Of a DNA stretch of 64,000 nucleotides, positions 1-64,000 are shown piece after piece. Source of the stretch: an uncultured Acidobacteriota bacterium (GTDB lineage: Bacteria > Acidobacteriota > Thermoanaerobaculia > Multivoradales > UBA5704). The position numbers and the translations under genes are program-made. Numbering within the stretch: the stretch's first letter is position 1; each line of letters begins with the position of its first letter. The stretch covers positions 3,588,555 through 3,652,554 of the forward strand of contig CAVYRF010000002.1 in the NCBI GenBank assembly GCA_963770895.1, written 5' to 3'. Under the pieces are notes generated by a model, which worked only from the letters and a program-made list of their open reading frames with translations, was not told the DNA's origin and did no database searches.

Positions 1-18
1 ATCCAGGACGGCGACACG

Positions 19-1314
19 GTGCCGACGCGCCTGCTGCCGTTCGCCATCTGGCGGTCGGGGACGGTGAGCCTCGATGCCGTGGGCGAGCTGGCGACGGCGG
101 TGCCGCCGGGCAAGGCGTACCACGATGCCTACTGGCTGGCGTGGCGCGGCGGGCATCTCCACTCGACGTACCCGATCGTGGCGCCGGTGCTTTTGGCGCC
201 GCTCTATGCGCCGGCCGTCGGCTATCTTGCCTGGGCGGGGTGGGAGCCGTGGCGGCTCCAGAACACCTCGCTGCGCATGGAGAAGCTGACTGCTGCGCTG
301 GTGGCGGCGCTGTCGGTAGGCCTCTTCTATGTGCTGGCGCGGCGGCGTGTCGAGCGCTCACCGGCCTTCCTCGGCGCCATCGCCTACGGCTTCGCCACGG
401 GCACGTGGGTCATTTCCAGTCAGGCACTGTGGGTTCACGGCCCGGCCGAGCTGCTGGCAGTCTGCCTGCTGCTTGCGGCGACCGTGCGCCAGCCGTCGAT
501 CGCGAGCCTCGGCGGAGCTGGTGTAGCCGCCGGCCTTGCGGCGGTCAACCGCCTGCCGGATGCCGCGCTGGTGGTGGTCCTGATCGTGCTCGCGCGGTGC
601 GCGCGCTGGCGGGTGCTGTGGGCGGTGGGCGCCGCAGCGCTGGCGGCCGCGCCGTTCCTGCTCTACAACTTCAACACATTCGGGCACTGGGCCGGCGGCT
701 ACGCCTGGGCCGCCACGGGCTCCCACCCATACCTCGCCTTCCCACAACTGCCGGGAGTGGCCGGGTTGTTGGTGAGCCCCGCCAAGGGGCTCCTGGTCTT
801 CTCTCCCTTCTTCATCTTCCTGGCTGGACGCTTCGTGCCGCGGAAGCTCCAGCTTCCGCCCGGAGCGACCGCTGGCGTCGAGGTGGCCCGGGAGCCGCTT
901 TACCTCCTCGACCTGGCCGTGCTCGCCGCCTTCCTGGCGCAGCTCTACGCCTACAGCCGCTCGGACTTCCGGGCCGGCGCGTGCTACGGCCCGCGCTACC
1001 TGACGGACAGCTATCCGCTCTTGATCTGGCTGCTCCTGCCGGTCATCGCCCGGCTGCGCGGCAACTGGCTGCGAGCCTTCCTCGTCGCCGTGGCCGCTGG
1101 CATCGCGATCGAGGGGGTCGGCGCCTTCTGCTATCCGCGCGGCCACAGCGACGCTCTCTTCTACCCGCCCACACTCTCCCGCCGCATCATCGCGCCGAGC
1201 GTCTGGTCGCCGGCCAACGTCCCCTTCCTGCTCGAGGCGCGAGCCGGCATTGCGCCGTCCGAGCTGCTGCCGCACCGCGAGCAAGCCGGGACTTCCACGC
1301 TCCGCCGGCCCTAG
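19..1314 (+). CDS. Polytopic membrane protein, GT-C-fold glycosyltransferase-like (PMT/ArnT/DUF2079-like). 5' end probably truncated by the window edge.
   Basis: 431-aa ORF with about 10 hydrophobic helices. Loops are rich in W/Y/H, as in GT-C membrane glycosyltransferases. It sits next to GT2 and sulfotransferase genes. Confidence 0.45.
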   Translation: MPTRLLPFAIWRSGTVSLDAVGELATAVPPGKAYHDAYWLAWRGGHLHSTYPIVAPVLLAPLYAPAVGYLAWAGWEPWRLQNTSLRMEKLTAALVAALSVGLFYVLARRRVERSPAFLGAIAYGFATGTWVISSQALWVHGPAELLAVCLLLAATVRQPSIASLGGAGVAAGLAAVNRLPDAALVVVLIVLARCARWRVLWAVGAAALAAAPFLLYNFNTFGHWAGGYAWAATGSHPYLAFPQLPGVAGLLVSPAKGLLVFSPFFIFLAGRFVPRKLQLPPGATAGVEVAREPLYLLDLAVLAAFLAQLYAYSRSDFRAGACYGPRYLTDSYPLLIWLLLPVIARLRGNWLRAFLVAVAAGIAIEGVGAFCYPRGHSDALFYPPTLSRRIIAPSVWSPANVPFLLEARAGIAPSELLPHREQAGTSTLRRP

Positions 1315-1399
1315 CCTTATCAGCGGATCATCTGGCAGTCGCACCTCCCACGGGAGTTTCTCAAAGAGATGGGAGTGCTGCAGCAGCGTCGCCATGCAG

Positions 1400-2158
1400 T
1401 CAGGTCTCCAACACCTCGCCGGAAAGGTCGACCCGGCGGCGCAGGTTCTGGCGTCGCATGAATTGTCGGACGTAGTCAAGTGCGCGGCCGCGATAGGTGT
1501 CGTAAAGCGGGTTCCTGGTGGGCTCGTGGTGGACGGAGACGGCTTCCGTATAGCCCACGCGGATCTTGCCCAGATGAGTGTAGAAGTAGGCGAAGTGCTC
1601 GCCGATCTTCAGCGCCTCGTCCCAACGGTATCGACGGAGCACGCGAGCAGGCGCCAACAATTGGCTGGGCGCGAAGTCGACCAACCGCACCGGTCCCACC
1701 TCTCCGCGCGACGCCCGGTGGCATTCCACCACGCCATCGCTCACCGAGTACAATCCCCAGAAGCCGGTGCTGTCGTCGATCCCTAGAAGGTCGACCCGCG
1801 CCGCCTCGAGAAGCTCCTCTGCCCTGCGCAGGTCCGTGTCCTGACCGAAGAAGCAGTCGTCATCGCAGTTGAAGACGTAGTGCGTCTTCGCCAGGCGGAC
1901 GCCGTGATTGCGTCCTGCCGAAACGCCGACGTCGAAGCCGAGGTGAACGTAGAGCGTCGCAGGTTCGTGCGCGGAGCGCGCCAGGAGTGCGCGATTGGCC
2001 TCGCGGCTGTCGTCGACGACGACTACCGGGATCGCCGGGTAGCGCGCCCGGATGCTGGTGATCAGGCGATCGACCGCTTCCGGACGCTCGAAGGTTTTGA
2101 TCACGACGGTCGTTTGCCGCGGAGGTTCCATGAGCACAGTCTTGTTACCCAGGAGCAT
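1400..2158 (-). CDS. Family 2 (GT-A) glycosyltransferase
   Basis: Motifs 'VVIKTFERPEAVDRLITSI', 'PVVVVDDS' and the 'NCDDD' DxD motif are visible in the ORF. Protein is about 250 aa. An alternative start at MEPP (2131) is possible. Confidence 0.7.
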   Translation of the reverse strand: MLLGNKTVLMEPPRQTTVVIKTFERPEAVDRLITSIRARYPAIPVVVVDDSREANRALLARSAHEPATLYVHLGFDVGVSAGRNHGVRLAKTHYVFNCDDDCFFGQDTDLRRAEELLEAARVDLLGIDDSTGFWGLYSVSDGVVECHRASRGEVGPVRLVDFAPSQLLAPARVLRRYRWDEALKIGEHFAYFYTHLGKIRVGYTEAVSVHHEPTRNPLYDTYRGRALDYVRQFMRRQNLRRRVDLSGEVLET

Positions 2159-2199
2159 TCATGCGTCGAGCTGCTGGCATCGCGGGGTCTACCTGGTGC

Positions 2200-4008
2200 T
2201 CAACCGCTTGTGGGCTGACTCCGCGAGGGGGCATCGACCGCGGCTATTCGCCGCGCCGTGCCTCGACCCAGAAGGCGGAGCAGCCATGCGCGACAGCGCC
2301 AGGCTCGCGTGCCTTCCATGAACCGGACGCGGTCCTGCCAGCGTCCGAGCTCGTTGTGGAGCCGCTCGCGTTCGGCGGCGAGGAGATCGTTCGCCGTACG
2401 GAGTTTGGCTTCTGCCGCGGCCCGGTCTTCCTGCATCGCAACCAGCAGGTGCGGGAACCGCGATAGGTATAGCCGCTCATGCCTGCGGACGATGCACTCC
2501 TGGAGGGGCATGCTGAATTCCCTACGCTCGCACATCGAGACCATCGAATGAGGGCGCAAGCGATGATCGAAGCTCAGCACCGGCAGGTGACGGAATCCCC
2601 AGCCCTGCTCCGCGAGCGCAATCCAAAACTCCCAGTCCTCCCAGGCGGGGAGCTCGCGGGCGTAGCCCCCGCAACTCGACCAGGCCTCCTTTCTGAATAC
2701 CGCGCAGGAGGCCACGTAGTTGCCGCATAGCATTCGGTCGAGGTCGAAATCCGGGACCTTGATATCGGCGGACCGCAGGCCGAACGTGTGGCGATCACCG
2801 TAGACCACCCCGAGGCGAGGCTCCTCATCGAGAAGCGCCACCGCCGCCTCGACGAAATGCCCACGCAGGCGGTCATCGGCGTCCAGGGTCAGGATGTAGG
2901 GCCCCTGGGCGCGGGCGATGCCCGCATTGCGGGCCTGCGACAGACCGACGCCCACTTCGTCCAGGATGTCGTAGCCAGCCTGTCGCAACCGACCCAGGAC
3001 CTCGAGGGTTCGCGGCTGCCGAGAGCCGTCGTTGACGACAATGATCTCGCTGGTGGGCGCCGCGGCCTTCACGCTTGCGACGGCCTCGACGAGCAGCTCG
3101 CCGTGGTCGCGGCAGGGGATGACCACCGATACGCGCGGCGAGGCCGGTTTCGGCCGTGTCCGGGCTGAGCGCCGCTCGCGCACCAGGCCGGTCACCGGCA
3201 GATCGGCAGCCTCCTGCAGCTCGCCGTACAGGCCGAAAGCCTCGGGGCTGGTGGCCGCGACCAGATCGATCAGGGGGTGATCCAGAGGGTGGGCGCGCAG
3301 TCCCTCGTCTCCACGCAGGCGGGCAGGCAAATCGAGCTCCAGCGGAAGCCCGAACCGTGCAGCCAGGAGGTCGGTGAACCTGCGCGGCTCGGACAGCACG
3401 GCTTCGATCGAAATGAGGAGCGAGCGCTCTGCGTGGCGGCGACGAAAGTCCAGCAACCGGCGATTGTAGAAAGTCCAGATGCGGTAGCCATACTCCGGAT
3501 TGCTCAGAAAGACGTCGGCACCGATCCGCTGCATGGCGTCGGCCACATCCCAGGGTGCCCGGTAGACAAGCAGATAGCCAGGCGCGAGCCCGGCGTCCTT
3601 GGCCAGATCGTCCCAGAAGTCGAGCACCAGCGTCGTGCGCGGATCCTTCCACCCCCAGCGGCATCCATCGTCGTGGGCCATCAGCAGCTCGCGTGCCGAA
3701 TCCTTCACAGCGGCTGCAGGGCCAACGTCCCACGCCTCGGTCTCCGTCCAACCCCAGTCCCGATGTCCGGCCGCGGCCTCTGTGCAGGAGAGCATCAGCT
3801 GCCGGTTGACGGCGAGGAACTCCTGGTCCTCGAAATAGCCGCGCGGATTGTTGGCATCGGCCGCGACGAGCCGCGTCCCCATCGCGACACCGCCAGCGGC
3901 GAGGATCGAGGCCAGGTAAGACGTGCCGGAACGATGCATTCCAGCCACGACGATCGGCGAAACATGGGGGGTTCCTGCGGTGGTGGAGCCTGAGGTCCGC
4001 TCCTTCAT
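2200..4008 (-). CDS. Bifunctional sulfotransferase (N-terminal) and GT2 glycosyltransferase (C-terminal) fusion with a C-terminal coiled coil
   Basis: N-terminal 'GMHRSGTSYLASIL' resembles a PAPS-binding P-loop (5'-PSB). The central region has 'VSVVIPCRDHGELL...EIIVVNDGS...LTLDADD', a GT2 core with a DxD motif. The C-terminus is heptad-rich. Confidence 0.65.
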   Translation of the reverse strand: MKERTSGSTTAGTPHVSPIVVAGMHRSGTSYLASILAAGGVAMGTRLVAADANNPRGYFEDQEFLAVNRQLMLSCTEAAAGHRDWGWTETEAWDVGPAAAVKDSARELLMAHDDGCRWGWKDPRTTLVLDFWDDLAKDAGLAPGYLLVYRAPWDVADAMQRIGADVFLSNPEYGYRIWTFYNRRLLDFRRRHAERSLLISIEAVLSEPRRFTDLLAARFGLPLELDLPARLRGDEGLRAHPLDHPLIDLVAATSPEAFGLYGELQEAADLPVTGLVRERRSARTRPKPASPRVSVVIPCRDHGELLVEAVASVKAAAPTSEIIVVNDGSRQPRTLEVLGRLRQAGYDILDEVGVGLSQARNAGIARAQGPYILTLDADDRLRGHFVEAAVALLDEEPRLGVVYGDRHTFGLRSADIKVPDFDLDRMLCGNYVASCAVFRKEAWSSCGGYARELPAWEDWEFWIALAEQGWGFRHLPVLSFDHRLRPHSMVSMCERREFSMPLQECIVRRHERLYLSRFPHLLVAMQEDRAAAEAKLRTANDLLAAERERLHNELGRWQDRVRFMEGTRAWRCRAWLLRLLGRGTARRIAAVDAPSRSQPTSG

Positions 4009-4116
4009 GCTGCGAAATCTACCGCATTTCCAGGCCCAGGGCGGTGAATCCTGCCCGCGAGCGGATCACCAGAGGCCACGCAGCCCCAGTGATTGCCGGC
4101 GGGCGGGCGCGGGCGG

Positions 4117-4845
4117 TCAGGCGGGCTCGGCGGTACCGCCCAGGTAGGCGGCGCGGACGCGGGGGTCCTGGCGCAGGTCGGCGGCGGGGGCGTCGAGCTG
4201 GATGCGGCCGTGCTCGATGACGTAGCCGTAGTCGGCGAGGTCGAGGGCGCGATAGGCGAGCTGCTCGACCAGGAGCATGGTGAGGCCGCGCTGCTTGAGG
4301 TCGTGCAGGCGGCGGAAGACTTCGTCGATGAGCAGCGGGGCCAGGCCCATGGAGGGCTCGTCGAGCATCAGCAGGGTGGGCCGCAGCATGAGGGCGCGGC
4401 CGATGGCGAGCATCTGCTGCTCGCCGCCTGAAAGGGTGCCGGCGAGCTGCCCGATGCGGTCCTTGAGGCGCGGGAAGAAGTCGAAGACGGCGGCGCAGTC
4501 GGTGGCGAGCTCGGCGCGGGAGCGGGTGCTGCGCAGGCTGAAGGCGCCGAGCAGCAGGTTGTCGTGCACGGTCTGGTCGGGGAAGACGTGACGCCCCTCG
4601 GGCACGTGCGCGACGCGCAGGGCGGCGATCTTGTGCGGCGGCAGGCCGGTCAGGGAGCGGCCGGCCAGGGTGACGGTGCCGGCGGTGGGGGTGAGCAGGC
4701 CCGAGATGGCGCGCAGCAGGGTCGTCTTGCCGGCGCCGTTGCCGCCGATGACGCAGACGACCTGCCCGGGGGCGACGCGCAGCGAGACGCCGTGGAGGGC
4801 GCGCACCAAGCCGTAGTGAACGACCAGGTCGTGCACCTCAAGCAT
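4117..4845 (-). CDS. livF: Branched-chain amino-acid ABC transporter ATP-binding protein LivF
   Basis: Walker A 'GGNGAGKTT', ABC signature 'LSGGEQQMLAIGRAL' and Walker B 'LMLDEPSMGLAP' are present. Typical LivF length. Last gene of the liv operon. Confidence 0.85.
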   Translation of the reverse strand: MLEVHDLVVHYGLVRALHGVSLRVAPGQVVCVIGGNGAGKTTLLRAISGLLTPTAGTVTLAGRSLTGLPPHKIAALRVAHVPEGRHVFPDQTVHDNLLLGAFSLRSTRSRAELATDCAAVFDFFPRLKDRIGQLAGTLSGGEQQMLAIGRALMLRPTLLMLDEPSMGLAPLLIDEVFRRLHDLKQRGLTMLLVEQLAYRALDLADYGYVIEHGRIQLDAPAADLRQDPRVRAAYLGGTAEPA

Positions 4846-6706
4846 GGAGGCCTCCGGCGGCGGCAGTGCCGAGATAGGCGCCGATGACGCGCTCGTCCTG
4901 CCGCACCTGGTCGGGGGTGCCGTTGGCGATGCGTTGGCCGAAGTCCAGCACGGTCACCTCGTCGGAGACCGACATGACCAGGTCCATGTGGTGCTCGATC
5001 AGGAGGATGGCCAGACCGCGCCGGCGCAGGGCGTCGATCAGGGCATCGATGGTGGCGATCTCGCCGCTGGTCAGGCCCGCGGCCGGCTCGTCGAGCAGCA
5101 GCACTGCCGGATCGCCGGCCAGGGCGCGGGCGATTTCCAGCAGGCGCTGCTTGCCGTAGGGGAGGCTCTTGGCCGGCTCGGCGGCGCGCTCGGCCAGGCC
5201 GACGAAGGCCAGCAGGTCGAGCGCCCGCGCCCGCGCCTGGCGCTCCTCGCGGCGCGACCGCGGGGTGGCCAGGAGCACCGGCGCCAGGCCGCCCTGGAAG
5301 GTGTGCTGCAGGCCGACCAGCACATTTTCCAGGACGCTCATCTGGCCGAAGAGCGCGACGTTCTGGAAGGTGCGCGCGAGCCCCAGGCGCGAGATCTGGT
5401 GGGGCGCGGCGTGCGCGATGGAGCGCCCGCGCAGCTGGATGTCGCCGGCGCTCGGCCGGTAGATGCCGGACAGAAGGTTGACGGTGGTGGATTTGCCGGA
5501 GCCGTTGGGGCCGATGAGCGCATGCACGCGGCCGGCGCGCAGCACCAGGTTCAGGCGGTCCACCGCCACCAGGCCGCCGAAGGCGATGGTCAGGTCGCGG
5601 GTGGTGAGCACGGCATCGCCGGCGGTGCCGGCGAGATTGGTGGGGTTGGCGACGTTGGCAGCGTTGCCGGTGCCGGTAAGGTTGGCGGCGTTTGCAGGGT
5701 TGGCGGCGTCATCGGCGCGGCGGCGCGGGGCGAAGCGGCGGACCAGCGCTCCGGCCAGGCCGGCGATGCCGTCGGGGCGCAGGTAGAGGGTGATCAGCAG
5801 CAGGGCGCCGAAGATCATCAGCTGGTATTCGGCGATGGCGTTGAAGATGTCGGGCACCACGATCACCACGAAGGTGCCGACCAGGTTGCCGAGGATCGAG
5901 CGGGTGCCGCCAAAAATCAGGGCGATCAGAAAGAGGATCGACAGCTGCAGCGAGAAGGTGGGCGGGCCGATGTACTTGTCGACGTGGACGAACAGGGCGC
6001 CGGCCAGCCCCGCCAGGGCGGCGCTCAACACGAAGGCCGCCAGCTTGAAGCGATAGCGGTTGACGGCGCAGCATTCCGCGGCGATGGCGTTTTCGCGCAG
6101 GGCTTCGAAGGCGCGCCCCCAGTAGCTGGCGGCGAGGCGATGGACCGCCACCAGCGACAGCACCATCAGCGGGTAGACCAGGTAGTAGAAGTGGTTGCCT
6201 TCGAAGTCCAGGGGCCCCCAGCGCAGCGCCGGCACGTCGCGGATGCCCTGCGAGCCGTTGGTCAGGCCGACGGCTTCGTTGGCGACGGTCTGCACGATGA
6301 GGCCGAAGGCGATGGTGGCCATCGCCAGGTAAGGGCCGGTGAGGCGCAGCGCCGGCATCCCGAGCAGCAGACCGAAGAGTGCGCCGACGACCACCGCCGC
6401 GGGCGCCGCCAGGAAGAACGGCGTCCCCAGCTTCCACATCAGGATCGCCGCGGTGTAGGCGCCGGCGGCGAAGAGTCCGGCGTGGCCGACCGAGACCTCG
6501 CCCGAGTAGCCGACCACCAGGTCGAGCCCGGCGATGACGATGGTGAAGATGCAGATCTTGGCCAGGACGCTGTGGATGTAGTACTCGTTGGCGCTGGCGA
6601 GCGGCGCGAAGGCGCCGGCGACGACCAGCGCCGGCAGGGCGAAGCGGCGGACGGCGGCGCCGGCGCGTCCGCCGGCGAAGCTGCCCGCCAAGCCGTCGCT
6701 CCCCAC
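4838..6706 (-). CDS. LivM permease fused to LivG ATPase (single ORF)
   Basis: The N-terminal half has about 8 TM helices of LivM type ('ANEYYIHSVLAKICIFTIV...'). The C-terminal half is an ABC ATPase ('LIGPNGSGKSTT', 'LPYGKQRLLEIARAL', 'LLLDEPAAGL'). The linker is N/A-rich and repetitive. GTG start. It overlaps livF by 8 nt. Confidence 0.8.
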   Translation of the reverse strand: MGSDGLAGSFAGGRAGAAVRRFALPALVVAGAFAPLASANEYYIHSVLAKICIFTIVIAGLDLVVGYSGEVSVGHAGLFAAGAYTAAILMWKLGTPFFLAAPAAVVVGALFGLLLGMPALRLTGPYLAMATIAFGLIVQTVANEAVGLTNGSQGIRDVPALRWGPLDFEGNHFYYLVYPLMVLSLVAVHRLAASYWGRAFEALRENAIAAECCAVNRYRFKLAAFVLSAALAGLAGALFVHVDKYIGPPTFSLQLSILFLIALIFGGTRSILGNLVGTFVVIVVPDIFNAIAEYQLMIFGALLLITLYLRPDGIAGLAGALVRRFAPRRRADDAANPANAANLTGTGNAANVANPTNLAGTAGDAVLTTRDLTIAFGGLVAVDRLNLVLRAGRVHALIGPNGSGKSTTVNLLSGIYRPSAGDIQLRGRSIAHAAPHQISRLGLARTFQNVALFGQMSVLENVLVGLQHTFQGGLAPVLLATPRSRREERQARARALDLLAFVGLAERAAEPAKSLPYGKQRLLEIARALAGDPAVLLLDEPAAGLTSGEIATIDALIDALRRRGLAILLIEHHMDLVMSVSDEVTVLDFGQRIANGTPDQVRQDERVIGAYLGTAAAGGLHA

Positions 6707-6709
6707 GTT

Positions 6710-7588
6710 TCAGACCTTGGTGATCGATCGCCGGCCGAAGATGCCGGAAGGTTTGATCAGCAGGATGAGGATGAGCAGGATGAATCCGGGCGTGTCCTTG
6801 TAGCCGGTCGAAATGTAGCGCGCGGTCAGCTGCTCGGCCAGGCCGATGAGCAGGCCGCCGACGATGACGCCGACGCCGGATTGCAGGCCGCCGACGATCG
6901 CCACCGCGAACGCCTTGATGCCGAGCAGCACACCCAGGGTGGGGCCGGCGAGCGTCAGCGGCGCCACCAGGACGCCCGAGACCGCGGCGATGGAGGAGCT
7001 GAGGATGAACGAGGCGGTGATCGCCGCCGGCACGTTGATGCCGGCCAGCGCCGCCGCCTCTTTGTCGGCCGCCACCGCGGTGACCGCCTTGCCCCACAGC
7101 GACCAGCGGCGGAACGCTTCGACGCCGGCCATGATCAGGGCGGCGGCGGCGATGACCAGCAGCTCCTGCGGCAGCAGGCGCAGGCTTCCCAGGCGCAGCG
7201 GCGCGCCGCCCAGGGGCGCCGGGAACGAATAGTCGTCGGTGCCCCAGATCCGCTCCGCGGCGTTGCGCGCCACGATCCCCAGGGCGACGGTGGCGAGCAC
7301 CCAGGCGACCGGCGAGCCGGTGCGCAGCGCCGGCCGGATGGCCAGGTGCTCCAGCACGAGGCCGAGCAGGATGCCGGCCAGCGCCGCGCCCAGCAGCGCC
7401 GCCGGGTAGCCCAGCTTGAGGCGCACGTCCAGGGTCAGGCCGACCAGGGCGCCCAGCATGAGGAATTCGCCCTGGGCGAAGTTGACGGTGCGCGAGGTCG
7501 AAAAGGTGATGCTGTAGCCGAACGCCACCAGCGCGTAGATCATGCCCAGGGCGATGCCGGACAGGATCAGCTGAACCAGGTCGCTCAT
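6710..7588 (-). CDS. livH: Branched-chain amino-acid ABC transporter permease LivH
   Basis: 'MSDLVQLILSGIALGMIYALVAFGYSITF' is a canonical LivH N-terminus. Eight TM helices. Its stop lies 3 nt before the livM-G start. Confidence 0.85.
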   Translation of the reverse strand: MSDLVQLILSGIALGMIYALVAFGYSITFSTSRTVNFAQGEFLMLGALVGLTLDVRLKLGYPAALLGAALAGILLGLVLEHLAIRPALRTGSPVAWVLATVALGIVARNAAERIWGTDDYSFPAPLGGAPLRLGSLRLLPQELLVIAAAALIMAGVEAFRRWSLWGKAVTAVAADKEAAALAGINVPAAITASFILSSSIAAVSGVLVAPLTLAGPTLGVLLGIKAFAVAIVGGLQSGVGVIVGGLLIGLAEQLTARYISTGYKDTPGFILLILILLIKPSGIFGRRSITKV

Positions 7589-7616
7589 GGGCGTTCGCCG
7601 CGCGGGTGTGCGACGG

Positions 7617-8855
7617 TCAGGGTTTCGGCGGCTGGACCTGGCCGCCCTGCACGACGCCCATGACGACGTTGGCGCTGTGAATGGCTTCGTGATCGGTGGC
7701 GCTGAACGGCTGCGAGAAGGTGGCGATCACGCCGTCATAGGGCTTTTGCAAGGTTTCCAGCGCCGCCTTGATCTGCGGCCCGGCGGTCGAGCCGGCCTGC
7801 TGGATCGCCTGGGCGATCAGGTAGAGCGAGTCGTACCCCTGTGCTGCCGACACGGCGGACGGGATGCGATCGTCCTTGAACTTCCGCTGATAGTCGGCGA
7901 TGAACTGCTTTGCCTTGGCGGTGGCGGCGCCGTTCTGGATGAAGGTCTGCGGCATGGTGGCGCCGTCGCCGTTGGCGCCCGCGGCTTCGATGAAGTTGGA
8001 CATCGACAGCGTCCAGCTGCCGATCATCGGCACCTTGTAGTCCAGCTTCTGCATGCCGTTGGCGATCTGCGCCAGCTCGGGGCCGATGCCGTAGACGAGC
8101 AGCGCCTGGGCGCCGGCGGCGCGCGCCTGTTCGAGCTGCGGCGTCATGTCGGTGTCCTTGATCTTGAACTTGCCGACGTAGACCGGCTGCACCCCGGCGG
8201 CGGCGATCGCGGTCTGCATCTTGGTGCAGCCGTTCTGGCCGTAGTTGGTGTCGTCGCACAGGAAGGCAACCTTTTTGAGCCCGCGCTTGACGACCGCTTC
8301 GTGCACGATCATTTCGGCCTGGATGTTGTCGCTGGCGGCGATGCGGAACACGTAGTTGTCGGGATTGTCCTTGAACAGTTCGTTGACCGGCGCCCCCGCC
8401 GAGACGTTGATCAGCAGCGGCACCTTGGCCTGCATCGGATATTTGTAGCTGGCCAGGGCGACGCCGGTGTTGATCGGTCCGAGCACGGCGACGACCTTTT
8501 GATTGCTGACCAGGTCCTGCATGACCTGGGCGCCGCGCTCGTTGGTGGCCTGATCGTCGCGCTCGACCAGCTCGATCTGCTTGCCGAGCACGCCGCCGTG
8601 GGCGTTGATCTCGTCGGCCGCCAGGCGCACGCCGTCGCGCATCGACAGCCCCATGGGCGACGAGCCGCCGGTCAGCGGGCCGTAGACGCCGATCTTGATG
8701 GTGTCGCCGCCGCCGGCACCACCGGCGCCCGGACCGCTCCCCGGCTTGGCGCAGCCGGCGACGAGCGCCAGGGCGAGCAGGGGCAGCGCCAGAAGGGTGG
8801 CGGTCCGCAGCAGGGTGCAGGTGGGTCGCGATTGCCGGAGCTGGGCTAGGAGCAT
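7617..8855 (-). CDS. livK: Periplasmic branched-chain amino-acid binding lipoprotein (LivJ/LivK family)
   Basis: 'DTIKIGVYGPLTGGSSPMGLSMRDGVRLAADEINAHGGVLGKQIELVERDD' matches the type I PBP (LIV-binding) fold. Lipoprotein signal 'LLALALVAGC'. Start chosen at the ATG at 8855, which has a GAGG RBS-like motif upstream (the ORF track extends to 8960). Confidence 0.8.
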   Translation of the reverse strand: MLLAQLRQSRPTCTLLRTATLLALPLLALALVAGCAKPGSGPGAGGAGGGDTIKIGVYGPLTGGSSPMGLSMRDGVRLAADEINAHGGVLGKQIELVERDDQATNERGAQVMQDLVSNQKVVAVLGPINTGVALASYKYPMQAKVPLLINVSAGAPVNELFKDNPDNYVFRIAASDNIQAEMIVHEAVVKRGLKKVAFLCDDTNYGQNGCTKMQTAIAAAGVQPVYVGKFKIKDTDMTPQLEQARAAGAQALLVYGIGPELAQIANGMQKLDYKVPMIGSWTLSMSNFIEAAGANGDGATMPQTFIQNGAATAKAKQFIADYQRKFKDDRIPSAVSAAQGYDSLYLIAQAIQQAGSTAGPQIKAALETLQKPYDGVIATFSQPFSATDHEAIHSANVVMGVVQGGQVQPPKP

Positions 8856-9066
8856 GGAAACCTCGCCAGGTTCAAGGGCCGCGTTGTGGTCGGCTCGACC
8901 CTGGGCCCGGTACCGAGCCCGGTCGATCGCCGCCGCGCGATCCTGTGTCATTGCTAGCACGATCGTTGCCGGGAGAATACCATTTCGTCACACGAGCGCC
9001 ATAGCCGGCCGGACTCGGGGTCATGGCGACTGCGCTGGCCGGGGGGGCGGTCGGGGCTGTCGCCTA

Positions 9067-10959
9067 TCACGGCGGTCCCTGCAGATCAGTCGCGGCTGCC
9101 GCCTGTCGCGACACTCCCGGCGGGGCGGTCGGGGCTGTCGCCTGTCCCGACATTCCCGGCAGGTTATTTCTTTGCAGCAGGGCGCAGCGGGCGGGGTTTT
9201 GGGGGTCCAAGGCGTCGATGCGATGGAAATTGGCCTGCAGGTAGGTCCAGGTCTGGGGGTGGGTGTTGGCGAAGGTCAGCTCTTCCTGGCGGTCGACGGT
9301 GGCGTCCGTCAGGATGACCCAGGCGACGTCGTGGCGGCGCAGCTCGTCGACCATGCGGCGGTCGAGCGGTCCGGCGGCCGGCCAGAGGGGGTAGATGTCG
9401 TAGACCGGCGACGTGCGCCCCAGGAACGGATACAAGCCGGGCAAGTTGGGAGCCATCAGGACGGGGGCGCCGGGAGGGATGCGGGCGGCGGCGCTCCGTG
9501 CCCAGGCCAGCAGGCCGGCGGTGGGCGGCCGCAGGTAGAGCGTTTCGCCGGCGACCTGGGCGGCGACCGAAGGTCTGCCGCTCAGAACGCGAAAGAACGG
9601 CTGGGCCGGCACCGCGGTGGCAGTGGTGATCCCGCAGAGCGCCAGGGCGACCGAGGCCGCGGCCAGCCATCTCGTCCCGCGGGCGGCCGGGCCAGGCGCC
9701 GAATCGCCGCAACCTGCGGGGTCGGGCGCAGTGGCGCTACTGCTGGCGGCGTCTGGCGCCCTGGGCGTGCGGCGCCGGTTCAGGATCGCCGCGGCGGCGC
9801 CGCCGGCGGCGCGCGGCAGGGCGACCAGACCCAGGAGCAGGGGCGGGATGCTGGGCGCCAGGTGGGCCAGGTCGGCGCGCGAAAATGCGTGGTGGGTGTA
9901 GACGCTGCCGACGACGACGGCGGCGGCGAACAGCGCGTGCCGCCGCAGGCGCGGGCCGGGCAGGCAGAGCACGGCGATGGCGCCGCCGATGAAGAAAGCC
10001 GCCATCAGCAGGAAGCAGAAGCTGATGCTGAAGGTCTGGGCGGCCGCCCACGGCGTCAGGCCGGAGTACTGGAAGCGCCAGGGCCAGGGTACCGGCAGCG
10101 GAAAGTTGGTACGCCCTTCGTGCACGAAAAAGAGGATGGAGTCCAGGTAGCTGCGCCAAAAGCCGGGCACCAGAGCCAGCATGGCAAGCAGCGGCGCCGC
10201 ACCCAGGAGGATGCCCGCCGTCCAGGCTCCCAACCGCCCCGCCAGCCGGCGCAAACCGCGCCCGCCATCGCGCAGGTGGAGGAGCAGGATGAGCGCGAAA
10301 AAGGCGACCCCCAGGTAGAGGCCGTGGTTTTTCCCCATGAAGACGCCGAAACCGACCAGGGCGCCGGCGATGCAGTGCCGCCGGGCGGTCGGGCGCTCGA
10401 TCAGGGCGACGGCGGCCAGCACCGCCGCCATGGTGATCGCCGGCTCGAACAGCTTGTTGCGCGGCAGCAGCCAGAGCGTCAGCACGATGCCGACCGCGGC
10501 CAGGCCCAGGCGGCTGGCGACGGCGCGGCGCGCCGCGAGCAGGCCGCAGAACAGGCCGAGCGCGGCAAAGACAGCCGTGCTGATGCGCAGCCCCAGCAAC
10601 CCCTCCCCGACCAGCGGCGTCCACGCCGCCGCCCAGCCGTAGCGGCCGGGGTCGTAGGAATAGAAATCCCGCAGCGGCACGGCGCCGTGCGCGACGGCCA
10701 CCGCGCCATACCAAAGGAATCCCTCTTCGTTGAACGTGAAGTCAATCCGCAGCTGCGCCAGCAGCAGGCCCGCCACCAGCATCACGGCCAGCAGCGCCGG
10801 CAGCAGGACGCCGAAGTGGGCCTCAGCCGGCGGCGGAGGCGCCAGCGCTTCGCCTATGGGCGTCGCCGGCGGCAAGCCGCGTGTGGAGGCAGATGGGCCA
10901 GCGGGGGTCAGGGAATCGGAAGCCGGCACCATATGAAAGCCGAGAAGGGGCGGAGACAA
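9067..10959 (-). CDS. GT-C-fold integral membrane glycosyltransferase (PMT/ArnT-like) with a C-terminal periplasmic domain
   Basis: About 11 TM helices, then a soluble C-terminal domain of about 200 aa. Large aromatic-rich first loop. Divergently oriented to the giant secreted proteins. TTG start at 10959 or ATG at 10932. Confidence 0.55.
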   Translation of the reverse strand: MSPPLLGFHMVPASDSLTPAGPSASTRGLPPATPIGEALAPPPPAEAHFGVLLPALLAVMLVAGLLLAQLRIDFTFNEEGFLWYGAVAVAHGAVPLRDFYSYDPGRYGWAAAWTPLVGEGLLGLRISTAVFAALGLFCGLLAARRAVASRLGLAAVGIVLTLWLLPRNKLFEPAITMAAVLAAVALIERPTARRHCIAGALVGFGVFMGKNHGLYLGVAFFALILLLHLRDGGRGLRRLAGRLGAWTAGILLGAAPLLAMLALVPGFWRSYLDSILFFVHEGRTNFPLPVPWPWRFQYSGLTPWAAAQTFSISFCFLLMAAFFIGGAIAVLCLPGPRLRRHALFAAAVVVGSVYTHHAFSRADLAHLAPSIPPLLLGLVALPRAAGGAAAAILNRRRTPRAPDAASSSATAPDPAGCGDSAPGPAARGTRWLAAASVALALCGITTATAVPAQPFFRVLSGRPSVAAQVAGETLYLRPPTAGLLAWARSAAARIPPGAPVLMAPNLPGLYPFLGRTSPVYDIYPLWPAAGPLDRRMVDELRRHDVAWVILTDATVDRQEELTFANTHPQTWTYLQANFHRIDALDPQNPARCALLQRNNLPGMSGQATAPTAPPGVSRQAAAATDLQGPP

Positions 10960-11171
10960 GTGAGTCTAGCATCGCGGCTACCGCGCCGGCGGGGACACGA
11001 TAGCTGTGTTGCGCCGTGCAATTCGCAACAGCGCAATCCTGCATTCGCCATTCAGCGGTTGTTGCCGCGTAGTCCCGAAGCCATCATGTACGCGCAGGCG
11101 GAACGCGCCGACTTGGCTCCCATACCGCGGCGGGCCTGCTGGCCTTGACGAGCACATGCCAAATCAGTGTG

Positions 11172-11201
11172 TTGACGCAGGTGAATGGATACCGGTAGGC
11201 T
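11172..11201 (+). promoter_or_regulatory. Candidate sigma70-like promoter for the giant surface-protein gene
   Basis: TTGACG (11172-11177), 18-nt spacer, TAGGCT (11196-11201), about 135 nt upstream of the ATG at 11335. Lies in a divergent intergenic region that also holds the inverted repeat TTGCGCC...GCGCAA. Confidence 0.25.
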
Positions 11202-11334
11202 GTATTCCGCTTCAGAGCTGCAGACGCCGGAATTAGCAAACGCGCGGGCGTGGCGCTCGACCGCTGTCGGGAATGTACTCAGCGGCCGGCGCCCTCATCG
11301 TCCGAGGTTCCTTGCTGACCTGCCGGAGGTGATA

Positions 11335-14300
11335 ATGCGGCACGTGGTTCGAGCGCCTGTGCGGTTCCGTCTCGATGCATCGGGCGCAGTCCGAGCCGGC
11401 ATACGGTTCGTTGTCGCAGCATGCTCCCTGGCAGCTCTGGCCACCACCACGCTGGCCGCACAGACGGTGACGCTTCAGGCGAGCGCCGACACCACTCTCA
11501 AGCAGGGCAGTCCCAACAAGAGCTTTGGCGGTGAGGCGAGCCTGACCATCAAGGAAGGCGGCAGCCGCGTTCTCCTCCAGTTCGACGGCGGCGCCATCGC
11601 TGCGGCGGTGGCCGGCGGTAGCCTGGCCTCGGCAGAACTTCAAGTCTACATGGGCGCCAATGCGGGGAATTGGGGCGCCACAGGCCGCACCGTGGACATC
11701 TATCAGCTCACAACCGCGTGGACGGAGGGCGGAGCGACCTGGAACTGCGCCGCCGATCCGAACCCTGGGCATACCGGTGCCGGCTGCACGAGTCCCTGGT
11801 CCGGCGGCACTCCCGCACAGGGCGGCAATGGCGCGAGCGGAGACGGCGAGGCGACCGACACGGCGCTCATCACGAACGGCACCAGCGGCTGGGTGACGTT
11901 CGACGTGACCTCGGATGTCGCGGCGTTTCTCACCGGCACGCCGAACAACGGATGGCTCCTCCAGAAGACGGACGAGGGCCAGGCGGGCAGGATCGATCTG
12001 GTCTCGCGGGAGGGAACGGCGGGCCTCGGCCCGAGGCTGATCCTGGTCAGCCAAAGCGCCACCTTCGACACGGTGCCGCCGTCACTCGCCATCGTGTCGC
12101 CGTCACAGCCGGTCTTGGTGAACGTGCCCGCACCGGCGGTTGGCCTCACCTATCAAGACCCCGGCTCGGGCGTCGACACCTCGACACTTCGAGTCGCAAT
12201 CGACGGTCAGGATTTCAGCTCGGGATGCAGCATCGGAGCGCAGGCGGCGAGTTGTCAGGCGCCTGTGCTGGCCGCCGGCGCTCACACCATCACGGCGAGC
12301 GTGAGCGATCGCGCAGGCAACGTCGCTACGGCCACGACGAACTTCCAGCTGCTCCTCGGTCCCGGCATCTCTACTCTCACTGTCCCGGTGAGCGCCGACA
12401 CCTTCGTCACCGCCATGAGCCCCGACCATGAGCACGGGCGCGCCGCCGTGCTGCGGGTCGAAAAGAGCGGCCCGAGCCGGGCACTGGTCGCGTTCGACCC
12501 CGGAAGCCTCGCGGCCGCTGTGGCCGGCAACCAGGTGCTGGCGGCTCAGCTTCAGCTCGGAGTCGCCGCGAATGCCAAGAATTGGGGAGCGGCCGGGCGC
12601 ACCATCGGCGCCTACCGGCTGACCACGGCATGGTCCGAGGCGGCGGCGACCTGGGACTGCCCTGCCGATACCAACTTGGACAATGCCACACCCGACTGCG
12701 CGGCACCGTGGAACGGCGGCTCGTTCGTGGCCACGCCGACTGCAACGGCGCTGATCACGCGGCAGACCATAGGGAGCGTGAGCTTCGATGTGACCGCCGA
12801 CGTGACCGCCTTCCTCGCCGGCACCGCGAACGACGGTTGGCTGATCGCGAAGACCGACGAAGCGCTGGCCGGGCGGATCGATTTCGCCTCGCGCGAGGCG
12901 AGCTCAGGCCAGGCGGCGCAGCTCATCGTTCAGGTCCAGGTCCCGGCGCCGCTGCCAACGGTAGCGATCACCTCGCCGCCCGACGGCTCCTACGCGCGTA
13001 CTGCGATCGTCCAGGTCACCGGGCAGGCGGGTGGGTCCGCGACCAGCGTGTCGGTGAACGGTCAGGCGGCGACGCTCGGTCAGGGCGGCGCCTTTACCAC
13101 GCAAGTCACCTTGATCCCAGGTGCCAACTCGATCGTCGCCGTCGCCTCCGACGCCGCCGGCAACCAGGCGGCGGCCACGGTCAGCGTCATTCTCGACACC
13201 ACGCCCCCGACCGTGACGCTGACCTCGCCGCTGCCCGGAGCAATCACGAACCAGCCGCAGGTCGTGGTCTCCGGCACTGCGCTCGACGACAACGGCGTCG
13301 CCTCCCTCATGGTTGCCGGCCAGGCGGTTGCGCTCTCGGGCAGTCAGTTCTCGACCACGGTCCACCTGGCTGCGGGATCGAACCCGATCATGGTCACCGC
13401 CACCGACTTGGCGGGCAACACAGAGACCGTTTCGGTCACCGTGACGCAGTTCAGCGTGCCGGTGGTCTCGATCTCGGCGCCGGCCGACCTGAGCTATGTG
13501 AACGCCACCACGGTCACTGTGAGCGGCACCGCCACCGGCGCCACGAGCCTCAGTGTGAACGGCGTGGCGGCGGTGCTCTCGGCCTCTGGCTTTACCGCCG
13601 CCGGCGTGCCCCTCATCGAAGGCGGTAATACGCTCACCGCCACGGCTACCGACGGTCAAGGCCACGTGGGGATCGCGAGCATCAACGTGGTGCGCGACCT
13701 GACGCCGCCGCACGTCGCGATCTATACCCCGGCCGCCGGTGCCACGATCACCGGCTCGTCGGTCACCGTCTCCGGCCTGGTGAACGACATCGTGGCCGGC
13801 ACCGTCAACACCAGCAACGCGACGGTGACCGTGAACGGCATTCCAGCGACGGTCGCCAACCGCTCCTTTATAGTCCCCACTGTGCCGCTGCAACCGGGCA
13901 ACAATATCCTGACGGCCGTGGCGGTCGATGCCGCCGGCAACCAGGCACAGGCAACGGTCACAGTGCGCCAGATGACCCCGGCCGGTGCGCGCATCGCGGT
14001 GGCGGCCGGCAACAGCCAGAGCGCGCCGATCGTGACATCGTTGCCGCAGCCCCTGGTGGCCGTGTTGCTCGACCCTTCCGGTCAGCCGGTCGTGGGGCAG
14101 CAGGTGCTCTTTCAGGCCATTGGCACCGACGGCACCTTCGACAACGGGCGGCGCACCTATGCCGTGACGAGCGATGTTTCGGGCCAGACCACGGTGCACT
14201 TTACGGTAGGGAGCCACGCCGGCGCGGGCAACCAGATGGTGAAGGCAACGGCACCCGGCTTCAGCGGGCCGGCGCAGTTCGTGGCCAGTGCGCAGCCAGG

Positions 14301-15978
14301 AAGCCCGACGCTCCTCGTGGTCGATTCGGGTGACCAGCAGCAGGGCGTCGCCGGCCAGGCCCTGCCGCTCCCCCTCGTGGCGGTCGTGGTCGATGCCGGC
14401 GGCAACCGTCTGGCCGGCGTCGCGGCGACGCTCAAGGTGGTGAAGGGGGCCGGCACCTTCACAAACGGTCAGCCAACGGTCTCCTTGACCTCCGACACCG
14501 ACGGGCGGCTCATCGCCTCGTTCATCACCGATCCCGCGGAGGGAGTGGCCAACAACGTGGTGGAAGCGACGATCGACGTCCTGCCCACGGGGCCGGTGGT
14601 GAGCTTCACGGCCTCAGCGCTCGCAGCCTACGACCCGGCGCTCACCGCGATCAGCGGCGTCGTGCTCGACAACAGCAACCAGCCGGTGCCGGGAGCCACC
14701 CTCCGCATCCTCGGCACGGCGCTCACTACCGAGAGCGACCCGCAGGGCCTCTTCCAGCTCGCAGCAGTACCCGCCGGCACGCTCCAGCTTGTCGTGGACG
14801 GCAGCACCGTCCAGCGTCCCGGCTCCTGGCCACAGCTGGAGTTCAACCTGACGCCGGTGCCCGGCCGTAACAACACCCTGCGCATGCCCGTCTACCTGCT
14901 ACCGCTGAACCTCGAAAATGGCATCGTCGTGGATGAGACGCACGGCGGCACGCTGACGCTGCCCCAGCTGCCGGGCTTCGCCCTCACCATCAAGCCGGGA
15001 TCGGTCACCTTCCCCGGCGGTGGAAGGAGCGGGACTGTGAGCGTGACCGTGGTGCACAGCGACAAGGTGCCGATGGTGCCGAACTTCGGCCAGCAGCCCC
15101 GCCTGATCGTCACCATCCAACCGGCAGGAGCGCAATTCAATCCGCCCGCGAACCTCAGCATGCCGAACGTCGAGGGTTTCCCCGCCGGCAAGGTCGCGGA
15201 GCTCTACTCCTTCGACCATGACCTCGGCCACTTCGTGAGCATCGGCCCCGGCACCGTGAGCGACGACGGCACCGTCATCACCTCGAACGCGGGGGTGGGC
15301 ATCGTCAAAGCTGGCTGGCACTGCTGTGGCTTCCCCCAGGGAAGCGGGGCTCCGAATGCCTGTCCTGAGTGCGCGCCGTGCACCGGCGCCCAGTGCACGC
15401 CGCAGCTTTGCAAGGCTTGTGCTGCGCCTGGGCTGTACTGCGACTCCGCCGCAACCTGCGTACCCGGTCTCCAGCTAATCCCCAGCCTTTGCGATGGTCT
15501 CAAGGTTGAGGAAAAAGGCCTTGTGCAGGGACCATGCAGCCTGGTTCCGGAACTAAAAGGGCTTCCAGATATTTGTGGCGCTGCCGCGGCCATCGACTAT
15601 CCGAACGTCGTTATTACCAAGCCTTCAGCCTGCGCGAGTGTAGATCTATCCGGCGGCGAGTGGCGCGAGGTCATGACTTCGGATAACGGATGCCATCAAT
15701 CTGGCGGGGTGAGAGATGGAAGCTGCATCATTTCCAGCCCAGGGAACCGCTTAGGTCCCGCAGGGAAAGTTTGTCGGGACTACCTGTATTCCTGTGACTA
15801 TCTCTCCGAATTGACCACCTGTAGAGAGACAAGACTACAGCGAATTTATGTCGGCTCGTGCCACGTTGCCACAAAGAGACTGGTCTTTGATATTACTGTC
15901 GCTGCCGATGGCGCTAGTTGTGGCGGATTGGTGACGAGGACGGACGTTCCGCCCGGAGATCCAGATTATGGCAACTGA
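11335..15978 (+). CDS. Giant secreted cell-surface protein (1547 aa): two tandem ~190-aa beta-sandwich modules, multiple Ig-like domains, a carboxypeptidase-regulatory-like domain, and a Cys-rich C-terminal module
   Basis: The ATG at 11335 has a GGAGGTG RBS 6 nt upstream and a signal peptide ('FVVAACSLAALATTTLAAQ'). The module 'ADTTLKQGSPNKSFG...LLQFD...TAWTEGGATWNC...GWLLQKTDE' occurs twice. T/V/A-rich Ig-like repeats ('PPTVTLTSP', 'PPHVAIYTP') follow. 'VVLDNSNQPVPGATLRILGT' is CarbopepD_reg-like. The last ~230 aa hold about 26 Cys and are lower in GC. Confidence 0.75.
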   Translation: MRHVVRAPVRFRLDASGAVRAGIRFVVAACSLAALATTTLAAQTVTLQASADTTLKQGSPNKSFGGEASLTIKEGGSRVLLQFDGGAIAAAVAGGSLASAELQVYMGANAGNWGATGRTVDIYQLTTAWTEGGATWNCAADPNPGHTGAGCTSPWSGGTPAQGGNGASGDGEATDTALITNGTSGWVTFDVTSDVAAFLTGTPNNGWLLQKTDEGQAGRIDLVSREGTAGLGPRLILVSQSATFDTVPPSLAIVSPSQPVLVNVPAPAVGLTYQDPGSGVDTSTLRVAIDGQDFSSGCSIGAQAASCQAPVLAAGAHTITASVSDRAGNVATATTNFQLLLGPGISTLTVPVSADTFVTAMSPDHEHGRAAVLRVEKSGPSRALVAFDPGSLAAAVAGNQVLAAQLQLGVAANAKNWGAAGRTIGAYRLTTAWSEAAATWDCPADTNLDNATPDCAAPWNGGSFVATPTATALITRQTIGSVSFDVTADVTAFLAGTANDGWLIAKTDEALAGRIDFASREASSGQAAQLIVQVQVPAPLPTVAITSPPDGSYARTAIVQVTGQAGGSATSVSVNGQAATLGQGGAFTTQVTLIPGANSIVAVASDAAGNQAAATVSVILDTTPPTVTLTSPLPGAITNQPQVVVSGTALDDNGVASLMVAGQAVALSGSQFSTTVHLAAGSNPIMVTATDLAGNTETVSVTVTQFSVPVVSISAPADLSYVNATTVTVSGTATGATSLSVNGVAAVLSASGFTAAGVPLIEGGNTLTATATDGQGHVGIASINVVRDLTPPHVAIYTPAAGATITGSSVTVSGLVNDIVAGTVNTSNATVTVNGIPATVANRSFIVPTVPLQPGNNILTAVAVDAAGNQAQATVTVRQMTPAGARIAVAAGNSQSAPIVTSLPQPLVAVLLDPSGQPVVGQQVLFQAIGTDGTFDNGRRTYAVTSDVSGQTTVHFTVGSHAGAGNQMVKATAPGFSGPAQFVASAQPGSPTLLVVDSGDQQQGVAGQALPLPLVAVVVDAGGNRLAGVAATLKVVKGAGTFTNGQPTVSLTSDTDGRLIASFITDPAEGVANNVVEATIDVLPTGPVVSFTASALAAYDPALTAISGVVLDNSNQPVPGATLRILGTALTTESDPQGLFQLAAVPAGTLQLVVDGSTVQRPGSWPQLEFNLTPVPGRNNTLRMPVYLLPLNLENGIVVDETHGGTLTLPQLPGFALTIKPGSVTFPGGGRSGTVSVTVVHSDKVPMVPNFGQQPRLIVTIQPAGAQFNPPANLSMPNVEGFPAGKVAELYSFDHDLGHFVSIGPGTVSDDGTVITSNAGVGIVKAGWHCCGFPQGSGAPNACPECAPCTGAQCTPQLCKACAAPGLYCDSAATCVPGLQLIPSLCDGLKVEEKGLVQGPCSLVPELKGLPDICGAAAAIDYPNVVITKPSACASVDLSGGEWREVMTSDNGCHQSGGVRDGSCIISSPGNRLGPAGKVCRDYLYSCDYLSELTTCRETRLQRIYVGSCHVATKRLVFDITVAADGASCGGLVTRTDVPPGDPDYGN

Positions 15979-16903
15979 AGGTCGTGTGATCGCGCGCTCA
16001 GTCCGGCGTGTCCTTTCCTTGCCACTCTGGCTGGCCTTCCACCTCGCCTGGATCACTGCCGCGAGCGCCCAGCCATCCGGCTGCTCATGGAGCGGTCCTT
16101 CCGTCGAGTCGTTTCTGGCTCAACATCCGCCGATAACTGCAAAGGAGGGGACGCTGGTTGCGGTCGTGGCGGCTTTTCAACGCGCGGGACTCCCCGTGTG
16201 CCTTGTCGCGAAGCGAGGAAACCAGCAGGTGAGGCTCGCGTCTGAGCCTACCCTGGAAGAGGTGCTGAAGGGGCTCGTGAGTCAGGCGCCAGGTTACCAG
16301 TTCCGTAGCGTAGACGGCAGGCTCGTGATCTATCCACAGGGGCAGGCCTTTGATACGCCCGTGGACCTGGGCCCTCTTCAGCGCATGACTCGCGCAGCTG
16401 CATACATGACCGTGCTCCACCGGCTGTCGCTTAAGGTGAAGGACCTTGCGGAGCTACGCAGTGGGATCAGCAACGAGGGCGCGGGGTGGGGTAAGCTCTC
16501 CTATTCCGACACGATCGAGGTCGGCGGGTCACGCACCGTCATTGAACATTTGATGTCTTTGGTCCAGAAGCGCCCTGCTCTTGCGTTCGACGTAACCATA
16601 GATGGCATGCGGCTTCGGTATGAGTTTGTCGATACCCCGCTTTTGACAAGGCTGGAGCTGCATTTGCCGCCTACCGTCAAGGTGGGGGAGACCTTCCCTG
16701 TAGAGGTGATGGCGAAGCTGGTCGATGGAGCGACAGCGCCCCTTTCAGGACCGGAATGTTGGGTGGGCTATGCGACAAGTAATCCCGAGGGCCTGGAGAT
16801 CGATGATGCTGGAATCGTTACGGCACGCCGCAAGGGTACTTTCAAAATCTACGTCAACTACCAGCACGTTCCCGCCGTCTACGCCGACGTCACCGTCGAA
16901 TAG
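15968..16903 (+). CDS. Secreted hypothetical protein with a C-terminal Big_2-like Ig domain. Translationally coupled (11-nt overlap) to the giant protein gene.
   Basis: Its ATG sits inside 'ATGGCAACTGA', which ends the upstream ORF. N-terminal hydrophobic signal ('LSLPLWLAFHLAWITAASAQ'). Lower-GC codon usage matches the upstream Cys-rich module. The C-terminal 'GIVTARRKGTFKIYV' resembles a Big_2 fold. Confidence 0.55.
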   Translation: MATEGRVIARSVRRVLSLPLWLAFHLAWITAASAQPSGCSWSGPSVESFLAQHPPITAKEGTLVAVVAAFQRAGLPVCLVAKRGNQQVRLASEPTLEEVLKGLVSQAPGYQFRSVDGRLVIYPQGQAFDTPVDLGPLQRMTRAAAYMTVLHRLSLKVKDLAELRSGISNEGAGWGKLSYSDTIEVGGSRTVIEHLMSLVQKRPALAFDVTIDGMRLRYEFVDTPLLTRLELHLPPTVKVGETFPVEVMAKLVDGATAPLSGPECWVGYATSNPEGLEIDDAGIVTARRKGTFKIYVNYQHVPAVYADVTVE

Positions 16904-16923
16904 AGGCGTACCGTGAGCCTGCG

Positions 16924-19900
16924 ATGAACCTGGCTGCCGATCGTGCTCCGATGGCCTTGCTCGCGCCAAGGCATCGGCGCATATTCTTCCTGCCCTTGCT
17001 GCTTCATTTGCTCACGGCCGCGACATCCTTCGCCCAACTCGACCAGACCTGCACGGTGAGCGCCTTGAACCGGACGGCACAGGTGGATGGCAACGGGGTC
17101 TGGGTGCTTACAAACGTGCCGGCAGGAACTGGCCAGGTGCGAGTGCGCGCAGCGTGCATGGCAAACGGCACGACCCGGTATGGGCAGTCGGACCTCTTCA
17201 CGGTGCCGGTCAACGGCGCCATTCTGGTGAGCGATATTTCCTTTGCGAGCCAGGTACCGATTCCGTCGAGCCTGACGCTCACGGGACCGGGCTCGCCGCT
17301 GTCAGGTGCCGGCCAGCAGGCGCAGCTTTCGGCCATTGCGACCTACCCTGACGGCACGACGGGGGACCTCACGCCCAGCAGCACGGGCACCGGATATCTA
17401 TCGAGCAACCCGTCGGTGGCAAGTGTGGACGGGAACGGAGTGGTGACGGCCAACGCCAGCGGCACGGTGGTGATCAGCGCATTGAACGAGGGCGTGCTTG
17501 GCGTGGTGCAGGTACAGGTGGTGCTTTCCGGCAGCACGGTGGGCGACGGCATCCCGGACGATTGGAAGGTGGCGCACGGACTTGATCCCAACGATCCGTA
17601 CTGCGCGCTGGAAGATCCCGACAATGACGGGCTCACCAACCTGGAGGAGTACCAGTACGGCACCGATCCGAACAACCCCGATACGGATGGCGACGGGCTG
17701 TCGGACGGCGACGAGGTGCACCTCTACCACACGAACCCGCTCCTATGGGACACGGACGGGGACGGGATCTCGGATGGAGTCGAGGTGCGGACGGGGAGCG
17801 ATCCGCTCGACATCCACAGCTTCAACCTGGCGGCGGCGCTCTCTTCGGTCACGGTGTCTCCGGCCGCGTTCACTTTGGTCTTCAATACGGTGAGCGGCCA
17901 GGCGTCGCGACAGATCGTCGCCACAGGCAACGTCATCGACGGCCGCACCATCGATCTCTTCGATCCGCGCTACCAGACCCAGGTCGCATCGAGCAACCTC
18001 GCGGTCGCGAGCTTCGGAGTGCGACCGGGCCAGGTGTTCGCCGGGCAGAGCGGCACGGCGACGGTCACGGTGAGCAACAGCGGCTGGACGGCCGCATCCA
18101 CCGTGACGGTGACGACGTTCTCGCCCACGGCCCTGGCGTTCCTGCCGCTTCCTGGATTTCAGAATGCGGTGGAGGCGGCAGGCGACTTCGTGTTTGTGGC
18201 CTCCGGCGGCTTCGGGCTGTCAGTCGTGGATATGACCAACTTGCAAGCGCCGGTGCTCGTCGCTCAGACGCCCACCCCGGGCAGTGCGAACGATGTGCGG
18301 GTTTCTGGCACGGTGGCGTATGTGGCCGAGGATGTCGGTCTGCAACTGCTCGACGTGAGCGATCCGGCCCACCCGGCGCGGCTCGGCAGCCTGAGCCTCC
18401 CCGAGGGCGACCAGGTGCGTCTGGCGGTAGCCGGCAACCTGGTCTATCTCGCCGACATGAACTTCGGCCTCCACGTGGTGGATGTGACGAACCCCATGCA
18501 GCCGGTCGAGGTCGGCTCGCTCGCGCTCGGGGGCACGCCGCGGGCGGTCGGTCTCGGCGGAATCGGGCTCGGCGGGTTCGCTCTCGCCGGATCGTATGCC
18601 GTGGTTGCCTGCGGCGATGGGGGTGTGGCGGTGGTGGACGTGAGCGATCCGGCGGCGCCGTCCCTTGTGGGCGCCACGCCGGAGGATGCGCCGCGCGCCG
18701 GCAGCGTTACGGTGCGCGGCCACTACGCCTACGTGGCCGCCGGCGAGGAGGCGGTCTACGGCGGCTTGCACGTCGTGGAGCTTGCCGACCCGACGAATCC
18801 TGTGGAAGTGGGGGCGAGCGAGGACGACCTCGGGGTGACCCGGGCGGTGCTCCAAGACGGGTTTGCCCTGGGCGCGCAGTTCTTCCTGGCCGCGCAGGTG
18901 GCAATCTTCGATGTCAGCACCGTGCCTCCTGCCTATACGGCGGTGCTCGACCTCTCGACCTTGCCCGGCGGCGAGGGGGTCGTCGCGCCGCGTGCCAATG
19001 ACATCGCGGTGCGCAACGGCGCGGTCTTCTTGGCCGCCAACGGGTATGAGCTCGGCGAGTTCGCGAGCTACGCGACCTCTCAGGGGGGCCTCTACACGGG
19101 CCTCTTCGAGCTGCCGAACGACGGTGACACGACTCCGCCGACCGTGGCCCTCTCCGCACCGACGGCCGGGTCCGCGGTGATGGAGCGGCTGCCGGTCACC
19201 GTGACCGTCGCGGCGCAGGATGAGGTCTCAGTCACCTCGGTCGGCATCCTGGTCGACGGCGCCCTCGTCGAAACGCTCTACAAGCCGCCGTATCAGACCA
19301 CCATCCACGTGCCGTCCGGGCAGCCGACGATGACGCTCGGGGCGGTGGCGACGAACATCAGCGGCGTCCAGGCGACGACGACGGAGACGCTTACCGTCCA
19401 GCCGTACCCCTTGCCCGTCGCGACGCTTCTCGCGCCCGTGCCCGGCCAGATTCTGATCGACGGCACGCCGCTCACGATCGCGGTTGCGGCGAGCGACGCC
19501 GTGGCGGTGACGCGGGTCGAGGTCTATGTGAACGGCGCGCTCGTCGGCACGGCTTTCACGCCGCCGTACCTCTTTCAGGTCACGCTGCCGCGCGGCTCGG
19601 CGACGCTCGCGGTGACGGCGCTCGCATACAACGCGCTGGGGCCGGGCGCGATGTCGGCGCCGGTCGCTGTGCCGGTCCAGCCAGACGTGCCGCCCACGGT
19701 TGCGATCTTCTCGCCGGCCGACGGCGCGCAGGTGACCGAGGGAAGTGTGGTCTCGATCTTTGCAGGCGCGAGCGACCTGACCGGAATCGCAAGCGTGCTC
19801 TTCGATCTGAACGGCGTCGAGTTCCAGGGCACCGCCACCGCACCCTACGTTGCCCAGGTCGTGGCGCCGCCGGCGGGCCAGACCATGGTGCTCGATGTCG

Positions 19901-20970
19901 TCGCGACCGATACCGTGAACCTGGCGGCGCAGTCAGCACCGGTCACCGTTACGAGCGTGGTCGATCCGGGAACGGCGGTGAGCGGCACGGTGCTCGATCC
20001 GACCGGCGCCCCGGTCTCGGGAGCGAGCATCGTCGTGGTTGCGGGCGCTTCCTCGGCGAGCGCCACCTCCGGTGCGGACGGGTCCTTTACGGTGAGCGGC
20101 CTGCCGACCGGGAGCGGCGCCTTCGAGGTGAGCGCGGTCGGCACGGTGGGCGGCTGCCAGGCGGAGGCCGATGCCGAGGTGCCGCCGCCCCCGCCGGGCC
20201 GCAACGAATCGCTCGGCAACCTGACGCTCGTCCGGCCTCCGGCACCGGAGCCCACGGCCGTGACCGGCGTCGTTGTCGGTGCCGACGGCCAGGGGCTCTC
20301 CGGTGTCACGGTGACGGTTTCGAGCGCCGACCTGGCGGACACCGCCACCGTCCTAAGCGGCTTCGGTGGCGCCTTCTTGGTATCGACCTTCCCCGCGCGG
20401 GCCTGGACCCTCCAGGCCGAAGCGACGGTCGTGAGCGGCGGTGTTCTGCTCTCCGCCGCAAGCGACCTGCATGGCCCGCACGCGGTCGCGGGCGGCACGA
20501 CGGACCTTGGCACCCTGACCCTGAGCCCCTATCCCTTCACCGGCCCCGATCCCTTGACCACGGTCACCGGCCAGGCCACGAACCTCGACGGCTCACCGGC
20601 CGCCGGCGCCCAGGTGGTGCTCGACGTGGGCGATGGCCAGATCGTCGCGACCGCCGCTTCCGACGGAACCTTCGCCGTTTCCGGCGTGCCCACCCTGCAA
20701 GGCACGCTGAAGATCACCGCCTCGCTCCACCTGCCGTGCAACGTGCTCCTGGTTGCCGGCCCCATGACGGTGAGCGAGCTTGTGGCCGGCGGCCAGACCG
20801 CCGTGAGCCTCCCGCAGCTCGTGCCCGATCCGGGGCCGCCGCCGCCGATCATTTTCACTTCGGCACCGGTCGGAGGGTGGCCCGCGGAAGGCATGCGGTG
20901 CGTGGCCGCTCCGAGCGCCGCCGACGGATGGTTTGCGACGCTCACGAGCGCGGCGGAGTTCCTGCGTTGA
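16924..20970 (+). CDS. Giant secreted surface protein (1348 aa): Big_2 domain, thrombospondin-type-3-like Ca-binding repeats, LVIVD beta-propeller repeats, Ig-like and CarbopepD_reg-like domains
   Basis: Signal peptide '[18 protein letters not shown]'. '[45 protein letters not shown]...[13 protein letters not shown]' are TSP3/calcium-binding repeats. Repeated 'VA-G--GL-VVDVS-P' units are LVIVD repeats. Multiple 'PPTVA..SP..G' Ig-like modules. '[22 protein letters not shown]' is CarbopepD_reg-like. Confidence 0.75.
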   Translation: [1348 protein letters not shown]

Positions 20971-21005
20971 CCTCCGGGGCTGGAGCGCAGCCGCCGAGCT
21001 TACCT

Positions 21006-21830
21006 GTGGGCATCAGCCGGCGGCGCCTGCTCGAAGGCGGTGCGGCGCTCACGGGCCTCATCGTGGCGCACGGGGCTGGTGCGAGAGCGCCCGGCGGCGG
21101 CGCGAGGGAATCGGCGCGCGCCGCCGCGGCACGGCTCGAGGCGGAGTTGCCAGAGCCCACCCATGCCACAAACGGCGACGAAACCGCGCTGCCAGGCTGG
21201 ATCGCCTGCTACTCCAAGGGACTGCCCCACAATGCGGAAGGTGAGGTGGACCCGGCGGCCTATCGGCTGCTCCTGCGGGCGGTCGCGAGCCGCGACCCGG
21301 CCGACTTCGAGTCCATCCCGCTCGGCGGCTTCGTGAAGCTGGCGAACCCCCAGGCCGCCCTGGCCGAGAACCTCATCGGCCCCGATCCGGGACGCCTCGA
21401 TCTGGTTCCTCCGCCGCGCTTTGCGAGCGCCGAGCAGGCATCCGAGCTCATCGAGCTGTACTGGCAGGCGCTCCTGCGTGACGTGGCGTTCGAGGACTAC
21501 GAAACTCACCCCTTGGCCCAGCGGGCGGCGGCGGAACTCACACGTCTGGCCGAGTTCAAGGGGCCACGAGCGGCGGGCGGCACGGTCACCCCGCGCACGC
21601 TCTTCCGCGGCCCCGGTGCGGACTCGGCGACCGGCCCCTACCTCTCGCAGTTCCTCTACCGCGACGTCTTCCTGCCACCGGTGTGGGTGAAGCAACAGGA
21701 GCGCACGGCCGCCGCCGGCATCGACTTCATGACCCGGCACGACACGTGGCTCGATTGCCAGAACGGCGCCCTGACCGGGGTGAACCGCTTCGACCCGATG
21801 CCCATGGGATCATTGCGAACGGCGATGCCG
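21006..21830 (+). pseudogene. Truncated PAP2-superfamily / vanadium-haloperoxidase-like gene remnant (N-terminal half only)
   Basis: Tat signal 'SRRRLLEGGAALTGL'. Then 'ETALPGWIACYSKGLPHNAEGEVDPAAYRLLLRAVASRDPADFESIPLGG', typical of the N-terminal helical domain of bacterial haloperoxidase/acid-phosphatase-like proteins. Coding character is lost after about 21830 ('ccgaaaatccttccgttttccccacaattcagg'). No C-terminal PAP2 catalytic motifs are present in any frame. Confidence 0.35.
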
Positions 21831-22341
21831 CAGGTCAGGGTACCGCCAGGGGCCCGCGGAGCCTGCCGGCGCCAGGCCGAAAATCCTTCCGTTTTCCCCA
21901 CAATTCAGGGACTGCGCGGAGACCTGCCCTGGGGGGGCCGGTCGGCAGGGCCTTTTCGATTTGCAGGCGACCGAGGTGCCGCTGGAGCCGTCGCTGGCAG
22001 TCCGGGGAGGGGCGGATGACGGGAGGGTCCACTTGGCGGCGCTCTGGGGCGAGGCAATGCGGGGAGCCGCTGGCGATACGGCTCACCGCCAAGCCGCTTG
22101 CCGGCCCGCGAGCCCGCAGCGCGACGACAAGGGGAGTCCTCCCGGCGGCCGCCCCGGAGCTGGCCGCAGGGCTGCGCGAGGGCCGGCGCGCCGGCGGCGA
22201 TGCCGGCGATGGGCTGGCGGATGCTCAGGGAGGCGCGGCGGGGCGCGCCGCCTGCTCACCCTGAGCGCGGCGATCCTGGAGGGGACCGGGCGGGAGGGTG
22301 AGCGGGCGGACGAGCCGCCGCAACGGGAGTTTGGGTGGGGT

Positions 22342-22695
22342 TTACTGGAAAACGCGCTTGCCGCCGGCCTTGATCTGGCCCCAGCCTTGCGGGCAGGTGT
22401 CGCGCGAGGGGATGTCGAGGCAGAAGCAGACCTTGGTGGTGCCCGAGTCGACGGTGCTGTTGCCCTTGGCAGGGACGTTGATCTCAAGCTGAGAGGGCTT
22501 GTGCTCGCAGGACGCGTCGTCCGAGCCGAAACGGGCGAAGATGGTGATGTTGTGGTTCGAGTTGTTGACCAGGGTCACGCCGCCAGAGGCAGGCATGCCG
22601 CCGGCGTCTTTCTGAGCCAGGACGACGCCGGTCCCGAGTACGACACAGATGGCGAGAGACGCAAGAACCCACTTAGCCCGTGAAAAGTGCTGCAT
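22342..22695 (-). CDS. Small secreted protein (117 aa) with 4 Cys in the mature part; hypothetical
   Basis: ATG at 22695 has a strong RBS, GGAGGAGG, 7 nt upstream. Signal peptide 'MQHFSRAKWVLASLAICVVLGTGVVLAQ'. N/S/K-rich composition and lower GC than the surroundings. Confidence 0.5.
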   Translation of the reverse strand: MQHFSRAKWVLASLAICVVLGTGVVLAQKDAGGMPASGGVTLVNNSNHNITIFARFGSDDASCEHKPSQLEINVPAKGNSTVDSGTTKVCFCLDIPSRDTCPQGWGQIKAGGKRVFQ

Positions 22696-23058
22696 TGCGT
22701 AATCCTCCTCCGGAAGAAGTTGATCTGCTCTCACCCGGCTGGCATTGGCGCCTGTCCTGGGCGGAACCCTGGGCGCGCGCTTGGTGGCGCGCCGTCAGGA
22801 GCCCCGGCGGGTGGAGCTACTGACGTATACGCAAGAATCGGTCCGAAGTTCCAGCATGAGTCGAGATTCTTTGAAAAGGCGCACATGCCGTATCGTGCGG
22901 ACAGGACCGGCGCGGCCCGGCCGCCCTCTGGATCAAGGCTGGTAGATACGGGGATGGGTATTGGGTTCTGGGTGCCGGGCGGACCGGCCCGGCGGGCGGC
23001 GGCGCGCAGGCGGGAGCCTGCGCGGGCCATCGCGATGCCAGATTGGCTGGCCGGGACG

Positions 23059-23388
23059 TCAGGCGCCGGTTGAATTGGCAGGTGGCCGCGGCGGCTCGGC
23101 TTGCGCCACCGTTGGCGGAGCCGGCGGGGGCGCCCAGGCGGCGGGCTGGGCCTGCGCCACGGGCGGAGCCTGCACATAGGGCTGGGCCACAGGTGGCGCA
23201 ATCTGACCGGTGGCCTGCTGCGCCGGGTTGGATTCCGCCTTGTGACCGCCTCCCAGAGCGTCCCTGAAATCGCGGATCGAGGTCCCCAGCCCCTTGCCCA
23301 GCTCCGGCAGGCGCTTCGGGCCGAAGAACAGCAGGGCCAGGCCCAGGATGATGAGCAGGTGCATGGGTTGGAACAGTCCTTCGAACAT
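23059..23388 (-). CDS. tatA: Twin-arginine translocase subunit TatA/E
   Basis: 'MFEGLFQPMHLLIILGLALLFFGPKRLPELGKGLGTSIRDFRDAL' is the canonical TatA TM helix plus amphipathic helix. Pro/Ala-rich tail. Protein is 109 aa. Confidence 0.85.
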   Translation of the reverse strand: MFEGLFQPMHLLIILGLALLFFGPKRLPELGKGLGTSIRDFRDALGGGHKAESNPAQQATGQIAPPVAQPYVQAPPVAQAQPAAWAPPPAPPTVAQAEPPRPPANSTGA

Positions 23389-23709
23389 ATGACCTCCAGG
23401 AAAAGGGCACTTCCCCCTTCACGCCTATTCTGGTCCTGCGGGCGTCCACGGTCAAGCGGATGCGAAAAGCCAGGAAGCCCGGCGGGCCATTCCCGCTGTC
23501 AAGGCAAGTGTAAACAGTGAGCCGCGCGGGCTTGTGGCCCCCGCCGTCGTGGGCAAGCCAGGTGCTTTCGATCCGAACACGCCAGGCTTGCCCTTGCCGG
23601 GCGTGCTTGAGCGTCACCCGCCGGGATGCCGGCGCCGCAGGCGGGTCCGGCGGAGCCCCCCGCGCCTGGGTTGGGTTGGGGGACTCCGCCGGATGTGGGG
23701 GTGGGGCGT

Positions 23710-25617
23710 TTACCGGGGCCGGGACCGGCCGCCGGTGGGAGGAGCGAGCGGCGCGGCAGGGGGCGGCCCGCCGCCGGGCTTGTTGCGCCGGCGCAGGCGC
23801 CCCACGGCCACGCTTCCGAGCAGGGTGAAGAGCGTCGCCAGGCCGGCGCTGCCCAGGGTCGGGACGGCGGCGGGCTGGGTGGGTGTGCCCGGGCCGCCGG
23901 GATTGCCGGGTGGCTGGGGCGGGGTCTGGGCGCTGGAGCAGGCGGTGTCGCCGGCGGCGTCGGTCAGGCAGGAGCTGTTGGCGATCTGCTGCAGTCCGGC
24001 CGGCAGCGGCGCGGCGGCGGTCAAGGCGAAGGTGCGGGTGCCGGAGGCGTCGGCCGGCAGCGGCCCCAGGGCCAGGGTGCAGGTGGCGCCGGGACCGCCG
24101 GCGGCGGGCGAGCAGGTCCAGCCGGGCGAGCTGGCGGCGGCGGCAAAGGCGGTGGCGTCCGGGACGGTTTCTCCCAGGCTGGCGGCGGCGGCGTCCTGGT
24201 CGCCGGTGTTGGCGTAGGCCAGCTGAAAGACCAGGGTGGCGCCGGCGGCCAGGGCCGGGCCGGCGTAGCTCTTGGCGAGCGACAGGTGCGGGTTGCCGTG
24301 GGTGGGCGAGGAGACGCTGGCGCAGACCGGCGCCAGGCCGGCGGCGCTGGCGCAGGCGGTGTTGGCGATGGCGGTGATGCCGGCGGGAAGCGGCGACGCG
24401 ACGGTGACCGCGAAGGTGCCATGGAGCGTGGCGCCGGCTGCGAGGGTACCCAGCGCGTCGGTGCAGCTGGCGCCGGCGGGGCCGGCGGCGGGGACGCAGC
24501 TCCAGCCTGGCGAGCCGGCGGCGTCGAAGGCGGTGGCGGCGGGGACGGTCTCCGCCAGGACGACGCTGCCGGCTCCCTGGTTGCCGGTGTTTTGCACCGC
24601 CAGGTCCCAGGTCAGCACGCCGCCGGGCGCACCGGTGCCCTGGGTGAGCGATTTGACCACCTTGAGCGCGGCGGCGCCGGTGGTGGCGGTGGCGACGCTG
24701 GCGCAGGCGGCGACGGTGGTCGGGCCTTCGCGCACGCAGGCGGTGTTGTTGATCACGCTGACGCCGGCGGCCAGAGGGCTGGCGAGCGTCACCGCGAACA
24801 GGCTGGTGAGCGTGCCGTCAGCGGCCAGGTTGCCGACCGGGTTGCGGCACAGCGCGCCGGGGTTGCCGTCCGGCGCGCAGACCCAGCCGGCGGCGCTGGC
24901 GGCGGCGTCGAAGGTGGTATTGGCCGGCACCGTGTCGACCAGCTGCAGGCCGCCGTCGCCCAGGCCGCTCAGGTCGCGCACCGTCAGGGTGTACAGCAGG
25001 GTCGAACCGGGGGCTCCGGAACCGGCGGCGGTCTTCTGCAGGCTGACGTGCGATGGCGTCGCGGCGCCGCAGGCGGCGGCGCCGGCGCCCTGCGAGGCGG
25101 CGTCGAACGAGCGGCCGTCGGAGGTCGTCGCCTGGGCGGTGGCGGTGAAGGCCGGTGAGGTGGTGGACTCGAAGAGCGCCTGCCAGGTGACGACCACGGT
25201 CCAGCTGTTGTTGTCGAGCGGGTCTGCCGGACAGCTGAAATTGACCGCGCCCGAGGTGTCGCCGGGGCCGTTGCCGCGCGCCACGGTGGGCTGGCAGCCG
25301 ACGGTGAGGTCGTTGTCGATGCGCAGCGTCCCCGGCTGGTAGACCAGACCGCTGGTGCCGGCGCCGGGGATCGTCAGGCTGCCGGTGAGCGCCGGGGTGC
25401 CCGAATCGCGGGTGGCGTAGGTGGCGCTCAGCAGCACCGGCTCGCCGCAGTCGAGGATGCCGTTGCCGTTGACGTCGACGAAGCCGGCGACCGCGACCTG
25501 GAGAGACGGTTGCGCCGCGAGCGGCGGGGCGGCGCCGCCCAGCAGGACGGCGCGGATGGTGGCGCCGCGGGTGCGGCGGCAGGCAGGGGGGGTGGTGGGG
25601 GTGGCGGGTGGGTGCAT
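23710..25617 (-). CDS. Cell-surface protein with four DUF11-type conserved repeat domains and a C-terminal IPTL-CTERM-like sorting signal
   Basis: ATG at 25617 with an AAAGGAGGG RBS. Repeats of 'L-K...G-PG--L-Y-L-V-N-G...V-L-DTVP-...F' are present, for example 'LQKTAAGSGAPGSTLLYTLTVRDLS...LVDTVPANTTF'. C-terminus 'VPTLGSAGLATLFTLLGSVAVGRLRRRNK' has the xPTL motif, a hydrophobic helix and an Arg cluster. Its start lies 26 nt after the parB-like stop. Confidence 0.75.
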   Translation of the reverse strand: MHPPATPTTPPACRRTRGATIRAVLLGGAAPPLAAQPSLQVAVAGFVDVNGNGILDCGEPVLLSATYATRDSGTPALTGSLTIPGAGTSGLVYQPGTLRIDNDLTVGCQPTVARGNGPGDTSGAVNFSCPADPLDNNSWTVVVTWQALFESTTSPAFTATAQATTSDGRSFDAASQGAGAAACGAATPSHVSLQKTAAGSGAPGSTLLYTLTVRDLSGLGDGGLQLVDTVPANTTFDAAASAAGWVCAPDGNPGALCRNPVGNLAADGTLTSLFAVTLASPLAAGVSVINNTACVREGPTTVAACASVATATTGAAALKVVKSLTQGTGAPGGVLTWDLAVQNTGNQGAGSVVLAETVPAATAFDAAGSPGWSCVPAAGPAGASCTDALGTLAAGATLHGTFAVTVASPLPAGITAIANTACASAAGLAPVCASVSSPTHGNPHLSLAKSYAGPALAAGATLVFQLAYANTGDQDAAAASLGETVPDATAFAAAASSPGWTCSPAAGGPGATCTLALGPLPADASGTRTFALTAAAPLPAGLQQIANSSCLTDAAGDTACSSAQTPPQPPGNPGGPGTPTQPAAVPTLGSAGLATLFTLLGSVAVGRLRRRNKPGGGPPPAAPLAPPTGGRSRPR

Positions 25618-25643
25618 GGGTGTACGGTCCCTCCTTTGGGGGG

Positions 25644-26555
25644 TCAGGCGAGGCAGGCGTACAGCTGCTCGACGCGCTCGTCGGGGCTGCCGTGCGGCTG
25701 GCTGCCCAGACGGACCAGCAGCGTGTCGAGCTGCGGCGTGGTGAGCTGGACGGTCAGCGGCTGGTGGAGCCCGGCGGCGACCGTGGGATCCAGGTCGGGG
25801 GCAGGATGGCCGGCGGTGCCGCCGGCAGGGGCAGGGGAAGGATCGGTGGGGGGCGCCGTGGCGGCGGCGAGGTCACTGCCGGCGTAAGCACCGGCACCGG
25901 CGCCGGCGTCGCGCAGCTGGGCGGCGATTTCGATCTGCTGCACCGTGATCGGGCCGCCGGTGCGCCGCGCCAGCGCCAGCAGGCGATTCTGCTGGGGCGC
26001 CGGCAGGCGATCGAACAGGTTGGCGCCCAGGATGCTGGCCAGGAACCCCTCGCGCAGCGCGTCGCCGAGCGGGCCGGTGGCGGCGGCCAGGCGCAGGTAG
26101 TGGGAGCACCAGGCGGGCGAGCGGTGGTGCCGGCGGGCGAAGTCGGTCTTGGTCAGGCCGGAGAGCGCCACGGCGCGGGCGATGGCGCGGGCGCGGTCGT
26201 AGAGCGACAGGCTGCGCCGCAGCTCGCCGTCGTTTTCGTCGAGCTGCAGCATGAGCCGGTCGGACGGCGACAGCGGCTCCTGGCGCACCACGACCGGCAC
26301 CGCCTGCAGGCCGGCCAGCTGGGCCGCCTGCCAGCGGCGGCCGCCGGTGATGATCTGGAAGGGCGTCGTCGCGCGCGCCGCCGGCAGCGGGTGGGGCGCC
26401 ACCAGCAGCGGCTGGATGACGCCGTGCGCCCGCACGCTGGCGGCCAGCGCCTCCAGGTCCGGCCCGGCGATCGTGCTGCGCGGCTGGTCCGGGTCGGGGG
26501 CGATGGCGGACACGGCGACCAGCAGGGCGCCGGCCGGCGCGGCGGGAGCGCTCAA
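25644..26555 (-). CDS. ParB/KorB-like protein (ParB N-terminal domain plus HTH)
   Basis: 'HGVIQPLLV...ITGGRRWQAAQLAGLQAVPVVV' carries the ParB/Srx GxRRxxAA box. 'LTKTDFARRHHRSPAWCSHYLRLAA' is the ParB HTH. A 4-nt overlap with the trbI stop places it inside the trb operon. Confidence 0.75.
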   Translation of the reverse strand: MSAPAAPAGALLVAVSAIAPDPDQPRSTIAGPDLEALAASVRAHGVIQPLLVAPHPLPAARATTPFQIITGGRRWQAAQLAGLQAVPVVVRQEPLSPSDRLMLQLDENDGELRRSLSLYDRARAIARAVALSGLTKTDFARRHHRSPAWCSHYLRLAAATGPLGDALREGFLASILGANLFDRLPAPQQNRLLALARRTGGPITVQQIEIAAQLRDAGAGAGAYAGSDLAAATAPPTDPSPAPAGGTAGHPAPDLDPTVAAGLHQPLTVQLTTPQLDTLLVRLGSQPHGSPDERVEQLYACLA

Positions 26556-28297
26556 GGAGGGCCTCCCTGGGCGGAGGAGCCGGCCGCCTGGCGCGGCGTG
26601 CCGGGCAGATCGGCGGTGACGAAGACAAAGAAGGGCGTGCCGGCGGGCACGCGCAAGGTCGGCTGCACGGCCAGGTCGCGGCGCACCAGCTCCAGGCCGA
26701 CGCTCGACAGCTCCTGGCCCAGGGCGGCGGCGGCGACCTGCTGGCTGCTGGGCGCCGTCGCGAAGCCGCTGGCCGCCGGCTGCGACAGCTGGGCGCCGGC
26801 GCCCAGCAGCGACAGCAGCACGGCATCGCCGAACACCCGCCGCAGGTGGTTGTCGGTCTGCGCCGGCAGGCCGGCGGCGCCGGTGGCGTCGGCGGCGGGC
26901 AGGCCGGCGACTTCGACGCTGCCGCCGTCGGCGAACAGGAAGCGGGTCCAGGCGACCAGCAGGCGGTTCTGGCCGGCGGCGACCTGGTCCTGGTAGCGCC
27001 CCAGCAGGCGGGTGCCGCGCGGGATGACGACCTGTCGCAGGGTGCCGTCGTAGACGTCGCGGCTGACCTGCGCCAGCAGCGGCCCGGGCAGACCGGAATC
27101 GACCGCCGTCAGCAGGGTCGCCGAGATCAGCGTCCCCGCCGCCACCGTCCCGCCGGCGGCCGGCGCGCGGTAGCGCACCGCGAGCGGTTCGCCGCCTGCC
27201 GGGGGGTGCCCGGCCAGCGCCTCCCAGCGCGAGCCGCCAGGACTGCCGCTGGCGGCGGCGCTCGCTCCGGCGCCGGGTCCGCCGCCCGCTCCGGCTCCGA
27301 TGCCCGCTCCGGCACCGCCGGCACCGCCGGCACCGCCGGCTTCAATGCCAGTTCCGGCTCCGATTTCTGCTCCGCCACCGGCGCCTGCTCCGGCGGCGCC
27401 CGCGGCGTCCGCCGGCCGGCGTGGCGGGCTGCCTCCTTCACCGGCGCCGCCGGTGACCGGGCCGACATTCGGGGGCGCCGGCGGGGCTGCCGCGGCGTCT
27501 GGCCCTGCGGCATCGCCACCTGCGCGGCCCTGGCTTCCGCCGCCGGCGTCCCCGCCACCGTCCCCGCGGCTACCCCTGCCGCCATCCCAGCCTTCGCTGG
27601 CCGGGAACCAGCGGCCCTGCCGTGGCGCACCCTGAGCGGCGCCGATCGCGATCGCCAGCGGCGAGCGCAGGGCGCGCTGGAAGGCGGCGCGGGGGCTGCC
27701 GGGCGGTTCGCCGGTGCCAGTCGTGGTTGCAGTTGCGAAGGGTCCGCCGCCGGCCCCATAAGCTTCCGCGCCGCCCTGTCCGCCGGCGCCTGCCTGGGCG
27801 GTGCCGGCCGCGCCGGCCGCCGCGTTGCGATCGCCGCCGGGCGCCTGCAGCAGGCGCATCAGGCGGGCGGTTTCGGCCGCCGCGGACGGGTCGGCGCCCT
27901 GAGCGTCGCCGGCGCCATCGACCGCGCCGGTGCCGCCTGCGGCACCGATCCCGGCGCCGGCTCCGGCGGCACCAGCGCCGGCGGCTCCGGCCCCGCCTCC
28001 GGCGGCCAGTCCAGCCGCGATCGCCGCGGCAGCATCGCCGGCGCCCGCCGGCCGCCCGGCCACGGTGCCGGGAGCCAGGCGCAGGAAGCCGGGGGCGCCG
28101 CCTTCGAGGCGTTGCGCCAGCGCCAGGCCGGTCGCCCGCGGCGGCGGTGGCGGCGCGGCCAGGAAGACCGCCGCCAGCAGGGTGACGATCAGGATGAGCG
28201 CCGCCACCAGCAGCACGGCGCGGTTGAGCCGCCGTACGGTGTGGGACAGGATGGGCGGCACCTTGGACGGCAGCGGCGAGCCGGAAACCGGGTCCAT
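26552..28297 (-). CDS. trbI: Conjugal transfer protein TrbI (VirB10 family)
   Basis: N-terminal TM anchor, a ~300-aa Gly/Ala-rich low-complexity linker, and a C-terminal TrbI/VirB10 domain ('LISATLLTAVDSGLPGPLLAQVSRDVYDGTLRQVVIPRGTRLLGRY...NRLLVAWTRFLFADGGSVEV'). Confidence 0.85.
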   Translation of the reverse strand: MDPVSGSPLPSKVPPILSHTVRRLNRAVLLVAALILIVTLLAAVFLAAPPPPPRATGLALAQRLEGGAPGFLRLAPGTVAGRPAGAGDAAAAIAAGLAAGGGAGAAGAGAAGAGAGIGAAGGTGAVDGAGDAQGADPSAAAETARLMRLLQAPGGDRNAAAGAAGTAQAGAGGQGGAEAYGAGGGPFATATTTGTGEPPGSPRAAFQRALRSPLAIAIGAAQGAPRQGRWFPASEGWDGGRGSRGDGGGDAGGGSQGRAGGDAAGPDAAAAPPAPPNVGPVTGGAGEGGSPPRRPADAAGAAGAGAGGGAEIGAGTGIEAGGAGGAGGAGAGIGAGAGGGPGAGASAAASGSPGGSRWEALAGHPPAGGEPLAVRYRAPAAGGTVAAGTLISATLLTAVDSGLPGPLLAQVSRDVYDGTLRQVVIPRGTRLLGRYQDQVAAGQNRLLVAWTRFLFADGGSVEVAGLPAADATGAAGLPAQTDNHLRRVFGDAVLLSLLGAGAQLSQPAASGFATAPSSQQVAAAALGQELSSVGLELVRRDLAVQPTLRVPAGTPFFVFVTADLPGTPRQAAGSSAQGGPP

Positions 28298-28300
28298 GGC

Positions 28301-29479
28301 TCACTCCTCCCTGCCGGCGGCGCCGGCGGCACCGGGGGCGCCGGCGGTGGCGGCCGGGTCGTCTGCCGTCCGCCGGGGGCGCTGGCGGCCGGCCGCGTGG
28401 TTGACGATTTCGAGCTGCTGCCGGTGACCCTTGCCGGCGCCGTCGCCGATCACCAGCACGGCGCGGTCGACGACGCGGTCGGTGACGTAGGCCTGCTGCT
28501 CCAGCCGGTAGTTGAGCAGGGCCAGGGAGCCGTCGGGCTGGGCCGCCAGCAGCGCCGGCGCCTCGGCGTGGCGGGCGGCGTCGGGGAGCAGGATGTAGGT
28601 GTGCTCGCCGTCGTCGAACACCTGCGACGGCGTCCACGGGAAGCCGCGGTCGCGGCGCCAGCGGTAGTCGAAGTTGAGCTGCGACAGCGCGACGCCGGGG
28701 GCCAGCGCGGCCGGCGCCCGCGCCGCGGCGGCGGCGGCCGCGGCCTGGGCCGCCGCGGCGGCGCGCTCGGCGTCGGCCCAGCGCCGCACCAGGTCTTCGG
28801 GGTAGTAGAAGCGCAGCAGGCCGGTGTAGGGCAGGCGTGGGTTGTAGCGTTGCGCGGCGCCGCGCGGTTCGCGGCAGGGCGGCGAATCCAGGCTGACCTC
28901 GTAGACCCGCCGGTCGGTCGCGATCACCAGGTTGGTGCTGACGTCGCACGCGGTCGGCTTGACCAGGACCAGCGGGGTGCGGGCTCCCGGCCCCGACGCC
29001 GCGGTCTGCACCAGCCAGCGTTCGCTGTCGCCGGTGGCGGTGGCGAGCAGCGTTTCGGCTTCCTCCAGCTGGATCGCGCAGGCGCGCAGCGGCGCGCACC
29101 GCACCACCGGCCGGGTGTGGCCGTAGGGCACCAGCACCGTCGCGCCGCCCAGCTCCAGCGACTTGAGGTCCGCCGCGTCGCCGCTGGCGCGCCAGGCGCG
29201 CGTCAGCGCCTCCCCTGCGCCCGCGCCCTGGTCCGCGCCGTCGCCGCCGGCGGCGGATGGCGCCGCGGCGGCGGCCGCGCCGGCGCCCGCGGCAGCGGCA
29301 GGGGCGGTGGGGTCGGAGACCGGGGCAGGGGCGGCGCCGGCGGTCCAGGGGCAGATGAGCAGCACGGCGAGCCAGCAGGCCGGCGCCGGCCACGGCAGGC
29401 GGCGGCGCCGGGAGCGGGCGGCGGCGAGGGCGCCATGGCAGGCGGCGCCGGAGGCGGGGGAGAGGGGCGGGCGGATCAT
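28301..29479 (-). CDS. trbG: Conjugal transfer protein TrbG (VirB9 family)
   Basis: Signal peptide. CagX/TrbG-type motifs ('RFYYPEDL', 'NFDYRWRRDRGFPWTPSQVFDDGEHTYILLP', 'YVTDRVVDRAVLVIGDG'). ATGA overlap with trbF. Confidence 0.85.
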   Translation of the reverse strand: MIRPPLSPASGAACHGALAAARSRRRRLPWPAPACWLAVLLICPWTAGAAPAPVSDPTAPAAAAGAGAAAAAAPSAAGGDGADQGAGAGEALTRAWRASGDAADLKSLELGGATVLVPYGHTRPVVRCAPLRACAIQLEEAETLLATATGDSERWLVQTAASGPGARTPLVLVKPTACDVSTNLVIATDRRVYEVSLDSPPCREPRGAAQRYNPRLPYTGLLRFYYPEDLVRRWADAERAAAAAQAAAAAAAARAPAALAPGVALSQLNFDYRWRRDRGFPWTPSQVFDDGEHTYILLPDAARHAEAPALLAAQPDGSLALLNYRLEQQAYVTDRVVDRAVLVIGDGAGKGHRQQLEIVNHAAGRQRPRRTADDPAATAGAPGAAGAAGREE

Positions 29480-30252
29480 CGCGGGTCTCCCATGGAGAGC
29501 TGCGTCCAGTTGATCTCGGTGACGAACAGGCCGAGCGGGTTGGTGAGGATGGCGGCGGCGGTCTCGGGCGGCTGCTGCTCGACGCGCAGGTAGGCTTCCC
29601 AGGCGGCGGCGCGCGGCGCACCGGCGAAACGGGGGCGCTCGATCTCGCGCCAGCTGACCTTCCAGGTCTGGCTGCGCGGCACCTGCAGCACGGCGGTGAC
29701 GTCGACCTGGCGGGTGATGCCGCGGCCGAGCACGCGCGGGTCGTGGGCGGGATCGGCGAACCAGGCGTCGAGGGTGGCGCGGGCGGGGCCAGCCAGGTAG
29801 GCGTAGGCGTCCAGCAGCCGCACGCGCTCGGCTTCGGGATCGGCGGAGACGGCGCGCAGGTTGCGGATGAGCGCCGCCAGCTGGAACACGGTGACGCGGC
29901 TGTCGCCGCGGCGCAGACGTTCGGCGGGACCGAACGCCAGGGCCTGGCCGAAGCGATCGACTTCGACCACGTAGGGGGTGATGCGCGAGGCGGCGCCCTG
30001 GCGGATGTAGGCGGCCAGGACGCCGGCCAGCAGCGCCAGCAGGGCGAAGCTGACCAGCTGCCAGTTGCGCTTGCCCTTGGCGAGGTCGCCGAAGACGCTG
30101 GCGAACTCGTGGCGCGCGGCCAGGAACGGATTGGCCGCGGGCCGCCGGGCCGCGGCGACGTCCCTGCTGCGATCGGTGCGATCGGTGCGATCGGTGCGAT
30201 CGGGCCGAGCGGGCCGATCGGGGCGGGCGGTGCGAGCGGGCCGGCCGGTCAT
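29476..30252 (-). CDS. trbF: Conjugal transfer protein TrbF (VirB8 family)
   Basis: Single TM ('WQLVSFALLALLAGVLAAYI') followed by a VirB8-like periplasmic domain ('ITPYVVEVDRFGQALAFGP...RVTVFQLAALIRNLRAV'). The ATG is embedded in ATGA overlapping the trbL stop. The ORF-track ORF 29476..31803 upstream of this ATG is out-of-frame noise. Confidence 0.8.
   Translation of the reverse strand: MTGRPARTARPDRPARPDRTDRTDRTDRSRDVAAARRPAANPFLAARHEFASVFGDLAKGKRNWQLVSFALLALLAGVLAAYIRQGAASRITPYVVEVDRFGQALAFGPAERLRRGDSRVTVFQLAALIRNLRAVSADPEAERVRLLDAYAYLAGPARATLDAWFADPAHDPRVLGRGITRQVDVTAVLQVPRSQTWKVSWREIERPRFAGAPRAAAWEAYLRVEQQPPETAAAILTNPLGLFVTEINWTQLSMGDPR
30174..30230. repeat. 9-bp imperfect tandem repeat (~6 units) inside the trbF 5' coding region, encoding (TDR)/(PDR/PAR) repeats
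   Basis: 'gcgatcggt gcgatcggt gcgatcggt gcgatcggg ccgagcggg ccgatcggg' on the plus strand. On the coding (minus) strand it encodes 'ARPDRPARPDRTDRTDRTDR'. Confidence 0.7.
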
Positions 30253-31265
30253 CGCAGCGAGTCCTGGAGCCGCAGGGTGGCGCCCTGGGTGAGCCGCGCC
30301 GCCACCGCCGCCGGCACCCGCCACACCAGCAGACAGAGGATGAGGGCGCCGGCGAGCAGCTGGAAATCCAGCGTCAGCGACGGCGCCGGGGGCTGTCCGC
30401 CGGCGCCGGCCGGCGTCAGGCTGAGCACCACCCACTGCCGCGACAGAGCGGTGCCGACGCCGGCCAGCAGGTACAGCAGGTAGACCCGGACGCCGGTCTG
30501 GAAGGCGTACAGCAGGTAGCCCTCGGCAAAGGGCGCGGTGCCGCGGAAGCTGGCGAAGCCCAGGAACAGCGCCCCGCCGGTGAGCACGATGTAGGTTTCG
30601 ACCAGCGTCATGCAGATCTGCGCCGCGATGCCGGCGTAGGCCAGGACCACCAGCAGCGCCGTCGCCGAGGCCACGATGTTGCCGGTGGGATCGGTGAGAA
30701 AGCCGGCGTTGCCGACGGCGAGCAGCAGGTTGGAGGCGATGGTGATGCCCAGGTCGAGCAGCTGCGACGGGTTGACGGCGGTGGTGCCGGTGGCGCTCTG
30801 GCCGGCCGCCTCGAAGCCGCGGGTGATGGCGGGCACCCACAGCGGGAACAGGTAGATCAGGCTGAACAGGAACGACAGCAGCATGAACTTGCGCAGCAGC
30901 GCCGCCAGCGCCGCGTCCAGGCCGTCGCGGCCGAGCGCCCACCAGATGCCGGACACCGCCAGCTCCAGCGTGGCGAGCAGCGCGAAGGTCCGTTCGGCCA
31001 GCGGCACGATGCGCGCAAGCCAGCCGGCGGCGGCCGTTTCGTAGTCCAGGACCAGGCCGTCCACGACGCCGGCCGCGTCCTGCTGCCGCGGCACCCCCGG
31101 CTCGCCGGCGGCGGCGCCGGCGGCGCGGGCGGGCACAGCGAGCGCCAGCGCCAGCAGCACCACCACTGCCAGCGCCGGCAGCACCGGCAGCGCCAGGCGG
31201 ATCGGGCAAGCTCTCCCCATTGCCGCCGCGCTGGGGCGGCGGGCAGGTCCATGCAGGCTTGACAT
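30249..31265 (-). CDS. trbL: Conjugal transfer protein TrbL (VirB6 family)
   Basis: Polytopic membrane protein with TrbL/VirB6 signature segments ('LLRKFMLLSFLFSLIYLFPLWVPAITRGFEAAG', 'ICMTLVETYIVLTGGALFLGFASF'). Confidence 0.85.
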   Translation of the reverse strand: MSSLHGPARRPSAAAMGRACPIRLALPVLPALAVVVLLALALAVPARAAGAAAGEPGVPRQQDAAGVVDGLVLDYETAAAGWLARIVPLAERTFALLATLELAVSGIWWALGRDGLDAALAALLRKFMLLSFLFSLIYLFPLWVPAITRGFEAAGQSATGTTAVNPSQLLDLGITIASNLLLAVGNAGFLTDPTGNIVASATALLVVLAYAGIAAQICMTLVETYIVLTGGALFLGFASFRGTAPFAEGYLLYAFQTGVRVYLLYLLAGVGTALSRQWVVLSLTPAGAGGQPPAPSLTLDFQLLAGALILCLLVWRVPAAVAARLTQGATLRLQDSLR

Positions 31266-31277
31266 GGCGGCTCCGCG

Positions 31278-32096
31278 TCAGTCGGCCGGCCAGGCGGGCG
31301 GCGTGAAGGTCCAGCCTGGCGAGGCGTTGATGGCGGCGGCGCGGGCGGCGTCGGCGGTCATGGCGCCGAAGGTGGCGCGCGCCTGGGCTTCGCGGTTGAT
31401 CCAGTAGCCGCCGGCGACCGCCTGCAGGTTGGTCTGGACGGCGAGCGCCTGGCGGGTCAGCAGCTGCTCCTGGGCGGAGAAGCCGGCGAGCGTGGTGAGC
31501 AGCTCGAGCGCCTGCTGGTGACCCTGGGTGCCGGCCATCTGGGCGCGGATCGCGGCCAGCAGCTGCTCGCCGGCGGCCAGCTCCTGGCCCTGGCGGGCGG
31601 CGGCGGCGAGGCCGGCGCGCAGGGTGTCGAGCGCCCGGTCGGTCTGCTGCGGGTAGGTGGTGCCGAAGGTCGCGGTCCAGCTCTGCCAGCCCGGATAGGT
31701 GGCGGTGAACTCGCCGCCGGGGTCGGGCAGCGAATAGCCGAGCGACTGCCCCGAGCGCGCCAGCGCCGCCAGGTCGCCCAGCTCGCTCGCCACCTGGCGC
31801 CATGCCGGCGCGTCGAGCTTGCGCAGCGCCTGGAGCTGGTAGCGGATCTGCTGCGCCTGGTTGGCCAGCTGCTCCACCTGCTGGTAGATCTGCAGGGCGA
31901 ACTGCAGGTAGTGGACGTAGTGCCAGTGCGCGTTGAGCGCGATGTGCGCCACGTCGGTCACCGGGATGATCGCCGCCGCGGGCGGCGTCGCGGCGGCCGT
32001 CTGCAGGACCAGCGCCAGGGTCGCCGCGGCGGCGACCGTGCGGCGGCGGCGCGCGGCAGCGGGGGAGGGGGCGGGGGGGCGTGGCAGGATGGTCAT
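31278..32096 (-). CDS. trbJ: Conjugal transfer protein TrbJ (VirB5-like)
   Basis: Signal peptide 'VAAAATLALVLQTAAATP', then a coiled-coil-rich TrbJ-like sequence ('IIPVTDVAHIALNAHWHYVHYLQFALQIYQQVEQLANQAQQIRYQLQAL'). Start at MTILPRPP. 4-nt overlap with trbE. The upstream portion of the 1095-aa track ORF is not in frame with this protein. Confidence 0.75.
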   Translation of the reverse strand: MTILPRPPAPSPAAARRRRTVAAAATLALVLQTAAATPPAAAIIPVTDVAHIALNAHWHYVHYLQFALQIYQQVEQLANQAQQIRYQLQALRKLDAPAWRQVASELGDLAALARSGQSLGYSLPDPGGEFTATYPGWQSWTATFGTTYPQQTDRALDTLRAGLAAAARQGQELAAGEQLLAAIRAQMAGTQGHQQALELLTTLAGFSAQEQLLTRQALAVQTNLQAVAGGYWINREAQARATFGAMTADAARAAAINASPGWTFTPPAWPAD

Positions 32097-34669
32097 CGCG
32101 GGGTCTCCTTCTGGACGGCGGGGGTGGCGGGTGCGAAGCCGGCGGCGAGCCGGTCGTAGAGCGGCAGGTGCGCGGCCAGGCCGCGGCTTTCCAGCCAGGC
32201 GCGCGGCCAGCCGGCGCCGTGGCTTTCGATCAGCTGGCGCGCCTGGGCGATCGCCTCGGGCAGGGTCATGCCCTCGGGGGTGCCGACGAAGGCGAGCGCC
32301 GCCGGGCCCAGGCCCAGCTCGAACAGGCGCGAGCCGCGCGGGCTCTTGAAGTAGTAATCGCGCTTGCGGCGGGCGTGGGCGATGAGGTGGATCTCGGCGT
32401 CGTTGAGGCCCAGGTCCAGGTAAAGGGCGCGGTGGCCGGGCGCGGCGGCCTCGGGGTTGGCCAGCAGGATGCGGGTGGGGCAGCTCTCCAGCAGCACGTG
32501 CCGCGACGGGCTGTCCCACAGCTGCGACAGGCTCTGCGTCGCCAGCACCACGGCGGCGTTCTGCTTGCGCAGGGTGAGCAGCCACTGCTTGATGCGCGCC
32601 GCGAAGGCGCTTTTCATCAGCGGCAGCCAGGCTTCCTCGATCACCAGCAGCGACGGCCGCCCCTGCTCCAGGCGCTGTTCGACGCGATGGAAGAGATAGA
32701 GCAGGACCGGCAGCAGCACGCGGTCGTCCATGTCCACCAGGCGCTTGAGCTCGAAGACCTGGTAGGGGCCGCCGTCTTCCAGGTCGTCTCTCCCGGCGTC
32801 GAGCAGGTGGGCCAGGTTGCCTTCGGCATAGGGGGCCAGAGCGGCCGCCAGCTCGCGCTCCTGCAGCTGCGGCACCAGCTCGGACAGGCGCCGGTGCTGC
32901 CGCGGCTCGGTCGACAGCAGCGCCAGCGCCGCGGCCAGGGCCTGGCGCGCCGGCGGCGTCACCGCGACGCCGTTGACCGCCAGCACACCCTCCAGCCACT
33001 CCAGCGCCCACAGCCGTTCGCCGCGGCGGTCGATGGCGGCGAGCGGTTGCAGCGCCACCGGCTCGTTGACCAGGTCGTAGTGCCGGGCGCCGGCGGCGCG
33101 CGCCAGCAGCCACCCCGAGTAGCCGACGTCGAAGCTGAACGCCTGCGCCCGCGGGTAGCGCAGGAACTGCGCCAGCAGCAGGTTGAGCAGCGTGCTCTTG
33201 CCGGCGCCGGTGCCGCCGACGACCAGGGTGTGGCCGACGTCGTCGTCGTGCAGGTTGAGCCAGAACGGGGTGGCGCCGGTGGTCGCCGCCCACAGCAGCG
33301 CCGGGCTGCGGCGCGGGAACAGCGGCGACGGGTTGTGCGGCAGGCCGGGCCAGACGCTGGTGACCGGCAGCAGGTCGGCCAGGTTGCGGCTCGACACCAG
33401 CGGCCGCCGCAGGTTGGCCCAGCCGTGGCCGGGGAGGCTGCCGCGCAGCGCCTCCAGGGCGTTGACGTCTTCGACGCGGGCGGTGAAGCCGCGGTCGTTG
33501 AGCGCCTTGACCACTTCGGCGGCGTTCTGGTCGGCGCGCGCCGCGTCGCGCTCGGCGACCAGCACCACCGGCGTGTACAGGCAGAAGCGGACGCGGCCGG
33601 AGGCGTTGTCCGCCGCCGCCAGCGCCGCGTCGCGCGCCATGGCGCCGGCGTCCTGATCCAGGAACAGCTCGTCGTCGCGCTCGCGTGCGGCGCTGGGCGC
33701 GGCGCCGTCGCCCACCGTCAGCTCGCGCAGCCAGGAGGCGGCGCCGCGGCGCTTTTTGAACCAGCCCAGGCGGACGCGGGCGATGTGGCGCGCCGCGACG
33801 GCCTGCGACAGCGGGATGATGCGGTGGGAGGCGCGGAAGGCGAAGCCCAGGCCGCCCAGGAAGTCCAGGATGCCGGAGAACGATTCGTGTGGGAAACCGT
33901 GGATGGCGACGATGCGCACCGCCAGGTCGCCCACCCGCGGCATCCAGCCGCCGGCGACCGGCTGGTCGGCGAGCAGCCCGTCCAGCCAGGCGCCGTGGGC
34001 CGGCGCCTTGACCGGGTGGTCGAGGCCGGTCAGGCAGGCGTGCAGGTGGGTGAGCAACTCGTCCGAGCCCAGGCGCACCACCTTGAGATGGGTGGACAGG
34101 CGCCGTTCGAGCTGCGCCGCCTCCGACTGGAAGGTGTCGTGCAGCTCGCTCCAGGCCCGCAGGCCGCCGCCCTGGCGGCCGCGCACGAAGAGGGCCGCCA
34201 GGCGCGAATACAGCTCGCGCGGCGGCAGGTAGGTGGCGGCCAGCACGCTGTCGCTGACGAAGTGGCCTCCCGCCGTCTCGTAGGCGGCGCGCCGCTCGGC
34301 GTCGAGCAGCGCGGTGACCGGGTCGGGGAAGGCCCCCGGCGGCGCATAGCCGAGCGCCGGGCGGCGGCGAAAATCGACGTGGAACATCCAGCCGTCGCCG
34401 TAGGGGAGCAGGGCGTCGTGCAGCTGGGCCGCCAGCGCCTCGAGCTCGGCGGCGGTGGCGGCCGCCAGGTCGGGGCCGCGGTAGCTCCAGGCGGTGAGCA
34501 GCGAGCCGTTCTTTTGCAGCACGGTGCCCGGCGCCACCAGGTGCAGCCAGCCGAGCAGGTCGCACAGGCCGCGCGGCTCGCGCCGGTGCTCGCGCAGGCG
34601 GTCGAGCAGCTGCGCGGCGGCGCCGCCGGCCACCAGGGTCAGCGCGGTTGTGATCGGCGTCAGGCTCAT
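32093..34669 (-). CDS. trbE: Conjugal transfer ATPase TrbE (VirB4 family)
   Basis: Real start at MSLTPITT (34669). VirB4 Walker A 'VVGGTGAGKSTLLNLL'. Walker B / DE region 'LLVIEEAWLPL'. Conserved C-terminal 'ATQSLSQL'. Length about 858 aa. Confidence 0.9.
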   Translation of the reverse strand: MSLTPITTALTLVAGGAAAQLLDRLREHRREPRGLCDLLGWLHLVAPGTVLQKNGSLLTAWSYRGPDLAAATAAELEALAAQLHDALLPYGDGWMFHVDFRRRPALGYAPPGAFPDPVTALLDAERRAAYETAGGHFVSDSVLAATYLPPRELYSRLAALFVRGRQGGGLRAWSELHDTFQSEAAQLERRLSTHLKVVRLGSDELLTHLHACLTGLDHPVKAPAHGAWLDGLLADQPVAGGWMPRVGDLAVRIVAIHGFPHESFSGILDFLGGLGFAFRASHRIIPLSQAVAARHIARVRLGWFKKRRGAASWLRELTVGDGAAPSAARERDDELFLDQDAGAMARDAALAAADNASGRVRFCLYTPVVLVAERDAARADQNAAEVVKALNDRGFTARVEDVNALEALRGSLPGHGWANLRRPLVSSRNLADLLPVTSVWPGLPHNPSPLFPRRSPALLWAATTGATPFWLNLHDDDVGHTLVVGGTGAGKSTLLNLLLAQFLRYPRAQAFSFDVGYSGWLLARAAGARHYDLVNEPVALQPLAAIDRRGERLWALEWLEGVLAVNGVAVTPPARQALAAALALLSTEPRQHRRLSELVPQLQERELAAALAPYAEGNLAHLLDAGRDDLEDGGPYQVFELKRLVDMDDRVLLPVLLYLFHRVEQRLEQGRPSLLVIEEAWLPLMKSAFAARIKQWLLTLRKQNAAVVLATQSLSQLWDSPSRHVLLESCPTRILLANPEAAAPGHRALYLDLGLNDAEIHLIAHARRKRDYYFKSPRGSRLFELGLGPAALAFVGTPEGMTLPEAIAQARQLIESHGAGWPRAWLESRGLAAHLPLYDRLAAGFAPATPAVQKETPR

Positions 34670-35001
34670 GGCGTCGTCGGCAGCGCCGGGTCGGGAGGCG
34701 CGGGCGGCGCGTGGAGCGGCGCGCCGGCGGCGTAGAAGTCGGCGCCGCGCAGGCTGCGCACGTAGAGGTCGGCGACGCGCGGGTCCTTGGCGCACAGGAA
34801 GACGGCCAGGGGGTGGAAGACCAGGGCGTAGAACAGGGCGAGCGCCAGGGTGAGCAGGTGCGGCCCGGCTTCGAACAGCAGCAGGAACACCGCCGCCGCC
34901 TCGAACAGCAGGAACTGCGGCGCGACGCCGGCGTAGAGCACCGGCCGCCACAGCGAGGCGTGCAGGCGCGTCTTGGCCGGGGTGGTGGGCGTCGAGGTCA
35001 T
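34666..35001 (-). CDS. trbD: Conjugal transfer protein TrbD (VirB3 family)
   Basis: 111-aa protein starting at MTSTPTT. 'LHASLWRPVLYAGVAPQFLLFEAAAVFLLLF' is the characteristic VirB3/TrbD hairpin TM region. ATGA overlap with trbE. Confidence 0.7.
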   Translation of the reverse strand: MTSTPTTPAKTRLHASLWRPVLYAGVAPQFLLFEAAAVFLLLFEAGPHLLTLALALFYALVFHPLAVFLCAKDPRVADLYVRSLRGADFYAAGAPLHAPPAPPDPALPTTP

Positions 35002-35023
35002 CGCGCTGGTCTCCGCCGTCTGG

Positions 35024-35386
35024 CTACAGCAGCGCGCCCTGGAAGCCGAGCGCATCCACCAGGTTGACCGCGCCGAGCACGATGGCGACGCCGAACAGCG
35101 CCTGGCCGAAGCGCTTGGCGCCCTGCTCGTGGCTGGTGAACGCCCACATGGCGCCGCCCAGCACGAACGCCAGCGCGGCAATGGTCTTGGCGGTGGGACC
35201 GGTCAGGTTGTCCACCACCACCTGCAGCGGGTGGTTCCAGGGCAGGTCGGCGCCGCCGGTGCCGGCGACCGCCGGGCGGGTGGCGACCGCCGCCGCGGTG
35301 AGGGCGGCGGCCAGCCAGGCGCCGACGCGGCGGGTGACGGCGGTGGTGGCGGTGGCGGGTCTGGCAGGACGGAGCGGTGGGCGCAT
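35024..35386 (-). CDS. trbC: Conjugal pilin precursor TrbC (VirB2 family)
   Basis: 120 aa. Long signal/leader, then two hydrophobic helices ('KTIAALAFVLGGAMWAF', 'ALFGVAIVLGAVNLVDALGF') typical of VirB2/TrbC pilins. Confidence 0.75.
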   Translation of the reverse strand: MRPPLRPARPATATTAVTRRVGAWLAAALTAAAVATRPAVAGTGGADLPWNHPLQVVVDNLTGPTAKTIAALAFVLGGAMWAFTSHEQGAKRFGQALFGVAIVLGAVNLVDALGFQGALL

Positions 35387-35459
35387 GACGGGGTTTCCTC
35401 CGGGGTGGGGTCCAAGGCGGCCGTGGCAGCTGGGCGGTGGTTGGGGAGCGGTGGCGGGC

Positions 35460-36443
35460 TCACTCCGCGGGCAGCGAGCGCAGGCGGTAGGCGGCGCCGT
35501 CGTAGCCGCCGACCGCGGCCACCTCGGTGACGCGGCGCCCCTGGCTGCCGCCGGCGATCATCACCACCATCTGGACGGCGGCGCCGACCAGGTGCGGCTG
35601 CGGGCCGACGCGGTTGCGCTGTGCCAGGCGGTCCAGGCGGTCGAGCGCCGCCAGCGGGTCGTCGGCATGGAGGGTGGCGCAGCCGCCGGGGTGTCCGGTC
35701 TGCCAGGCGTCGCACAGGTCGAGCGCGGCTTCGTCGCGCACCTCGCCGACCACGATGCGGTCGGGCGAGGTGCGCAGCGCCGCCTTCACCAGGTCCTTGA
35801 GCTTGAGCGCTTCGGTGGTGCGCAGCGCCAGGCAGTCGGCGGCCGAACAGCGCAGCTCCACCGTGTCCTCCAGGATGACGATGCGCGCGCGCGGCGCCTG
35901 GCGGGTGATCTCCAGCAGGATGGCGTTGCACAGCGTCGTCTTGCCGCTGCCGGTGCCGCCCGCCACCAGCACGTTGCGGCGCGCCGCCACCGCGTCGACG
36001 ATCGCCGCGTGGTGGCGCCGGGCGAGCACGCCGGCCGTGACGTAGTGATCCAGGCTGTACACCACCGCCGGCGGCTTGCGCAGGTTGAAGCTGGGAGCGG
36101 CGACGAGCGGCGGCACGAACCCCTGCAGCCGCGCGCCCAGGAAGGTCGCGGCCGGCAGCTCCGCTTGCAGCTGCGGCCGCGCCGCATTGATCACGGTGCC
36201 CAGGCCGCTGGCCACGATGTTGAGGAACCGCTGCACCTGGCTGGCGGTGAGCGCCGTGCCGCTGTCGCGGCGGCCGCGGGCGCGGCTGTCGAGGAACAGC
36301 CGGCCGCCCGGATTGACGTAGATCTCGGTCACGTCGGGGTCGGCCATGGCAGCCATCACCGCCGGCCCCACCGCCCGCGCCAGGGCGTCGCAATGGCGGC
36401 GTCCGGGGTCCATGCCGCCTGTCTCCGCGTCGTGCTCGGCCAT
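35460..36443 (-). CDS. trbB: Conjugal transfer ATPase TrbB (VirB11 family)
   Basis: Walker A 'VAGGTGSGKTTLCNAIL'. Asp box 'RIVILEDTVEL'. His box 'GHPGGCATLHADDP'. ATG at 36443 preceded by an AAGGAGG RBS. Confidence 0.9.
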   Translation of the reverse strand: MAEHDAETGGMDPGRRHCDALARAVGPAVMAAMADPDVTEIYVNPGGRLFLDSRARGRRDSGTALTASQVQRFLNIVASGLGTVINAARPQLQAELPAATFLGARLQGFVPPLVAAPSFNLRKPPAVVYSLDHYVTAGVLARRHHAAIVDAVAARRNVLVAGGTGSGKTTLCNAILLEITRQAPRARIVILEDTVELRCSAADCLALRTTEALKLKDLVKAALRTSPDRIVVGEVRDEAALDLCDAWQTGHPGGCATLHADDPLAALDRLDRLAQRNRVGPQPHLVGAAVQMVVMIAGGSQGRRVTEVAAVGGYDGAAYRLRSLPAE

Positions 36444-36450
36444 CCGCGTA

Positions 36451-36500
36451 CCTCCTTGATCGCGGAAGCCATCCTAGACACTATTCTACGAATAGTCAAG
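36451..36500 (-). promoter_or_regulatory. trbB promoter with palindromic operator (reads on minus strand: TTGACT, 17 nt, TAGGAT, then RBS AAGGAGG)
   Basis: Minus-strand sequence 'TTGACTattcgtagaatagtgtcTAGGATggcttccgcgatcAAGGAGGtacgcggATG'. The perfect palindrome CTATTC-GTA-GAATAG sits in the spacer and overlaps the -35 element. The region is locally AT-rich in a ~70% GC genome. Confidence 0.45.
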
Positions 36501-36601
36501 ACTAGTGAGCGAATATATTTGAAGGCAGCCGAAGCCGATGCCGGAACCGCGCCCGGACACGGGGGCCGGGGGGAGGGGTCAATCTGGTCCGCGGGAAATG
36601 C

Positions 36602-36790
36602 GGGTCAGCTCAGGGGGGCGGCCGAGCCGTGGGAGGAGCGGATGAGCTCAGGGGGAGGCCGCCGAGCCGCCGAAGGAGCGGGTCAGCTCAGGGGAGGCCG
36701 CCGAGCCGCCGGAGGAGCGGGTCAGCTCAGGGGAGGCCGCCGAGCCGCGGGAGCAGCGGGTCAGCTCAGGGCAGATAGCCGAGCGCGCGC
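36602..36790. repeat. Tandem repeat array, ~39-40 bp unit, ~4.8 copies, between the sulfatase-like gene 3' end and the trbB promoter
   Basis: Units 'GGTCAGCTCAGGGGAGGCCGCCGAGCCGCCGGAGGAGCG' recur at 36602, 36641, 36681, 36720 and 36759. The last partial unit contains the sulfatase stop codon and final codons (…GYLP*). The array therefore looks generated by reiterated duplication of the gene's 3' end. Confidence 0.8.
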
Positions 36791-38094
36791 AGGCGGGCGC
36801 GCTCTTCGTCGCCGACCATCGCGGCGGGGCCGCTGGTGGTGGGCATTTCCGCCACCAGGGTGTGCAGGCGCTGGTTGAGCGCCGCCGCCAGGTCGCGGTG
36901 CTGGGCCGCCACGTCGCGGTGTTCGCCGGGGTCGGCGGCCAGGTCGTAGAGGTGCCCGTCGTACAGCTTCCAGGGGGCCAGGCGGATCGACACCCCCGGG
37001 TCCGAATCCATGTGGCTGACGGCGAACCGCGGCAGGGCGGCGCGGCCCTGGGCGAGCGGCTCCAGGTCGCTGCCGCGGAACTGCCGCGGCTGCGGCCAGC
37101 CCATGGCGGCGACCAGGGTGGGGGCGATGTCGATCTGCCGCACCTGCGAGGTGACCGTTTCGCCGGCGTAGCGGCCGTCCGGGAACTTGATCAGCAGCGG
37201 CACCCGCAGCAGCTCGTCGTAGAGCGTATGGGAGTGCCAGCCGACCGAGCCGTGCTCGGCGAACTCTTCGCCGTGGTCGGAGGTGAAGACGATCAGCGCG
37301 CCGTCGTAGCGGCCGGTCCGCTTGAGGAAGTCGACCAGGTTGCCGAACCCTTCGTCCATCGAGCGGATCTCGCCGTCGTAGGTGGCGACGATGTGCTCCA
37401 GGTCGCGCGGCCCGATGTGCAGCCGTCGGGTGCGGATGGCGAGCAGCGTCGGCATGTCCGTCTGCCCGGCCGGCAGCGGTCCGTGATAGGGCTCCGGCTC
37501 CTCCATCGCCAGGTAGCGCGGCGACGGCGTGTACGGATGGTGGACTTCGTAGGTGTGCAGAAACAGGAAGCGCGGCGCCGCCGGCGGGTGGGAGCCGAGC
37601 CAGCGCGTCGCCAGCGCCACGACGTCGGTGAAGTGATAGATGCCGGCGGGGGGAGACGAGCTGTACAGGTCGAAGCCGTGGTCGATGCCGTAGGCGGCGG
37701 CGATCTGGCCGCCGTCGTTCCACGACAGCGTCTGAAAGCCGTGCTGGCGGAAGATCGAGGCGATGGTCTGGAAGCGCGGCGACAGCGCGTGGTTGATGCG
37801 ATGCTCGGCGCCGTGCTGCTGCGGCAGCAGCGACGTCATGATCGAAGCGTGCGACACCAGGGTCGAAGAGCCCGCGGCGATCGCCTGCTGGAACAGCACG
37901 GCATCCTGGCGGAAACGATCGATGTGCGGGGTTGTCGGCCGGCTGTAGCCGTAGCAGCCCAGGTGGTCGGCGCGCAGGGTGTCGATCGACACCAGGATGA
38001 CGTCGCGCGGCAGGTCGACCGCGCCGGCGGCGCCCACGTCGTGCGCCCGCACCCGGCCCGGCAGCAGGCCGGCGGCCAGCGCCACCGCCGCCAC
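36766..38094 (-). CDS. Sulfatase-like hydrolase/transferase (alkaline-phosphatase superfamily), secreted
   Basis: 'VILVSIDTLRADHLGCYGYSRPTTPHIDRF' is the PF00884-type N-terminal metal-binding motif. C-terminal 'FTSDHGEEFAEHG' is also present. No clear C/S-x-P-x-R formylglycine motif can be seen. Signal peptide present. Confidence 0.7.
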   Translation of the reverse strand: MAAVALAAGLLPGRVRAHDVGAAGAVDLPRDVILVSIDTLRADHLGCYGYSRPTTPHIDRFRQDAVLFQQAIAAGSSTLVSHASIMTSLLPQQHGAEHRINHALSPRFQTIASIFRQHGFQTLSWNDGGQIAAAYGIDHGFDLYSSSPPAGIYHFTDVVALATRWLGSHPPAAPRFLFLHTYEVHHPYTPSPRYLAMEEPEPYHGPLPAGQTDMPTLLAIRTRRLHIGPRDLEHIVATYDGEIRSMDEGFGNLVDFLKRTGRYDGALIVFTSDHGEEFAEHGSVGWHSHTLYDELLRVPLLIKFPDGRYAGETVTSQVRQIDIAPTLVAAMGWPQPRQFRGSDLEPLAQGRAALPRFAVSHMDSDPGVSIRLAPWKLYDGHLYDLAADPGEHRDVAAQHRDLAAALNQRLHTLVAEMPTTSGPAAMVGDEERARLRALGYLP

Positions 38095-38135
38095 GGCCCC
38101 CAGCGTCGTCCAGGCGAACGGCTGCCAGCGGGCGC

Positions 38136-41100
38136 TCAGACCTTCTCCCAGATCAGCACCTGGGCGGGGAGCCCGAGGGCCGCCGTGGCGTCCAGCTGGC
38201 CGGCCGGGCGCAGCGCGGGGTGCCGGGGCGGCGCGGGGTGCGGCTGGCCGCCGTCGGCGACGGCGGTGGTGGCGGTCGAGGGAGCGGCGGTCACCAGCAG
38301 GAAGAGGCCGCCGCGCGCCAGTCTGCCGGCGGCGTTTTCGAGCAGGATCGGGTGGTCGCCGCCGGGTGTGAGATCGACGTGCAGCCAGGCGTCGCTGGGG
38401 AAGCGGCCGGCGCCCGGCAGGCCGCCGCCGCCGTCCGCCAGGCGGGAGCCCAGGTGGGCCGCCGCCGCCTGGTGCAGCTCGGCGGCGCGCGGGCTGTGCG
38501 CCGAAACCTCGACGGCGGCGGTGTTGGCGAGCGCGGGCAGCTGCTGGTCGAGCACCGCCAGCAGGCGAGTGAGCGCTTCGGGAGTGCAGCCCGCGCCGGC
38601 GGCGCCGTTGGCGGGATGGGCGCCATTGGCGCGATGGGCGCCATGGGCGCCGTTGTCCTGGCGCGGGGCGGCCGCCGCGCGATCGCGCGGCAACCGCTGC
38701 TCGACCGCCAGCAGGCTGCGGGAGTGCCCGGCCAGGCCCTGCTCGGCGGCGTCCTGCCGCACTGCCAGGCCGGCCAGCCGCGCGGTCAGCGTGTTCTGCC
38801 GGGTGGTCACGTCGTGCAGCGCCGCCAGCAGGTCCTGGCGCTCGGCGTTCATGTCGAGCAGCCGCGCCAGCTCCGCCTCCAGCGCGCCCAGGGAGGCGAT
38901 CCGGGCGTCGAGCGCCGCGCCGGCGGCGTCGCGTGCCGCGTTGGCGGCGTCGCGTGCCGCGTCGGCGCCGATGCGTGCCGCCGCCTGCGCGTCGATCAGG
39001 GCGCGCAGCAGGTCGTGCTCGCGGTCCCAGGCGACCCCCAGGTCGCGAACGCGGCGGATGGCGCGGCGCAGGAATCGCCAGGCCCGCGCCGGGGCCGGTC
39101 CGCTGGCGGGAGCGCTCAGGCTGCTGCGGCGGCGCACCGCGTCCCAGCGCTCCAGCGCCCCGGCCAGGTCTGATGGCGACGGGGCGGCCGCGGCATCGGC
39201 GGGCGCTGCCGGCGCCGTTTGCGTGGTCGGAGCCGTGGGCGTCGCGTCTGCCGTGGGCGCGGTTGCCGGGGGCGTCGCTGCACCGGCAAGGGCGCCGCGC
39301 AGGCGCTCGCCTGCCGCCGCGGCGGCGCGCGCCACGTCCTGCCGCAGGTCTGCCGCCGGGCGCGCCCAGGAGTTGTCGGTCGCCGGATAGGCGGGCGTCT
39401 TGCGCAGCGCCAGGTGCACCGAGCAGAACACCTGGCCCTGGTGCGACAGCACCAGGTGCGGCAGCCGGCGCTCGCCGTGGCCGATCTGGCGCGCCGCCTC
39501 CAGCAGCTCCCGCGAGGTGGCCAGCGTGGCGGCGGACACCGCCGGCACCAGGTCGTCCACCGGTTCGAGGCCGCTTGCCTGGACGATGTGGCGGCGCAGG
39601 CCGGCAGCGTCGAACAGCTGCACGTCCTGCCAGCCGGAGGCTCCCGGCGGGCCGGCGATCAGGAACTCCGTCGACAGCACGGCGACCCCGCCCGGCGCCA
39701 GCACGCGGCCGATCTCATAGGCCGCGGCGGCCACGTCGGCAAGGCCGCCGAAGTGCTCGATGGAGCCGCTGGCGAAGACGCCGGCGAAGGTGTCGTCCGG
39801 GAAGTCGAGCACCCGTCCGTCCATGTGCTGCACCGTGAGCTTCCACGATTCGAAGGGATAGGGGCACAGCTCCTGCGGGCGCGTCAGCATCAGGGTCGAC
39901 GCTTCCTGCCATTGGCCGGGACCCAGGTAGAGGTCGGTGGCGATGACCCGCGCGACGTGGCGGGTGAGGTAAAAGCAGGTCAGCTCGCTGCCCGCGCCGA
40001 CGCCCAGCAGCGTCGCATCCGGCCGCAGGGCGCCGTAGCGGCGCAGGGCGCGGACGCTCATCGCGATCTCCCAATGCTTGCGGTCTTCGGTGCCGGCGGG
40101 GAAGTCCGCACCGCGCACCGCCGCTTCGTGGGGGAAGATGTCGCGGATCAACGCCGCCAGCTCAGGGTCGCGGAAGTCCTCGATCGCGCAGACCTTGTTG
40201 TGGGCCAGGCCGCCACCCTCGCCGGCATCGGCGCCGGCATCGGCAGCGGGATCGGCGCCGGCGCCGGTGGCGGCCGCCTCCGGTGGCAGCTGGTGGGCCG
40301 GCCGCTCGGTCAGCTCTTCGATCACGGCGCGGTAATGGTCCGCCATCTGCTGCAAGGTGCCATGCGCAAGATGATACTCGCGTGCGGCGCGTCCCGCCGC
40401 GGCCGCGTGGCCGGGATCGGCGGCCAGGCCGGCCAGCCAGCCGGCGAGGTGGACGGCTTCCTGGTCATCGGGCTTGATACGGTAGCAGAACCGCGCCGGC
40501 AGGTGGTCCCAATCGGCCACGTCGGTGACCGCCACCGGCCGGCCCGCGGCGATGGCGCGCAGGAGCGTCGCCGACATCTGCTTGCGGAAGGGAAAGCGCA
40601 GGTTGACCACCGCGTCGCAGGCCAGCAGCAGCCGGTAGAAGTCGCCCTTCGCCACCTGTTCGAACAGGCGCAGGCGGGAGGCGATGCCCAGGTCGCGCGC
40701 CACCTCCTTGAGGCGGATGCGGTAGGCGGGGCGCGAAAAGCGGCCGACGACGATCAGCATGGCGCCGGGCACCTGGGGGGCGATGCGCGCCACCGCCTGC
40801 AGCGCGGCTTCGATGCGCTTGACCGGATCGGCGATGCCGAAGGTACCCACGATGAAGGCGTCCGCCGGCAGGTTGTAGAACCGGCGCAGGGAAGCCGCGT
40901 CGCCGGCGGGATGGCTGATGCGCGGGTCTTCCACCCCCATCGGGAAGCTGAAGACCCGCGCCCGCGGATAGCGCTCTTCGATCTCCTGCGCGGCGCGCGG
41001 CAGGTGGACGATCTGGGCCAGGCTGGCGTCGATCAGTGAGCGCAGCATGTAGTGCCGGCCCAGGAACTCTTCGCTGGCGCGGGTGCGGTCGGCGGGGTCG

Positions 41101-42854
41101 GTGCGCGACAGGGCGTCCCAGGCTTCGCGGGCCTGGCGCCCCTCCGCCACCTCGATCTCGCGGCCGATCTGGTCCACCGGCCAACCGGCGGCGAACAGGT
41201 CGAGGTGCACGTACCCCAGGGTCAGGTCGTGCAGCACCAGCACGCCGGGCCAGCGGCGGATGGCCTCCAGCATGAAGACGTGGAACATGGAGGCGCCCAG
41301 CTGGTAGATCACGGCGTCGAACGGCTGGCGCCGCCGGCGGCGCTCGAAGGCGGTGTAGTGGAAGACCGGCCAGGCGGTGACCAGCTCCTGGTCCGGCAGG
41401 TAGCCGTCGTCGACGAACAGCTCCAGGTCCGCCGCCGGCGCCAGCGCGCCCAGCAGCTCGGCGGTGTAGTCGGAGATGCCGCTGGCGATCGGCGGCAGCG
41501 GTCCCCAGAATGCCAGGCGCAGGCGGCGCGGCGGCGCCGGTTGCCGCCCGCGCGGCGGCAGGGGGCGGGGGGGGCGCGCCGCGTCGTCGTCAGCGATGGC
41601 CTGCCGGTAGCTTTGCAGCGTGGCCTCACCCAGGCGGCGCGGCGTGAAGCCGGCGGCGCGCGCCAGGCCGGCGGCGCGCAGATCGCGGCGCAAGCCGGGG
41701 TCGCCGTCGAGCTGGGCGAAGGCGCGGGCGAAGCTGGCCGGGTCTTCGGGGTCGACCAGCAGGCCGGCCTGGCCCACCACTTCCGCCGGCGCCCCGGCGC
41801 CGGCGGCGATGACCGGCGCGCCGCAGCGCATCGCCTCGAGCGCCGGCATGCCGAAGCCTTCGTAGCGCGACGGCAGCACGAAGAAATGGCAGGCGTTGTA
41901 GAGCGCCGCCAGCTCGCGGTCGGCGACGAAGCCGGGGACGATGGTCTGGTCCCGAATGCCCAGGTCGAGCAGCCAGCGCTCGACGACATGGCGCCCGGCC
42001 AGGTCGAAGTCGCCGACCACCACCAGCGGGTGGCGGCGGCGCCACGGCTCCGGCATCGCGGCGAAGGCGCGCAAGAGCGTCAGCGCGTTCTTGGCGTGGT
42101 GGAGGTGGGTGAGCGACAGCACGAAGTCTTCGGGCAGCGGCACGCGGTGCCGGAGGTCCGTCAGGGCGGCCGCCACGGCCGGCGCGTCGAGCGGCCGGAA
42201 CCAGGGTTCGGCGATCGGGTAGGCGACGTCGATGCGCCGGCGGTCGATGCCCAGCTGGTCGGCGGCTTCGTCGCGCGCAAAGCTGGAGATGGCCAGCAGG
42301 CGGTCGGCGAAGCGCAGCGCCCGCGTCGTGCGCAGGTAGCGCGCCAGCTCCGCGCCGCGAAAGTAGCGGTCGCGGTAGATCAGCGGGATCAGGTCGTAGT
42401 GCGTCGCGACCAGGGCGCAGCTGTCGCAGCGCCAGAAGGCAGGCTCCGCGTTCTGAAACGGCGTCGTGGCATGGAAGAGGTCCAGCCCCAGGTCGGCAAG
42501 CAGCCCTGAAAGGGCGGCGGCATGGCGCAACAGGTCGCGCTCGGCGTGAGGCTCGCCCTGGCCGGTCAAACCGGGTGGCAGGCTCGCCCGCGAGACGTTG
42601 GGCGCGGCGGCGATCTCGGGCAGCAGCAGCTCGGGATCGCCGTCGGGCGCCAGCAGCAGCACGAACTGGTGCTGCCGCGCCTCCGGCAGGCGCAGGACTT
42701 CGCGCAGCTGCTGCTGGGTGAAGCGCCCCATGCCGCGGTCGACCGTGGCGCGGCCGCCGGACAGCATGCGGAAATCGACCCCGAATCGCATGTCCAGGTC
42801 AGCGGCGGACGAGGCTCGCGAAGCCAGCGGCGACTTGTGACATTGAAGCCACAA
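38136..42854 (-). CDS. 1572-aa multidomain enzyme: two GT4-family glycosyltransferase domains, a class I SAM-dependent methyltransferase domain, a coiled coil, and a C-terminal MTase-like tail
   Basis: GT4 E-x7-E regions 'FVLPSRYEGFGMPALEAMRCGAPVIA', and a second GT-B domain 'LRLAFWGPLPPIASGISDYT...'. MTase motif I 'LLGVGAGSELTCFYL' and post-I/II motifs 'FASGSIEHF', 'LAPGGVAVLSTEF'. Heptad-rich 'ARIGADAARDAANAARDAAGAALDARIASLGALEAELARLLDMNAERQDLLAAL'. Confidence 0.7.
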   Translation of the reverse strand: MWLQCHKSPLASRASSAADLDMRFGVDFRMLSGGRATVDRGMGRFTQQQLREVLRLPEARQHQFVLLLAPDGDPELLLPEIAAAPNVSRASLPPGLTGQGEPHAERDLLRHAAALSGLLADLGLDLFHATTPFQNAEPAFWRCDSCALVATHYDLIPLIYRDRYFRGAELARYLRTTRALRFADRLLAISSFARDEAADQLGIDRRRIDVAYPIAEPWFRPLDAPAVAAALTDLRHRVPLPEDFVLSLTHLHHAKNALTLLRAFAAMPEPWRRRHPLVVVGDFDLAGRHVVERWLLDLGIRDQTIVPGFVADRELAALYNACHFFVLPSRYEGFGMPALEAMRCGAPVIAAGAGAPAEVVGQAGLLVDPEDPASFARAFAQLDGDPGLRRDLRAAGLARAAGFTPRRLGEATLQSYRQAIADDDAARPPRPLPPRGRQPAPPRRLRLAFWGPLPPIASGISDYTAELLGALAPAADLELFVDDGYLPDQELVTAWPVFHYTAFERRRRRQPFDAVIYQLGASMFHVFMLEAIRRWPGVLVLHDLTLGYVHLDLFAAGWPVDQIGREIEVAEGRQAREAWDALSRTDPADRTRASEEFLGRHYMLRSLIDASLAQIVHLPRAAQEIEERYPRARVFSFPMGVEDPRISHPAGDAASLRRFYNLPADAFIVGTFGIADPVKRIEAALQAVARIAPQVPGAMLIVVGRFSRPAYRIRLKEVARDLGIASRLRLFEQVAKGDFYRLLLACDAVVNLRFPFRKQMSATLLRAIAAGRPVAVTDVADWDHLPARFCYRIKPDDQEAVHLAGWLAGLAADPGHAAAAGRAAREYHLAHGTLQQMADHYRAVIEELTERPAHQLPPEAAATGAGADPAADAGADAGEGGGLAHNKVCAIEDFRDPELAALIRDIFPHEAAVRGADFPAGTEDRKHWEIAMSVRALRRYGALRPDATLLGVGAGSELTCFYLTRHVARVIATDLYLGPGQWQEASTLMLTRPQELCPYPFESWKLTVQHMDGRVLDFPDDTFAGVFASGSIEHFGGLADVAAAAYEIGRVLAPGGVAVLSTEFLIAGPPGASGWQDVQLFDAAGLRRHIVQASGLEPVDDLVPAVSAATLATSRELLEAARQIGHGERRLPHLVLSHQGQVFCSVHLALRKTPAYPATDNSWARPAADLRQDVARAAAAAGERLRGALAGAATPPATAPTADATPTAPTTQTAPAAPADAAAAPSPSDLAGALERWDAVRRRSSLSAPASGPAPARAWRFLRRAIRRVRDLGVAWDREHDLLRALIDAQAAARIGADAARDAANAARDAAGAALDARIASLGALEAELARLLDMNAERQDLLAALHDVTTRQNTLTARLAGLAVRQDAAEQGLAGHSRSLLAVEQRLPRDRAAAAPRQDNGAHGAHRANGAHPANGAAGAGCTPEALTRLLAVLDQQLPALANTAAVEVSAHSPRAAELHQAAAAHLGSRLADGGGGLPGAGRFPSDAWLHVDLTPGGDHPILLENAAGRLARGGLFLLVTAAPSTATTAVADGGQPHPAPPRHPALRPAGQLDATAALGLPAQVLIWEKV

Positions 42855-43047
42855 TCATAGCCGACCGCGGCGCGACATGGAACGCCGGGGGGGTGGCACC
42901 CACCCGTGGACACCCCGGGGGAGCAAGCGATCGCGTGACAGCCGGCAGATCCTGCTGGACAGGTGGCGGAGCGGACCCATACACTAGGAGCGGTTCCAAA
43001 AAACCGTGGACATGCCTGCCAGAGGGCAGGCAAGGAGGGTTGTTGCA

Positions 43048-43980
43048 ATGAGATCTGAACGGCTCCGAGTGCTCGGGTTGACTCTGCTCCTGCTGCTGAC
43101 TTTGACGACGCTTGCCCATGCGCAGGCGACGCGGACCTGGGTGTCTGGGGTGGGCGACGACGCCAACCCGTGCAGCCGCACGGCCCCCTGCAAGACGTTC
43201 GCCGGCGCCATCTCCAAGACCGCCGCCGGCGGTGAGATCAACGTGCTGGATCCGGGCGGATTCGGCGCCTTGACCATCACCAAGGCGATTTCGATCGAGG
43301 CTGACGGACTGATCGCCGGCGTGCTGGTGTCGGGCACCAACGGCTTCGTCATCGCGGCCGGGGCGACCGACACGGTGACGCTGCGCGGCCTGACGTTCGA
43401 GGGCATCGGCACCGGCCTGAACGGGGTCTCGATCCTGTCGGCAGGCAACGTGCTCATCGATCACTGCTATATCAACGGTTTCACCAACGAGGGCATCAAC
43501 ATCGCGCCCGCCGCGCCGGCGACCGCCACCAACGTGACGATCCAGGACACCACGATCAAGGGCACCACGGGCGCCGTCCCCAACGGCTACGGCATCTACG
43601 TCAAACCCGCCGCGGGCACGACCGCCAACGTGACGATCAATCGCGTCACGGCCAACACCAACCAGGCCGGCGCCCTGCGCCTGGAAGGCAGCGCCAGCAA
43701 GGCGACGGTGCGCGACAGCAATTTCTCGCTCAACACCGCCGGCAACGCCGTGGTGGCCAATACCAGCTCGACGATCAGCATGGACAACACGCTGATCGCG
43801 GGCAACGCCAACGGCATTGTCGCCAGCAACTCCGGCACCGTGCGGATCAGCAACATTTCGCTCTTCGACAACACCAACAACGCCATCAACGCGACGGGCG
43901 GCACGGTGCTGTCGTTCGAGAACAACCGCATCGTCGGCACCATCACCGGCGGCCCGATCTCGACCCAGGCCCAGCAGTAG
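43048..43980 (+). CDS. Secreted right-handed parallel beta-helix repeat protein (pectate-lyase-fold-like)
   Basis: ATG at 43048 with an AAGGAGGG RBS. Signal peptide 'LGLTLLLLLTLTTLAHAQA'. Periodic '...NVTI.D.TI.G..' and 'N.G..' rungs typical of beta-helix proteins. Confidence 0.6.
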   Translation: MRSERLRVLGLTLLLLLTLTTLAHAQATRTWVSGVGDDANPCSRTAPCKTFAGAISKTAAGGEINVLDPGGFGALTITKAISIEADGLIAGVLVSGTNGFVIAAGATDTVTLRGLTFEGIGTGLNGVSILSAGNVLIDHCYINGFTNEGINIAPAAPATATNVTIQDTTIKGTTGAVPNGYGIYVKPAAGTTANVTINRVTANTNQAGALRLEGSASKATVRDSNFSLNTAGNAVVANTSSTISMDNTLIAGNANGIVASNSGTVRISNISLFDNTNNAINATGGTVLSFENNRIVGTITGGPISTQAQQ

Positions 43981-44025
43981 GCAGGCCGCCGTTCGCGGCA
44001 TGCGGCCGGGAGGCGTGGCGATCGA

Positions 44026-45399
44026 ATGACGCAAACGGCTTTGGATGGCGGACCGGCGCGCGCCACGGCGCCGGTCCGTGGCCGCATGTTGCTCGACATG
44101 GGCGGCTACCAGTGGGCGGTGCTATTTGCCGCCTGGCTGGGGTGGGGTTTCGACTGCTTCGACAGCCTGCTGTTCAACTTTGTCGCTCCCAATTGCGTGC
44201 CGACGCTGCTCGGCCTGCCGCTGGGGTCGCCGGCAGCCAAGTCGGCGACGCTGCTGTGGACCGGGATCTTCACCTCGCTGCTGCTGCTGGGGTGGGCGGC
44301 GGGCGGCATCCTGATGGGGCACGTGGCGGACCGCATCGGCCGCAGCCGGACGCTGCTGCTGACCATGCTGATCTATTCGCTCGGCACCGCCGCCTGCGCC
44401 CTGGCGCCCAACCTGTGGGTGCTGGGGCTGTGCCGGATGGTGTCCAGCCTGGGCATCGGCGGTGAATGGGCCGCCGGTGCGGCGATGGTCGCCGAGGTGG
44501 TGCCCGAAAAGCGCCGCGTCGAAGCCGGCGCGCTGCTGTACACCTCGGCGCCGCTGGGGCTGTTCCTGGCCAGCTTCACCAACCTGCAGATCGCCGGCAG
44601 GTTCTTCAAGTCCTCGCCGGAAGTTTCATGGCGCTACGTCTTCCTGGCCGGGCTGGCGCCGGCGGTCGTCGCCATCCTGGTGCGGGTGTTCGTGCGCGAG
44701 CCGGAGCGGTGGCGCCTGGTGGCGCAGCGCTCGGCGCGGCCGCGGCTGCGCGAGCTGTTCACGCCGGAGTACCGGCGGCTGACGCTCGCCGGCTGCCTGA
44801 TGGCGGGGGTGGCGCTGATCAGCTGGTGGAGCAGCAACGCCTTCATCCCGATCATCAGCGGCGGCCTGGCGACGGTCACGGCCAAGGCGCGCGCCCTGGA
44901 CCGCGTCGCCACGGTGGTGCTGGTCGAGCACTGGAAGTCGGCGGCGACCAACTACTTCAACGTCGGCGGCCTGCTGGGCACCCTGCTCACCGTGCCGGCG
45001 GCGAAGCTGCTCGGGCGGCGCCCGATGTTCGCCATCTATTACACCGGCGCGGGGCTGTCGATGCTCGCCGCCTACGGCCTGGACCTGGCGCCCGAAACGC
45101 GCCTGGCGATGTACTTTCTGATCGGTCTGACAGCCTTCGGCGTGCTGGGCAGCTTCACCTACTACCTGCCCGAGCTGTTCCCCACCCGCCTGCGGGGAAC
45201 CGGCGCCGGATTCACCTACAACGTCAGCCGCGTCGTCGCGGCCGCCGGGCCGCTGCTCATCGGCAGCATCGCGGCGCAGGGCGCCAACTCCCTGACGACC
45301 GCCCTGCGCGCGCTGTTCTATGTCGGGTTTGCGCCGCTTCTGGGCCTGGCTTTCCTGCCCCTCGCCATCGAAACCAAGGGCCGGCCGCTGGAGGATTGA
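44026..45399 (+). CDS. MFS transporter
   Basis: Twelve predicted TM helices. MFS motif A-like 'GHVADRIGRSRTLLLTM' between TM2 and TM3. 457 aa. Confidence 0.8.
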   Translation: MTQTALDGGPARATAPVRGRMLLDMGGYQWAVLFAAWLGWGFDCFDSLLFNFVAPNCVPTLLGLPLGSPAAKSATLLWTGIFTSLLLLGWAAGGILMGHVADRIGRSRTLLLTMLIYSLGTAACALAPNLWVLGLCRMVSSLGIGGEWAAGAAMVAEVVPEKRRVEAGALLYTSAPLGLFLASFTNLQIAGRFFKSSPEVSWRYVFLAGLAPAVVAILVRVFVREPERWRLVAQRSARPRLRELFTPEYRRLTLAGCLMAGVALISWWSSNAFIPIISGGLATVTAKARALDRVATVVLVEHWKSAATNYFNVGGLLGTLLTVPAAKLLGRRPMFAIYYTGAGLSMLAAYGLDLAPETRLAMYFLIGLTAFGVLGSFTYYLPELFPTRLRGTGAGFTYNVSRVVAAAGPLLIGSIAAQGANSLTTALRALFYVGFAPLLGLAFLPLAIETKGRPLED

Positions 45400-45482
45400 G
45401 CGCGGCCGGGCTGGCCTGGCTGCGCACGCTGCCGGACCCATGCCGGCACGGCGGGCGCGGTGGGTGCAGCGGGCGGAGCCAG

Positions 45483-45504
45483 GCCCCGTCTTGCAGGCCG
45501 GGGC
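45483..45504. terminator. Possible bidirectional stem-loop between convergent genes (weak)
   Basis: GCCCCG-tcttgcaggc-CGGGGC. A 6-bp GC stem with no clear U-tract. Located between the MFS gene (+) and the K/N-rich gene (-). Confidence 0.2.
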
Positions 45505-45511
45505 TGCCGGC

Positions 45512-46303
45512 TTACGGCTTGATCACGTAGTTGACCGTGATGTTGGTCTTGTTGTGGTTCTGGTCGGTGGCGACGACGATCACCACGTGCGACTTGGCGT
45601 CGGTGCTGTCCGCCTTGATCATGCCGGTGGAAGACTGGCCGCCCAGGGCCATGGTGGCGATGGGCTGCACGTTGAGGCCGTTGGACTTGAGGTGATCCTG
45701 ATAGAAGGCGACGACCTTGTCGACCGAGTCGGTGGTGGTCATCGAGAAGGTCTGGGTGGAACCGTCGCTCGAAGAGGTGGCGGACATGCCGCCCTGGACG
45801 TCCGCTCCCGGATAGGCCGGCAACCAGGAAGGCAGGCTCTTGGGCGTGCCGGCGTTGGCGGAAAAGGTCGACTGATTGCCCTTGTCGTCGGTGACCTTCA
45901 ACACCGCGCCCGAACCCGACCCATTGGCGGCGGTGGCGTCGAAGACCGCGGTGCCGCCCTTGTCGCTGGAGAACTTGATCTTGCCGTTCTTGATGTCGTC
46001 CATGCTCACCGTGACCGTGTCGTTGGTCTTCTTGTTGTGAACGGTCAAGGTGTTGGCGGTGTCGTCAGAGCTCACCAGCTCGAGATCGGGGTTGGCCTGC
46101 ACGATGAGCTTCGCCGTCGCCATGCCAGGGTTCTTCTGGAACGGGTCGACCACCTTGGTTTTCACGATATATGCGCCGACCACCATCGCGATCACGCCCA
46201 GGACCAGAATTGCGCCGCACCCGATCGCGATCCAACCGAGTGGACCCATACCCTTCTTGGCCGCCGGCTGCACAGGGCCGGGCGGCGGAGATTGCACCGT
46301 CAT
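45512..46303 (-). CDS. Membrane-anchored hypothetical protein, K/N/T/S-rich, lower GC
   Basis: ATG at 46303 with an AAAGGGGA RBS. TM anchor 'GWIAIGCGAILVLGVIAMVVGAYIV'. The extracytoplasmic domain is rich in K, N, T, S, D, which is unusual for this genome. Codon usage differs from neighbours. Confidence 0.5.
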   Translation of the reverse strand: MTVQSPPPGPVQPAAKKGMGPLGWIAIGCGAILVLGVIAMVVGAYIVKTKVVDPFQKNPGMATAKLIVQANPDLELVSSDDTANTLTVHNKKTNDTVTVSMDDIKNGKIKFSSDKGGTAVFDATAANGSGSGAVLKVTDDKGNQSTFSANAGTPKSLPSWLPAYPGADVQGGMSATSSSDGSTQTFSMTTTDSVDKVVAFYQDHLKSNGLNVQPIATMALGGQSSTGMIKADSTDAKSHVVIVVATDQNHNKTNITVNYVIKP

Positions 46304-46549
46304 GAAAGATCCCCTTTCTGAGGAAGTTGTCCGGCTAAAGCCTGCCCCTACGCTACCACGCCGCGGCCGGGAGCGCCTCGGTTTTGCGCTTGCGCCAGGT
46401 TCGATACGCGCGTTTATCGATTCTCTGCTATGCTTGCGCCGCATTCCAAGGGATGGGGAGTCGCTGGGTACCGCAAGCCGACGTGCTTCGACATGGTTTG
46501 GTGACATGTGGGCACGAGGTTTGAATAGGACTCCGTGCGGAGGTGGGGC

Positions 46550-47239
46550 ATGAATTACTTTCTGGGCGTCCTGCTACTTTCACTGGTTCCAACCACCGCT
46601 CCCTCGAATGGCGTCCAGCCGGCGCCGGCCTCCTTTGACCGTCAGCTGGAGCGATTCACCCAGCTGGCGATCGAGGGCAAGACCCAGGAGGCGGTCGTCT
46701 TCCTGAGAAAGCCCGGATTCCTCAAGGCGGTGGATCGCGAAGGGCATACGGCGCTGTTCGGCGCTGCCGTCGCCTGCAACACGGACGTGCTGGACCTGGT
46801 GCTGGCCAGCTCGCCGGCGCTCAACCACCGCGATCGCGCTGGCGCCACCGCCCTGTTCTACGCCGCCAGCCAGGGGCGCAGCGAAGTGGTGCGACGCCTG
46901 GTCGAGCACGGCGCCGACGTCAATCTACCGAACGAGCAGGGGCGGACGCCGCTGATGGCGGCGGTGATGATGAATCACCTGGGAGCCAGCCGTCTGCTGC
47001 TCAGCGCCCGGGCCGACGTGAACGTGCAGGACAAGAACGGTTCGACGGCCCTGATCGAGGCTGTCGAAGGTAGCCATTTCGACCTGGTGAACCTGCTGCT
47101 GCAGCACGGCGCCAATCCCCGTCTGGCGCGCAACAACGGCACCACGCCGCTGCAAGTCGCGCAGATCAAGGCGCAGCCCAAGATGGTCGATCTGCTACGC
47201 CACGAAGAAGACGCCACCGATCCCGCAAACCAGCCCTGA
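46550..47239 (+). CDS. Secreted ankyrin-repeat protein
   Basis: ATG at 46550 with a GGAGGTGGGG RBS. Signal peptide 'MNYFLGVLLLSLVPTTAPS'. It has at least 4 ANK repeats ('GHTALFGAAVACNTDVLDLVL', 'GATALFYAASQGRSEVVRRLVEHGADVN', 'GRTPLMAAVMMNHLGASRLLLSARADVN', 'GSTALIEAVEGSHFDLVNLLLQHGANP'). Confidence 0.75.
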   Translation: MNYFLGVLLLSLVPTTAPSNGVQPAPASFDRQLERFTQLAIEGKTQEAVVFLRKPGFLKAVDREGHTALFGAAVACNTDVLDLVLASSPALNHRDRAGATALFYAASQGRSEVVRRLVEHGADVNLPNEQGRTPLMAAVMMNHLGASRLLLSARADVNVQDKNGSTALIEAVEGSHFDLVNLLLQHGANPRLARNNGTTPLQVAQIKAQPKMVDLLRHEEDATDPANQP

Positions 47240-47333
47240 CATAGCGCCGGGCACACGCGTCGCGGTCCATCCAGGCCAGTTGGATCCTGGAATGCGGCAG
47301 GCGGTTCTGACCTGGCGTCGCCGGGTGCGGTTG

Positions 47334-47933
47334 TCAGCGGGTCCGTTCGAATTTGATTTCGTCCAGCCAGCTTTCTTTGCCGTTCTCGTACCAGGTCCAA
47401 TGGGTGGTGAAGTGGTCGGCGTCCACCAGGTGGAGGACCATCTTGTCCATGTGGCCCGTGTCGCGCGACGGCAGGTTGACCGCGTCGAGGTAGGTGAAGG
47501 TCACGGCGTGGCCGGCGTCGTCGAAGCCGGTGGCCGACAGGCGGGGCGTGCTGCCGAAGGCGCAGTAATGGGTGGCGAGCAGCCGGTTGCCGTCCAGCTG
47601 GTAGGTGATGCTCATGCGGTTCTTGCCGGTCGGGTCGTCGCTCGCCAGGATGTCCTGCTGCAGGACCCTGCCGCCGGCGATGAGGCGGAAGGTGTCGGTC
47701 TCCTCGTGCCCCTTGCCGTTGGCGCCCTTCCAGGTGCCCTGCAGGCCTTTGAGCTGGTCGAAGGTGACGGCGGTCTGGGGGGCGGCCGCCGCCGGCGCGG
47801 CGGTGGGTGCAGCGGCAGCACCCAACAGGGCGGGCAAGCTCGCGGCGGCGATCAGGGTCGCCAGGGCGACGGCCGGCCAGCGCAGGGTCGGCCGGTGGCT
47901 GGACAGGGAGACAGGACTGACTCTGCGGACCAT
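47334..47933 (-). CDS. Secreted hypothetical protein (DUF1579/lipocalin-like?)
   Basis: Start at MVRRVSP with signal 'WPAVALATLIAAASLPALLGAAAA'. The mature part begins 'TFDQLKGLQGTWKG'. No enzymatic motif was recognised. Confidence 0.45.
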   Translation of the reverse strand: MVRRVSPVSLSSHRPTLRWPAVALATLIAAASLPALLGAAAAPTAAPAAAAPQTAVTFDQLKGLQGTWKGANGKGHEETDTFRLIAGGRVLQQDILASDDPTGKNRMSITYQLDGNRLLATHYCAFGSTPRLSATGFDDAGHAVTFTYLDAVNLPSRDTGHMDKMVLHLVDADHFTTHWTWYENGKESWLDEIKFERTR

Positions 47934-48044
47934 GAAGAACCTCCTTGGCAAGGGGAGGGCAGCCGCGCGGATGGCGGCGCCCTTCAGCATGCAGAGTGCC
48001 CGCCGCGCCGGCTTGCGAGACGGTCGCCGGCGGTACGCTCCGGC

Positions 48045-48347
48045 TCAGCTGCCGCTTTCCCCGCGGCCGGTCGCGAGGCGGCGCCCATAGGCGCTGGCGC
48101 TCGCGGCGACCGGCACGCCGACCGCGACTGCCGCGACGATCGACTCCATGGGCAGGCTCCGCAGCAACCATACCGCCGTGACCGCCGCCACCACGGCATA
48201 GATCGCGATCGCCACGCGGCCCAGCGGCGTCAAGCGGCGCGGCCGCACGCGGCGCAGGACGCGGGCGTCGAATGCGGGTGAGAGCCGCGGCGCATCCGCG
48301 GCCATGGCGTTGGTCAGCAGCCGGTCCATCCCTGCGTCATCGTGCAT
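48045..48347 (-). CDS. Putative membrane anti-sigma factor (cognate to the upstream ECF sigma factor)
   Basis: Small ORF immediately downstream of, and overlapping, the ECF sigma gene. Single TM 'VAIAIYAVVAAVTAVWLL'. The assignment rests on position and topology only. Confidence 0.4.
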   Translation of the reverse strand: MHDDAGMDRLLTNAMAADAPRLSPAFDARVLRRVRPRRLTPLGRVAIAIYAVVAAVTAVWLLRSLPMESIVAAVAVGVPVAASASAYGRRLATGRGESGS

Positions 48348-48927
48348 CGAAACCTCGTTCAGCAAGCATGGCGTGCAGCAGCCGCCTGGCGCGGTGGAGG
48401 TATGACTTCACGGTGTTCTCCGGCACATCGAGCATCACCGCGATGTCGCTTACGCGTGCGCCCAGCCAATAGTGGAGGCGCAGCGCGGACTGGTACACCT
48501 CGGGCAGCTCGCCGACGCACGCCAGGACGGCTCGCTGGCGCCGCTCGTCCTGCAACCGATCGTACGGACCGCGCTCCTGCGACGGTTGCGTCGCCAGCGC
48601 CTGGTCGCTCACGTGCGGTGCTCGATTTCGGGCGCGCGCCTTGAGGTTGAGCGCCTGATTGAACGTGATGCGGTAGATCCACGACCCGAACCTGGCCTCG
48701 CCGCGGAACGAGCGTAGAGCATGGTGCACGCGCAGCATCACGTCCTGGGCGACGTCTTCGGCTTCCGGTACGAGCTCCTGGCCGAGGATGGAAACGGCCA
48801 GACGAAACACCGGGTCTCGATAGCGCCGCACCAGCTCGGCAAATGCGTCGTCGTCGGCCGACTCCCGACACCGTTCGACCAGCCACTCGTCCGCCCGATC
48901 GGCGTAGGCGGCAGGATCAGCGCACAC
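48337..48927 (-). CDS. ECF-type RNA polymerase sigma-70 factor
   Basis: Region 2 'FRLAVSILGQELVPEAEDVAQDVMLRVHHALRSFRGEARFGSWIYRITFNQALN'. Region 4 'LPEVYQSALRLHYWLGARVSDIAVMLDVPENTVKSYLHRARRLL'. Confidence 0.85.
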   Translation of the reverse strand: MCADPAAYADRADEWLVERCRESADDDAFAELVRRYRDPVFRLAVSILGQELVPEAEDVAQDVMLRVHHALRSFRGEARFGSWIYRITFNQALNLKARARNRAPHVSDQALATQPSQERGPYDRLQDERRQRAVLACVGELPEVYQSALRLHYWLGARVSDIAVMLDVPENTVKSYLHRARRLLHAMLAERGFDAR

Positions 48928-49294
48928 GTTCGGAGGCGAGGGCGTAGTACAGCATCAACCCGATGCCCAGAAGCGCCAGCGGCAGTGGCAGCGGCCAGAG
49001 GTCTGGAGCATGCAGCTGCGGCCCGGCCCACCGCAGAGCCAGCATGGCGCCGCCGCCCAGGGCCAGCCAGACGATGCCGTGCAGCAGGGGGGCCCGCGGG
49101 TCCGGCGGCATGCGGACCCTCGGCGGATCGAGCGGCAATTCCGGCAGCGGAATGCCCTTTTCCATGGCCGCCATGCGCTCCTGGTGGACGATTTCAAGGC
49201 GGCTCTGCCGCCCGACGTGGCGGAAGTACAGATACCCCACGAACGCCACGGCGACCGCCGCGACGACGATGCCATCTCCGATCGAATGTTCCAT
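48917..49294 (-). CDS. Small membrane protein, hypothetical
   Basis: 125 aa with 2-3 TM helices. Overlaps the ECF sigma start by 11 nt, so probably co-transcribed. Confidence 0.4.
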   Translation of the reverse strand: MEHSIGDGIVVAAVAVAFVGYLYFRHVGRQSRLEIVHQERMAAMEKGIPLPELPLDPPRVRMPPDPRAPLLHGIVWLALGGGAMLALRWAGPQLHAPDLWPLPLPLALLGIGLMLYYALASERVR

Positions 49295-49375
49295 GTCCGT
49301 TCTCCTTGCCCTTTGGACAAGGCGTGGCGTTCGGCGGTTGCAGCAGCCGGCCGCCGGGGCGGCGGGGAGGGGACA

Positions 49376-49996
49376 CTACGGCTGTGCGGTGGCGGCGGGC
49401 TTGCGGCAGGTGAGCTGGTCGGCGGCGACCCAGTCGGGGCCGCTCTTGTTGATCTGCCAGGCGACGGTGAAGACTTCGGGGCTCTGGATCTCGAAGACGA
49501 AGCGGTTCCTGGGGTTGGCGTAGCTCACGGCGTCGGTGCCGGTCATGACCAGGGTGCGGCCGTGCCAGCCGGGGCTGGTGTAGATGGCGTAGCCGGCGTT
49601 GTTGGCGTCCAGCTCGACCAGCTGGTGCCGGGCTTCGTCGCGACCGATGAGGTAGTGCGCGACGTACCCCGGCGGGTCGATGTCGGTTTCCACCAGCTCG
49701 ATCCAGCGGTCGCCGAAGGCGCCCCTGCCTTCGTATTTCGAATGGTGCGGCCGGGTGCTGGGCTGAAAGCTCCCCTTGCAGTCCCAGGTGCCGGTGAAGC
49801 TGAAGCCCGCCGGCGGGTCGGCGAGCAGCGGGGGCGCGTCCGGCGCCGGCGCCGCGCCGCTCGGGACGGGAGCGCTGGTGGCGCGGCCGGCGGTGCCGCT
49901 GGGGATCGGGGCGCTGCCGGCGCCTCGGGCGGCGCCGGTGGCAAGGACGGCCAGGATTGCCAGGCCGCCTGCCGCGGCGCGCAGGGTCGATCGCAT
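49376..49996 (-). CDS. Secreted hypothetical protein, distantly similar in layout to the 47334 protein
   Basis: Start at MRSTLRAA with signal 'GLAILAVLATGAARGAG'. The mature part begins 'FSFTGTWDCKG'. Ends '...SGPDWVAADQLTCRKPAATAQP'. Confidence 0.45.
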   Translation of the reverse strand: MRSTLRAAAGGLAILAVLATGAARGAGSAPIPSGTAGRATSAPVPSGAAPAPDAPPLLADPPAGFSFTGTWDCKGSFQPSTRPHHSKYEGRGAFGDRWIELVETDIDPPGYVAHYLIGRDEARHQLVELDANNAGYAIYTSPGWHGRTLVMTGTDAVSYANPRNRFVFEIQSPEVFTVAWQINKSGPDWVAADQLTCRKPAATAQP

Positions 49997-50042
49997 CCTC
50001 GTAGCTCCTTTGCCGCAGGCGGGGGCGCGGCCGCGCCGCCCA

Positions 50043-52307
50043 CTACTGCAGGTGACTGCGCAGCCAGTCCACGCTGCGCACCAGCGCATCGTGCGCGTCG
50101 GCGGCGTTGAGGTGATGGCCCTCGTCGGGATAGATCACCAGGCGGGTTTCGACGCCCAGGGTGCGCAGCGCGTGCCAGTACTCGTAGGATTGAGGCGCCG
50201 GCACCTCGGCGTCGCGCTCCCCTTGCAGCACCAGGGTCGGCGTGTGCACCGCCTTGATGAACGTCATGGGCGAGCTGCGCGCGTAGATCCAGGGGTCGTC
50301 GTAGACCGAGGCGCCGAAAAACGGGATCATCCAGCGATCGATCCGATTCTGGCCGTAATAGCTCTGCCAGTTGGCCACACCGGCTCCCGCCACCGCGGCG
50401 CGGAAGCGGTCGGTCTGGGTGATGGCCCACATGGTCATGTAGCCGCCGTAGCTCCAGCCATCGATGGCCAGGCGCTGTGGATCGATCGGCGCCGCCGCCA
50501 GCGCCGCATCGACGCCGGCCAGGATGTCGCGCAGGTCGCCGTAGCCGAAATCCTTGACGTTGCCGCGGGTGAACGCTTCGCCCATGCCGTAGCTGCCGCG
50601 CGGGTTGGGCAGCAGGACGTAGAACCCCTGGCTGGCCAGGGCGCCGGCGACGCGCGGCCAACCCGCCTGGTGGGCTGAAGACGGTCCGCCGTGCACCAGC
50701 ACGACGAGCGGCGCGCGGCGGCCGGATTGCAGAGCCGCGGCCGGCGGGGCCAGCAGCCAACCCTGCGCCTGTGCTCCGGCGGCCAGGTCGCTCGGCCAGC
50801 GCAGCGACCGGGCGGCGCCCCAGACGGGCTGCACCGCGTCGTTATGGTGGGTGACCTGGCGCCAGCCGGCGCCCAGGGGGGCATCGCCGTCGCCAGTGGG
50901 GACCGCGCCCGCGGCGGTGGCCGCGAGGGTGGCGGACGCGGCGCTGGCGGCGTCCAGCGTCCCTGCCCAGATTTCCGGCGGGTGGGTGAACGAGCTGACG
51001 ATCGCGGCGCCGACTTGCCCGTCGCGCGACACCGCCAGCCCAGGGCCGCGGCTGGCGGAGAACGTCGCGTCCCGGCGCCACAGCGGGGTCGCGGCGTCGC
51101 CGGCGGGGGCGAAGCGCGTCAGCCCCATGCCGCCCTGGATCTCCTCCAGGACCAGCAGCGCGCCGCCCGCCGTCCACGCCAGCCAGGCGGCCGAGGTGGG
51201 GCGGTCGGCGGTGAGATCGCGCGCCGGGCCGCCGGCCGCCGGGACGGTATAGACGTCGCCGCCGGTCACGCCCTGATCGCTCATCACGCCGCCGATCAGA
51301 GCGATGGTGCGCCCGTCCGGCGACCAACGCGGATCGGCCATCTGGAACGACGGCTTGAGCAGCGAGCGGGCGGCGCCGCTGGCGCGATCGAAGCGGTACA
51401 GCTCGGCATCCCACCAGTTGTCGTCGCCCTCGCCGTGGGCGGCGACGCCGGCCAGCGCCGAGCCGTCGGGCGACCAGTCGAAGTCGTACACGAACAGGTC
51501 CGGCGGCGACGCCGGGCGCACCGCGCCGCCGGCCAGGTCGACGATCGCGATGCGCTGCTCGTCCGGATTTTCGCCCACCGTGCCGGCGTCGCGCGGCGCC
51601 GCCGCGGTGGGTGCCGCGGAGGTGCTGCGGCCGGCGATCCACAGCAGGGCGATGGCCGTGCCGTCGGGCGACCAGGCCAGGTCCGACAGCTGCCCGCGCA
51701 GGTCGGTCAGCGGTCTGGCGCCGCCCGCAAAGTCGGCGACCCAAACCTGTTTCTGGTGGTCGGCAGGCATCTCCGGCATCGTGGCGCCGGGCCTGGCCGC
51801 CGGCTTGCTGGCTGCACGGCGGCCGGCGCCGTGCCGTGATCCCGCCGGTCCCGGCGCTCCCGGAGGAAGTGGGGCCAGGAACGCGAGGCGCGTGCCGTCC
51901 GGCGACCAGACCGGGTTGCTGGCGCCGGCGGCCCCGGTCTCCAGGCGCCGGGCCGGTCCTGCGATGCCGCCGGCCCCGAGCTCGGCGACGAAGACGATGG
52001 CGCTGGATTCTCCGCCCTGGCCGCGCGGCGTCTCGGTCCAGGCGATGCGCCGCCCATCGGGCGACACCGCCGTGGCGCCAAACGATCGCGTCGCCGCCTC
52101 GGCCGCCAGCGCCTGATCGAGCGTGGACGCGCTGACGCCGGCGTCCGCGCCGGCCGGCGGCGGCGGTTGCGGCGGCGGCTGAGGCGCGGTGTGGCCAGGC
52201 GCCGCCGCCCCGCTCGCGATCGTTGCCGCCGCGAGCCCGATGCGTAGCGCGGGACGCCAGATCCACAGGGAGCGGCGCGGCAGGGTGGCTCGGCGGAGCG
52301 TGGTCAT
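50043..52307 (-). CDS. S9-family serine peptidase (prolyl-oligopeptidase/acylaminoacyl-peptidase type) with an N-terminal TolB-like beta-propeller
   Basis: Repeated 'WSPDG(T/R)..A' propeller blades. C-terminal alpha/beta hydrolase with nucleophile elbow 'DGWSYGGYMT' and '...RDAEVP...DEGHHL'. Start at MTTLRRAT inside ATGA, overlapping the GNAT stop. Confidence 0.8.
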   Translation of the reverse strand: MTTLRRATLPRRSLWIWRPALRIGLAAATIASGAAAPGHTAPQPPPQPPPPAGADAGVSASTLDQALAAEAATRSFGATAVSPDGRRIAWTETPRGQGGESSAIVFVAELGAGGIAGPARRLETGAAGASNPVWSPDGTRLAFLAPLPPGAPGPAGSRHGAGRRAASKPAARPGATMPEMPADHQKQVWVADFAGGARPLTDLRGQLSDLAWSPDGTAIALLWIAGRSTSAAPTAAAPRDAGTVGENPDEQRIAIVDLAGGAVRPASPPDLFVYDFDWSPDGSALAGVAAHGEGDDNWWDAELYRFDRASGAARSLLKPSFQMADPRWSPDGRTIALIGGVMSDQGVTGGDVYTVPAAGGPARDLTADRPTSAAWLAWTAGGALLVLEEIQGGMGLTRFAPAGDAATPLWRRDATFSASRGPGLAVSRDGQVGAAIVSSFTHPPEIWAGTLDAASAASATLAATAAGAVPTGDGDAPLGAGWRQVTHHNDAVQPVWGAARSLRWPSDLAAGAQAQGWLLAPPAAALQSGRRAPLVVLVHGGPSSAHQAGWPRVAGALASQGFYVLLPNPRGSYGMGEAFTRGNVKDFGYGDLRDILAGVDAALAAAPIDPQRLAIDGWSYGGYMTMWAITQTDRFRAAVAGAGVANWQSYYGQNRIDRWMIPFFGASVYDDPWIYARSSPMTFIKAVHTPTLVLQGERDAEVPAPQSYEYWHALRTLGVETRLVIYPDEGHHLNAADAHDALVRSVDWLRSHLQ

Positions 52308-52777
52308 GGTGAGGGGTCCTCGGTAGGGGCCGCTGTCAGATACATGCCCGGCCGCACGATCTCCATGTGGCGGTCGGGCTGGGCGAGGGCGGAGAAGCCG
52401 AAGTGCCGGTAGAGCGGGTGCGCATCGCGGGTCACCAGCGAAAACCGGCGCAGGCCCGCGACCGCCGGGTAATCCATCACGCACTCCATGAGCCAGCGTC
52501 CGAGCCCCTCGCCGCGGTGCTCGGGCAGCACGTAGACGTCGCACAGGTAGGCAAACGTGGCCTGGTCGGTGACGACCCGCGCCAGCCCCACCTGCCCGCC
52601 GCCTGCCGCGAGCAGGCTGAAGCAGAGAGAGTTGGCGACCGCCCGCGCCAGCACCTGGCGCGGGATGCCGGCGGACCAATAGGCGGTGGCCAGAAATCCA
52701 TGCACCGCATCCAGATCCAGGCGCGCCGGATCGGTGGTCACGACGAAGCCGGGTCGCGTGCGTTCGTAGCAGTCCAT
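52304..52777 (-). CDS. GNAT-family N-acetyltransferase
   Basis: 'FAYLCDVYVLPEHRGEGLGRWLMECVMDY' is the acetyl-CoA-binding motif A (Q/RxxGxG/A). 157 aa. Confidence 0.8.
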   Translation of the reverse strand: MDCYERTRPGFVVTTDPARLDLDAVHGFLATAYWSAGIPRQVLARAVANSLCFSLLAAGGGQVGLARVVTDQATFAYLCDVYVLPEHRGEGLGRWLMECVMDYPAVAGLRRFSLVTRDAHPLYRHFGFSALAQPDRHMEIVRPGMYLTAAPTEDPSP

Positions 52778-52805
52778 GGGCCGCCCGCAATCCTACACCG
52801 CGTAC

Positions 52806-53210
52806 TTACGAACCGGAGCGCCAGGGGCGATCGCGCGGGCGCTTGTAGGGCGGCGGCGGGCCGCTGTCGAGCGATGCGGGCGGCTCGGCGGGCGGGGAAG
52901 TTGCCGCAGAGGGTGCCGCGGCCGGCATTGCCAGCGGCGCATCCCCGGTCGGCGACAGCTGGGACGCCGCCGCGGGCGGTGCGGCCTGGATGGCGGGAGG
53001 CGCGGCTGCCGCGGCCGATGCGACTGCCGCGCTGGCGTGGCGCCGCGTCAACCAGGCCAGGGCCACGGCCTGCAGGGCCGGGATGGCAGCGAGCTCCAGC
53101 AACGCGCCCCAGCCGCGGTCGGCGCGCTGGAAAACCGCCAGCGACACCGCCGCCCGCGTCAGCCAGAAGGCCGCCAGCAGCGCCAGCCAGACATGGACCA
53201 GTCGTCGCAT
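52806..53210 (-). CDS. Small membrane protein with Pro/Ala-rich tail, hypothetical
   Basis: Start at MRRLVHV. Two TM helices. Weak RBS. Sits between divergent genes. Low confidence that it is expressed. Confidence 0.3.
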   Translation of the reverse strand: MRRLVHVWLALLAAFWLTRAAVSLAVFQRADRGWGALLELAAIPALQAVALAWLTRRHASAAVASAAAAAPPAIQAAPPAAASQLSPTGDAPLAMPAAAPSAATSPPAEPPASLDSGPPPPYKRPRDRPWRSGS

Positions 53211-53377
53211 GGTGTTTCGCCCCTGCTCCCTGCGGCGCCGGCCGCCCGGCGGCGGCGCCGCCCTGGCGCCGGCAAGAGGATCGCTCGATCCGGCCTGCCG
53301 GCGCAATCGGCGGCAGGCCGCGAGGGGTGGTGTACACTGCAAAGCTACAAGGCAACTTCGCTCCAAAAGGAGGTCCC

Positions 53378-55852
53378 ATGCTGCCGCTGCTCTCAGCTAC
53401 CGCCTTCTTTGCCGCATCCCTGGCGGCGAAGACACCACAGATGTCCGGTATCAGCGCCGTGCACCCCTCCACCCGCCGGCCGGCGGCGGTGGAGGCGGAA
53501 GACCTGCGGCGCGCCGATCAACCGGCCGAAGCACAGGCCTTCTTTCTGCAAAAGCGGGTGGGCGCCGGCGAGAAGGCGCTGCCGTACGAGCGCTACCTGG
53601 CGGCGCGATCGCAGATGGCGCTGATGCGCCAGTACTCGAGCAGCACCAGGAGCTTTCTGCCGTCGCGCGCCTCGCTCGCTGGGACGGCGGCGGCGGCCGC
53701 GACGACGGGATGGACGGCGCTCGGGCCCGGCAACATCGGCGGCCGCACGCTGTCGCTGGTGTTCGAGCCGGACAACGCCAACATTCTGTATGCCGGCACC
53801 GCGGACGGCGGCATCTGGAAGACGACCAACGGCGGCGCCGCCTGGGCGCCGCTCGGCGACATGCTGCCCAGCCTGGCGGTCAGCTCGTTGATCATGGACC
53901 CCGTCAATTTCGACGTGCTGTATGCCGGTACCGGCGAAGGGGCCTACAACGGCGACTCGGTGCAGGGCGCCGGGGTGTTCCAGACGGTGGACGCCGGCCA
54001 GCATTGGACGCAGATGCCCGGCACCAATACGCCGGACTTCTACTATGTCAACAAGCTGGTGCTCAGCCCGGCGAGCGGCCGTCTGTACGCCGCCACGCGC
54101 ACCGGCGTGTGGCGCTACAACGCCGCCGCCGGGGCATGGGCGCAGCTGCTGGCGCCGGGGACCTTCCTGGGCTGCTTCGACCTGGCGCTGCGCATCGACA
54201 GCTCCGGCAACGAAGTGATGTTTGCCGCCTGCGGCAGCTTCCTGCAAGGGGCGATCTACCGCAATACGCAGGCGCAGGTCGCCGGCTCTCCATGGAACGT
54301 GGTGTTCACCAACCCCGCCATGGGGCGCACCAGCCTGGCGATCGCGCCATCCAATCCCGACACCATCTACGCCATGGTGACCAGCAATGCCAACGGCCCG
54401 CACCAGGGCTACAACGAAGGCCTGCTGGGCGTCTTCCGCTCGACCCAGGGCGGCGCCGCCGGCACCTGGCAGGCGCGCCTGGTCAACACCAGCCACGACC
54501 TTACCAGCACCTTGCTGCTGAGCAACCCGGTGTACGCGGTCCTGGCGCTGTGCAATTTCGGCCCTTTCAACGCTTACTACAACCAGGGTTGGTACGACAC
54601 GGTGATTGCCGTCGATCCCACCAACGCGGACCGCGTCTGGGCCGGCGGCATCGACCTGTTCCGCTCCGACGACGGCGGCCAGACGTTTGGCGCCGCGTCC
54701 TATTGGTGGGTGCAGCCCGACCCCCCTTACAACCATGCGGACCAGCACGCGCTTGCGTTCCCGCCGGGCTATGACGGCGCCGCCAACCAGCAGCTGTTCA
54801 GCGGCAACGACGGCGGCGTCTTCGTCACCCGCAACTCGCTGGCGCAGACCGCGCTGCACGACCCGTACGAGCTGTGCAACGACAAGTACAGCCAGGTGGT
54901 GTTCGAAAACATCAACAACGGCTTCTCCGCCACGCAGTTCTACGACGGCGCCGTGTATCCCGACGGCAGCACCTACTTTGGCGGCACGCAGGACAACGGC
55001 ACCGTCGGCGGCGACGACCAGACCGGGCCCAACCAGTGGAATACGCTGCTGGGCGGCGACGGCGGCTTCGTGGCGGTAAATCCCGCCAACACCAGCGTCC
55101 TCTACGCCACCAACACCGGTCTTTCGCTGCAAAAATCGATCGATGGCGGGCAGCTGTTCGTCAACGCCATCGGCGGCATCGCGGACAACAACTTCCTGTT
55201 CATCGCGCCGTTCATCCTGGACGCGACCAACCCGCAACGGTTGTGGACCGGCGGCTCCTACCTATGGCGTACCAACAACGGCGCCGCCAACTGGTCGCGC
55301 GCCAGCACTCGCGTGGCCGGTTCGCTGGGCGCGGCGATCAGCGCCATCGCCAGCTCGCCGGTGGATGCCAACCACGTCCTGATGGCAACCACCGAAGGCA
55401 ACATTCAGCGCAACAGCGCGGCGCTCGCGGCCGCTCCCACGACGGTCTGGCCCCGCGCCAAGCCGCGCAGCGGCTACGTCTCGTGGCTGACGTTCGATCC
55501 CGCCGACGCCAACACCGCCTATGCCACCTACTCCACCTTCGGCGGCACTCACGTCTTCAAGACCATCGACGGCGGCGCCACCTGGAGCGGCATCGACGGC
55601 ACCGGCACCGGCGCCCTCCCTGACATGCCCGTCAACACCATCGCCGTCGACCCGGCAACGTCCAACCTCTACGTCGGCACCGACATGGGCGTCTTCGTGT
55701 CCCTCGACGGCGGCCAGAGCTGGGCGCTGGAGCTGACCGGCTTCCCCAATTCCGTCACCGACGCCCTGGTCATGCACGTCGATCCCACCGGCGGCCGCTC
55801 CGTCTTCGCCTTCACCCACGGCCGCGGCGTCTGGCGCGTCGATCTCCAGTAA
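53378..55852 (+). CDS. Secreted BNR/Asp-box repeat beta-propeller protein (sortilin-Vps10 / GH74-like)
   Basis: ATG at 53378 with an AAAGGAGG RBS and signal peptide. Multiple Asp-box motifs ('TTNGGAAW', 'VDAGQHW', 'SDDGGQTF', 'TIDGGATW', 'SLDGGQSW'). Confidence 0.7.
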   Translation: MLPLLSATAFFAASLAAKTPQMSGISAVHPSTRRPAAVEAEDLRRADQPAEAQAFFLQKRVGAGEKALPYERYLAARSQMALMRQYSSSTRSFLPSRASLAGTAAAAATTGWTALGPGNIGGRTLSLVFEPDNANILYAGTADGGIWKTTNGGAAWAPLGDMLPSLAVSSLIMDPVNFDVLYAGTGEGAYNGDSVQGAGVFQTVDAGQHWTQMPGTNTPDFYYVNKLVLSPASGRLYAATRTGVWRYNAAAGAWAQLLAPGTFLGCFDLALRIDSSGNEVMFAACGSFLQGAIYRNTQAQVAGSPWNVVFTNPAMGRTSLAIAPSNPDTIYAMVTSNANGPHQGYNEGLLGVFRSTQGGAAGTWQARLVNTSHDLTSTLLLSNPVYAVLALCNFGPFNAYYNQGWYDTVIAVDPTNADRVWAGGIDLFRSDDGGQTFGAASYWWVQPDPPYNHADQHALAFPPGYDGAANQQLFSGNDGGVFVTRNSLAQTALHDPYELCNDKYSQVVFENINNGFSATQFYDGAVYPDGSTYFGGTQDNGTVGGDDQTGPNQWNTLLGGDGGFVAVNPANTSVLYATNTGLSLQKSIDGGQLFVNAIGGIADNNFLFIAPFILDATNPQRLWTGGSYLWRTNNGAANWSRASTRVAGSLGAAISAIASSPVDANHVLMATTEGNIQRNSAALAAAPTTVWPRAKPRSGYVSWLTFDPADANTAYATYSTFGGTHVFKTIDGGATWSGIDGTGTGALPDMPVNTIAVDPATSNLYVGTDMGVFVSLDGGQSWALELTGFPNSVTDALVMHVDPTGGRSVFAFTHGRGVWRVDLQ

Positions 55853-56028
55853 CCGCGCCACCATCGCTCCCCGCCCCCCGCCATTCCCGCCCGCGAGCAC
55901 GCGCTCCGGGCGGGGGCGGCCCCTGGCGCCGCGGGTCACGCCTGGTGGCCGCGGGCGGCTTCCGGCGTATGCTGCGCGTGGCCGCCGGCTGTGCGGCGCG
56001 CCGATTCGGGGAATCTCCTGCTGCCATG

Positions 56029-56844
56029 TCCATCTACGCGATCGGCGACGTGCACGGTTGCTTCGAAACGCTGCAGGCGCTCCTGGCGCGCATCGGCTAC
56101 GCCCCCGGCACCGACAGGCTGTGGATGGTCGGCGACCTGGTGAACCGGGGACCGCGGTCGCTGGACGTGCTGCGGTGGGCGAGCGGCATGGGCGATGGGC
56201 TGGTGGCGGTGCTCGGCAATCACGATCTCTACCTGCTGGCGCGCGCGGCCGGCGTCGTCGAGCGCAAGCGCCGCGACACGCTCGACGCGGTGCTGGCGGC
56301 GCCGGACCGCGACGACCTGCTGGCGTGGCTGAGGCAGCGGCCCCTGCTGCACCGCGAAGATGGGCACGTGCTGGTGCATGCGGGCCTGTTTCCCGCCTGG
56401 ACCGCGGCGCGGGCGGAGGAGCTGGCGGGCGAGGCCGCGACGCGCCTGCGCGGGCGCGGCGGCGACCGCCTGCTGCGCCAGGCGCTCGCCAAGCGAGTCG
56501 AGCGCTGGCGGGAGAGCGCCGGCGCCGGCGCCCGCGCCCGCATCGCGCTCGCCGGTCTGGCGCGCATGCGGGCGCTGGCCGCGGACGGCAGCCTGTGCGC
56601 CGACTTCAGCGGCGCGCTCGACGAGATGCCCGCGGGCTGCAAGCCCTGGTTCGAAGTCGCGGAGCGGCGCAGCGCCGGCGAGCGCATCGTCTTCGGCCAT
56701 TGGGCGGCGCTGGGGCTCCACATGGTGCCCGGCATCGCCGCGATCGATACCGGATGCGTCTGGGGCCAGCGCCTGACCGCCCTGCGCCTGGACGACGGGG
56801 CGGTCTTCCACGAGCCGGCGCGAGAGCGCCCCGGACAGGTTTGA
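56029..56844 (+). CDS. apaH: Bis(5'-nucleosyl)-tetraphosphatase, symmetrical (ApaH)
   Basis: 'MSIYAIGDVHGCFETLQALLARIGYAPGTDRLWMVGDLVNRGPRSLDVL...LGNHD' is the calcineurin-like phosphoesterase motif set typical of ApaH. Confidence 0.8.
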   Translation, partial: SIYAIGDVHGCFETLQALLARIGYAPGTDRLWMVGDLVNRGPRSLDVLRWASGMGDGLVAVLGNHDLYLLARAAGVVERKRRDTLDAVLAAPDRDDLLAWLRQRPLLHREDGHVLVHAGLFPAWTAARAEELAGEAATRLRGRGGDRLLRQALAKRVERWRESAGAGARARIALAGLARMRALAADGSLCADFSGALDEMPAGCKPWFEVAERRSAGERIVFGHWAALGLHMVPGIAAIDTGCVWGQRLTALRLDDGAVFHEPARERPGQV

Positions 56845-56866
56845 ACGGCCGCGAGCCTCTCAGCTG

Positions 56867-58687
56867 GTGTGCCTCATGACCGCGGAAACCGGGTCGGGCG
56901 CGGCGACACGGCGCGCACCGCGGTCGTGGGCCAGGCTTGCCGGCTGGCTCGGCTGGGTGTCGCTCGCCGGGCTGGCCGTCTGGCGCTATGCCGGCCGGGC
57001 AGCGGACGACATCTACATCACCTATCGCTACGCCTACAACCTGGCGGCCGGCCGCGGGCTTGTCTTCAATCCGGGCGAGCGCGTGTTCGGCGTCAGCGAC
57101 CCGGGAGTCGCGGTGGTGCTGGCAGCGCTCCATCGCGCGACCGGCGTGGCGATCCCCACGCTGGGAACCGCGGTCACCGCCGTCGCGCTGCTCGCGATCG
57201 CCGGCACGCTCCTGGCCGCGGCGCGCCGCGCCGGCCGCGAGGCGGAGGCCTGGGCGGGCGGCACGCTGCTGCTTTCGTCGGCCTACGTCTGGCTGGGCCA
57301 GGGAGCCGGGCCGCTGCCGGCGCTCGCCCTGCTCCTGGGCGCCGCGCTCTGGGCCGGCGGCGGCCGGGCGCCCGCGGCCGGAGCCTTGGCCGGGGTTGCC
57401 TTCTGCTGCCGGCCCGACGCGGCGCTCGGGGCCGGCTGTCTCACGGTTTTGATTGCCGTCGAGGGGCTGCGGCGGGTGCGCTCGGCGGGGGCCGGCGGCG
57501 GGGAGCCGGCTGCGGGAGCGGGAGCGAGCGCGCAAGTGGCGAAGGACTGGCCGGTGGCGAAGCATGGGGCGGTTGCGGATGCCGACCTGGCGGCGGTGGG
57601 CAGCGGCGCGGCGGTGGGCAGCGGTCCGGCGGCGCGTAGCGGTCTGGAGGTGCGCAGCGAACCGGCGGCGCGCCGGGAGCTGGCGCTCGCGCTGCTGCCG
57701 GCGTTCACCTGCGCCGCTGCGTTCGCCGCGGTGGCCGCGGTGGCGCTGATCGCCGCCTGGGGCTACTTCGGCCACGCGCTTCCCGAGACGCTCTGGGTCA
57801 AGCGGCAGTTCGCGGCGCTCAAGCCGCGGGATTTTGTCGGCCGCGCCTTCTGGCAGCCGGCGGCGGGCCTGTTCGCGTCGCTCGCCGGGCCTGGCGGCGT
57901 GGCGCTGCTGGCGCTGGGCGTTGCAGGCCAGCCGGTCCTGTTCCGACACGGCGGCTGGCCCGGACGGCTGCTGGTCCTCGATTCGCTGGTGACGGCCGCT
58001 TTCTATACCGCCGCCCGAGTGCCGTACTTTCTTTGGTACACGCTGGTTTCGGCGGTGGCAGTGCTGGTCGGCGCCTGCCTGCTCGGCGGCGAGCTGGCGC
58101 GGCGCGGGATAGCGGGGGGGGCAGACGGGGAGGCGCCGGGGCGGCGCGGGCGCGGGCGCACGGCCGGCCGAGTTCTGCTTGTCGGTGTCTCCGGCCTGGT
58201 CGGGCTGGTAGCCGCCAGCTGCCTGGCCGCGGGCGTGCGTTGGTGGAGCGCCGGCGGCAACCAGGACTGGCGTCTCACCGCCTATCGCAGTGCCGGAGAG
58301 TGGATCCGGGGCCACACGCCAGCCGGCGCGGGCCTTGTCCTCGACGAGGTCGGCCTCATCAGCTACTACAGCGACCGGCCGGTGCTCGACCTCATCGGCC
58401 TGGTGTCGCGAAGCTCGCGCCCCTATGCCGCGGTGGGCGACCCGCTCGGCGCGTTCCTAGCGGCGCCCACGGAGCTGGTCGTCTTCCACACCTACAACCC
58501 GCGCGGCGGCACGCGGCCCATCCACGACCGTCCCTGGTTCGCCACCGCCTTCGCGCCCGCCGCGGTGCTGGCCGATCGCGAGGCGGGCGCGGAGATGATC
58601 GTCTACCGACGCCGGCCGGGCTCAGCCATACCGCCCTCGCGGCCGCCCCTGCGGCGAAGCACGCCGGCTGATGCGAGCGCGCCGTGA
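56867..58687 (+). CDS. Polytopic membrane protein, GT-C-like (arabinofuranosyl/mannosyl-transferase-like N-terminus), hypothetical
   Basis: N-terminal 'DDIYITYRYAYNLAAGRGLVFNPGERVFGVSDP' after TM1, then about 10 further TM helices and a C-terminal soluble domain. An alternative start at 56876 is possible. Confidence 0.45.
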   Translation: MCLMTAETGSGAATRRAPRSWARLAGWLGWVSLAGLAVWRYAGRAADDIYITYRYAYNLAAGRGLVFNPGERVFGVSDPGVAVVLAALHRATGVAIPTLGTAVTAVALLAIAGTLLAAARRAGREAEAWAGGTLLLSSAYVWLGQGAGPLPALALLLGAALWAGGGRAPAAGALAGVAFCCRPDAALGAGCLTVLIAVEGLRRVRSAGAGGGEPAAGAGASAQVAKDWPVAKHGAVADADLAAVGSGAAVGSGPAARSGLEVRSEPAARRELALALLPAFTCAAAFAAVAAVALIAAWGYFGHALPETLWVKRQFAALKPRDFVGRAFWQPAAGLFASLAGPGGVALLALGVAGQPVLFRHGGWPGRLLVLDSLVTAAFYTAARVPYFLWYTLVSAVAVLVGACLLGGELARRGIAGGADGEAPGRRGRGRTAGRVLLVGVSGLVGLVAASCLAAGVRWWSAGGNQDWRLTAYRSAGEWIRGHTPAGAGLVLDEVGLISYYSDRPVLDLIGLVSRSSRPYAAVGDPLGAFLAAPTELVVFHTYNPRGGTRPIHDRPWFATAFAPAAVLADREAGAEMIVYRRRPGSAIPPSRPPLRRSTPADASAP

Positions 58688-59166
58688 AGAGTTAGCGCGG
58701 CCCTGGGCGCAAACCGCTCGGGTATTGTGGCAGCGCCGGCACGGTTCTGCCGGGGACATTTGCACCAGCTTGGGGTGGGGAGGATTCGCCGGCGCGGTCT
58801 GGGTTCGCAGGGCCAGCTGCTGCCCGAGCGCGCACCGCGGGCTCAGGGATTGGCGAGTGCGCGGTCGATTGGGCAATGATCCTGATGGGGCAAGTGGATA
58901 GATCTGGCACTATGGGCCGGAGCGAGAAGCGCACGGGGGCCGCGGTGCGCGCGAGGCAAGGGCATCGGAGGAGATCGGCGGGAGCTCTTGGGTCAATGCG
59001 ACAAACCCTTTGAGCATACGCCTCACCTGACGCGCTATGGCGACGTCAGGCGTTGTCGTCGTCGTGCCAGGCCTCGATCCAGGCTCGAGCGTCGGCGACT
59101 GGTGCACCCCGGCTGGCCAAGTCCTTGACAACTGGCCGGATGCCAAATGCCGGGCGCGGCGCCGCC

Positions 59167-62022
59167 TCATCGCAGCGCCAGGAGATTGGCGAACAACCGG
59201 TAGCCGCCGGGCACCCCGGCCGGCAGCTGGCGGAAGAGCGCCAGGCCGGTGTAGACATATTTGCCCTTGCCGACGGCTGCCACCAGCAGGCCGCCGCGCT
59301 GCTCCGGACCGCCCGGGTCGGCCATGGCGAGCAGCGGCGTCCACGCCGGATCCCAGGTGTGAGCGAAATAGAGCCCGCGCTCCTGCACCCAGCCCTGCCA
59401 GTCGGCGGGGCCGATCCTGTTGGGCACGTTGAACGCCGGGCTGGCCGGGTCGAGCAAGGTCACCGCCGCGGTCTCGTCCGTCACCCGGTCGTGCGGCCGG
59501 GCGATCTCCAGCTTGTAGGGGGGGAAGCCGCCGGTGACGTAGGGGTACTGCTGATATTGCACGATCATCAGCCCGCCGCCGCGCACGTAGGCGAGCAGCC
59601 GCGGGTTGGCGCGCGCCATGACCGGCTCGCTCTCGTAGGCGCGGCTGCCGACGACGATGGCGTCGTAGCGGGTGAGGTCGCCGCCGACCAGCTCGGCCGC
59701 GCCGAGCAGCTCGACCGGCACGCCGGCTTGGCGCAGAAACTCGGGCACCCGGTCGGAGGCGCCGCGCACGTAGCCAACGCGGCGCAGCGGCGGCAGCCTG
59801 AGGTCAAAGGCGCTGACCTCGACAGCGGCGTCGTGCGGGTAAGGGGTGGGCTGGATGTGCGAGTAGTCGAGCACCGGCACCGCCAGGGAGAAACGCGAGC
59901 CGTCGTCGAGCACGGCGGCGACAGCCAGCGGGTAGCGTCCCGGCGTCAGGCCGGCCGGCGGACGCAGGGTCAGCGTCAGGGCGATCGGGTCGCCCTCGTC
60001 GTCGCTGGCGGCGGGCAGATCGAAAGGCTGTGGCGGGATCGCCGGCCAGGGCGTGATCGCCGCGGGGGCCCCCGCGGGCGCCGGGATCGCCGGGGTTCCG
60101 GCGGCTGCCGGGGCCGGCGCGGTCATCGTAAGCGTCGGCGGCGCCGGCGTCACCTCCAGGCGGCCGTGCACCGCCACCCGGCGGTGTGAGGTGAGCACCA
60201 GGCGCAGGTTCTTCGGCTCGCGGCGGGCGAGCGGCCAGACCTGCATCGATTCGTCCACCGCCACCTCGACCGCCGGCACGATGCGCAGCGGCCGGCGCAC
60301 CTCGCCCTGCACCTCGTCGCGGTGGATGTGCACGACCTCGCGGGTCAGCGTCAGCGGCACGCCGTCGAGGGTGAAGTCAAAACGGGCGGTGAGCGGTGGC
60401 GGCCCGAACGGCTCGCCGCGCTCGGCCGGACTGGCCTCGCGCCAATCGTAGAGGCTCCCCTGAAGCGGCCGGCGCAGGAAGTAGGCCATGCTCGGCAGCG
60501 CCGCCGCCGGCACCGTGGGCTTGAGCTCCCACTGCGCCAGCGTCCCGGGAGCCACCGGCTGCGGCGCTCCGGCGGGCAGCTCCGGGCTCGATGGCGGCGC
60601 GACGGCGCCGCCCCACCAGTCGGCGGCCGGCACCAGCGTCACCGCGGCGCCGGTCAGGGCTGCCGCGCCGCTGTCCCAAAGGCTGGCGCGCACGGTGAAC
60701 GTCTCGCCCTCCACCAGCGCCTCGCGCTCGGTGGTGGCGTCGAACGCGAGGCCCGCTGCCACCGCCGCGGCGTCCTCGGCCACCTGGAGCTTCTCGGCGA
60801 GCAGCTCGGCGGCGGCCTGCTCGCCGGCGCCGGCAGCGGGGGACGGCCTGGCGGACCTGGTGCCGCCGGAGCCAGGGGAGTCCTTGGCACCCGCGGTGCC
60901 AGCCTTGCCGGCGGCCGGGAACGCCGGCAGCGCCGCCAGCGCGTCGTCGAGGCGGCGCACGATGTCGAGCAGCGCCGGCAGGGCCTGCTGCGGGCGGGCC
61001 GGATTGAGGTGCTCGCGGGCGGCGGTGGCGAGCGCCTCCACCTGGTCCAGGTCTCCCTCCACCCGGCGGCGCACGGCGGGGTCGGCGATGGTGGCCGCGA
61101 TGGCGCGCGGCCGGGTGTCGATGCCGGCAAAGAGATCCTTGGCGGCGACTCCGGCTCCCCCGGTCACCCAGGCGACGCGTGTCTCCTGCGGGCCGAGCGG
61201 CTGCAGCAGCCCCATCTCCTGCGATCGGTGCATGCTGCGGCTGGCCATGGCGAGTTGGAACACCGACTTGCCGCTCCACGGGTCGATGGCGTTGAGCGGC
61301 AGCGTCATGGTGGTGGAAGGGCGATCGAAGAACGTCGAGCGGTAGAGCGCCTGGGGCGTCCACGGCGCCAGCCCCTCGGCGGCCAGGCCAGGCAGCGCCG
61401 CCGGATCGCCGGACGCCGGGACGGCGGCGAAGGCGGTGACTCCCGCCGCCTGGTGCTGCCCGTGGGTCTTGATCGGCACGTTGGGGAAGATCGACACCAC
61501 GACCTGCGGCTTGAAGCGCCGGATCACCCGCACCGCGTCCTCGAGCAGCACCTGCTTGGGCCACTGCCCCAGCGTCTCCTCGAGCGACATGGTGAAGCCG
61601 AAATCGTAGGCGCGGGTGAAGTACTGCCGCCCGCCGTCGACGGCGCGCGCCGCCAGCAGCTCGCGGCTGCGGATCAGGCCGAGGCCGATGCCGAGCTCGG
61701 AGCCGATGAGGTTCTGGCCGCCCTCGCCGCGGCTGAGCGACAGGTAGGCCGCCTCGCCGCCCAGGGCGCGCGAGACCAGGGTGAGCAGCGACGTGTCCTC
61801 GTCGTCCGGATGAGCGGCGATGATCAGCAGCCGCCTGTGGACGCAGAGCTTGGCCAGGGCGCGGTCGAGCGTCGCGCTGCCGCCGGTGACGGCCGGCTGA
61901 AGCGGCAGCGGCGCCAGGTTGACGCCGGTGGCCGCCAGCCGGCCGGCCGGCGGCAGCACCAGCAACGCCGCGACGACGGCCCCGGCGGCACCCAGCAAAG
62001 CGAGCTTCGGCCTCACTCTCAT
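59167..62022 (-). CDS. PIG-L/LmbE-family deacetylase fused to a C-terminal ThuA-like (class I glutamine-amidotransferase-like) domain; secreted/periplasmic
   Basis: LmbE motifs 'LLIIAAHPDDEDTSL' and 'HRSQ'. The C-terminal 200 aa, 'YDAIVVGSRAYESEP...GGGLMIVQYQQYPY...', are ThuA-like. 951 aa. N-terminal signal peptide. Confidence 0.7.
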   Translation of the reverse strand: MRVRPKLALLGAAGAVVAALLVLPPAGRLAATGVNLAPLPLQPAVTGGSATLDRALAKLCVHRRLLIIAAHPDDEDTSLLTLVSRALGGEAAYLSLSRGEGGQNLIGSELGIGLGLIRSRELLAARAVDGGRQYFTRAYDFGFTMSLEETLGQWPKQVLLEDAVRVIRRFKPQVVVSIFPNVPIKTHGQHQAAGVTAFAAVPASGDPAALPGLAAEGLAPWTPQALYRSTFFDRPSTTMTLPLNAIDPWSGKSVFQLAMASRSMHRSQEMGLLQPLGPQETRVAWVTGGAGVAAKDLFAGIDTRPRAIAATIADPAVRRRVEGDLDQVEALATAAREHLNPARPQQALPALLDIVRRLDDALAALPAFPAAGKAGTAGAKDSPGSGGTRSARPSPAAGAGEQAAAELLAEKLQVAEDAAAVAAGLAFDATTEREALVEGETFTVRASLWDSGAAALTGAAVTLVPAADWWGGAVAPPSSPELPAGAPQPVAPGTLAQWELKPTVPAAALPSMAYFLRRPLQGSLYDWREASPAERGEPFGPPPLTARFDFTLDGVPLTLTREVVHIHRDEVQGEVRRPLRIVPAVEVAVDESMQVWPLARREPKNLRLVLTSHRRVAVHGRLEVTPAPPTLTMTAPAPAAAGTPAIPAPAGAPAAITPWPAIPPQPFDLPAASDDEGDPIALTLTLRPPAGLTPGRYPLAVAAVLDDGSRFSLAVPVLDYSHIQPTPYPHDAAVEVSAFDLRLPPLRRVGYVRGASDRVPEFLRQAGVPVELLGAAELVGGDLTRYDAIVVGSRAYESEPVMARANPRLLAYVRGGGLMIVQYQQYPYVTGGFPPYKLEIARPHDRVTDETAAVTLLDPASPAFNVPNRIGPADWQGWVQERGLYFAHTWDPAWTPLLAMADPGGPEQRGGLLVAAVGKGKYVYTGLALFRQLPAGVPGGYRLFANLLALR

Positions 62023-62305
62023 ATCGACGGCTCCCCCTGGTTTTCGGGCCGGCTGCGCCGGCCGGTACAGGCGCGTACTCTAACCCGGTGGTGACACGGT
62101 TTACTCCCTTTCCTTCGGCGGCGGCGCTGCTGCGCGGTTTCTATCGCCGCCGCCCCAATCGCCGCCTGGGCGAGGCCGGTGGCGGGCCTGCTCATCACCG
62201 GCCCTGGCGGCATGCGAGTGAACCGGTCGGGGTGCGCTGCGCGTAGACTGATGCGACTGCGGAGAGCGAGCCCGCTTGGCCCGCCTAGGAAGGAGTGCAG
62301 CCTTC

Positions 62306-63232
62306 ATGATCGCCAACGAGATGACCGGTCCGCCGTGGATCGCCAGCGAGACGGAGGTTCCATCCGTGGCCGCCGGCGGCGCGGGCGCTCCGCGCGCCAA
62401 GGCCGCCGATACGGACGTCCCGTCCGCGACTGCCGGGGGCTCGGACGCCGGGGGGCCAGACGTCCCGTCGGCGCCTGCCGGCGGCGCGGAGCCTGCCGCG
62501 GCGGTCACTGGCGCCCCGGACGCTGTGCCGGTGGTCGCGGCGGTGCGAGAGGTGGCGCCGGTGGGCAGGCGGCCGCTGGTGCATCGGCATCATTGGGTGG
62601 TGCGGCTGACGCACTGGTCCAATGCGGTGCTGCTGCTGGGGATGATCGCGAGCGGGCTGCAGATTTATGGCTCGTATGTGCACTTCGGGATGCGCGGCGG
62701 CCCCTACCTGCCCAATCCTTGGGACGGCAAGCCATTTCCGGCTTGGGCGACGCTGGGCGGGTGGCTGGCCGGGGGCCTCAGCTGGCATTTCTTTCTGGCC
62801 TGGCCGTTTGTGCTCACCGGGGTGACCTACCTGGGGTTTCTAGTCCTGTCCGGCGAATGGCGGGCGCTGCTGTTCCGGCCCAGCGACGTGCCGCGGGCGG
62901 TGGCCATGCAGCTGTACTACCTGCATCTCAAAAAAGACCATCCGCCGCAGGGCAAACATAACGCGCTGCAGAAGGCGGCTTACAACTTCATCATCCTGCT
63001 GGGCGCGATTTCGGTGCTGTCGGGGTTTGCGATCTACAAGACGGTTCAGCTGTCGTGGCTGACGCGGCTCTTCGGCGGTTATCAGATGGCCCGCTATTGG
63101 CACTTCTGGGCGGTGTTCCTGTTCCTGGGTTTCATTGTGGTGCACGTCGCGCTGGTGCTGCTGGTGGATCCCGCTTCGCTGCGCGCCATGATCACGGGTT
63201 GGTACCGTGGGAGGTTCCCCAGCCATGACTGA
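62306..63232 (+). CDS. Membrane b-type cytochrome (Ni/Fe-hydrogenase b-type / cytochrome b561-like) with a repeat-containing N-terminal extension
   Basis: ATG at 62306 with an AGGAAGGAG RBS. The core begins 'RRPLVHRHHWVVRLTHWSNAVLLLGMIASGLQIYG' and has conserved His in TM helices. Four TM helices. The stop overlaps the downstream start (ATGACTGA). Confidence 0.6.
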   Translation: MIANEMTGPPWIASETEVPSVAAGGAGAPRAKAADTDVPSATAGGSDAGGPDVPSAPAGGAEPAAAVTGAPDAVPVVAAVREVAPVGRRPLVHRHHWVVRLTHWSNAVLLLGMIASGLQIYGSYVHFGMRGGPYLPNPWDGKPFPAWATLGGWLAGGLSWHFFLAWPFVLTGVTYLGFLVLSGEWRALLFRPSDVPRAVAMQLYYLHLKKDHPPQGKHNALQKAAYNFIILLGAISVLSGFAIYKTVQLSWLTRLFGGYQMARYWHFWAVFLFLGFIVVHVALVLLVDPASLRAMITGWYRGRFPSHD

Positions 63233-63956
63233 GCCGCGCGATCTGCGGCTTTCGCGCCGTGACCTGTTCCGCATTGGGATGGTGGCCGCCCCGGCCGCGC
63301 TGTCCGCGGCCTGCTGGGACGGCGGCCCCTGGGTCGGGGCGAAGCTGCATGCGTTCTCGCGCTTGAACGATTGGGTGAGCGAGAACATCTGGCTGTCCTC
63401 GACCCGTCTGGCGCCGCAATATCCCCATTCGCAGCGCACGCCGGCGCGGGATTTCCCGGCCTACGCCCAGACGCGACCCTACCTGCCGGTGCCCGCCGAT
63501 CCGGCGCACTGGTCGCTTGCCGTGGGCGGCCTGGTCGCCAAGCCGTTCCACCTCACCGTGGCGATGGCTCAGGCGCTGCCGCGCGTGACCTACACCGTCA
63601 AGCACCACTGCGTCGAAGGGTGGACGGCGATCGCCACCTGGACCGGGGTGCCGCTCGCGACGATCATCGCCATGGCGCAGCCGACGCCGGCAGCGCGATA
63701 CATCCGCTTCGACACCTTCGACAACGGCTACTCGAACGGCTGGGACCTGAAGAGCGCGATGCATCCCCAGACCATCCTCGCCTACGGCTGGAACGACCGC
63801 CCGCTGACCGCGGCCCACGGCGCACCGCTGCGCCTGTACTCGCCCAACAAGCTCGGCTACAAGCTCACCAAGTTTGTCAGCGCCATGACCTTCACCGTCG
63901 AACGCCCCGGCGGCTTCTGGGAAGACCAGGGCTATCCCTGGTTCGGCGGCATCTGA
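63225..63956 (+). CDS. Tat-exported molybdopterin-dependent oxidoreductase (sulfite-oxidase family, YedY/MsrP-like catalytic subunit)
   Basis: ATG at 63225 with a GGGAGG RBS. Tat signal 'SRRDLFRIGMVAAPAALSAAC'. 'VKHHCVEGWTAIATWTGVPL' carries the conserved Mo-ligand Cys region. '...LRLYSPNKLGYKLTKFV' is also present. Confidence 0.75.
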   Translation: MTEPRDLRLSRRDLFRIGMVAAPAALSAACWDGGPWVGAKLHAFSRLNDWVSENIWLSSTRLAPQYPHSQRTPARDFPAYAQTRPYLPVPADPAHWSLAVGGLVAKPFHLTVAMAQALPRVTYTVKHHCVEGWTAIATWTGVPLATIIAMAQPTPAARYIRFDTFDNGYSNGWDLKSAMHPQTILAYGWNDRPLTAAHGAPLRLYSPNKLGYKLTKFVSAMTFTVERPGGFWEDQGYPWFGGI

Positions 63957-64000
63957 AACGCCGGCGGTCAGTCTGGTGGATCTCGGCCGCGCCGCCGGTC

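Follow-up and report, generated by a model that had tools for sequence, protein, structure and literature searches.

The gene for a giant exported protein whose 3' end departs in base composition from the rest and overlaps the next gene raises the question of whether the C-terminal domain and its downstream neighbor constitute an exchangeable unit and, if so, of what kind. Such a gene is found in the window analyzed here, i.e., the whole 64-kb stretch of DNA, where a sequence-only reading had taken the pair for a horizontally acquired unit of a polymorphic toxin or contact-dependent effector system. The features concerned are as follows:

11335..15978, + strand: giant gene A, 1547 aa (ORF, translation and Pfam)
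14869..15312, + strand: conserved pre-domain, aa 1179-1326 (…VTVVHSDKVPMVPNFGQQPRLIVTIQPAG…YSFDHDLGHFVSIGPGTVSDDG…GIVKAGW), the last module of the scaffold
15313..15396, + strand: junction "Cys knot", aa 1327-1354 (GWHCCGFPQGSGAPNACPECAPCTGAQC), defined by alignments
15397..15975, + strand: core of the variable tail, aa 1355-1547, a disulfide-rich beta-sandwich in the structure model, GC lower than anywhere else in the window
15968..16903, + strand: partner gene, 311 aa, with a signal peptide, a GCxW motif, an STN-like N-domain and a Big_2-like Ig domain
16924..20970, + strand: giant gene B, 1348 aa, with a signal peptide, Big_2, TSP3, an LVIVD beta-propeller, three Big_7 and three CarboxypepD_reg domains (Pfam)

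Translated from the ATG at 11335, which is preceded by the Shine-Dalgarno sequence GGAGGTGA and lies in a single open frame extending from 11185 to 15978, gene A encodes a protein of the size given in the earlier reading. In order, this protein consists of a signal peptide, CBM96/DNRLRE modules, Ig-like repeats (Glucodextran_B/Big_13), CarboxypepD_reg, the pre-domain, the Cys knot and the variable tail, and it contains 28 cysteines in total. Its Pfam matches are Glucodextran_B (4e-47), CBM96 (6e-30), Big_13 and CarboxypepD_reg (aa 1106-1156); the same comparison found no RHS_repeat, no RHS/YD repeats or cage, and no TPS domain, FHA repeats or VENN motif. The overlap between gene A and the partner gene is exactly the 11 nt reported before (ATGGCAACTGA, 15968-15978), a GGAG lies 10 nt 5' of the partner ATG, and only 20 nt separate the partner gene from gene B. 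Upstream, a branched-chain amino-acid ABC transporter is encoded on the opposite strand, and a plus-strand ORF at 8695-11148 that was considered as a gene is the shadow of a minus-strand gene.

The GC content of gene A stays at 0.67-0.70 until about 15.3 kb and then falls to 0.63, 0.57 and, by 15600-15899, 0.53; the drop near 15.3 kb is as described in the sequence-only reading, but the flanking value of ~72% given there is too high. Over the 64-kb window, 300-nt segments have a mean GC of 0.715 (sd 0.051) with a minimum of 0.53 at 15601, and the 10 of 1274 segments with GC below 0.58 all fall inside 15451-16900. GC3 stands at 0.85 in the scaffold and at 0.56 in the tail, rises to 0.69 in the partner gene and is again 0.85 in gene B, so the low-GC signature does extend into the downstream gene, and the dip is not an amino-acid artefact because it sits in third codon positions. 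In 41 of 45 related loci the GC3 of the tail is also lower than that of the scaffold, with a mean difference of 0.12. To call the pair horizontally acquired was nevertheless an overstatement, such a history being inferred from GC3 and the incongruence described below.

The conserved part of gene A ends with the pre-domain and the Cys knot, which together (…KAGWHC…CPxCxxCxGxxC) were found at 64 genome loci, chiefly of Thermoanaerobaculia. Relatives were found via the contigs of the partner, a genome scan with the pre-domain and an exhaustive search of protein-cluster representatives, in which the pre-domain matches 3,757 representatives (E<=1e-3) and most matches stop at about residue 176-200 of the query. 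A word-indexed homology search with the tail itself, as a single sequence or as an 11-sequence profile, returned one fragment (P0001) and missed the giant proteins. In a listing of 50 tails, the Cys knot is the final segment common to all tail types, and divergence starts right behind it. The demarcation between scaffold and variable domain is sharp and conserved in the alignments: pre-domains are 83-95% identical among orthologues whose tails are 23-60% identical, and identity collapses directly after the knot.

The pre-domain is possibly ZU5-like. ZU5 (PF00791) is the sole Pfam family matched, in 8 of 19 pre-domains and always below threshold (best E 0.0043; 0.044 for the window, with 14.5 bits against a cut-off of 21). 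In the PDB comparison, ankyrin ZU5 matched the pre-domain with an E of 0.05, and a deeper pre-domain profile gave 0.2, with unrelated matches scoring alike; because of this weakening the assignment is treated as a lead. Residues invariant among pre-domains are Y-x-x-D-H-D (1291-1296) and K-A-G-W. HFS-type autocleavage at GHFVS of the window was considered and rejected, since H1299 and S1302 vary across the family.

Behind this common junction, the 192 tails compared represent no fewer than 41 unrelated families. Sister tails above the Pfam threshold include RHS with DUF6531, 3D and DUF6973, and weaker Pfam matches are to metallopeptidase, M15 and PLA2-like domains, and HExxH-like tails also occur; at loci L063 and L064, the sole ones with RHS repeats, DUF6531 and these repeats directly follow the junction. 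The layout of a conserved scaffold, a variable C-terminal domain and a linked partner gene, as proposed earlier, is thus real and recurs in dozens of genomes. Tail identity does not follow that of the scaffold. The closest scaffold to that of the window, in L004, is 77% identical (pre-domain 86%) with a tail identity of 28%, whereas L001 has a 66% identical scaffold and a 60% identical tail. L001 and L003 share 95% of their pre-domains and 23% of their tails, and two loci of one metagenome-assembled genome (MAG), L004 and L033, have identical pre-domain ends and different tails. Synonymous sites are saturated at these divergences. In Mantel tests, tail similarity correlates with the similarity of the adjacent partner (rho 0.60, p 0.0002) and not with that of the scaffold (rho -0.26). 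The comparison of orthologues that the sequence-only reading had called for therefore shows co-variation of the tail and its adjacent gene, and not the uniform module that it had named as contrary evidence.

Where the tail type has changed (L003, L004 and L007), a new partner paralogue adjoins the tail and a window-like partner is retained farther downstream; extra paralogues are present at these three loci and at L001, and partner paralogues number one to three per locus. An orphan module of scaffold end and tail is found at L016. The window contains neither orphan modules nor extra partner copies, and no second family member was found within its 64 kb, the sole match (40 aa at 59488-59607) being at chance level. 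Flanking repeats of the cassette and promoters or terminators within the operon were also sought, and nothing rose above chance.

From GWHCC (aa 1327, nt 15313) to the stop, the tail of the window measures 221 aa with 21 cysteines, rather than the ~230 aa and ~26 cysteines first estimated. Its type comprises 16 sequences with 22-68% identity and an invariant Cys scaffold, all followed by a member of the partner family. On one point the sequence-only reading goes too far: the window-type tails within orthologous operons are diverged members of a single domain family and not unrelated domains; these homologous tails could in principle have diverged in place by diversifying selection, not by swapping. 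Amid such low identity, four polar residues are invariant (E1445, N1471, D1482 and Q1502), which suggests that the window-type tail has a conserved functional site.

The structure model of the tail, built on 8 sequences, is a high-confidence, disulfide-rich beta-sandwich. Fold comparison against the PDB revealed no close solved relative, and the weak neighbors are pilins, HAP2 domain 3, C2 and GM2-activator-type binding domains; as modeled, the fold has a generic beta-sandwich topology that is not enzyme-like. Structure comparison recognized no catalytic fold or motif in window-type tails, and the tail of the window matches no known toxin family or fold. As a generic beta-sandwich lacking a catalytic signature, the tail is as compatible with a binding module as with a toxin. 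Pfam and other family searches likewise yielded no EGF-like or other common structural Cys-rich family, and the objection named earlier, a common structural domain, thus finds no support.

The partner has a plausible signal peptide at aa 1-34 (…LAWITAASA/QP) and carries a conserved GCxW motif. In its predicted model, which is of low confidence at residues 1-98, the N-domain (about aa 95-225) is alpha/beta and STN-like by structural similarity, and aa 226-311 form a Big_2-like Ig domain. Like the tail domain, the exported partner matches no described family, and full-length homologues are found solely behind window-type tails. Other tail types have different partners, i.e., HEAT, TPR and others of no assigned type. 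A signal peptide is present in every partner checked, whatever the tail type, which settles the earlier doubt as to whether an exported partner suits such a system and is consistent with payloads that act outside the cytoplasm. The partner is predicted to bind its cognate tail or to act as the immunity protein against it.

Gene B, the conserved third gene of the operon, marks the downstream edge of the variable cassette. A B-type gene follows the partner or partners at the orthologous loci and at 6 of 8 non-window-type loci examined, regardless of tail type, and the TSP3 and LVIVD domains of gene B give weak NCBIfam matches to cohesion/gliding proteins. Among the neighboring genes, none for secretion or delivery (CdiB/TPS, T6SS or other) was found, and the label "contact-dependent" finds no support. 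A VirB4-like gene at 32-35 kb, tried as a delivery system, belongs to a separate GC-rich block.

Based on these results, we propose, with a probability of roughly 60%, that a Sec-exported polymorphic effector system is encoded here, probably in a genome of Thermoanaerobaculia (Acidobacteriota), with 15313-16903 as its exchangeable effector/partner cassette; the polymorphic-toxin reading is supported in part. Gene A would provide a long extracellular scaffold with a signal peptide, glycan-binding CBM96/DNRLRE modules, an Ig-like stalk and CarboxypepD_reg, ending in the pre-domain and Cys knot, behind which recombination would graft alternative payload domains. The payload in the window, a beta-sandwich of roughly 190 aa and about 10 disulfides that belongs to no described family, may be released at the junction, pass the outer membrane and act as a toxin on or in the envelope of a competitor; a domain with this many disulfides would be well suited to folding and functioning outside the cytoplasm. 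The 11-nt overlap would couple translation of the partner, an exported STN-like and Ig-like protein that is predicted to bind and neutralize the cognate tail at the producer's periplasm or surface, as an immunity protein. Tail and partner would be inherited or replaced jointly, independently of the scaffold, from a gene pool of lower GC3. Against an effector stands the absence of dedicated secretion or delivery genes next to the operon, for a Sec-exported protein of 1547 aa that would have to leave a diderm cell; the non-enzymatic look of the tail and the lack of orphan modules and extra partner copies in the window count against it as well.

The main alternative that we weighed, which we consider unlikely, is that the tail and its partner form a recognition or adhesion pair, in which the hypervariable tail is a surface ligand and the STN/Ig protein its receptor or docking protein, serving kin recognition, cell-cell cohesion or the surface assembly of A and B. 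A tail that looks non-enzymatic and has pilins, HAP2 domain 3, C2 and GM2-activator-type domains as weak neighbors, a partner built of protein-interaction modules, great diversity inside one domain family whose Cys scaffold is fixed, and the adhesion-type modules of gene B with their cohesion/gliding matches would all suit such a pair. The same junction at sister loci, however, bears enzyme- or toxin-type payloads (RHS cage, 3D, DUF6973, HExxH-like and PLA2-like), the partners of which are unrelated HEAT or TPR binders, displaced partner paralogues are retained as is typical for immunity-gene accumulation, and the four invariant polar residues hint at a conserved site, for activity or a ligand, more than at a recognition face that is variable throughout.

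Less probable still is that the partner is a helper specific to the tail, either a periplasmic chaperone or an outer-membrane translocation adaptor, which aids the folding of a domain with ~10 disulfides or its passage across the outer membrane and inhibits nothing. In secretins and TonB-dependent transducers, STN-type domains serve contacts between proteins in the periplasm, which agrees with the structure of the partner; the genes are tightly coupled in translation, and a dedicated chaperone, too, should be specific for one tail type; but a chaperone is dispensable once its client is replaced, yet window-like partners persist behind the new pairs at L003, L004 and L007, one to three paralogues occur per locus, and the HEAT/TPR solenoids of other tail types are typical binders or inhibitors. 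That the tail is an ordinary, fast-evolving Cys-rich structural or anchoring (EGF-like) end, the GC dip noise and the downstream gene unrelated, is very improbable. Many extracellular modules are Cys-rich and beta-rich as the tail is, and no enzymatic signature was found in it; this explanation is already contradicted by the strongest GC minimum in 64 kb, the dip repeated across related loci, a junction common to so many unrelated tail families and the significant co-variation of tail and partner, and it also lacks a match to EGF or another structural family.

Returning to the effector/partner cassette, we tentatively suggest, with less confidence than in the cassette itself, that the A/partner/B operon represents a large class of polymorphic effectors, exported by Sec and not yet described, with its own junction (ZU5-like pre-domain and Cys knot), envelope-acting disulfide-rich payloads cleaved at the junction and immunity proteins that are exported throughout. 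In this class, the tail of the window would be a toxin of new fold that may bind lipids or membranes, and the STN-Ig partner would be a new immunity family. Loci of this class are centered on Thermoanaerobaculia/Acidobacteriota and also occur in MAGs of Nitrospirota, Bryobacterales, Verrucomicrobiales, Planctomycetota and Myxococcales. In soil, Acidobacteriota rank with the most abundant bacteria, and to the best of our knowledge little is known of how they compete. The members of the family, giant secreted proteins that number in the thousands and are without exception annotated "hypothetical," have one junction in common and carry dozens of alternative payloads, every one of which has an exported partner of its own. 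Should the toxin/immunity interpretation hold, it would point to a major interbacterial weapon system of a phylum rich in uncultured members, the beta-sandwich tail, the STN-Ig partner and the disulfide-rich PLA2-like and HExxH-like tails would be new folds of toxins and immunity proteins, and metagenomes could be searched for payloads with the conserved KAGWHC…CPxCxxC motif. Were the tail a recognition module instead, the family would serve polymorphic recognition at the cell surface, likewise of interest.

Among known systems, CdiA-CT/CdiI shares with this family a conserved giant scaffold, a sharp demarcation motif, a polymorphic C-terminus of lower GC, a co-varying downstream gene and, at some loci, displaced orphan modules; unlike it, the window has no TPS, FHA, VENN or CdiB, and its partner has a signal peptide. 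In the T6SS pairs Tae/Tai, Tle/Tli and Tse1/Tsi1, the toxin acts in the periplasm or on the envelope, and for this reason its immunity protein is made with a signal peptide. The exported partner and the cell-wall- or lipid-directed sister payloads (3D, M15-like and PLA2-like) resemble these pairs, whereas T6SS genes and PAAR/VgrG/Hcp are absent and a Sec-exported scaffold carries the effector as a fused domain. In Myxococcus TraA/TraB, a surface protein that is secreted and bears Cys-rich repeats and a hypervariable specificity domain shares an operon with its partner, and these traits have counterparts here; the variable domain of the window, however, is C-terminal where that of TraA is N-terminal and PA14-like, there is no MYXO-CTERM or OmpA-type partner, and sister loci bear enzyme-like payloads.

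The experimentally studied polymorphic toxin WapA of S. suis is Sec-exported with N-terminal DNRLRE (= CBM96) modules (PMC12704120). With such WapA/Rhs-type proteins (B. subtilis WapA; S. suis WapA-CT1, PMC12704120) the family has in common a signal peptide, an N-terminal DNRLRE/CBM96 surface-binding module, a long scaffold, a variable C-terminal domain past a conserved boundary, a cognate gene directly downstream, orphan modules at some loci and, at L063 and L064, DUF6531 with RHS behind the junction. It differs in that the boundary in the window is a pre-domain with a Cys knot rather than the Rhs core end (DPxGx18DPxG), with no RHS/YD cage, the host is diderm, disulfides abound in the payload and the partner is exported instead of cytoplasmic. 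ZU5 has been given as a processing domain of polymorphic toxins and large surface proteins in the available part of Zhang et al. (2012, PMC3482391), which makes no mention of a Cys-knot junction or a conserved three-gene A/partner/B operon. Compared with the proteins described in that part, the ZU5 match here is sub-threshold, the module stands directly before the payload in window-type proteins and the HFS motif is unconserved; shared with them are a ZU5-type module in Sec-exported giants that also have adhesion modules and end in a variety of enzymatic or toxin domains, and its position N-terminal to RHS repeats, as at L063 and L064. Of the traits by which polymorphic toxins are recognized (Zhang et al., 2012), toxicity of the tail is putative, neutralization by the partner is predicted from adjacency, co-variation and retained paralogues, and orphan modules are present in relatives but absent from the window; those found at this locus are a variable C-terminal domain on a conserved scaffold, a sharp demarcation with incongruence and a co-varying downstream gene.

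The giant gene A of the window lies in one uninterrupted open reading frame (11185-15978), in which GGAGGTGA precedes the ATG at 11335. Its product consists of a scaffold, a pre-domain (aa 1179-1326), a Cys knot (aa 1327-1354) and a variable tail. As judged by GC3, the real genes of the locus are:

11335-15978, giant gene A, 1547 aa, with CBM96 (DNRLRE) modules at the N-terminus, four Glucodextran_B/Big_13 Ig-like repeats and a CarboxypepD_reg domain at aa 1106-1156 (Pfam); GC3 is 0.85 in the scaffold and 0.56 in the tail
15968-16903, the partner gene, 311 aa; GC3 0.69
16924-20970, giant gene B, with a signal peptide, Big_2, TSP3, LVIVD propeller, Big_7 and CarboxypepD_reg; GC3 0.85

C-terminal of the CarboxypepD_reg domain, the gene A protein has no Pfam match. 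The sequence-only reading claimed a Cys-rich tail of ~230 aa with about 26 cysteines; the tail is present but smaller, as 221 residues with 21 cysteines are found from the GWHCC motif, which begins at aa 1327 (nt 15313), to the stop. The GC content of gene A is 0.67-0.70 along the gene and drops to 0.53 at 15600-15899. Across the 64 kb, 300-nt segments have a mean GC of 0.715 (sd 0.051) with the global minimum starting at 15601, and all ten segments below 0.58 fall between 15451 and 16900. The drop in the tail and partner sits in the third codon positions. Gene A and the partner gene overlap by exactly 11 nt (ATGGCAACTGA). The proposed low-GC, Cys-rich tail with an 11-nt overlap to a downstream gene encoding a signal peptide was thus borne out, with minor numerical corrections. 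Milder GC dips (0.58-0.60) are also found at 45900-46500 and ~62900; the gene at 45512-46507 (- strand) has a GC3 of 0.82 and no Pfam family.

On either side, the genes flanking A, partner and B are encoded by the opposite strand. Upstream of gene A are a protein of no known family and then a branched-chain amino-acid ABC transporter, and no secretion-system gene adjoins the operon among the flanking genes of the window. For each of A, partner and B, the closest relatives are from Thermoanaerobaculia/Acidobacteriota MAGs, and the window probably derives from this group. An 817-aa open reading frame upstream of A (8695-11148, + strand) was rejected as a shadow of the true gene opposite it. A very GC-rich block (~23700-36500, GC 0.75-0.81) may be an integrated conjugative element. 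These surrounding features are:

9067-10959, - strand, true gene opposite the shadow frame, 630 aa, GC3 0.88, no Pfam family
23710-25617, - strand, DUF11 and IPTL-CTERM surface protein, within the GC-rich block
25644-26555, - strand, ParB_N protein, within the GC-rich block
32093-34951, - strand, VirB4/TrbE-like ATPase, within the GC-rich block
38136-42854, - strand, 1572-aa fusion of two GT4/GT1 glycosyltransferase regions and a methyltransferase domain

The window partner has 16 homologues, none with a name, and on their contigs the gene order is giant A, one to three partner-family genes and giant B. In the aligned ends of the A proteins, the pre-domain is near-identical and is followed by the conserved knot …GIVKAGWHCCGFPQGSGAPNxCPxCxxCTGxQC, C-terminal of which identity collapses among orthologous loci. 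A genome scan with the pre-domain identified 64 loci (L001-L064), the majority of which are from Thermoanaerobaculia or other Acidobacteriota and the rest from Nitrospirota, Bryobacterales, Verrucomicrobiales, Planctomycetota, Myxococcales and a few proteobacterial MAGs. Among 1.84 billion representatives searched exhaustively, 3,757 proteins matched at E<=1e-3, of which 2,253 did so at E<=1e-10, and most matches cover only query residues 1 to ~180, i.e., the pre-domain and knot. Giant A proteins were absent from the results of the word-indexed protein search, although they are called genes on JGI/NCBI contigs in the same collection; the single homologue that it gave for the tail is therefore an underestimate of the family. 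ZU5 is the sole Pfam family touched by the pre-domain (8 of 19 members, best E 0.0043), with the window pre-domain at 14.5 bits, below the cut-off of 21. A PDB profile search reached ankyrin ZU5 domains at E 0.05, and a deeper profile only at E 0.2. The HFS cleavage motif of canonical ZU5 is not conserved in the family, in which Y-x-x-D-H-D and K-A-G-W(H-C) are invariant. From these comparisons, kinship of the pre-domain with ZU5 and any cleavage at the junction are candidate leads.

Beyond KAGWHC, the sequence continues in unrelated ways from locus to locus, and in several cases loci with differing tails are found inside single genomes. Clustering of 192 tails gave at least 41 families, of which the window type is the third largest with 16 members. 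In 41 of 45 loci, GC3 is lower in the tail than in the scaffold (mean difference 0.12). Other tails at the same junction include:

L063 and L064, DUF6531 and RHS repeats (Pfam)
L026 and L057, 3D domain (Pfam)
L020, L028 and L043, DUF6973 (Pfam)
several loci, PKD and HExxH-like (Pfam, weak metallopeptidase matches)
L015, M15-like (Pfam, weak)
L030, L031, L039, L049 and L060, PLA2-like, ending CDxHDxCYQTC…QCCQ (weak)

The Cys-rich ends of the last group recall secreted phospholipase A2, and their sole Pfam match is PLA2G12 (E 0.004).

Tail and adjacent gene travel together, independent of the scaffold. Identities between loci with window-type tails are as follows:

window and L004, scaffold 77%, pre-domain 86%, tail 28%
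window and L001, scaffold 66%, pre-domain 83%, tail 60%
L001 and L003, scaffold 60%, pre-domain 95%, tail 23%

Among ten loci, tail similarity correlates with that of the directly adjacent partner (Spearman/Mantel rho 0.60, permutation p 0.0002), and neither tail (rho -0.26) nor partner (rho -0.24) similarity correlates with that of the scaffold. Full-length partner-family genes are found downstream of window-type tails only. Behind tails of other types, the next gene encodes a different small protein with a signal peptide (HEAT-repeat, TPR or of unknown type), and in six of the eight loci examined a B-type giant gene comes after it. L003, L004 and L007 have a tail of another subtype adjoined by a divergent partner paralogue, and the window-like partner is kept farther downstream, immediately before B. 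In L016, an orphan module (6288-8069), consisting of a truncated scaffold end (CarboxypepD_reg region onward), the pre-domain and a second HExxH-type tail, lies between a full-length giant A gene and its HEAT-repeat partner. MAG JASLEW01 holds both L004/L009 and L033, whose pre-domain ends are identical and whose window-type tails differ (normalized score 0.13); their partners also differ, one having two N-domains and no Ig domain.

Window-type tails are those of the window, L001, L003, L004/L009, L005-L008, L010, L033 and the protein sequences P0001, P0018, P0020, P0021, P0030, P0052 and P0077. In an 11-sequence alignment, pairwise identity is 22-68% after the knot versus 81-95% in the pre-domain. 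Alignment of 15 tails revealed ~15 invariant or near-invariant cysteines C-terminal of the knot and four such polar residues (E1445, N1471, D1482 and Q1502). The tail has no sequence match in Pfam, NCBIfam or PDB; that it is an ordinary structural domain is highly improbable. An AlphaFold2 model from eight sequences is confident (mean pLDDT 79, ~90 over residues 50-246) and predicts a beta-sandwich plus one helix. Foldseek found nothing below E 0.014 among solved structures, the weak matches being Asf1 histone chaperones and the lipid-binding sandwiches C2, GM2 activator, PDE6D and MD-2. As modeled, the tail looks disulfide-rich, non-enzymatic and without a close solved structural relative. 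The predicted beta-sandwich leaves room for a recognition or binding module instead of a toxin, a reading that we consider unlikely but worth keeping in mind.

The partner, which matches no Pfam or NCBIfam family, is predicted to combine an alpha/beta N-domain with an Ig domain at the C-terminus (AlphaFold2, pLDDT 62.6, residues 1-98 unreliable). Once starts are corrected, a signal peptide is present in all adjacent partners, as is a conserved GCxW motif, which follows the signal peptide in all partner-family proteins (window 15968-16903; L001, L004-L008). Some public partner gene calls begin downstream of the signal peptide (e.g., L004 8887). The signal peptide, regarded in the sequence-only reading as unlike a cytoplasmic immunity protein, is real, but as an objection it falls: action outside the cytoplasm is indicated both by the export of the partners and by the many disulfides of the payloads. 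A protein that is exported and specific to its tail could instead help that tail to be exported or fold, which we regard as rather improbable. Our preferred reading remains a toxin with its cognate immunity protein, for which we infer toxicity of the tail, an immunity role of the partner, release of the payload and passage across the outer membrane.

Structurally, this family bears the marks of a polymorphic toxin system, i.e., scaffold, variable C-terminal domain and linked partner as originally suggested: a conserved scaffold and a sharp junction are combined with many alternative C-termini, a tail-specific, co-varying adjacent gene, a compositional signature and, among relatives, orphan modules and displaced paralogues. 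The system type is already known. Neither Pfam nor NCBIfam has a family for the junction (pre-domain plus knot), for the tail of the window type or for the partner family (STN-like and Ig domains), and the three-gene operon, junction, tail and partner family were not found in the literature searched. According to Zhang et al. (2012, PMC3482391), ZU5 serves polymorphic toxins as a processing autopeptidase, where its usual place is N-terminal to RHS repeats, and it also occurs in large surface proteins whose C-termini are enzymatic; L063 and L064 are arranged like the ZU5-RHS toxins described there. Gene A shares its N-terminal DNRLRE/CBM96 module and Sec export with the WapA class, on which experimental work has been done in S. 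suis (PMC12704120).

Follow-up and report, generated by a model that had tools for sequence, protein, structure and literature searches.

A block of eleven genes in the DNA analysed here is probably the mating-pair-formation (Mpf) half of a Thermoanaerobaculia Trb/MPF_T conjugative element, stranded between a sulfatase gene and tatA. The analysed stretch, referred to throughout as the window, covers 64,000 nt (positions 3,588,555-3,652,554 of contig CAVYRF010000002.1, assembly GCA_963770895.1) from an uncultured Acidobacteriota bacterium (Thermoanaerobaculia; Multivoradales; UBA5704). All eleven genes lie on the minus strand: nine trb genes in the order trbB-C-D-E-J-L-F-G-I, then the genes for a ParB-family protein and for a CLIPPER(DUF11)/IPTL-CTERM adhesin; together they form a 12.8-kb operon behind a single promoter-like site. 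Analysis of GC3 in each frame and of the Shine-Dalgarno context guided the choice of start codons, which agree exactly with the products of an independent gene caller.

All eleven genes are real, and profile searches against Pfam and NCBIfam (with its equivalog cut-offs) leave the gene identities and order of the preliminary description standing. The Pfam matches across the operon are T2SSE, TrbC, VirB3, CagE_TrbE_VirB, TrbL, VirB8, CagX, TrbI and ParB_N. TrbB_P and TrbL_P pass the NCBIfam equivalog cut-offs, and the best NCBIfam matches of TrbE, TrbJ, TrbF, TrbG and TrbI are Trb models at scores below theirs. The VirB11-type ATPase TrbB (35460-36443, 327 aa) matches TIGR02782 TrbB_P at 333.8 bits (cut-off 304.55) as well as Pfam T2SSE, has an intact Walker A motif (GGTGSGKT) and is preceded by the ribosome-binding site AAGGAGG. 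It is followed by the VirB2-type pilin TrbC (35024-35386, 120 aa; Pfam TrbC 62.3 bits) and by the VirB3-like TrbD (34666-35001, 111 aa), which scores 28.9 bits against Pfam VirB3 (gathering score 23.9) and matches an annotated VirB3-family protein at a pairwise E of 3e-4. The VirB4 ATPase TrbE (32093-34669, 858 aa) is covered over its full length by PRK13873 TrbE at 745 bits, below the cut-off of 1020, retains its Walker A motif (GGTGAGKS) and is 41% identical to annotated proteobacterial TrbE. For the VirB5-like TrbJ (31278-32096, 272 aa) a Pfam search gave no match; its assignment comes from TIGR02780 TrbJ_Ti (69.4 bits, E 3e-19, under the cut-off), an annotated TrbJ (pairwise E 3e-5) and its syntenic position. 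The remaining proteins are the VirB6-like TrbL (30249-31265, 338 aa; TIGR02783 TrbL_P 137.5 bits, cut-off 128.85; Pfam TrbL 78.1), the VirB8-like TrbF (29476-30252, 258 aa; Pfam VirB8 124.9 bits), the VirB9-like TrbG (28301-29479, 392 aa; Pfam CagX 136.7, TIGR02775 TrbG_Ti 152.8 bits) and the VirB10-like TrbI (26552-28297, 581 aa), in which Pfam TrbI (163.4 bits) covers residues 384-564 and a Gly/Ala-rich linker spans ~320 aa. The operon would be expected still to build a Trb envelope channel and pilus.

The features bounding the operon point to a single transcription unit. The promoter-like site (36471-36520, minus strand) has a -35 element TTGACT, a 17-nt spacer and a -10 element TAGGAT, with the motif TTCGCTCAC upstream; only two sigma-70-like sites occur in 22.9-36.9 kb, against 0.2 expected from shuffling. 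Motif and -35 element are kept in the window and in the related loci L012, L011 and L002, while the sequence farther upstream is unrelated, so that the conserved unit has its left edge at this site. The right edge is marked by a G+C hairpin (23646-23693, minus strand) beginning ~15 nt past the adhesin stop codon, terminator-like but without a U-run (minimum free energy -45.9 kcal/mol, z = -4.3 against shuffles); the initial ~27 nt downstream of this stop codon are common to the window and L011. Inside the unit, which spans about 23686 to about 36520, ATGA overlaps had been attributed to most junctions. They are present at D/E, E/J, L/F and F/G, but the other four of the eight trb-trb junctions are gaps of 73, 22, 12 and 3 nt. 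The overlap does continue from trbI into the ParB gene, as TTGA rather than ATGA, and the 26-nt spacing from there to the adhesin gene is as described. The original operon reading is thus upheld by the one promoter-like site, the tight packing and the terminal hairpin, and all eleven genes are predicted to be transcribed together. Its starting coordinate is not, as 23059-23388 (330 nt, minus strand) is tatA (Pfam TatA_B_E 54.8 bits), a chromosomal gene with its own promoter-like site that lies outside the system. On the trbB side the chromosomal flank is the sulfatase gene (36766-38094, minus strand; Pfam Sulfatase 165.6 bits). A tandem array of 4.7 copies of a 39-nt unit (36589-36771, TRF score 273) that separates the trb promoter from the sulfatase stop codon is found in L012 too and is missing from the empty sites L024 and L025; it is junction sequence, outside the T4SS.

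The ParB-family protein (25644-26555, minus strand, 303 aa, TTG start) combines an N-terminal CTPase-type domain containing a GGRRWQAA motif with an HTH region. It scores 68.8 bits against Pfam ParB_N and 85.2 bits against TIGR00180 (cut-off 58.45), and an identical 303-aa product is already on record. It probably acts on DNA, KorB-like control of the operon being its most likely role, and neither an operator nor a parS-like site turned up for it. KorB of the IncP plasmid RK2, a CTPase repressor of trb and other operons, is likewise a ParB-family protein tied to Trb transfer, and its structure (PDB 8qa8) is matched at E = 4e-5. However, the protein in the window is much nearer to chromosomal ParB/Spo0J/Noc (PDB matches at 1e-16 to 1e-11), and its gene is the tenth of a trb operon, without korA or incC (parA) partners. 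The adhesin-like protein (23710-25617, minus strand, 635 aa) starts with a signal-peptide-like segment, continues with a weak GEVED-like region and three CLIPPER repeats (Pfam DUF11, 70.7 bits over three stretches) and ends in an IPTL-CTERM-type tail, in which VPTLG is followed by a TM helix and RLRRR (19.3 bits, cut-off 20.8). In fibrillar adhesins CLIPPER serves as a stalk domain (PMC12617251), and the product may be displayed on the surface as an isopeptide-stalk adhesin. A parB and a CLIPPER gene follow trbI in eight of eight related loci that extend past trbI; both are ordinary for this lineage and belonged ancestrally to the operon of the parent element, rather than being added locally.

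The origin of the module is best seen in its closest full relatives, the uncharacterised Thermoanaerobaculia/Acidobacteriota elements L001, L003 and L019, whose TrbE is 77-78% identical to that of the window and whose operon is the same (trbBCDEJ...LFGI-parB-CLIPPER/IPTL-CTERM adhesin). In its mature part, TrbC shares 93% identity with the L001 and L003 pilin. In all three elements, genes for a TrwC-type relaxase, a VirD4-type coupling protein (T4CP), a Y4bO-like protein, a sigma-70 family protein and an S26 peptidase lie directly upstream of trbB, giving in L001 and L003 the parent architecture relaxase-T4CP-Y4bO-sigma-S26-trbBCDEJ-x-LFGI-parB-CLIPPER; the window has none of these. Because the same operon directly follows relaxase, T4CP, sigma and S26 genes in these relatives, we assign the module to a conjugative-element family. 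The relatives also carry an extra gene of ~200-290 aa separating trbJ from trbL, which the window lacks, and their ParB (433-514 aa) and adhesin (880-940 aa) are longer than those of the window. In L027 a T4CP fragment still adjoins trbB.

The preliminary description had listed transfer functions as missing, and its list is correct for the 64 kb: no relaxase, T4CP, integrase or SLT domain was found in plausible ORFs, an HMM built from 115 T4CPs reached a best E of only 0.28 against the unfiltered six-frame translation, and ARAGORN found 0 tRNAs, so that no integrase or tRNA boundary is visible. On the 5.83-Mb source contig, no T4CP of the same family was present among the best 120 matches or in 10 checked clusters, whereas the T4CPs of the full elements do appear for their contigs in the same match lists. 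The island is not self-transmissible, since a machine with no coupling protein is unable to recruit DNA alone. It also lacks the TraF-like pilin peptidase (S26) of the full elements. As TraF is required for pilin maturation in RP4, pilus assembly may be impaired, barring a peptidase encoded elsewhere.

These absences had left open that the block belongs, as a single module, to a large and still functional ICE, with relaxase, coupling protein, integrase and att sites beyond the 64 kb. ICE sizes can pass 100 kb, and in L013, L015 and L026 the slot upstream of trbB is filled by defence cargo instead of Dtr genes, indicating that modules of this family are separable. Against this stand three trb-free genomes (L024, L025 and L029), in which both immediate flanks keep the gene order of the window, AF_1845-MFS-Beta_helix-GT/MT-sulfatase on one side and tatA-h117 on the other, with sulfatase orthologues 67-74% identical and the promoter of tatA conserved. 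Because these genomes keep the flanking order, both island edges can be mapped, at most about 70 nt from trbB and about 30 nt past the adhesin gene, and with chromosomal flanks on both sides there is therefore no room for a DNA-transfer module at the island. Nor were mobile-element genes found in the 23-kb and 27-kb flanking blocks, and the longest flanking direct repeat, 10 nt, is at chance (null mean 9, maximum 12). The proposed large ICE with Dtr genes outside the window is thus refuted by the synteny and very improbable, while the other alternative raised at the outset, a chromosomal T4SS without Dtr genes, fits the data. In L002, BBP2-Aq_1264_TM-h217 from the empty-site neighbourhood lies directly upstream of trbB, and the interval from sulfatase to tatA is a variable chromosomal slot.

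Comparison with L012, a 98%-identical strain, indicates that the stranded module has been maintained. The left, Dtr-less junction is common to both, and the loss of Dtr therefore predates their split. Across 2280 codons of seven concatenated genes there are 102 synonymous and 60 non-synonymous differences, where about 276 non-synonymous ones are expected under neutrality (dN/dS = 0.22, Fisher p = 4e-21), and frameshifts or stop codons are absent. These ratios are NG86 estimates and approximate, given a genome GC3 > 0.9. The ratio is 0.09-0.15 for trbB, trbD and trbE, comparable to the housekeeping-like sulfatase (0.16), and 0.25-0.29 for trbJ, trbL and trbF; dS of the trb genes (0.046-0.088) is in the same range as that of the flanking sulfatase (0.063). 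Against L011, the eleven concatenated genes give 0.37. A dN/dS of 0.22 without disruption since the L012 split argues that the relaxase-less module is kept by selection. It could instead be a functionless ICE remnant heading to decay, intact merely because the transfer genes were lost recently: T4CP, relaxase, S26 peptidase and integrase are gone, trbE is truncated in L010, the L002 sister copy is cut short and interrupted by transposases/IS elements, a fragment of an integrase and a group II intron, and conjugative systems in decay are frequent and do not last long (PMC9185392, PMC3158045). The broken L002 copy means that at least one lineage can do without the module. Nevertheless, the age of the loss, the deficit of non-synonymous changes and the integrity of all 11 ORFs, ribosome-binding sites, promoter and Walker motifs make this explanation unlikely.

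What the stranded Mpf half does may be one of two things. In our preferred model it is a helper mating apparatus used by mobilizable elements with a relaxase and coupling protein of their own; a close second is retention for pilus/adhesin-mediated cell contact. Both roles are proposals, and it is not obvious that host-level selection should favour a helper apparatus benefiting other elements. A wider possibility is exaptation for a non-conjugative, coupling-protein-independent job, whether as a pilus/adhesin organelle, in export of periplasmic substrates or in DNA uptake/release. Specialised T4SS without a T4CP offer a precedent, purifying selection follows the loss of Dtr, the block is fixed in the chromosome at a syntenic slot, and the search of the source chromosome for a same-family T4CP, within its best 120 matches and 10 checked clusters, was negative. 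The adhesin gene in the same predicted operon (PMC12617251) points the same way. However, no effector, toxin, immunity or competence genes are linked, the adhesin and ParB genes are a legacy of the conjugative parent and not new recruits, the adhesin has its own signal peptide and sorting tail and need not use the T4SS, and the sub-clade is small (four known members, one broken). We regard exaptation as doubtful.

Among known systems, the gene order matches that of the Tn4371-family/ICEMlSymR7A-type trb module (MPF_T), for example traG-copG-trbBCDEJ-x-LFGI in Hydrogenophaga pPBL-H3, and TrbB and TrbL of the window score above the cut-offs of the P-type equivalog models. The absence of trbK and trbH, correctly reported before, is not peculiar, as trbBCDEJLFGI without them is the standard ICE-type (Tn4371/ICEMlSymR7A) layout (PMC2789088). 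Identity of TrbE is only about 41%, however, and the proteobacterial modules have traG immediately before trbB, DUF2274 behind trbI and no ParB/CLIPPER adhesin genes in the operon. They also sit in elements with integrase, relaxase and traF, unlike the block described here.

Bartonella Trw, Bordetella Ptl, Brucella VirB and H. pylori ComB are specialised T4SS that lack a VirD4-type coupling protein and retain the envelope-spanning core, as in the window. They are VirB-type, occur in host-associated Proteobacteria/Campylobacterota and have either known substrates or amplified pilin genes, whereas the present system is Trb-type, has no linked substrate genes and belongs to a free-living Acidobacteriota lineage. 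Another counterpart is the MOBless T4SS of Guglielmini et al. 2011, a described and common relaxase-less class reported in about 18% of genomes and with fewer neighbouring integrases than ICEs (PMC3158045). The window likewise holds a VirB4-containing cluster with no relaxase nearby on the chromosome of an environmental bacterium, although the category is an operational one that takes in systems keeping a T4CP, which this block also lacks. The island is thus a well-preserved example of a known relaxase-less class, one for which, beyond what the category itself provides, the conjugative parent family has been traced and both the slot of insertion and the empty sites have been mapped.

The trb block occupies 36443 to 23710 on the minus strand and comprises eleven co-directional genes: trbB, trbC, trbD, trbE, trbJ, trbL, trbF, trbG, trbI, a ParB-family gene and a DUF11 gene. 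The Trb family calls and the trb order proposed in the preliminary description are borne out by profile matches for all genes, with TrbJ below its cut-off and lacking a Pfam match; Pfam backs every other family call, and the best NCBIfam match is a P-type Trb model for every gene. TrbB, the P-type VirB11 ATPase, scores 333.8 against TIGR02782 (equivalog cut-off 304.55), and the VirB6-like TrbL scores 137.5 against TIGR02783 TrbL_P (equivalog cut-off 128.85). TrbE retains an intact Walker A motif, matches Pfam CagE_TrbE_VirB and TIGR00929 (430 bits), and aligns over its full length with PRK13873 at 745 bits, short of the equivalog cut-off of 1020. Pfam scores above the gathering thresholds were obtained for VirB2/TrbC (62.3 bits), VirB3/TrbD (28.9), VirB8/TrbF (124.9), VirB9/TrbG (136.7) and VirB10/TrbI (163.4). 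The VirB5-like TrbJ reaches 69.4 bits against TIGR02780 TrbJ_Ti (E = 3e-19; cut-off 100.55), is syntenic in position and matches an annotated TrbJ pairwise at E = 3e-5; both of the divergent proteins, TrbJ and TrbD, have pairwise matches to annotated proteobacterial counterparts. The order trbBCDEJLFGI, with neither trbK nor trbH, is the standard ICE-type layout (PMC2789088), and is also that of Hydrogenophaga pPBL-H3. A VirB7-like lipoprotein hidden in the N-terminal extension of TrbG was considered and rejected, as the signal peptide of the orthologue in L001, a full-element relative, contains no cysteine.

Because G+C in the window is 65-79%, mechanically produced ORF lists are unreliable, and genes were called from third-position GC, start-codon context and ribosome-binding sites. 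Products of 120, 111, 858, 272 and 338 aa were called identically on another contig by an independent gene caller, and database entries identical to the ParB (303 aa) and DUF11 (635 aa) proteins exist. ATGA overlaps join trbD to trbE, trbE to trbJ, trbL to trbF and trbF to trbG, and a TTGA overlap joins trbI to the ParB gene; the remaining junctions have gaps of 73, 22, 12, 3 and 26 nt, so that an earlier statement that most junctions overlap was somewhat overstated, while the tight coupling it described is real. Only two sigma-70-like sites (0.2 expected) fall within 22.9-36.9 kb, one of them 28-56 nt ahead of trbB, the second upstream of tatA, and a hairpin of -45.9 kcal/mol lies 3' of the last operon gene. 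TrbI (26552-28297) is 581 aa long, compared with ~430 aa in proteobacterial TrbI, because of a Gly/Ala-rich low-complexity linker of ~320 aa, and at its N-terminus TrbF has successive DRT repeats, specified by a 9-nt tandem repeat (30168-30243).

The homologues of TrbE place the window in the Thermoanaerobaculia (Acidobacteriota), with ~40 proteins at 73-86% identity and a further tier (55-60%) from Gemmatimonadota and Acidobacteria; scans of genome and metagenome collections with TrbE gave at least 8 and at least 11 loci, respectively. Upstream of trb, the full-element relatives L001 (a 319-kb contig) and L003 (a 2.98-Mb contig of an Acidobacteriota MAG) carry genes for a TrwC-type relaxase, a VirD4-type coupling protein (T4CP), a sigma-70 family protein and an S26 peptidase, in this order, together with a Y4bO-like gene, between those for the T4CP and the sigma factor, that was found in L001 only and went undetected in L003. 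In both loci these are followed by trbBCDEJ, one additional gene, trbLFGI and the genes for ParB and a CLIPPER/IPTL-CTERM protein, and in a third full-element relative, L019, the sigma and S26 genes are followed by the same operon. These homologies establish, at the level of sequence, that the trb block originates in a conjugative-element family. Each of the eight loci that extend past trbI (the window, L001, L003, L011, L015, L019, L026 and L027) has ParB and CLIPPER genes after it, and these are therefore ancestral to the family's mating-pair-formation (Mpf) operon and not local additions. Several Trb copies per genome, some of them decayed, seem to be common: the Thermoanaerobaculia MAG SMAG_U6239 holds at least three separate Trb loci or fragments (L006, L008 and L010), some truncated or at contig breaks, and in L010 trbE is cut after ~160 residues and followed by NA37 and an integrase.

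The DNA-transfer (Dtr) half of the parent element is missing from the window. As had been proposed, coupling protein, relaxase, VirB1 transglycosylase, integrase and tRNA are absent from the 64 kb: Pfam scans of all plausible window ORFs gave no relaxase, coupling protein, integrase or lytic transglycosylase, and ARAGORN found no tRNA. In addition, tblastn with the C-terminal 493 residues of the L001 TrwC-type relaxase, the portion present in that locus, found no match in the window. An unfiltered search of the six-frame translation with a profile HMM of 115 coupling proteins gave a best E of 0.28; the same HMM scored 744-848 bits in control loci and 72 bits against a 116-aa fragment in the relative L027. 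Direct repeats common to the two island junctions reach at most 10 nt, which is chance level, and an Rfam scan of the window gave no matches. A search for an R388-type nic core found no match in the window at three or fewer mismatches, which is a weak test for an oriT in this family. The window thus lacks the relaxase, the coupling protein and the integrase with att or tRNA boundaries that characterize a self-transmissible ICE. What it contains is a VirB4 cluster with no relaxase in flanks of ~23 kb and ~27 kb (~15-20 ORFs per side), the arrangement of a MOBless T4SS, originally defined as a VirB4 cluster with T4SS-specific neighbors and no relaxase in a neighborhood of 60 ORFs, a longer span than these flanks (PMC3158045). 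Using the L001 T4CP as query, no coupling protein on the 5.83-Mb source chromosome was found among the 120 best matches (at least 46% identity) or as a member of ten multi-member clusters, and the same lists include T4CPs from full-element contigs of 319094, 134036, 118360, 33569, 30935 and 2979791 bp. For the chromosome as a whole this is a weak negative, as it may carry a T4CP that is divergent or belongs to a cluster other than those ten.

A large ICE whose Dtr module lies outside the window had been considered as an explanation for these absences. The chromosomal context refutes it. The sulfatase adjoining trbB has orthologues 67-74% identical in three trb-free loci (L024, L025 and L029), where the order is AF_1845, MFS, Beta_helix, GT/MT, sulfatase, a small gene, BBP2, Aq_1264_TM, h217, a variable segment, tatA, Nramp and h117. 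On its minus strand the window reads AF_1845, MFS, Beta_helix, GT/MT, sulfatase, trb block, tatA and h117, and the tatA promoter is conserved between the window and these empty sites. In the proposed presence/absence comparison of syntenic genomes, the flanking order thus persists where trb is lacking. The conserved unit, from ~36520 to ~23686 (12.8 kb), is bounded by syntenic chromosomal flanks, which leave no room for a Dtr module, and it has no flanking att-like repeat. In L002, a further Dtr-less locus and the closest relative above strain level at this site, the trb promoter directly follows BBP2-Aq_1264_TM-h213, and by this gene order its trb copy is in the same chromosomal slot as the window block. 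The h217-tatA segment (23389-36765 in the window) is, judged by synteny, a variable slot of the chromosome; its content differs per genome: L024 and L025 have h469/h103/LytTR there, L029 has h562 with a GT1 gene, and both the window and L002 have the trb block. The window lacks Nramp, the gene that separates tatA from h117 in each of the three trb-free loci. Identity of the Beta_helix protein was tried as a clock for distinguishing vertical inheritance from independent insertion in the window and L002, and rejected because it evolves too fast; the L024 and L025 proteins are only 60% identical, although their MFS proteins are 94.5% identical.

At the sulfatase edge, homology gives way 3' of the stop codon to a 39-nt tandem array and then to the trb promoter. 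The array (4.7 copies, 36589-36771) begins at the sulfatase stop codon and is built of a unit similar to the final ~30 nt of the sulfatase gene together with its stop codon. The 98%-identical strain L012 has this array too, whereas the trb-free loci lack it. Possibly, the array is the scar of a deletion that removed h111-BBP2-Aq_1264_TM-h217.

Within the TrbE tree, the window groups with L012 (98% identical), with L002 (86%) and L011 (85%) as sisters to this pair, and none of these four loci has Dtr genes beside trbB or the extra gene between trbJ and trbL. A promoter segment, TTCGCTCAC..TTGACT.., is common to the window and to the three loci whose sequence extends far enough 5' of trbB, and the sequences 5' of it are unrelated among the Dtr-less loci. 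The 9-nt TTCGCTCAC (36505-36513), just 5' of the -35 element, is kept in the four Dtr-less loci, and upstream of trbB (~8150-8190) the full element L003 carries both its reverse complement, GTGAGCGAA, and a near copy, TTGGCTCAC; this motif may be an operator half-site. The next relatives of the sub-clade have decay or cargo at the trbB-upstream position: a 116-aa coupling-protein remnant beside SIR2 and patatin genes in L027, TIR, CHAT-nSTAND (CHAT-nSTAND1-TPR) and DNA methylase genes in L026, TIR in L015, and type I HsdR in L013. Anti-phage-type genes thus occupy this position in all four of these relatives.

The sulfatase-array-promoter junction is common to the window and L012, and the loss of the Dtr genes therefore predates their split. 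Across seven trb genes, these two loci differ by 102 synonymous and 60 non-synonymous changes, giving a dN/dS of 0.22 (Fisher p = 4e-21); the per-gene trb dS of 0.046-0.088 includes that of the sulfatase (0.063), whose dN/dS is 0.16. Between the window and L011, the eleven concatenated genes give a dN/dS of 0.37, with the highest values in ParB (0.58) and the adhesin (0.65). By these substitution patterns, purifying selection has acted on the trb genes after the loss of all DNA-processing genes. In the window copy the reading frames, ribosome-binding sites and ATPase Walker motifs are all intact. Two observations speak against continued function: the TraF-like S26 peptidase is gone from the block, and in L002 transposases, an integrase fragment and a group II intron have disrupted the copy. 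Between 13300 and 22400 of that locus, a truncated trbL precedes a HisKA fragment, an integrase fragment, two transposase genes, the reverse transcriptase of a group II intron and a NikA-like gene. The trb genes have a host-like GC3 of 0.85-0.97, and an overall GC of 75.9% compared with 70.3% in the rest of the window.

Residues 4-209 of the ParB protein align with ParB/Spo0J/Noc structures at E ~1e-16, whereas the match to KorB is weaker (4e-5). The protein scores 68.8 bits against ParB_N and 85.2 against TIGR00180 (cut-off 58.45), keeps the arginine-rich GGRRWQAA motif, of GxxRxxA type, and contains an HTH DNA-binding region. Truncation was rejected as an explanation for its length of 303 aa: the C-terminal ~35 residues align with longer members (L015), and the difference in length therefore lies in the linker. 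There is no ParA-like gene in the island, and a search there for a parS or operator site, as near-perfect palindromes with 8-nt arms conserved in relatives, returned only GC-rich ones in coding sequence. The ParB protein is probably an operon-intrinsic DNA-binding regulator or handler. The last gene encodes a protein with three CLIPPER repeats (PF01345, 70.7 bits in 3 stretches), a signal-peptide-like N-terminus and a VPTLG-TM helix-RLRRR tail; its IPTL-CTERM score is 19.3 bits (gathering score 20.8), and the L001 orthologue has a weak PF18203 match. CLIPPER is the new name of DUF11, a domain that is CnaA-like and isopeptide-bonded and forms the stalk in fibrillar adhesins (PMC12617251). This architecture suggests a surface adhesin that could stabilize mating pairs.

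Elsewhere in the window, Pfam identifies an ABC transporter, giant surface proteins, tatA, the sulfatase, an MFS transporter, an ankyrin protein, an S9 peptidase, an ECF sigma factor and MsrPQ-like genes. The 1572-aa protein at 38136-42854 (minus strand) fuses two GT4 glycosyltransferase modules with a methyltransferase domain; its orthologues range from 1102 aa (L024, without the methyltransferase) to 1490-1551 aa, and it is 56% identical between genomes whose neighboring MFS proteins are 77-95% identical. Two giant secreted proteins are encoded on the strand opposite to the trb block, one of 1597 aa (11185-15978, plus strand) with CBM96, Glucodextran_B, Big_13 and CarboxypepD_reg domains, and one of 1348 aa (16924-20970, plus strand) with LVIVD, Big_7, TSP3_bac and CarboxypepD_reg domains. 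The ~1.4 kb between the second of these genes and h117 (20971-22340) contains no convincing coding ORF and no Pfam match.

Operon anatomy, chromosomal context and the loss of all DNA-processing genes can be read directly from the DNA. In our model of its use, the eleven genes would be transcribed as one transcript, producing a Trb channel and pilus plus the adhesin. Without a coupling protein, this apparatus would transfer only the DNA of elements that bring a T4CP and relaxase of their own, and such use in trans is the role that we favor. Alternatively, the block may be kept for contact or adhesion. In its fullest form, this alternative makes the domesticated Mpf half a coupling-protein-independent surface organelle, in which a Trb pilus or channel and an isopeptide-stabilized adhesin are regulated by their own ParB-type CTPase and maintained by host-level selection for cell-cell contact, biofilm or contact-dependent exchange, and not for element transfer; we think it unlikely that all of this holds. 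If the block is instead used in trans by elements with their own T4CP and relaxase, it bears on the spread of mobilizable elements in soil Acidobacteriota.

To our knowledge, relaxase-less T4SSs are common in environmental bacteria and almost none has a traced origin or known role. Here, the parent family, the exact insertion slot, three empty sites and selection after transfer-gene loss are all readable from sequence, making this a clean natural case for asking why an Mpf-only machine is kept. Furthermore, the Trb operon of this Acidobacteriota lineage includes, as fixed members, a ParB-family protein and an isopeptide-stalk adhesin, a combination of which we know of no description.

The closest annotated comparator of the block, Hydrogenophaga pPBL-H3, is typed MPF_T by MOB-suite and carries traG-copG immediately upstream of its trbB; annotated proteobacterial TrbE is ~41% identical to that of the window. 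Relaxase-less T4SSs as such are a described and frequent class, present in ~18% of genomes (PMC3158045). What is new here is one that is Trb-type, without a coupling protein, in Acidobacteriota, and with ParB and a CLIPPER adhesin within the operon.

Follow-up and report, generated by a model that had tools for sequence, protein, structure and literature searches.

A CLIPPER-repeat protein encoded at the end of a Trb cluster looks like an undescribed type IV secretion accessory in soil Acidobacteriota

The last gene of a Trb-type (MPF_T) type IV secretion system (T4SS) cluster in a Thermoanaerobaculia bacterium encodes tandem CLIPPER (DUF11) domains followed by an IPTL-CTERM-like anchor. Because the gene comes after T4SS genes in all related sequences from soil Acidobacteriota that allowed a check, its product looks like an undescribed accessory part of the T4SS. 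As judged from sequences and structural models, the protein is most likely a T4SS-associated envelope or surface adhesin and is probably stalk-like and cross-linked. We place the fuller reading, that of a fibrillar adhesin-type envelope protein acting as a strictly conserved, lineage-specific accessory of the Trb T4SS in Thermoanaerobaculia/Acidobacteriota, at a probability of roughly 0.5. The original prediction, made from the DNA alone, had set such a DUF11 surface-type protein outside any canonical conjugation module, and in the literature searched no paper links DUF11/CLIPPER domains to a T4SS.

Results

The gene encodes three CLIPPER repeats and a divergent N-terminal domain

The open reading frame on the minus strand of the window (the whole 64-kb stretch of DNA analysed) is a genuine gene of 635 codons with a GC3 of 0.94. 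Its product was divided as follows.

23710..25617, minus strand: CLIPPER/DUF11 protein with IPTL-CTERM-like anchor (ORF, GC3, PF01345 E=1.6e-19, AF2 mean pLDDT 88.3)
25510..25617, minus strand: N-terminal leader, aa 1-36 (MHPP...RRTRGATIRAVLLGGAAPPLAAQP), aligned to the signal peptides of orthologues P0003 and P0004
25057..25497, minus strand: N-terminal distal domain, aa 41-187, a divergent CnaA/pilin-type beta-sandwich (AF2 pLDDT 93.8, Foldseek, conserved columns)
24676..25056, minus strand: CLIPPER repeat 1, aa 188-314 (triad K195/D228/N291; cysteine pairs C247-C257 and C294-C305)
24295..24675, minus strand: CLIPPER repeat 2, aa 315-441 (triad K322/E356/N419; cysteine pairs C374-C385 and C422-C432)
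23920..24294, minus strand: CLIPPER repeat 3, aa 442-566 (triad K449/E483/N547; cysteine pairs C502-C513 and C550-C560)
23779..23865, minus strand: IPTL-CTERM-like segment, aa 585-613 (VPTLGSAGLATLFTLLGSVAVGRLRRRNK), with VPTLG motif, transmembrane (TM) helix and RLRRRNK cluster
23713..23778, minus strand: Pro/Gly low-complexity tail of 22 aa ending in RPR, predicted to be cytoplasmic

Both profiles supported the predicted DUF11 character of the protein, with PF01345 (DUF11/CLIPPER) scoring 70.7 bits against a cut-off of 24.6 and TIGR01451 scoring 36.8 bits against a cut-off of 24. The best PF01345 stretch (aa 318-424) lies within repeat 2, and all homologues tested (54/54) also matched this profile. 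Four DUF11 repeats had been predicted; the DUF11-type body stands, but it comprises three canonical repeats plus, at the N-terminus, a divergent domain that shares their fold class. In the AF2 model the repeats are all-beta with pLDDT >90, as in a CnaA-like Ig beta-sandwich, and this strand pattern, together with invariant columns, extends to repeat 3. A Foldseek search with the whole model returned generic Ig strings only (integrin legs, alpha-2-macroglobulin; TM-score <0.3).

A profile of the family matched the solved CLIPPER domain 9IFR (E=0.006), whereas phmmer with the single 635-aa protein found no match among PDB sequences. The profile places the Lys, the acidic residue and the Asn on the isopeptide positions of 9IFR, with repeat 2, which has conserved columns in the family, included in the alignment. 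Across the family the Lys/Asp-Glu/Asn triads and the paired cysteines are invariant or near-invariant; in repeat 1, the invariant columns are K195, N291, W245 and the four cysteines. CLIPPER domains are known to build the stalks of fibrillar adhesins, an isopeptide bond has been shown in 9IFR, and disulfides co-occur in most CLIPPER domains of Acidobacteriota (PMC12617251). From the solved domain we infer that a Lys-Asn isopeptide bond would form in each repeat, with the Asp/Glu as putative catalytic residue.

The N-terminal domain carries a near-invariant loop, FxDxNGNGxLDCGEP, that resembles a Ca-binding loop. Its Foldseek matches were EbpB, CLIPPER 9IFR, RrgB, AgI/II and the Ig domains of PrgB (TM-score 0.4-0.5), with the match to 9IFR weaker than that of the repeats; the search recognised a further Ig-like sandwich at these scores and no known ligand-binding fold. 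The domain has ~20 full-length cluster matches among 1.84 billion representatives. A GEVED identity was rejected, as the score was 19.6 bits against 24.4 and the fold search led to CnaA/pilin Ig domains instead.

The leader at aa 1-36 aligns with signal peptides of P0003 and P0004 that are clear-cut and finish in AAQP/ATAQP, and it probably serves as a Sec signal peptide, although with a less hydrophobic core than in the orthologues (lower hydropathy) and a pLDDT of <50. Among the parts expected of a fibrillar adhesin, stalk and anchor are present, while the leader is weak in the window copy and clear in its orthologues. The window copy is also of the shortest type, with 3 W.C repeat motifs as opposed to 4 in most homologues (stalk repeat number ranges from 3 to 7), and the membrane-proximal domain (~170 aa) of its orthologues is missing; it keeps every key Lys, Asn, Cys and Trp. 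The short form and the weak signal peptide count against an adhesin reading.

An IPTL-CTERM-like segment precedes a short tail

Towards its C-terminus the protein has the layout of an IPTL-CTERM signal, in which a motif is followed by a TM helix (AF2 helix at aa 590-611, between VPTLG and RLRRRNK) and a basic cluster. PF18203 aligned over profile positions 1-28 of 28 with 19.3 bits, below its cut-off of 20.8, and TIGR04174 gave 14.9-17.6 bits, below its cut-off of 20.5. The family as a whole gives clearer matches: PF18203 was found at E<=0.001 in 27/54 homologues (best 4e-9), the [IV]PTL-TM-Arg layout in ~100/120, P586 and L588 are invariant, T587 is near-invariant, and some homologues carry the NCBI name IPTL-CTERM protein. 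The predicted IPTL-CTERM-like tail therefore holds for the layout and for half of the homologues tested, but the window copy itself is sub-threshold.

The model description for IPTL-CTERM has the domain at the extreme C-terminus. By contrast, the peptide VPTLGSAGLATLFTLLGSVAVGRLRRRNK, which the original prediction quoted as the C-terminus, lies at aa 585-613 and is not terminal, because 22 further residues (PGGGPPPAAPLAPPTGGRSRPR) come after RRRNK. Both the sub-threshold HMM scores and this position short of the extreme C-terminus count against the adhesin reading. Tails of 0-60 aa follow the basic cluster across the homologues, and those of 120 homologues are variable and low in complexity, with many different endings.

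Several other readings of this region were rejected. Stop-codon loss or a frameshift does not account for the tail, as similar tails occur in the orthologues and reading another frame does not improve the N-terminus. The terminal RPR is shared by the window protein, P0003 and P0004 only, which argues against a T4SS secretion signal. A 'midcut-by-XrtH' NCBIfam match to the TM/Arg segment (22 bits, cut-off 45) covers the generic TM-plus-basic part only, and an IPTLG-TM-RR match elsewhere in the window (57152-57238, plus strand) is a chance occurrence in a membrane helix of a polytopic PMT_2-like protein. Neither the window nor the related loci yielded a recognisable candidate for a sorting enzyme acting on IPTL-CTERM.

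The gene closes a complete trb run

As had been predicted, the gene is the distal member of a T4SS run: it comes last on the same strand after trbB-C-D-E-J-L-F-G-I-parB. Pfam/NCBIfam searches and tblastn to orthologues showed TrbB, C, D, E, J, L, F, G and I to be complete and in order.

35460..36443, minus strand: TrbB/VirB11 ATPase, first gene of the cluster (PF00437 E=7.1e-32); its homologues bear the source name 'P-type conjugative transfer ATPase TrbB'
35024..35386, minus strand: TrbC/VirB2 pilin (PF04956 E=5.2e-17)
34732..35010, minus strand: TrbD/VirB3 (tblastn, 77% identity to the VirB3-family gene of related locus L053)
32093..34669, minus strand: TrbE/VirB4 (PF03135, PF19044; 86% identity to L053 TrbE); the longest ORF extends to 34951, and the orthologue alignment begins at ~34669
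31290..31961, minus strand: TrbJ-position gene (tblastn, 72% identity to the L053 gene; present in all related loci; no match in a Pfam search)
30249..31265, minus strand: TrbL/VirB6 (PF04610 E=1.1e-21)
29476..30200, minus strand: TrbF/VirB8 (PF04335 E=7.4e-35; tblastn conservation in related loci); C-terminal portion of a longer mechanical ORF, start approximate
28301..29479, minus strand: TrbG/VirB9 (PF03524 E=1.2e-39, TIGR02775)
26552..28297, minus strand: TrbI/VirB10 with a long Ala/Gly-rich N-terminal region (PF03743 E=7e-48)
25644..26555, minus strand: ParB-like protein, ParB_N plus HTH with a GGRRW box (PF02195 E=4.4e-19, TIGR00180 85 bits)
23646..23693, minus strand: G+C-rich 16-bp hairpin without a U-tract, ~20 nt 3' of the CLIPPER stop codon (RNA fold)

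The parB-like gene, already known to the original prediction, lies between trbI and the CLIPPER gene. Its start overlaps the trbI stop, and 26 nt separate its own stop from the CLIPPER start, which is preceded by an AAGGAGG ribosome-binding site. Co-transcription had been proposed, and at the sequence level the gap after parB contains no terminator-like or promoter-like site and no significant RNA structure (z=-0.82); nor does such a site separate the gene from trbI. With this result and the DUF11 profile support, neither of the outcomes that the original prediction had named as refuting it came about. Downstream, the region 23590-23715 folds with a minimum free energy of -68.1 kcal/mol (z=-2.2), and the hairpin within it may mark the operon end. 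The G+C content of the trb block is 0.74-0.79, compared with 0.63-0.69 in regions further out.

Homologues stay with the Trb genes

The original prediction suggested a survey of other T4SS operons, and every homologue context with enough upstream DNA had Trb genes immediately upstream. Homologues with 36-69% identity were all positioned after TrbB..TrbI(-ParB). A metagenome scan, for which the N-terminal domain motif NGxLDC[GL]EP was the sole query, found 28 loci; in 21/21 of those with enough upstream DNA, TrbI, or ParB and then TrbI, lay directly upstream. The loci fall into two layouts, TrbI-ParB-X and TrbI-X (X being the CLIPPER protein), so that the partner of the CLIPPER protein is the T4SS rather than ParB. 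The ParB position is conserved in L001-L009, L011, L012, L026-L032, L035, L040, L050, L051 and L055. The slot is constant in both layouts and over a TrbE identity range of 40% to 86%, whereas its neighbours vary between loci (PKD protein, AAA_25, integrase, defence genes). In a more distant Trb cluster (L021; TrbE 52% identical), a coupling protein and an S26 peptidase follow TrbI and a CLIPPER homologue is absent.

The CLIPPER gene evolves faster than the core Trb genes. Across loci its protein identity correlates with that of TrbG (Spearman rho 0.63, n=23), which we take as supportive at most because the loci are non-independent and the correlation with TrbI is weak.

The window lineage keeps the module apart from mobility genes

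In complete relatives the order is TrwC relaxase, coupling protein, TraF-like peptidase, TrbB-I, ParB, CLIPPER protein and integrase. TrwC, the coupling protein and an S26 peptidase lie upstream of TrbB in L054 and L011, and integrases lie 3-6 kb downstream of the CLIPPER homologue in L005, L007, L029 and L040. Complete elements also have a small gene between trbJ and trbL, presumably corresponding, by position only, to the entry-exclusion gene trbK of RP4. A single MAG holds seven TrbE loci.

Neither the window copy nor its closest orthologue has a relaxase, coupling protein, peptidase or integrase gene nearby, although both keep ParB and the CLIPPER gene with an intact Trb set. Coupling protein and relaxase were absent within 23-27 kb of the window copy and within ~10 kb of the orthologue. 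Large ORFs of the 64-kb window (genome 5.83 Mb) gave no Pfam match for either, tblastn with TrwC, coupling protein and S26 peptidase of L054/L011 found no match in the window, and no integrase homologue was found there. Since coupling protein and relaxase are not nearby, a mating role is doubtful for the window copy unless they are supplied in trans. Between window and orthologue, dN/dS was 0.24-0.47 for the Trb genes and 0.51 for the CLIPPER gene. The window module is a chromosomal copy that has stayed intact, and the ratios point to purifying selection.

Discussion

Proposed role

As a T4SS-associated adhesin, the CLIPPER protein would be exported by Sec via its N-terminal leader, the weakness of which in the window copy has been noted, and its folding in the periplasm would give a string of four CnaA-type Ig-like domains, in which each of the three CLIPPER repeats would be stabilised by two disulfides and by one Lys-Asn isopeptide bond formed autocatalytically. 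The VPTL-TM-Arg segment may anchor or sort the protein, with the Arg cluster and tail predicted by the positive-inside rule to be cytoplasmic until a possible IPTL-CTERM sorting step. The rigid stalk would hold the N-terminal domain, with its Ca-binding-like loop, at the far end, where it might stabilise cell-cell contact for the T4SS; the protein could then be a diderm counterpart of the Gram-positive conjugation adhesins PrgB and pLS20 p34. In the complete relatives, the module belongs to an integrative conjugative element that has a TrwC relaxase, coupling protein, TraF-like peptidase and integrase. Counting against the adhesin reading, a C-terminally anchored inner-membrane protein has no evident route across the outer membrane.

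Alternative explanations

The strict adjacency to Trb genes in all informative loci could also mean that the CLIPPER protein is a substrate which, after Sec export, the Trb machine moves from the periplasm to the outside or mounts on the pilus without a coupling protein. In Bordetella, the Ptl T4SS secretes pertussis toxin from the periplasm with no coupling protein involved; here, no alternative way across the outer membrane is apparent, and the gene is kept with an intact Trb set in a lineage without relaxase, coupling protein, TraF-like peptidase or integrase. Were this so, the T4SS would be the export route for a CLIPPER/IPTL-CTERM protein. But this would require prior removal of the TM anchor and Arg cluster at the C-terminus, and the analysis gave no sign that the protein interacts with a Trb component. 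The S-layer protein of Methylomirabilis (PMC8671808) is one of many IPTL-CTERM proteins for which no link to a T4SS is reported, so the signal is not specific to T4SSs, and we regard cargo status as unlikely. We find it similarly improbable that the protein is never surface-exposed and acts as a bitopic inner-membrane scaffold or spacer that spans the periplasm beside the TrbI/TrbG core. Such a position would suit a gene immediately after trbI and a product with a C-terminal TM helix (AF2 model), a positive-inside Arg cluster and, in most homologues, a further 0-60 aa on the cytoplasmic side, a tail atypical for a signal cleaved at the extreme C-terminus; the whole-model fold search also returned integrin-alpha-like Ig strings (thigh, calf-1, calf-2), with low TM-scores. 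However, a range of 3 to 7 repeats is hard to square with a fixed periplasmic width, 4 to 7 Ig domains would be longer than a typical periplasm is wide, and the gene shows faster evolution than the core Trb genes do, a tendency of exposed proteins.

Being element-encoded, conserved and, by prediction, located in the envelope, the protein might instead block carrier cells from acting as recipients, like TraT of F or PrgA of pCF10; bioRxiv 10.1101/2020.06.18.156562 describes PrgA as a long surface protein giving exclusion. Complete elements already have a small gene at the trbK position, though, any exclusion must be weak because one MAG carries seven TrbE loci, and the relaxase-less window lineage would have little use for a function whose gene it has kept; surface exclusion is thus very unlikely. 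No better supported is the view that the gene travels on the element as hitch-hiking cargo, encoding an adhesin for biofilms or substrates that serves the host without any functional tie to the T4SS, with the window copy perhaps a decaying remnant. Mobile elements commonly bring adhesins, the window copy is shortened with a weak leader, and the trb block has the higher G+C of an acquired island. Yet cargo genes differ between related elements, while this slot is fixed over the whole range of TrbE identities and in two layouts, and a dN/dS of 0.51 with all key Lys, Asn, Cys and Trp residues kept does not suggest decay.

Significance

Acidobacteriota are a dominant soil phylum in which conjugation is essentially unstudied, and the P-type systems of Proteobacteria are thought to use the pilus alone for contact. 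In 2013, a survey of T4SS evolution had nothing known to report on conjugation in the phylum (PMC3548315). If an adhesin dedicated to the T4SS is indeed fixed to the trb operon, it would represent a Gram-positive-style solution in a diderm and a candidate factor in setting the host range of gene flow in soil. The family also offers an entry point to the orphan IPTL-CTERM signal, as its genomic partner is always the same machine, and the existence of complete conjugative copies beside a conserved relaxase-less copy provides a natural comparison that could show whether the T4SS-adhesin pair works apart from DNA transfer. A more speculative, and in our view unlikely, extension is that in the window lineage a Trb T4SS stripped of relaxase, coupling protein, TraF-like peptidase, integrase and the TrbK-position gene has been kept as a chromosomal adhesion or surface-display organelle carrying the Sec-exported, isopeptide-locked CLIPPER/IPTL protein across the outer membrane. 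Were T4SS export true, an IPTL-CTERM protein would for the first time have an identified export route, and free-living soil bacteria would have a parallel to Bartonella Trw and Bordetella Ptl.

Comparison with known systems

The window protein resembles the CLIPPER stalk of Acinetobacter B9T28_05395 (9IFR; PMC12617251) in its CnaA-like fold, aligned isopeptide triad and disulfides, and CLIPPER adhesins generally in its tandem repeats, leader and C-terminal sorting-type signal. It differs from them in being encoded inside a T4SS cluster, in bearing at its tip a lineage-restricted domain, not one of the known adhesion domains, and in an anchor that is IPTL-CTERM-like plus an extra tail. With IPTL-CTERM (PF18203/TIGR04174) it shares the three-part layout and a full-length Pfam alignment, and half of the tested homologues match; the window copy itself departs in having VPTL instead of IPTL, scores 1.5-5.6 bits under the cut-offs and 22 residues after the segment.

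The complete TrbB-I set in canonical order is that of IncP/Ti-type Trb systems (MPF_T) and of the MPF_T systems of Acidobacteria (PMC3548315), and the relatives have the TrwC, coupling protein and TraF-like S26 peptidase that go with them. Canonical IncP/Ti clusters, by contrast, end at trbI or go on with other trb genes and contain no adhesin; here the ParB-like gene and the CLIPPER protein are fixed additions, and the window is without coupling protein, relaxase and peptidase. In this last respect, over the 64 kb covered, the window lineage is like Bartonella Trw, a conjugation-derived T4SS without a coupling protein for which adhesion via surface-exposed components has been proposed as the primary role (PMC2883598). 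Adhesion by Bartonella Trw relies on amplified pilin and VirB5 variants, however, and involves no separate Ig-repeat protein.

Compared with PrgB of pCF10 and the thioester-domain adhesin p34 of pLS20, the window protein has no sequence homology beyond fold class and no thioester, polymer-adhesin domain or LPXTG/sortase signal, and it belongs to a diderm host with an MPF_T T4SS and a TrbC pilin. Nevertheless, like both of them, it is a surface-type protein with a Cna/Ig stalk encoded in a conjugation operon (PMC8092201; bioRxiv 10.1101/2022.10.21.513195), and Foldseek with its N-terminal domain also returns the Ig-like domains of PrgB and AgI/II C-domains.

A conserved gene at the end of a Trb cluster

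The open reading frame at 23710-25617 (-) is a real gene of 635 aa (third-position G+C 0.94, as expected in this genome). In line with the original prediction of a distal gene in a T4SS run, this CLIPPER/IPTL gene stands last in the same-strand order TrbB, TrbC, TrbD, TrbE, TrbJ, TrbL, TrbF, TrbG, TrbI and ParB-like. It starts 26 nt past the parB stop behind an AAGGAGG ribosome-binding site, and the gap contains neither a terminator-like nor a promoter-like site, which would have set the gene apart from the run, and no significant RNA structure (z=-0.82). This uninterrupted gap, together with a 16-bp G+C-rich hairpin 3' of the CLIPPER/IPTL stop codon (z=-2.2) and a sole promoter-like site of the region ahead of tatA, makes co-transcription with the parB/trb run likely. 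The cluster lies between tatA and a pair of genes for a sulfatase and a giant glycosyltransferase/methyltransferase. In the 64-kb window, searches for a relaxase, a coupling protein, a TraF-like peptidase and an integrase all came back negative.

Neighbouring genes of the CLIPPER/IPTL gene
25644-26555 (-), ParB-like gene with ParB_N and HTH domains and a GGRRW box; its start overlaps the trbI stop
36766-38094, sulfatase gene, after the 1572-aa fusion gene and directly upstream of trbB
38136-42854 (-), 1572-aa fusion protein with at least one glycosyltransferase group-1 module (two GT1 stretches by Pfam) and a methyltransferase domain

The ParB-like protein may be a KorB-like regulator, a partition protein or a nuclease. 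TrbI (26552-28297 (-)) is unusually long at its N-terminus: ~380 aa of Ala/Gly-rich, low-complexity sequence come before its conserved TrbI domain (aa 384-564). Across 24001-42000, which takes in the trb block and the genes upstream of it, G+C is 0.74-0.79 (0.71 in the 2-kb bin 36001-38000), against 0.63-0.69 further out in the window, at 14-18 kb and 42-48 kb; this stretch looks like a compositional island.

Domain architecture and cross-link residues

The proposed DUF11 repeats (DUF11 is the old name of the Pfam family now called CLIPPER) were supported by the Pfam model (E=1.6e-19, 70.7 bits against a cut-off of 24.6) and by TIGR01451 (36.8 bits against 24). Three canonical repeats are present, not the four originally counted, and a distinct N-terminal domain precedes them.

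Domains of the CLIPPER/IPTL protein
aa 41-187, N-terminal domain, distinct from the canonical repeats
aa 188-314, canonical CLIPPER repeat 1
aa 315-441, canonical CLIPPER repeat 2
aa 442-566, canonical CLIPPER repeat 3
22 aa beyond RRRNK, Pro/Gly-rich tail

An AlphaFold2 model built with 71 homologues was confident (mean pLDDT 88.3) and placed four all-beta domains in series, followed by a disordered linker and one C-terminal helix (590-611). The leader ends in an AAQP context, as in the clear signal peptides of orthologues, with a hydrophobic core that is weaker in the window copy than in those orthologues.

Conservation was read across 54-71 homologues. K195, K449, N291, N419 and N547 are invariant and K322 near-invariant, an acidic residue is kept at D228, E356 and E483, and four Cys and one Trp are invariant in each repeat. 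In the family profile the Lys, acidic and Asn positions align with those of 9IFR, a solved CLIPPER domain from Acinetobacter in which a Lys-Asn isopeptide bond, with a nearby Asp as its probable catalyst, has been demonstrated and confers heat and protease resistance (PMC12617251). The paired cysteines likewise fit the disulfides that are reported to be also present in most Acidobacteriota isopeptide domains (PMC12617251).

The N-terminal domain, modelled alone (pLDDT 93.8), is predicted to be an additional CnaA/pilin-type sandwich. Foldseek matched it to EbpB, 9IFR, RrgB, AgI/II C-domains and PrgB Ig domains with modest TM-scores (0.4-0.5). It lacks the Lys/Asn signature of the CLIPPER repeats and carries a near-invariant loop, FxDxNGNGxLDCGEP, whose sequence resembles Ca-binding loops. 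The domain is rare: a phmmer search of 1.84 billion cluster representatives gave 74 matches, ~20 of them spanning it entirely.

A degenerate IPTL-CTERM-like anchor

The peptide that had suggested an IPTL-CTERM-like C-terminus, VPTLGSAGLATLFTLLGSVAVGRLRRRNK, was found at aa 585-613 and matches the Pfam IPTL-CTERM model along the entire model length. The window copy nevertheless scores just below cut-off (PF18203, 19.3 against 20.8 bits; TIGR04174, 14.9-17.6 against 20.5 bits), and RRRNK is not the protein end. Across the family, [IV]PTL[GSND]-TM-Arg is present in about 100 of 120 homologues, PF18203 matched 27 of the 54 tested at E<=0.001 (best 4e-9), and several are named IPTL-CTERM proteins by NCBI. 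On this evidence the family belongs with the IPTL-CTERM proteins, the window copy being a slightly degenerate VPTL variant. Low-complexity tails of 0-60 aa past the basic cluster are common in the family and should be cytoplasmic by the positive-inside rule. An RPR ending was rejected as a signal, being common only to the window copy and its two closest orthologues.

Elsewhere in the window, an IPTLG-TM-RR string at 57152-57238 (+), close to the start of a polytopic membrane protein, was dismissed as a chance resemblance; the reading frame holding it (56867-58687) has no Pfam match, and a PMT_2 gene of equal length occupies the orthologous locus. Two giant secreted repeat proteins are also encoded, both devoid of an IPTL-like tail.

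Giant secreted repeat proteins in the window
16924-20970 (+), 1348 aa; LVIVD, Big_7, bacterial TSP3, CarboxypepD_reg
11185-15978 (+), 1597 aa; Glucodextran_B, CBM96, CarboxypepD_reg

Linkage to the T4SS in other genomes

Homologues came from Thermoanaerobaculia/Acidobacteriota MAGs and soil metagenomes. All fetched contexts (P0003, P0004, P0005, P0048, P0002, P0077) read TrbB to TrbI, ParB, homologue, an order seen down to 36-47% homologue identity and 40% TrbE identity. A genome scan with TrbE gave 16 loci; all three Thermoanaerobaculia loci that were long enough (L009, L011, L012) had ParB and a homologue after TrbI. A more distant Trb cluster (L021, TrbE 52% identical) lacks a homologue, and its TrbI is followed instead by a coupling protein and an S26 peptidase. 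When metagenomes were scanned by the N-domain motif alone, 28 loci were recovered, seven of which started too near a contig end to be informative; in 21/21 with enough upstream sequence, TrbI, or ParB then TrbI, lay immediately upstream. One locus outside these 21 (L038) had no tblastn match to ParB/TrbI and an upstream ORF with a ParB-like C-terminus. The survey suggested by the original prediction thus returned further Trb clusters followed by such proteins.

Two layouts were seen. One sub-lineage has TrbI-ParB-X, as in the window, with the ParB-like gene as a fixed member between trbI and the CLIPPER gene (X); the eleven loci of another have TrbI-X without ParB. It follows that the CLIPPER/IPTL protein has the T4SS, not ParB, as its constant partner. 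Downstream genes vary by locus (PKD-like secreted protein, AAA_25 with a TubC_N-like protein, RepA_C, tyrosine integrases).

Complete elements and a reduced lineage

A complete element was found on one metagenome contig (L054 + L055), in the order TrwC relaxase, coupling protein, sigma-like gene, S26 (TraF-like) peptidase, TrbB, C, D, E, J, a small gene between trbJ and trbL at the TrbK position, TrbL, F, G, I, ParB, CLIPPER/IPTL protein, PKD protein, AAA_25. TrwC, coupling protein and S26 also lie upstream of TrbB in L011, and integrases end several loci. One Thermoanaerobaculia MAG (SMAG_U6239) holds seven TrbE loci (L009, L016, L018, L019, L020, L022, L023). Partial TrbE matches in L017 (residues 1-660) and L023 (22-256) each share their contig with a tyrosine integrase that lies downstream, at ~0.4 kb and ~4.6 kb respectively; with the seven copies, this suggests that the element proliferated and then decayed. 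The mobility genes, integrases and multi-copy TrbE identify the ancestral setting as an integrative conjugative element.

Some elements carry defence-type genes upstream of trbB (L012, 1138-7226 (-); L017, 767-2998 (-)), encoding a TIR-CHAT-STAND-TPR protein together with a C-5 cytosine methylase, and a protein with a caspase domain. In L055, the PKD gene and AAA_25 flank an ORF of 115 aa (14262-14609 (+)) that ends in AIPTF-TM-RRRLR, an IPTL-like layout; it could encode a second, small substrate, or the resemblance could be due to chance.

The closest orthologue's locus (L001/L053; TrbE 86% identical) and the window both lack TrwC, coupling protein, S26, the TrbK-position gene, PKD protein, AAA_25 and integrase, and share tatA and a 118-aa gene downstream and glycosylation genes upstream. 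The nine Trb genes, parB and the CLIPPER/IPTL gene are intact in both, with dN/dS (NG86; dS constrained by strong third-position G+C bias) of 0.24 for TrbE, 0.25 for TrbL, 0.38 for TrbB, 0.44 for TrbI, 0.46 for ParB, 0.47 for TrbG and 0.51 for the CLIPPER/IPTL gene.

Possible function and precedents

With its observed domain architecture, invariant cross-link residues, anchor layout and strict gene linkage, the CLIPPER/IPTL protein is best read as a putative T4SS-associated adhesin, which would be exported by Sec, form isopeptide and disulfide bonds, and act at the surface in cell-cell contact. It might instead be cargo that the T4SS exports or mounts on a pilus, or a structural accessory spanning the periplasm; a strut of fixed length fits poorly with a repeat number that varies from 3 to 7 W.C motifs across homologues. 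Surface exclusion is weakly disfavoured by the small TrbK-position gene of complete elements and by multi-copy genomes, and strict positional conservation while neighbours vary argues against a hitch-hiking cargo gene.

MPF_T systems in Acidobacteria were already known (PMC3548315), as was the family under generic DUF11 or IPTL-CTERM annotation; in the literature searched, no paper ties DUF11/CLIPPER or IPTL-CTERM proteins to a T4SS or describes these Acidobacteriota elements. The closest functional precedents for the putative adhesin are those of Gram-positive conjugation operons, and as a T4SS accessory adhesin it would be unusual in its type, its anchor and the phylum of its host. Since relaxase and coupling protein are absent from the window, mating is not the obvious function of this copy, and a conserved relaxase-less derivative poses a testable question. 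A possible role for the system in this lineage has its closest precedent in Bartonella Trw, a conjugation-derived T4SS that likewise lacks a coupling protein and whose proposed role is adhesion (PMC2883598).
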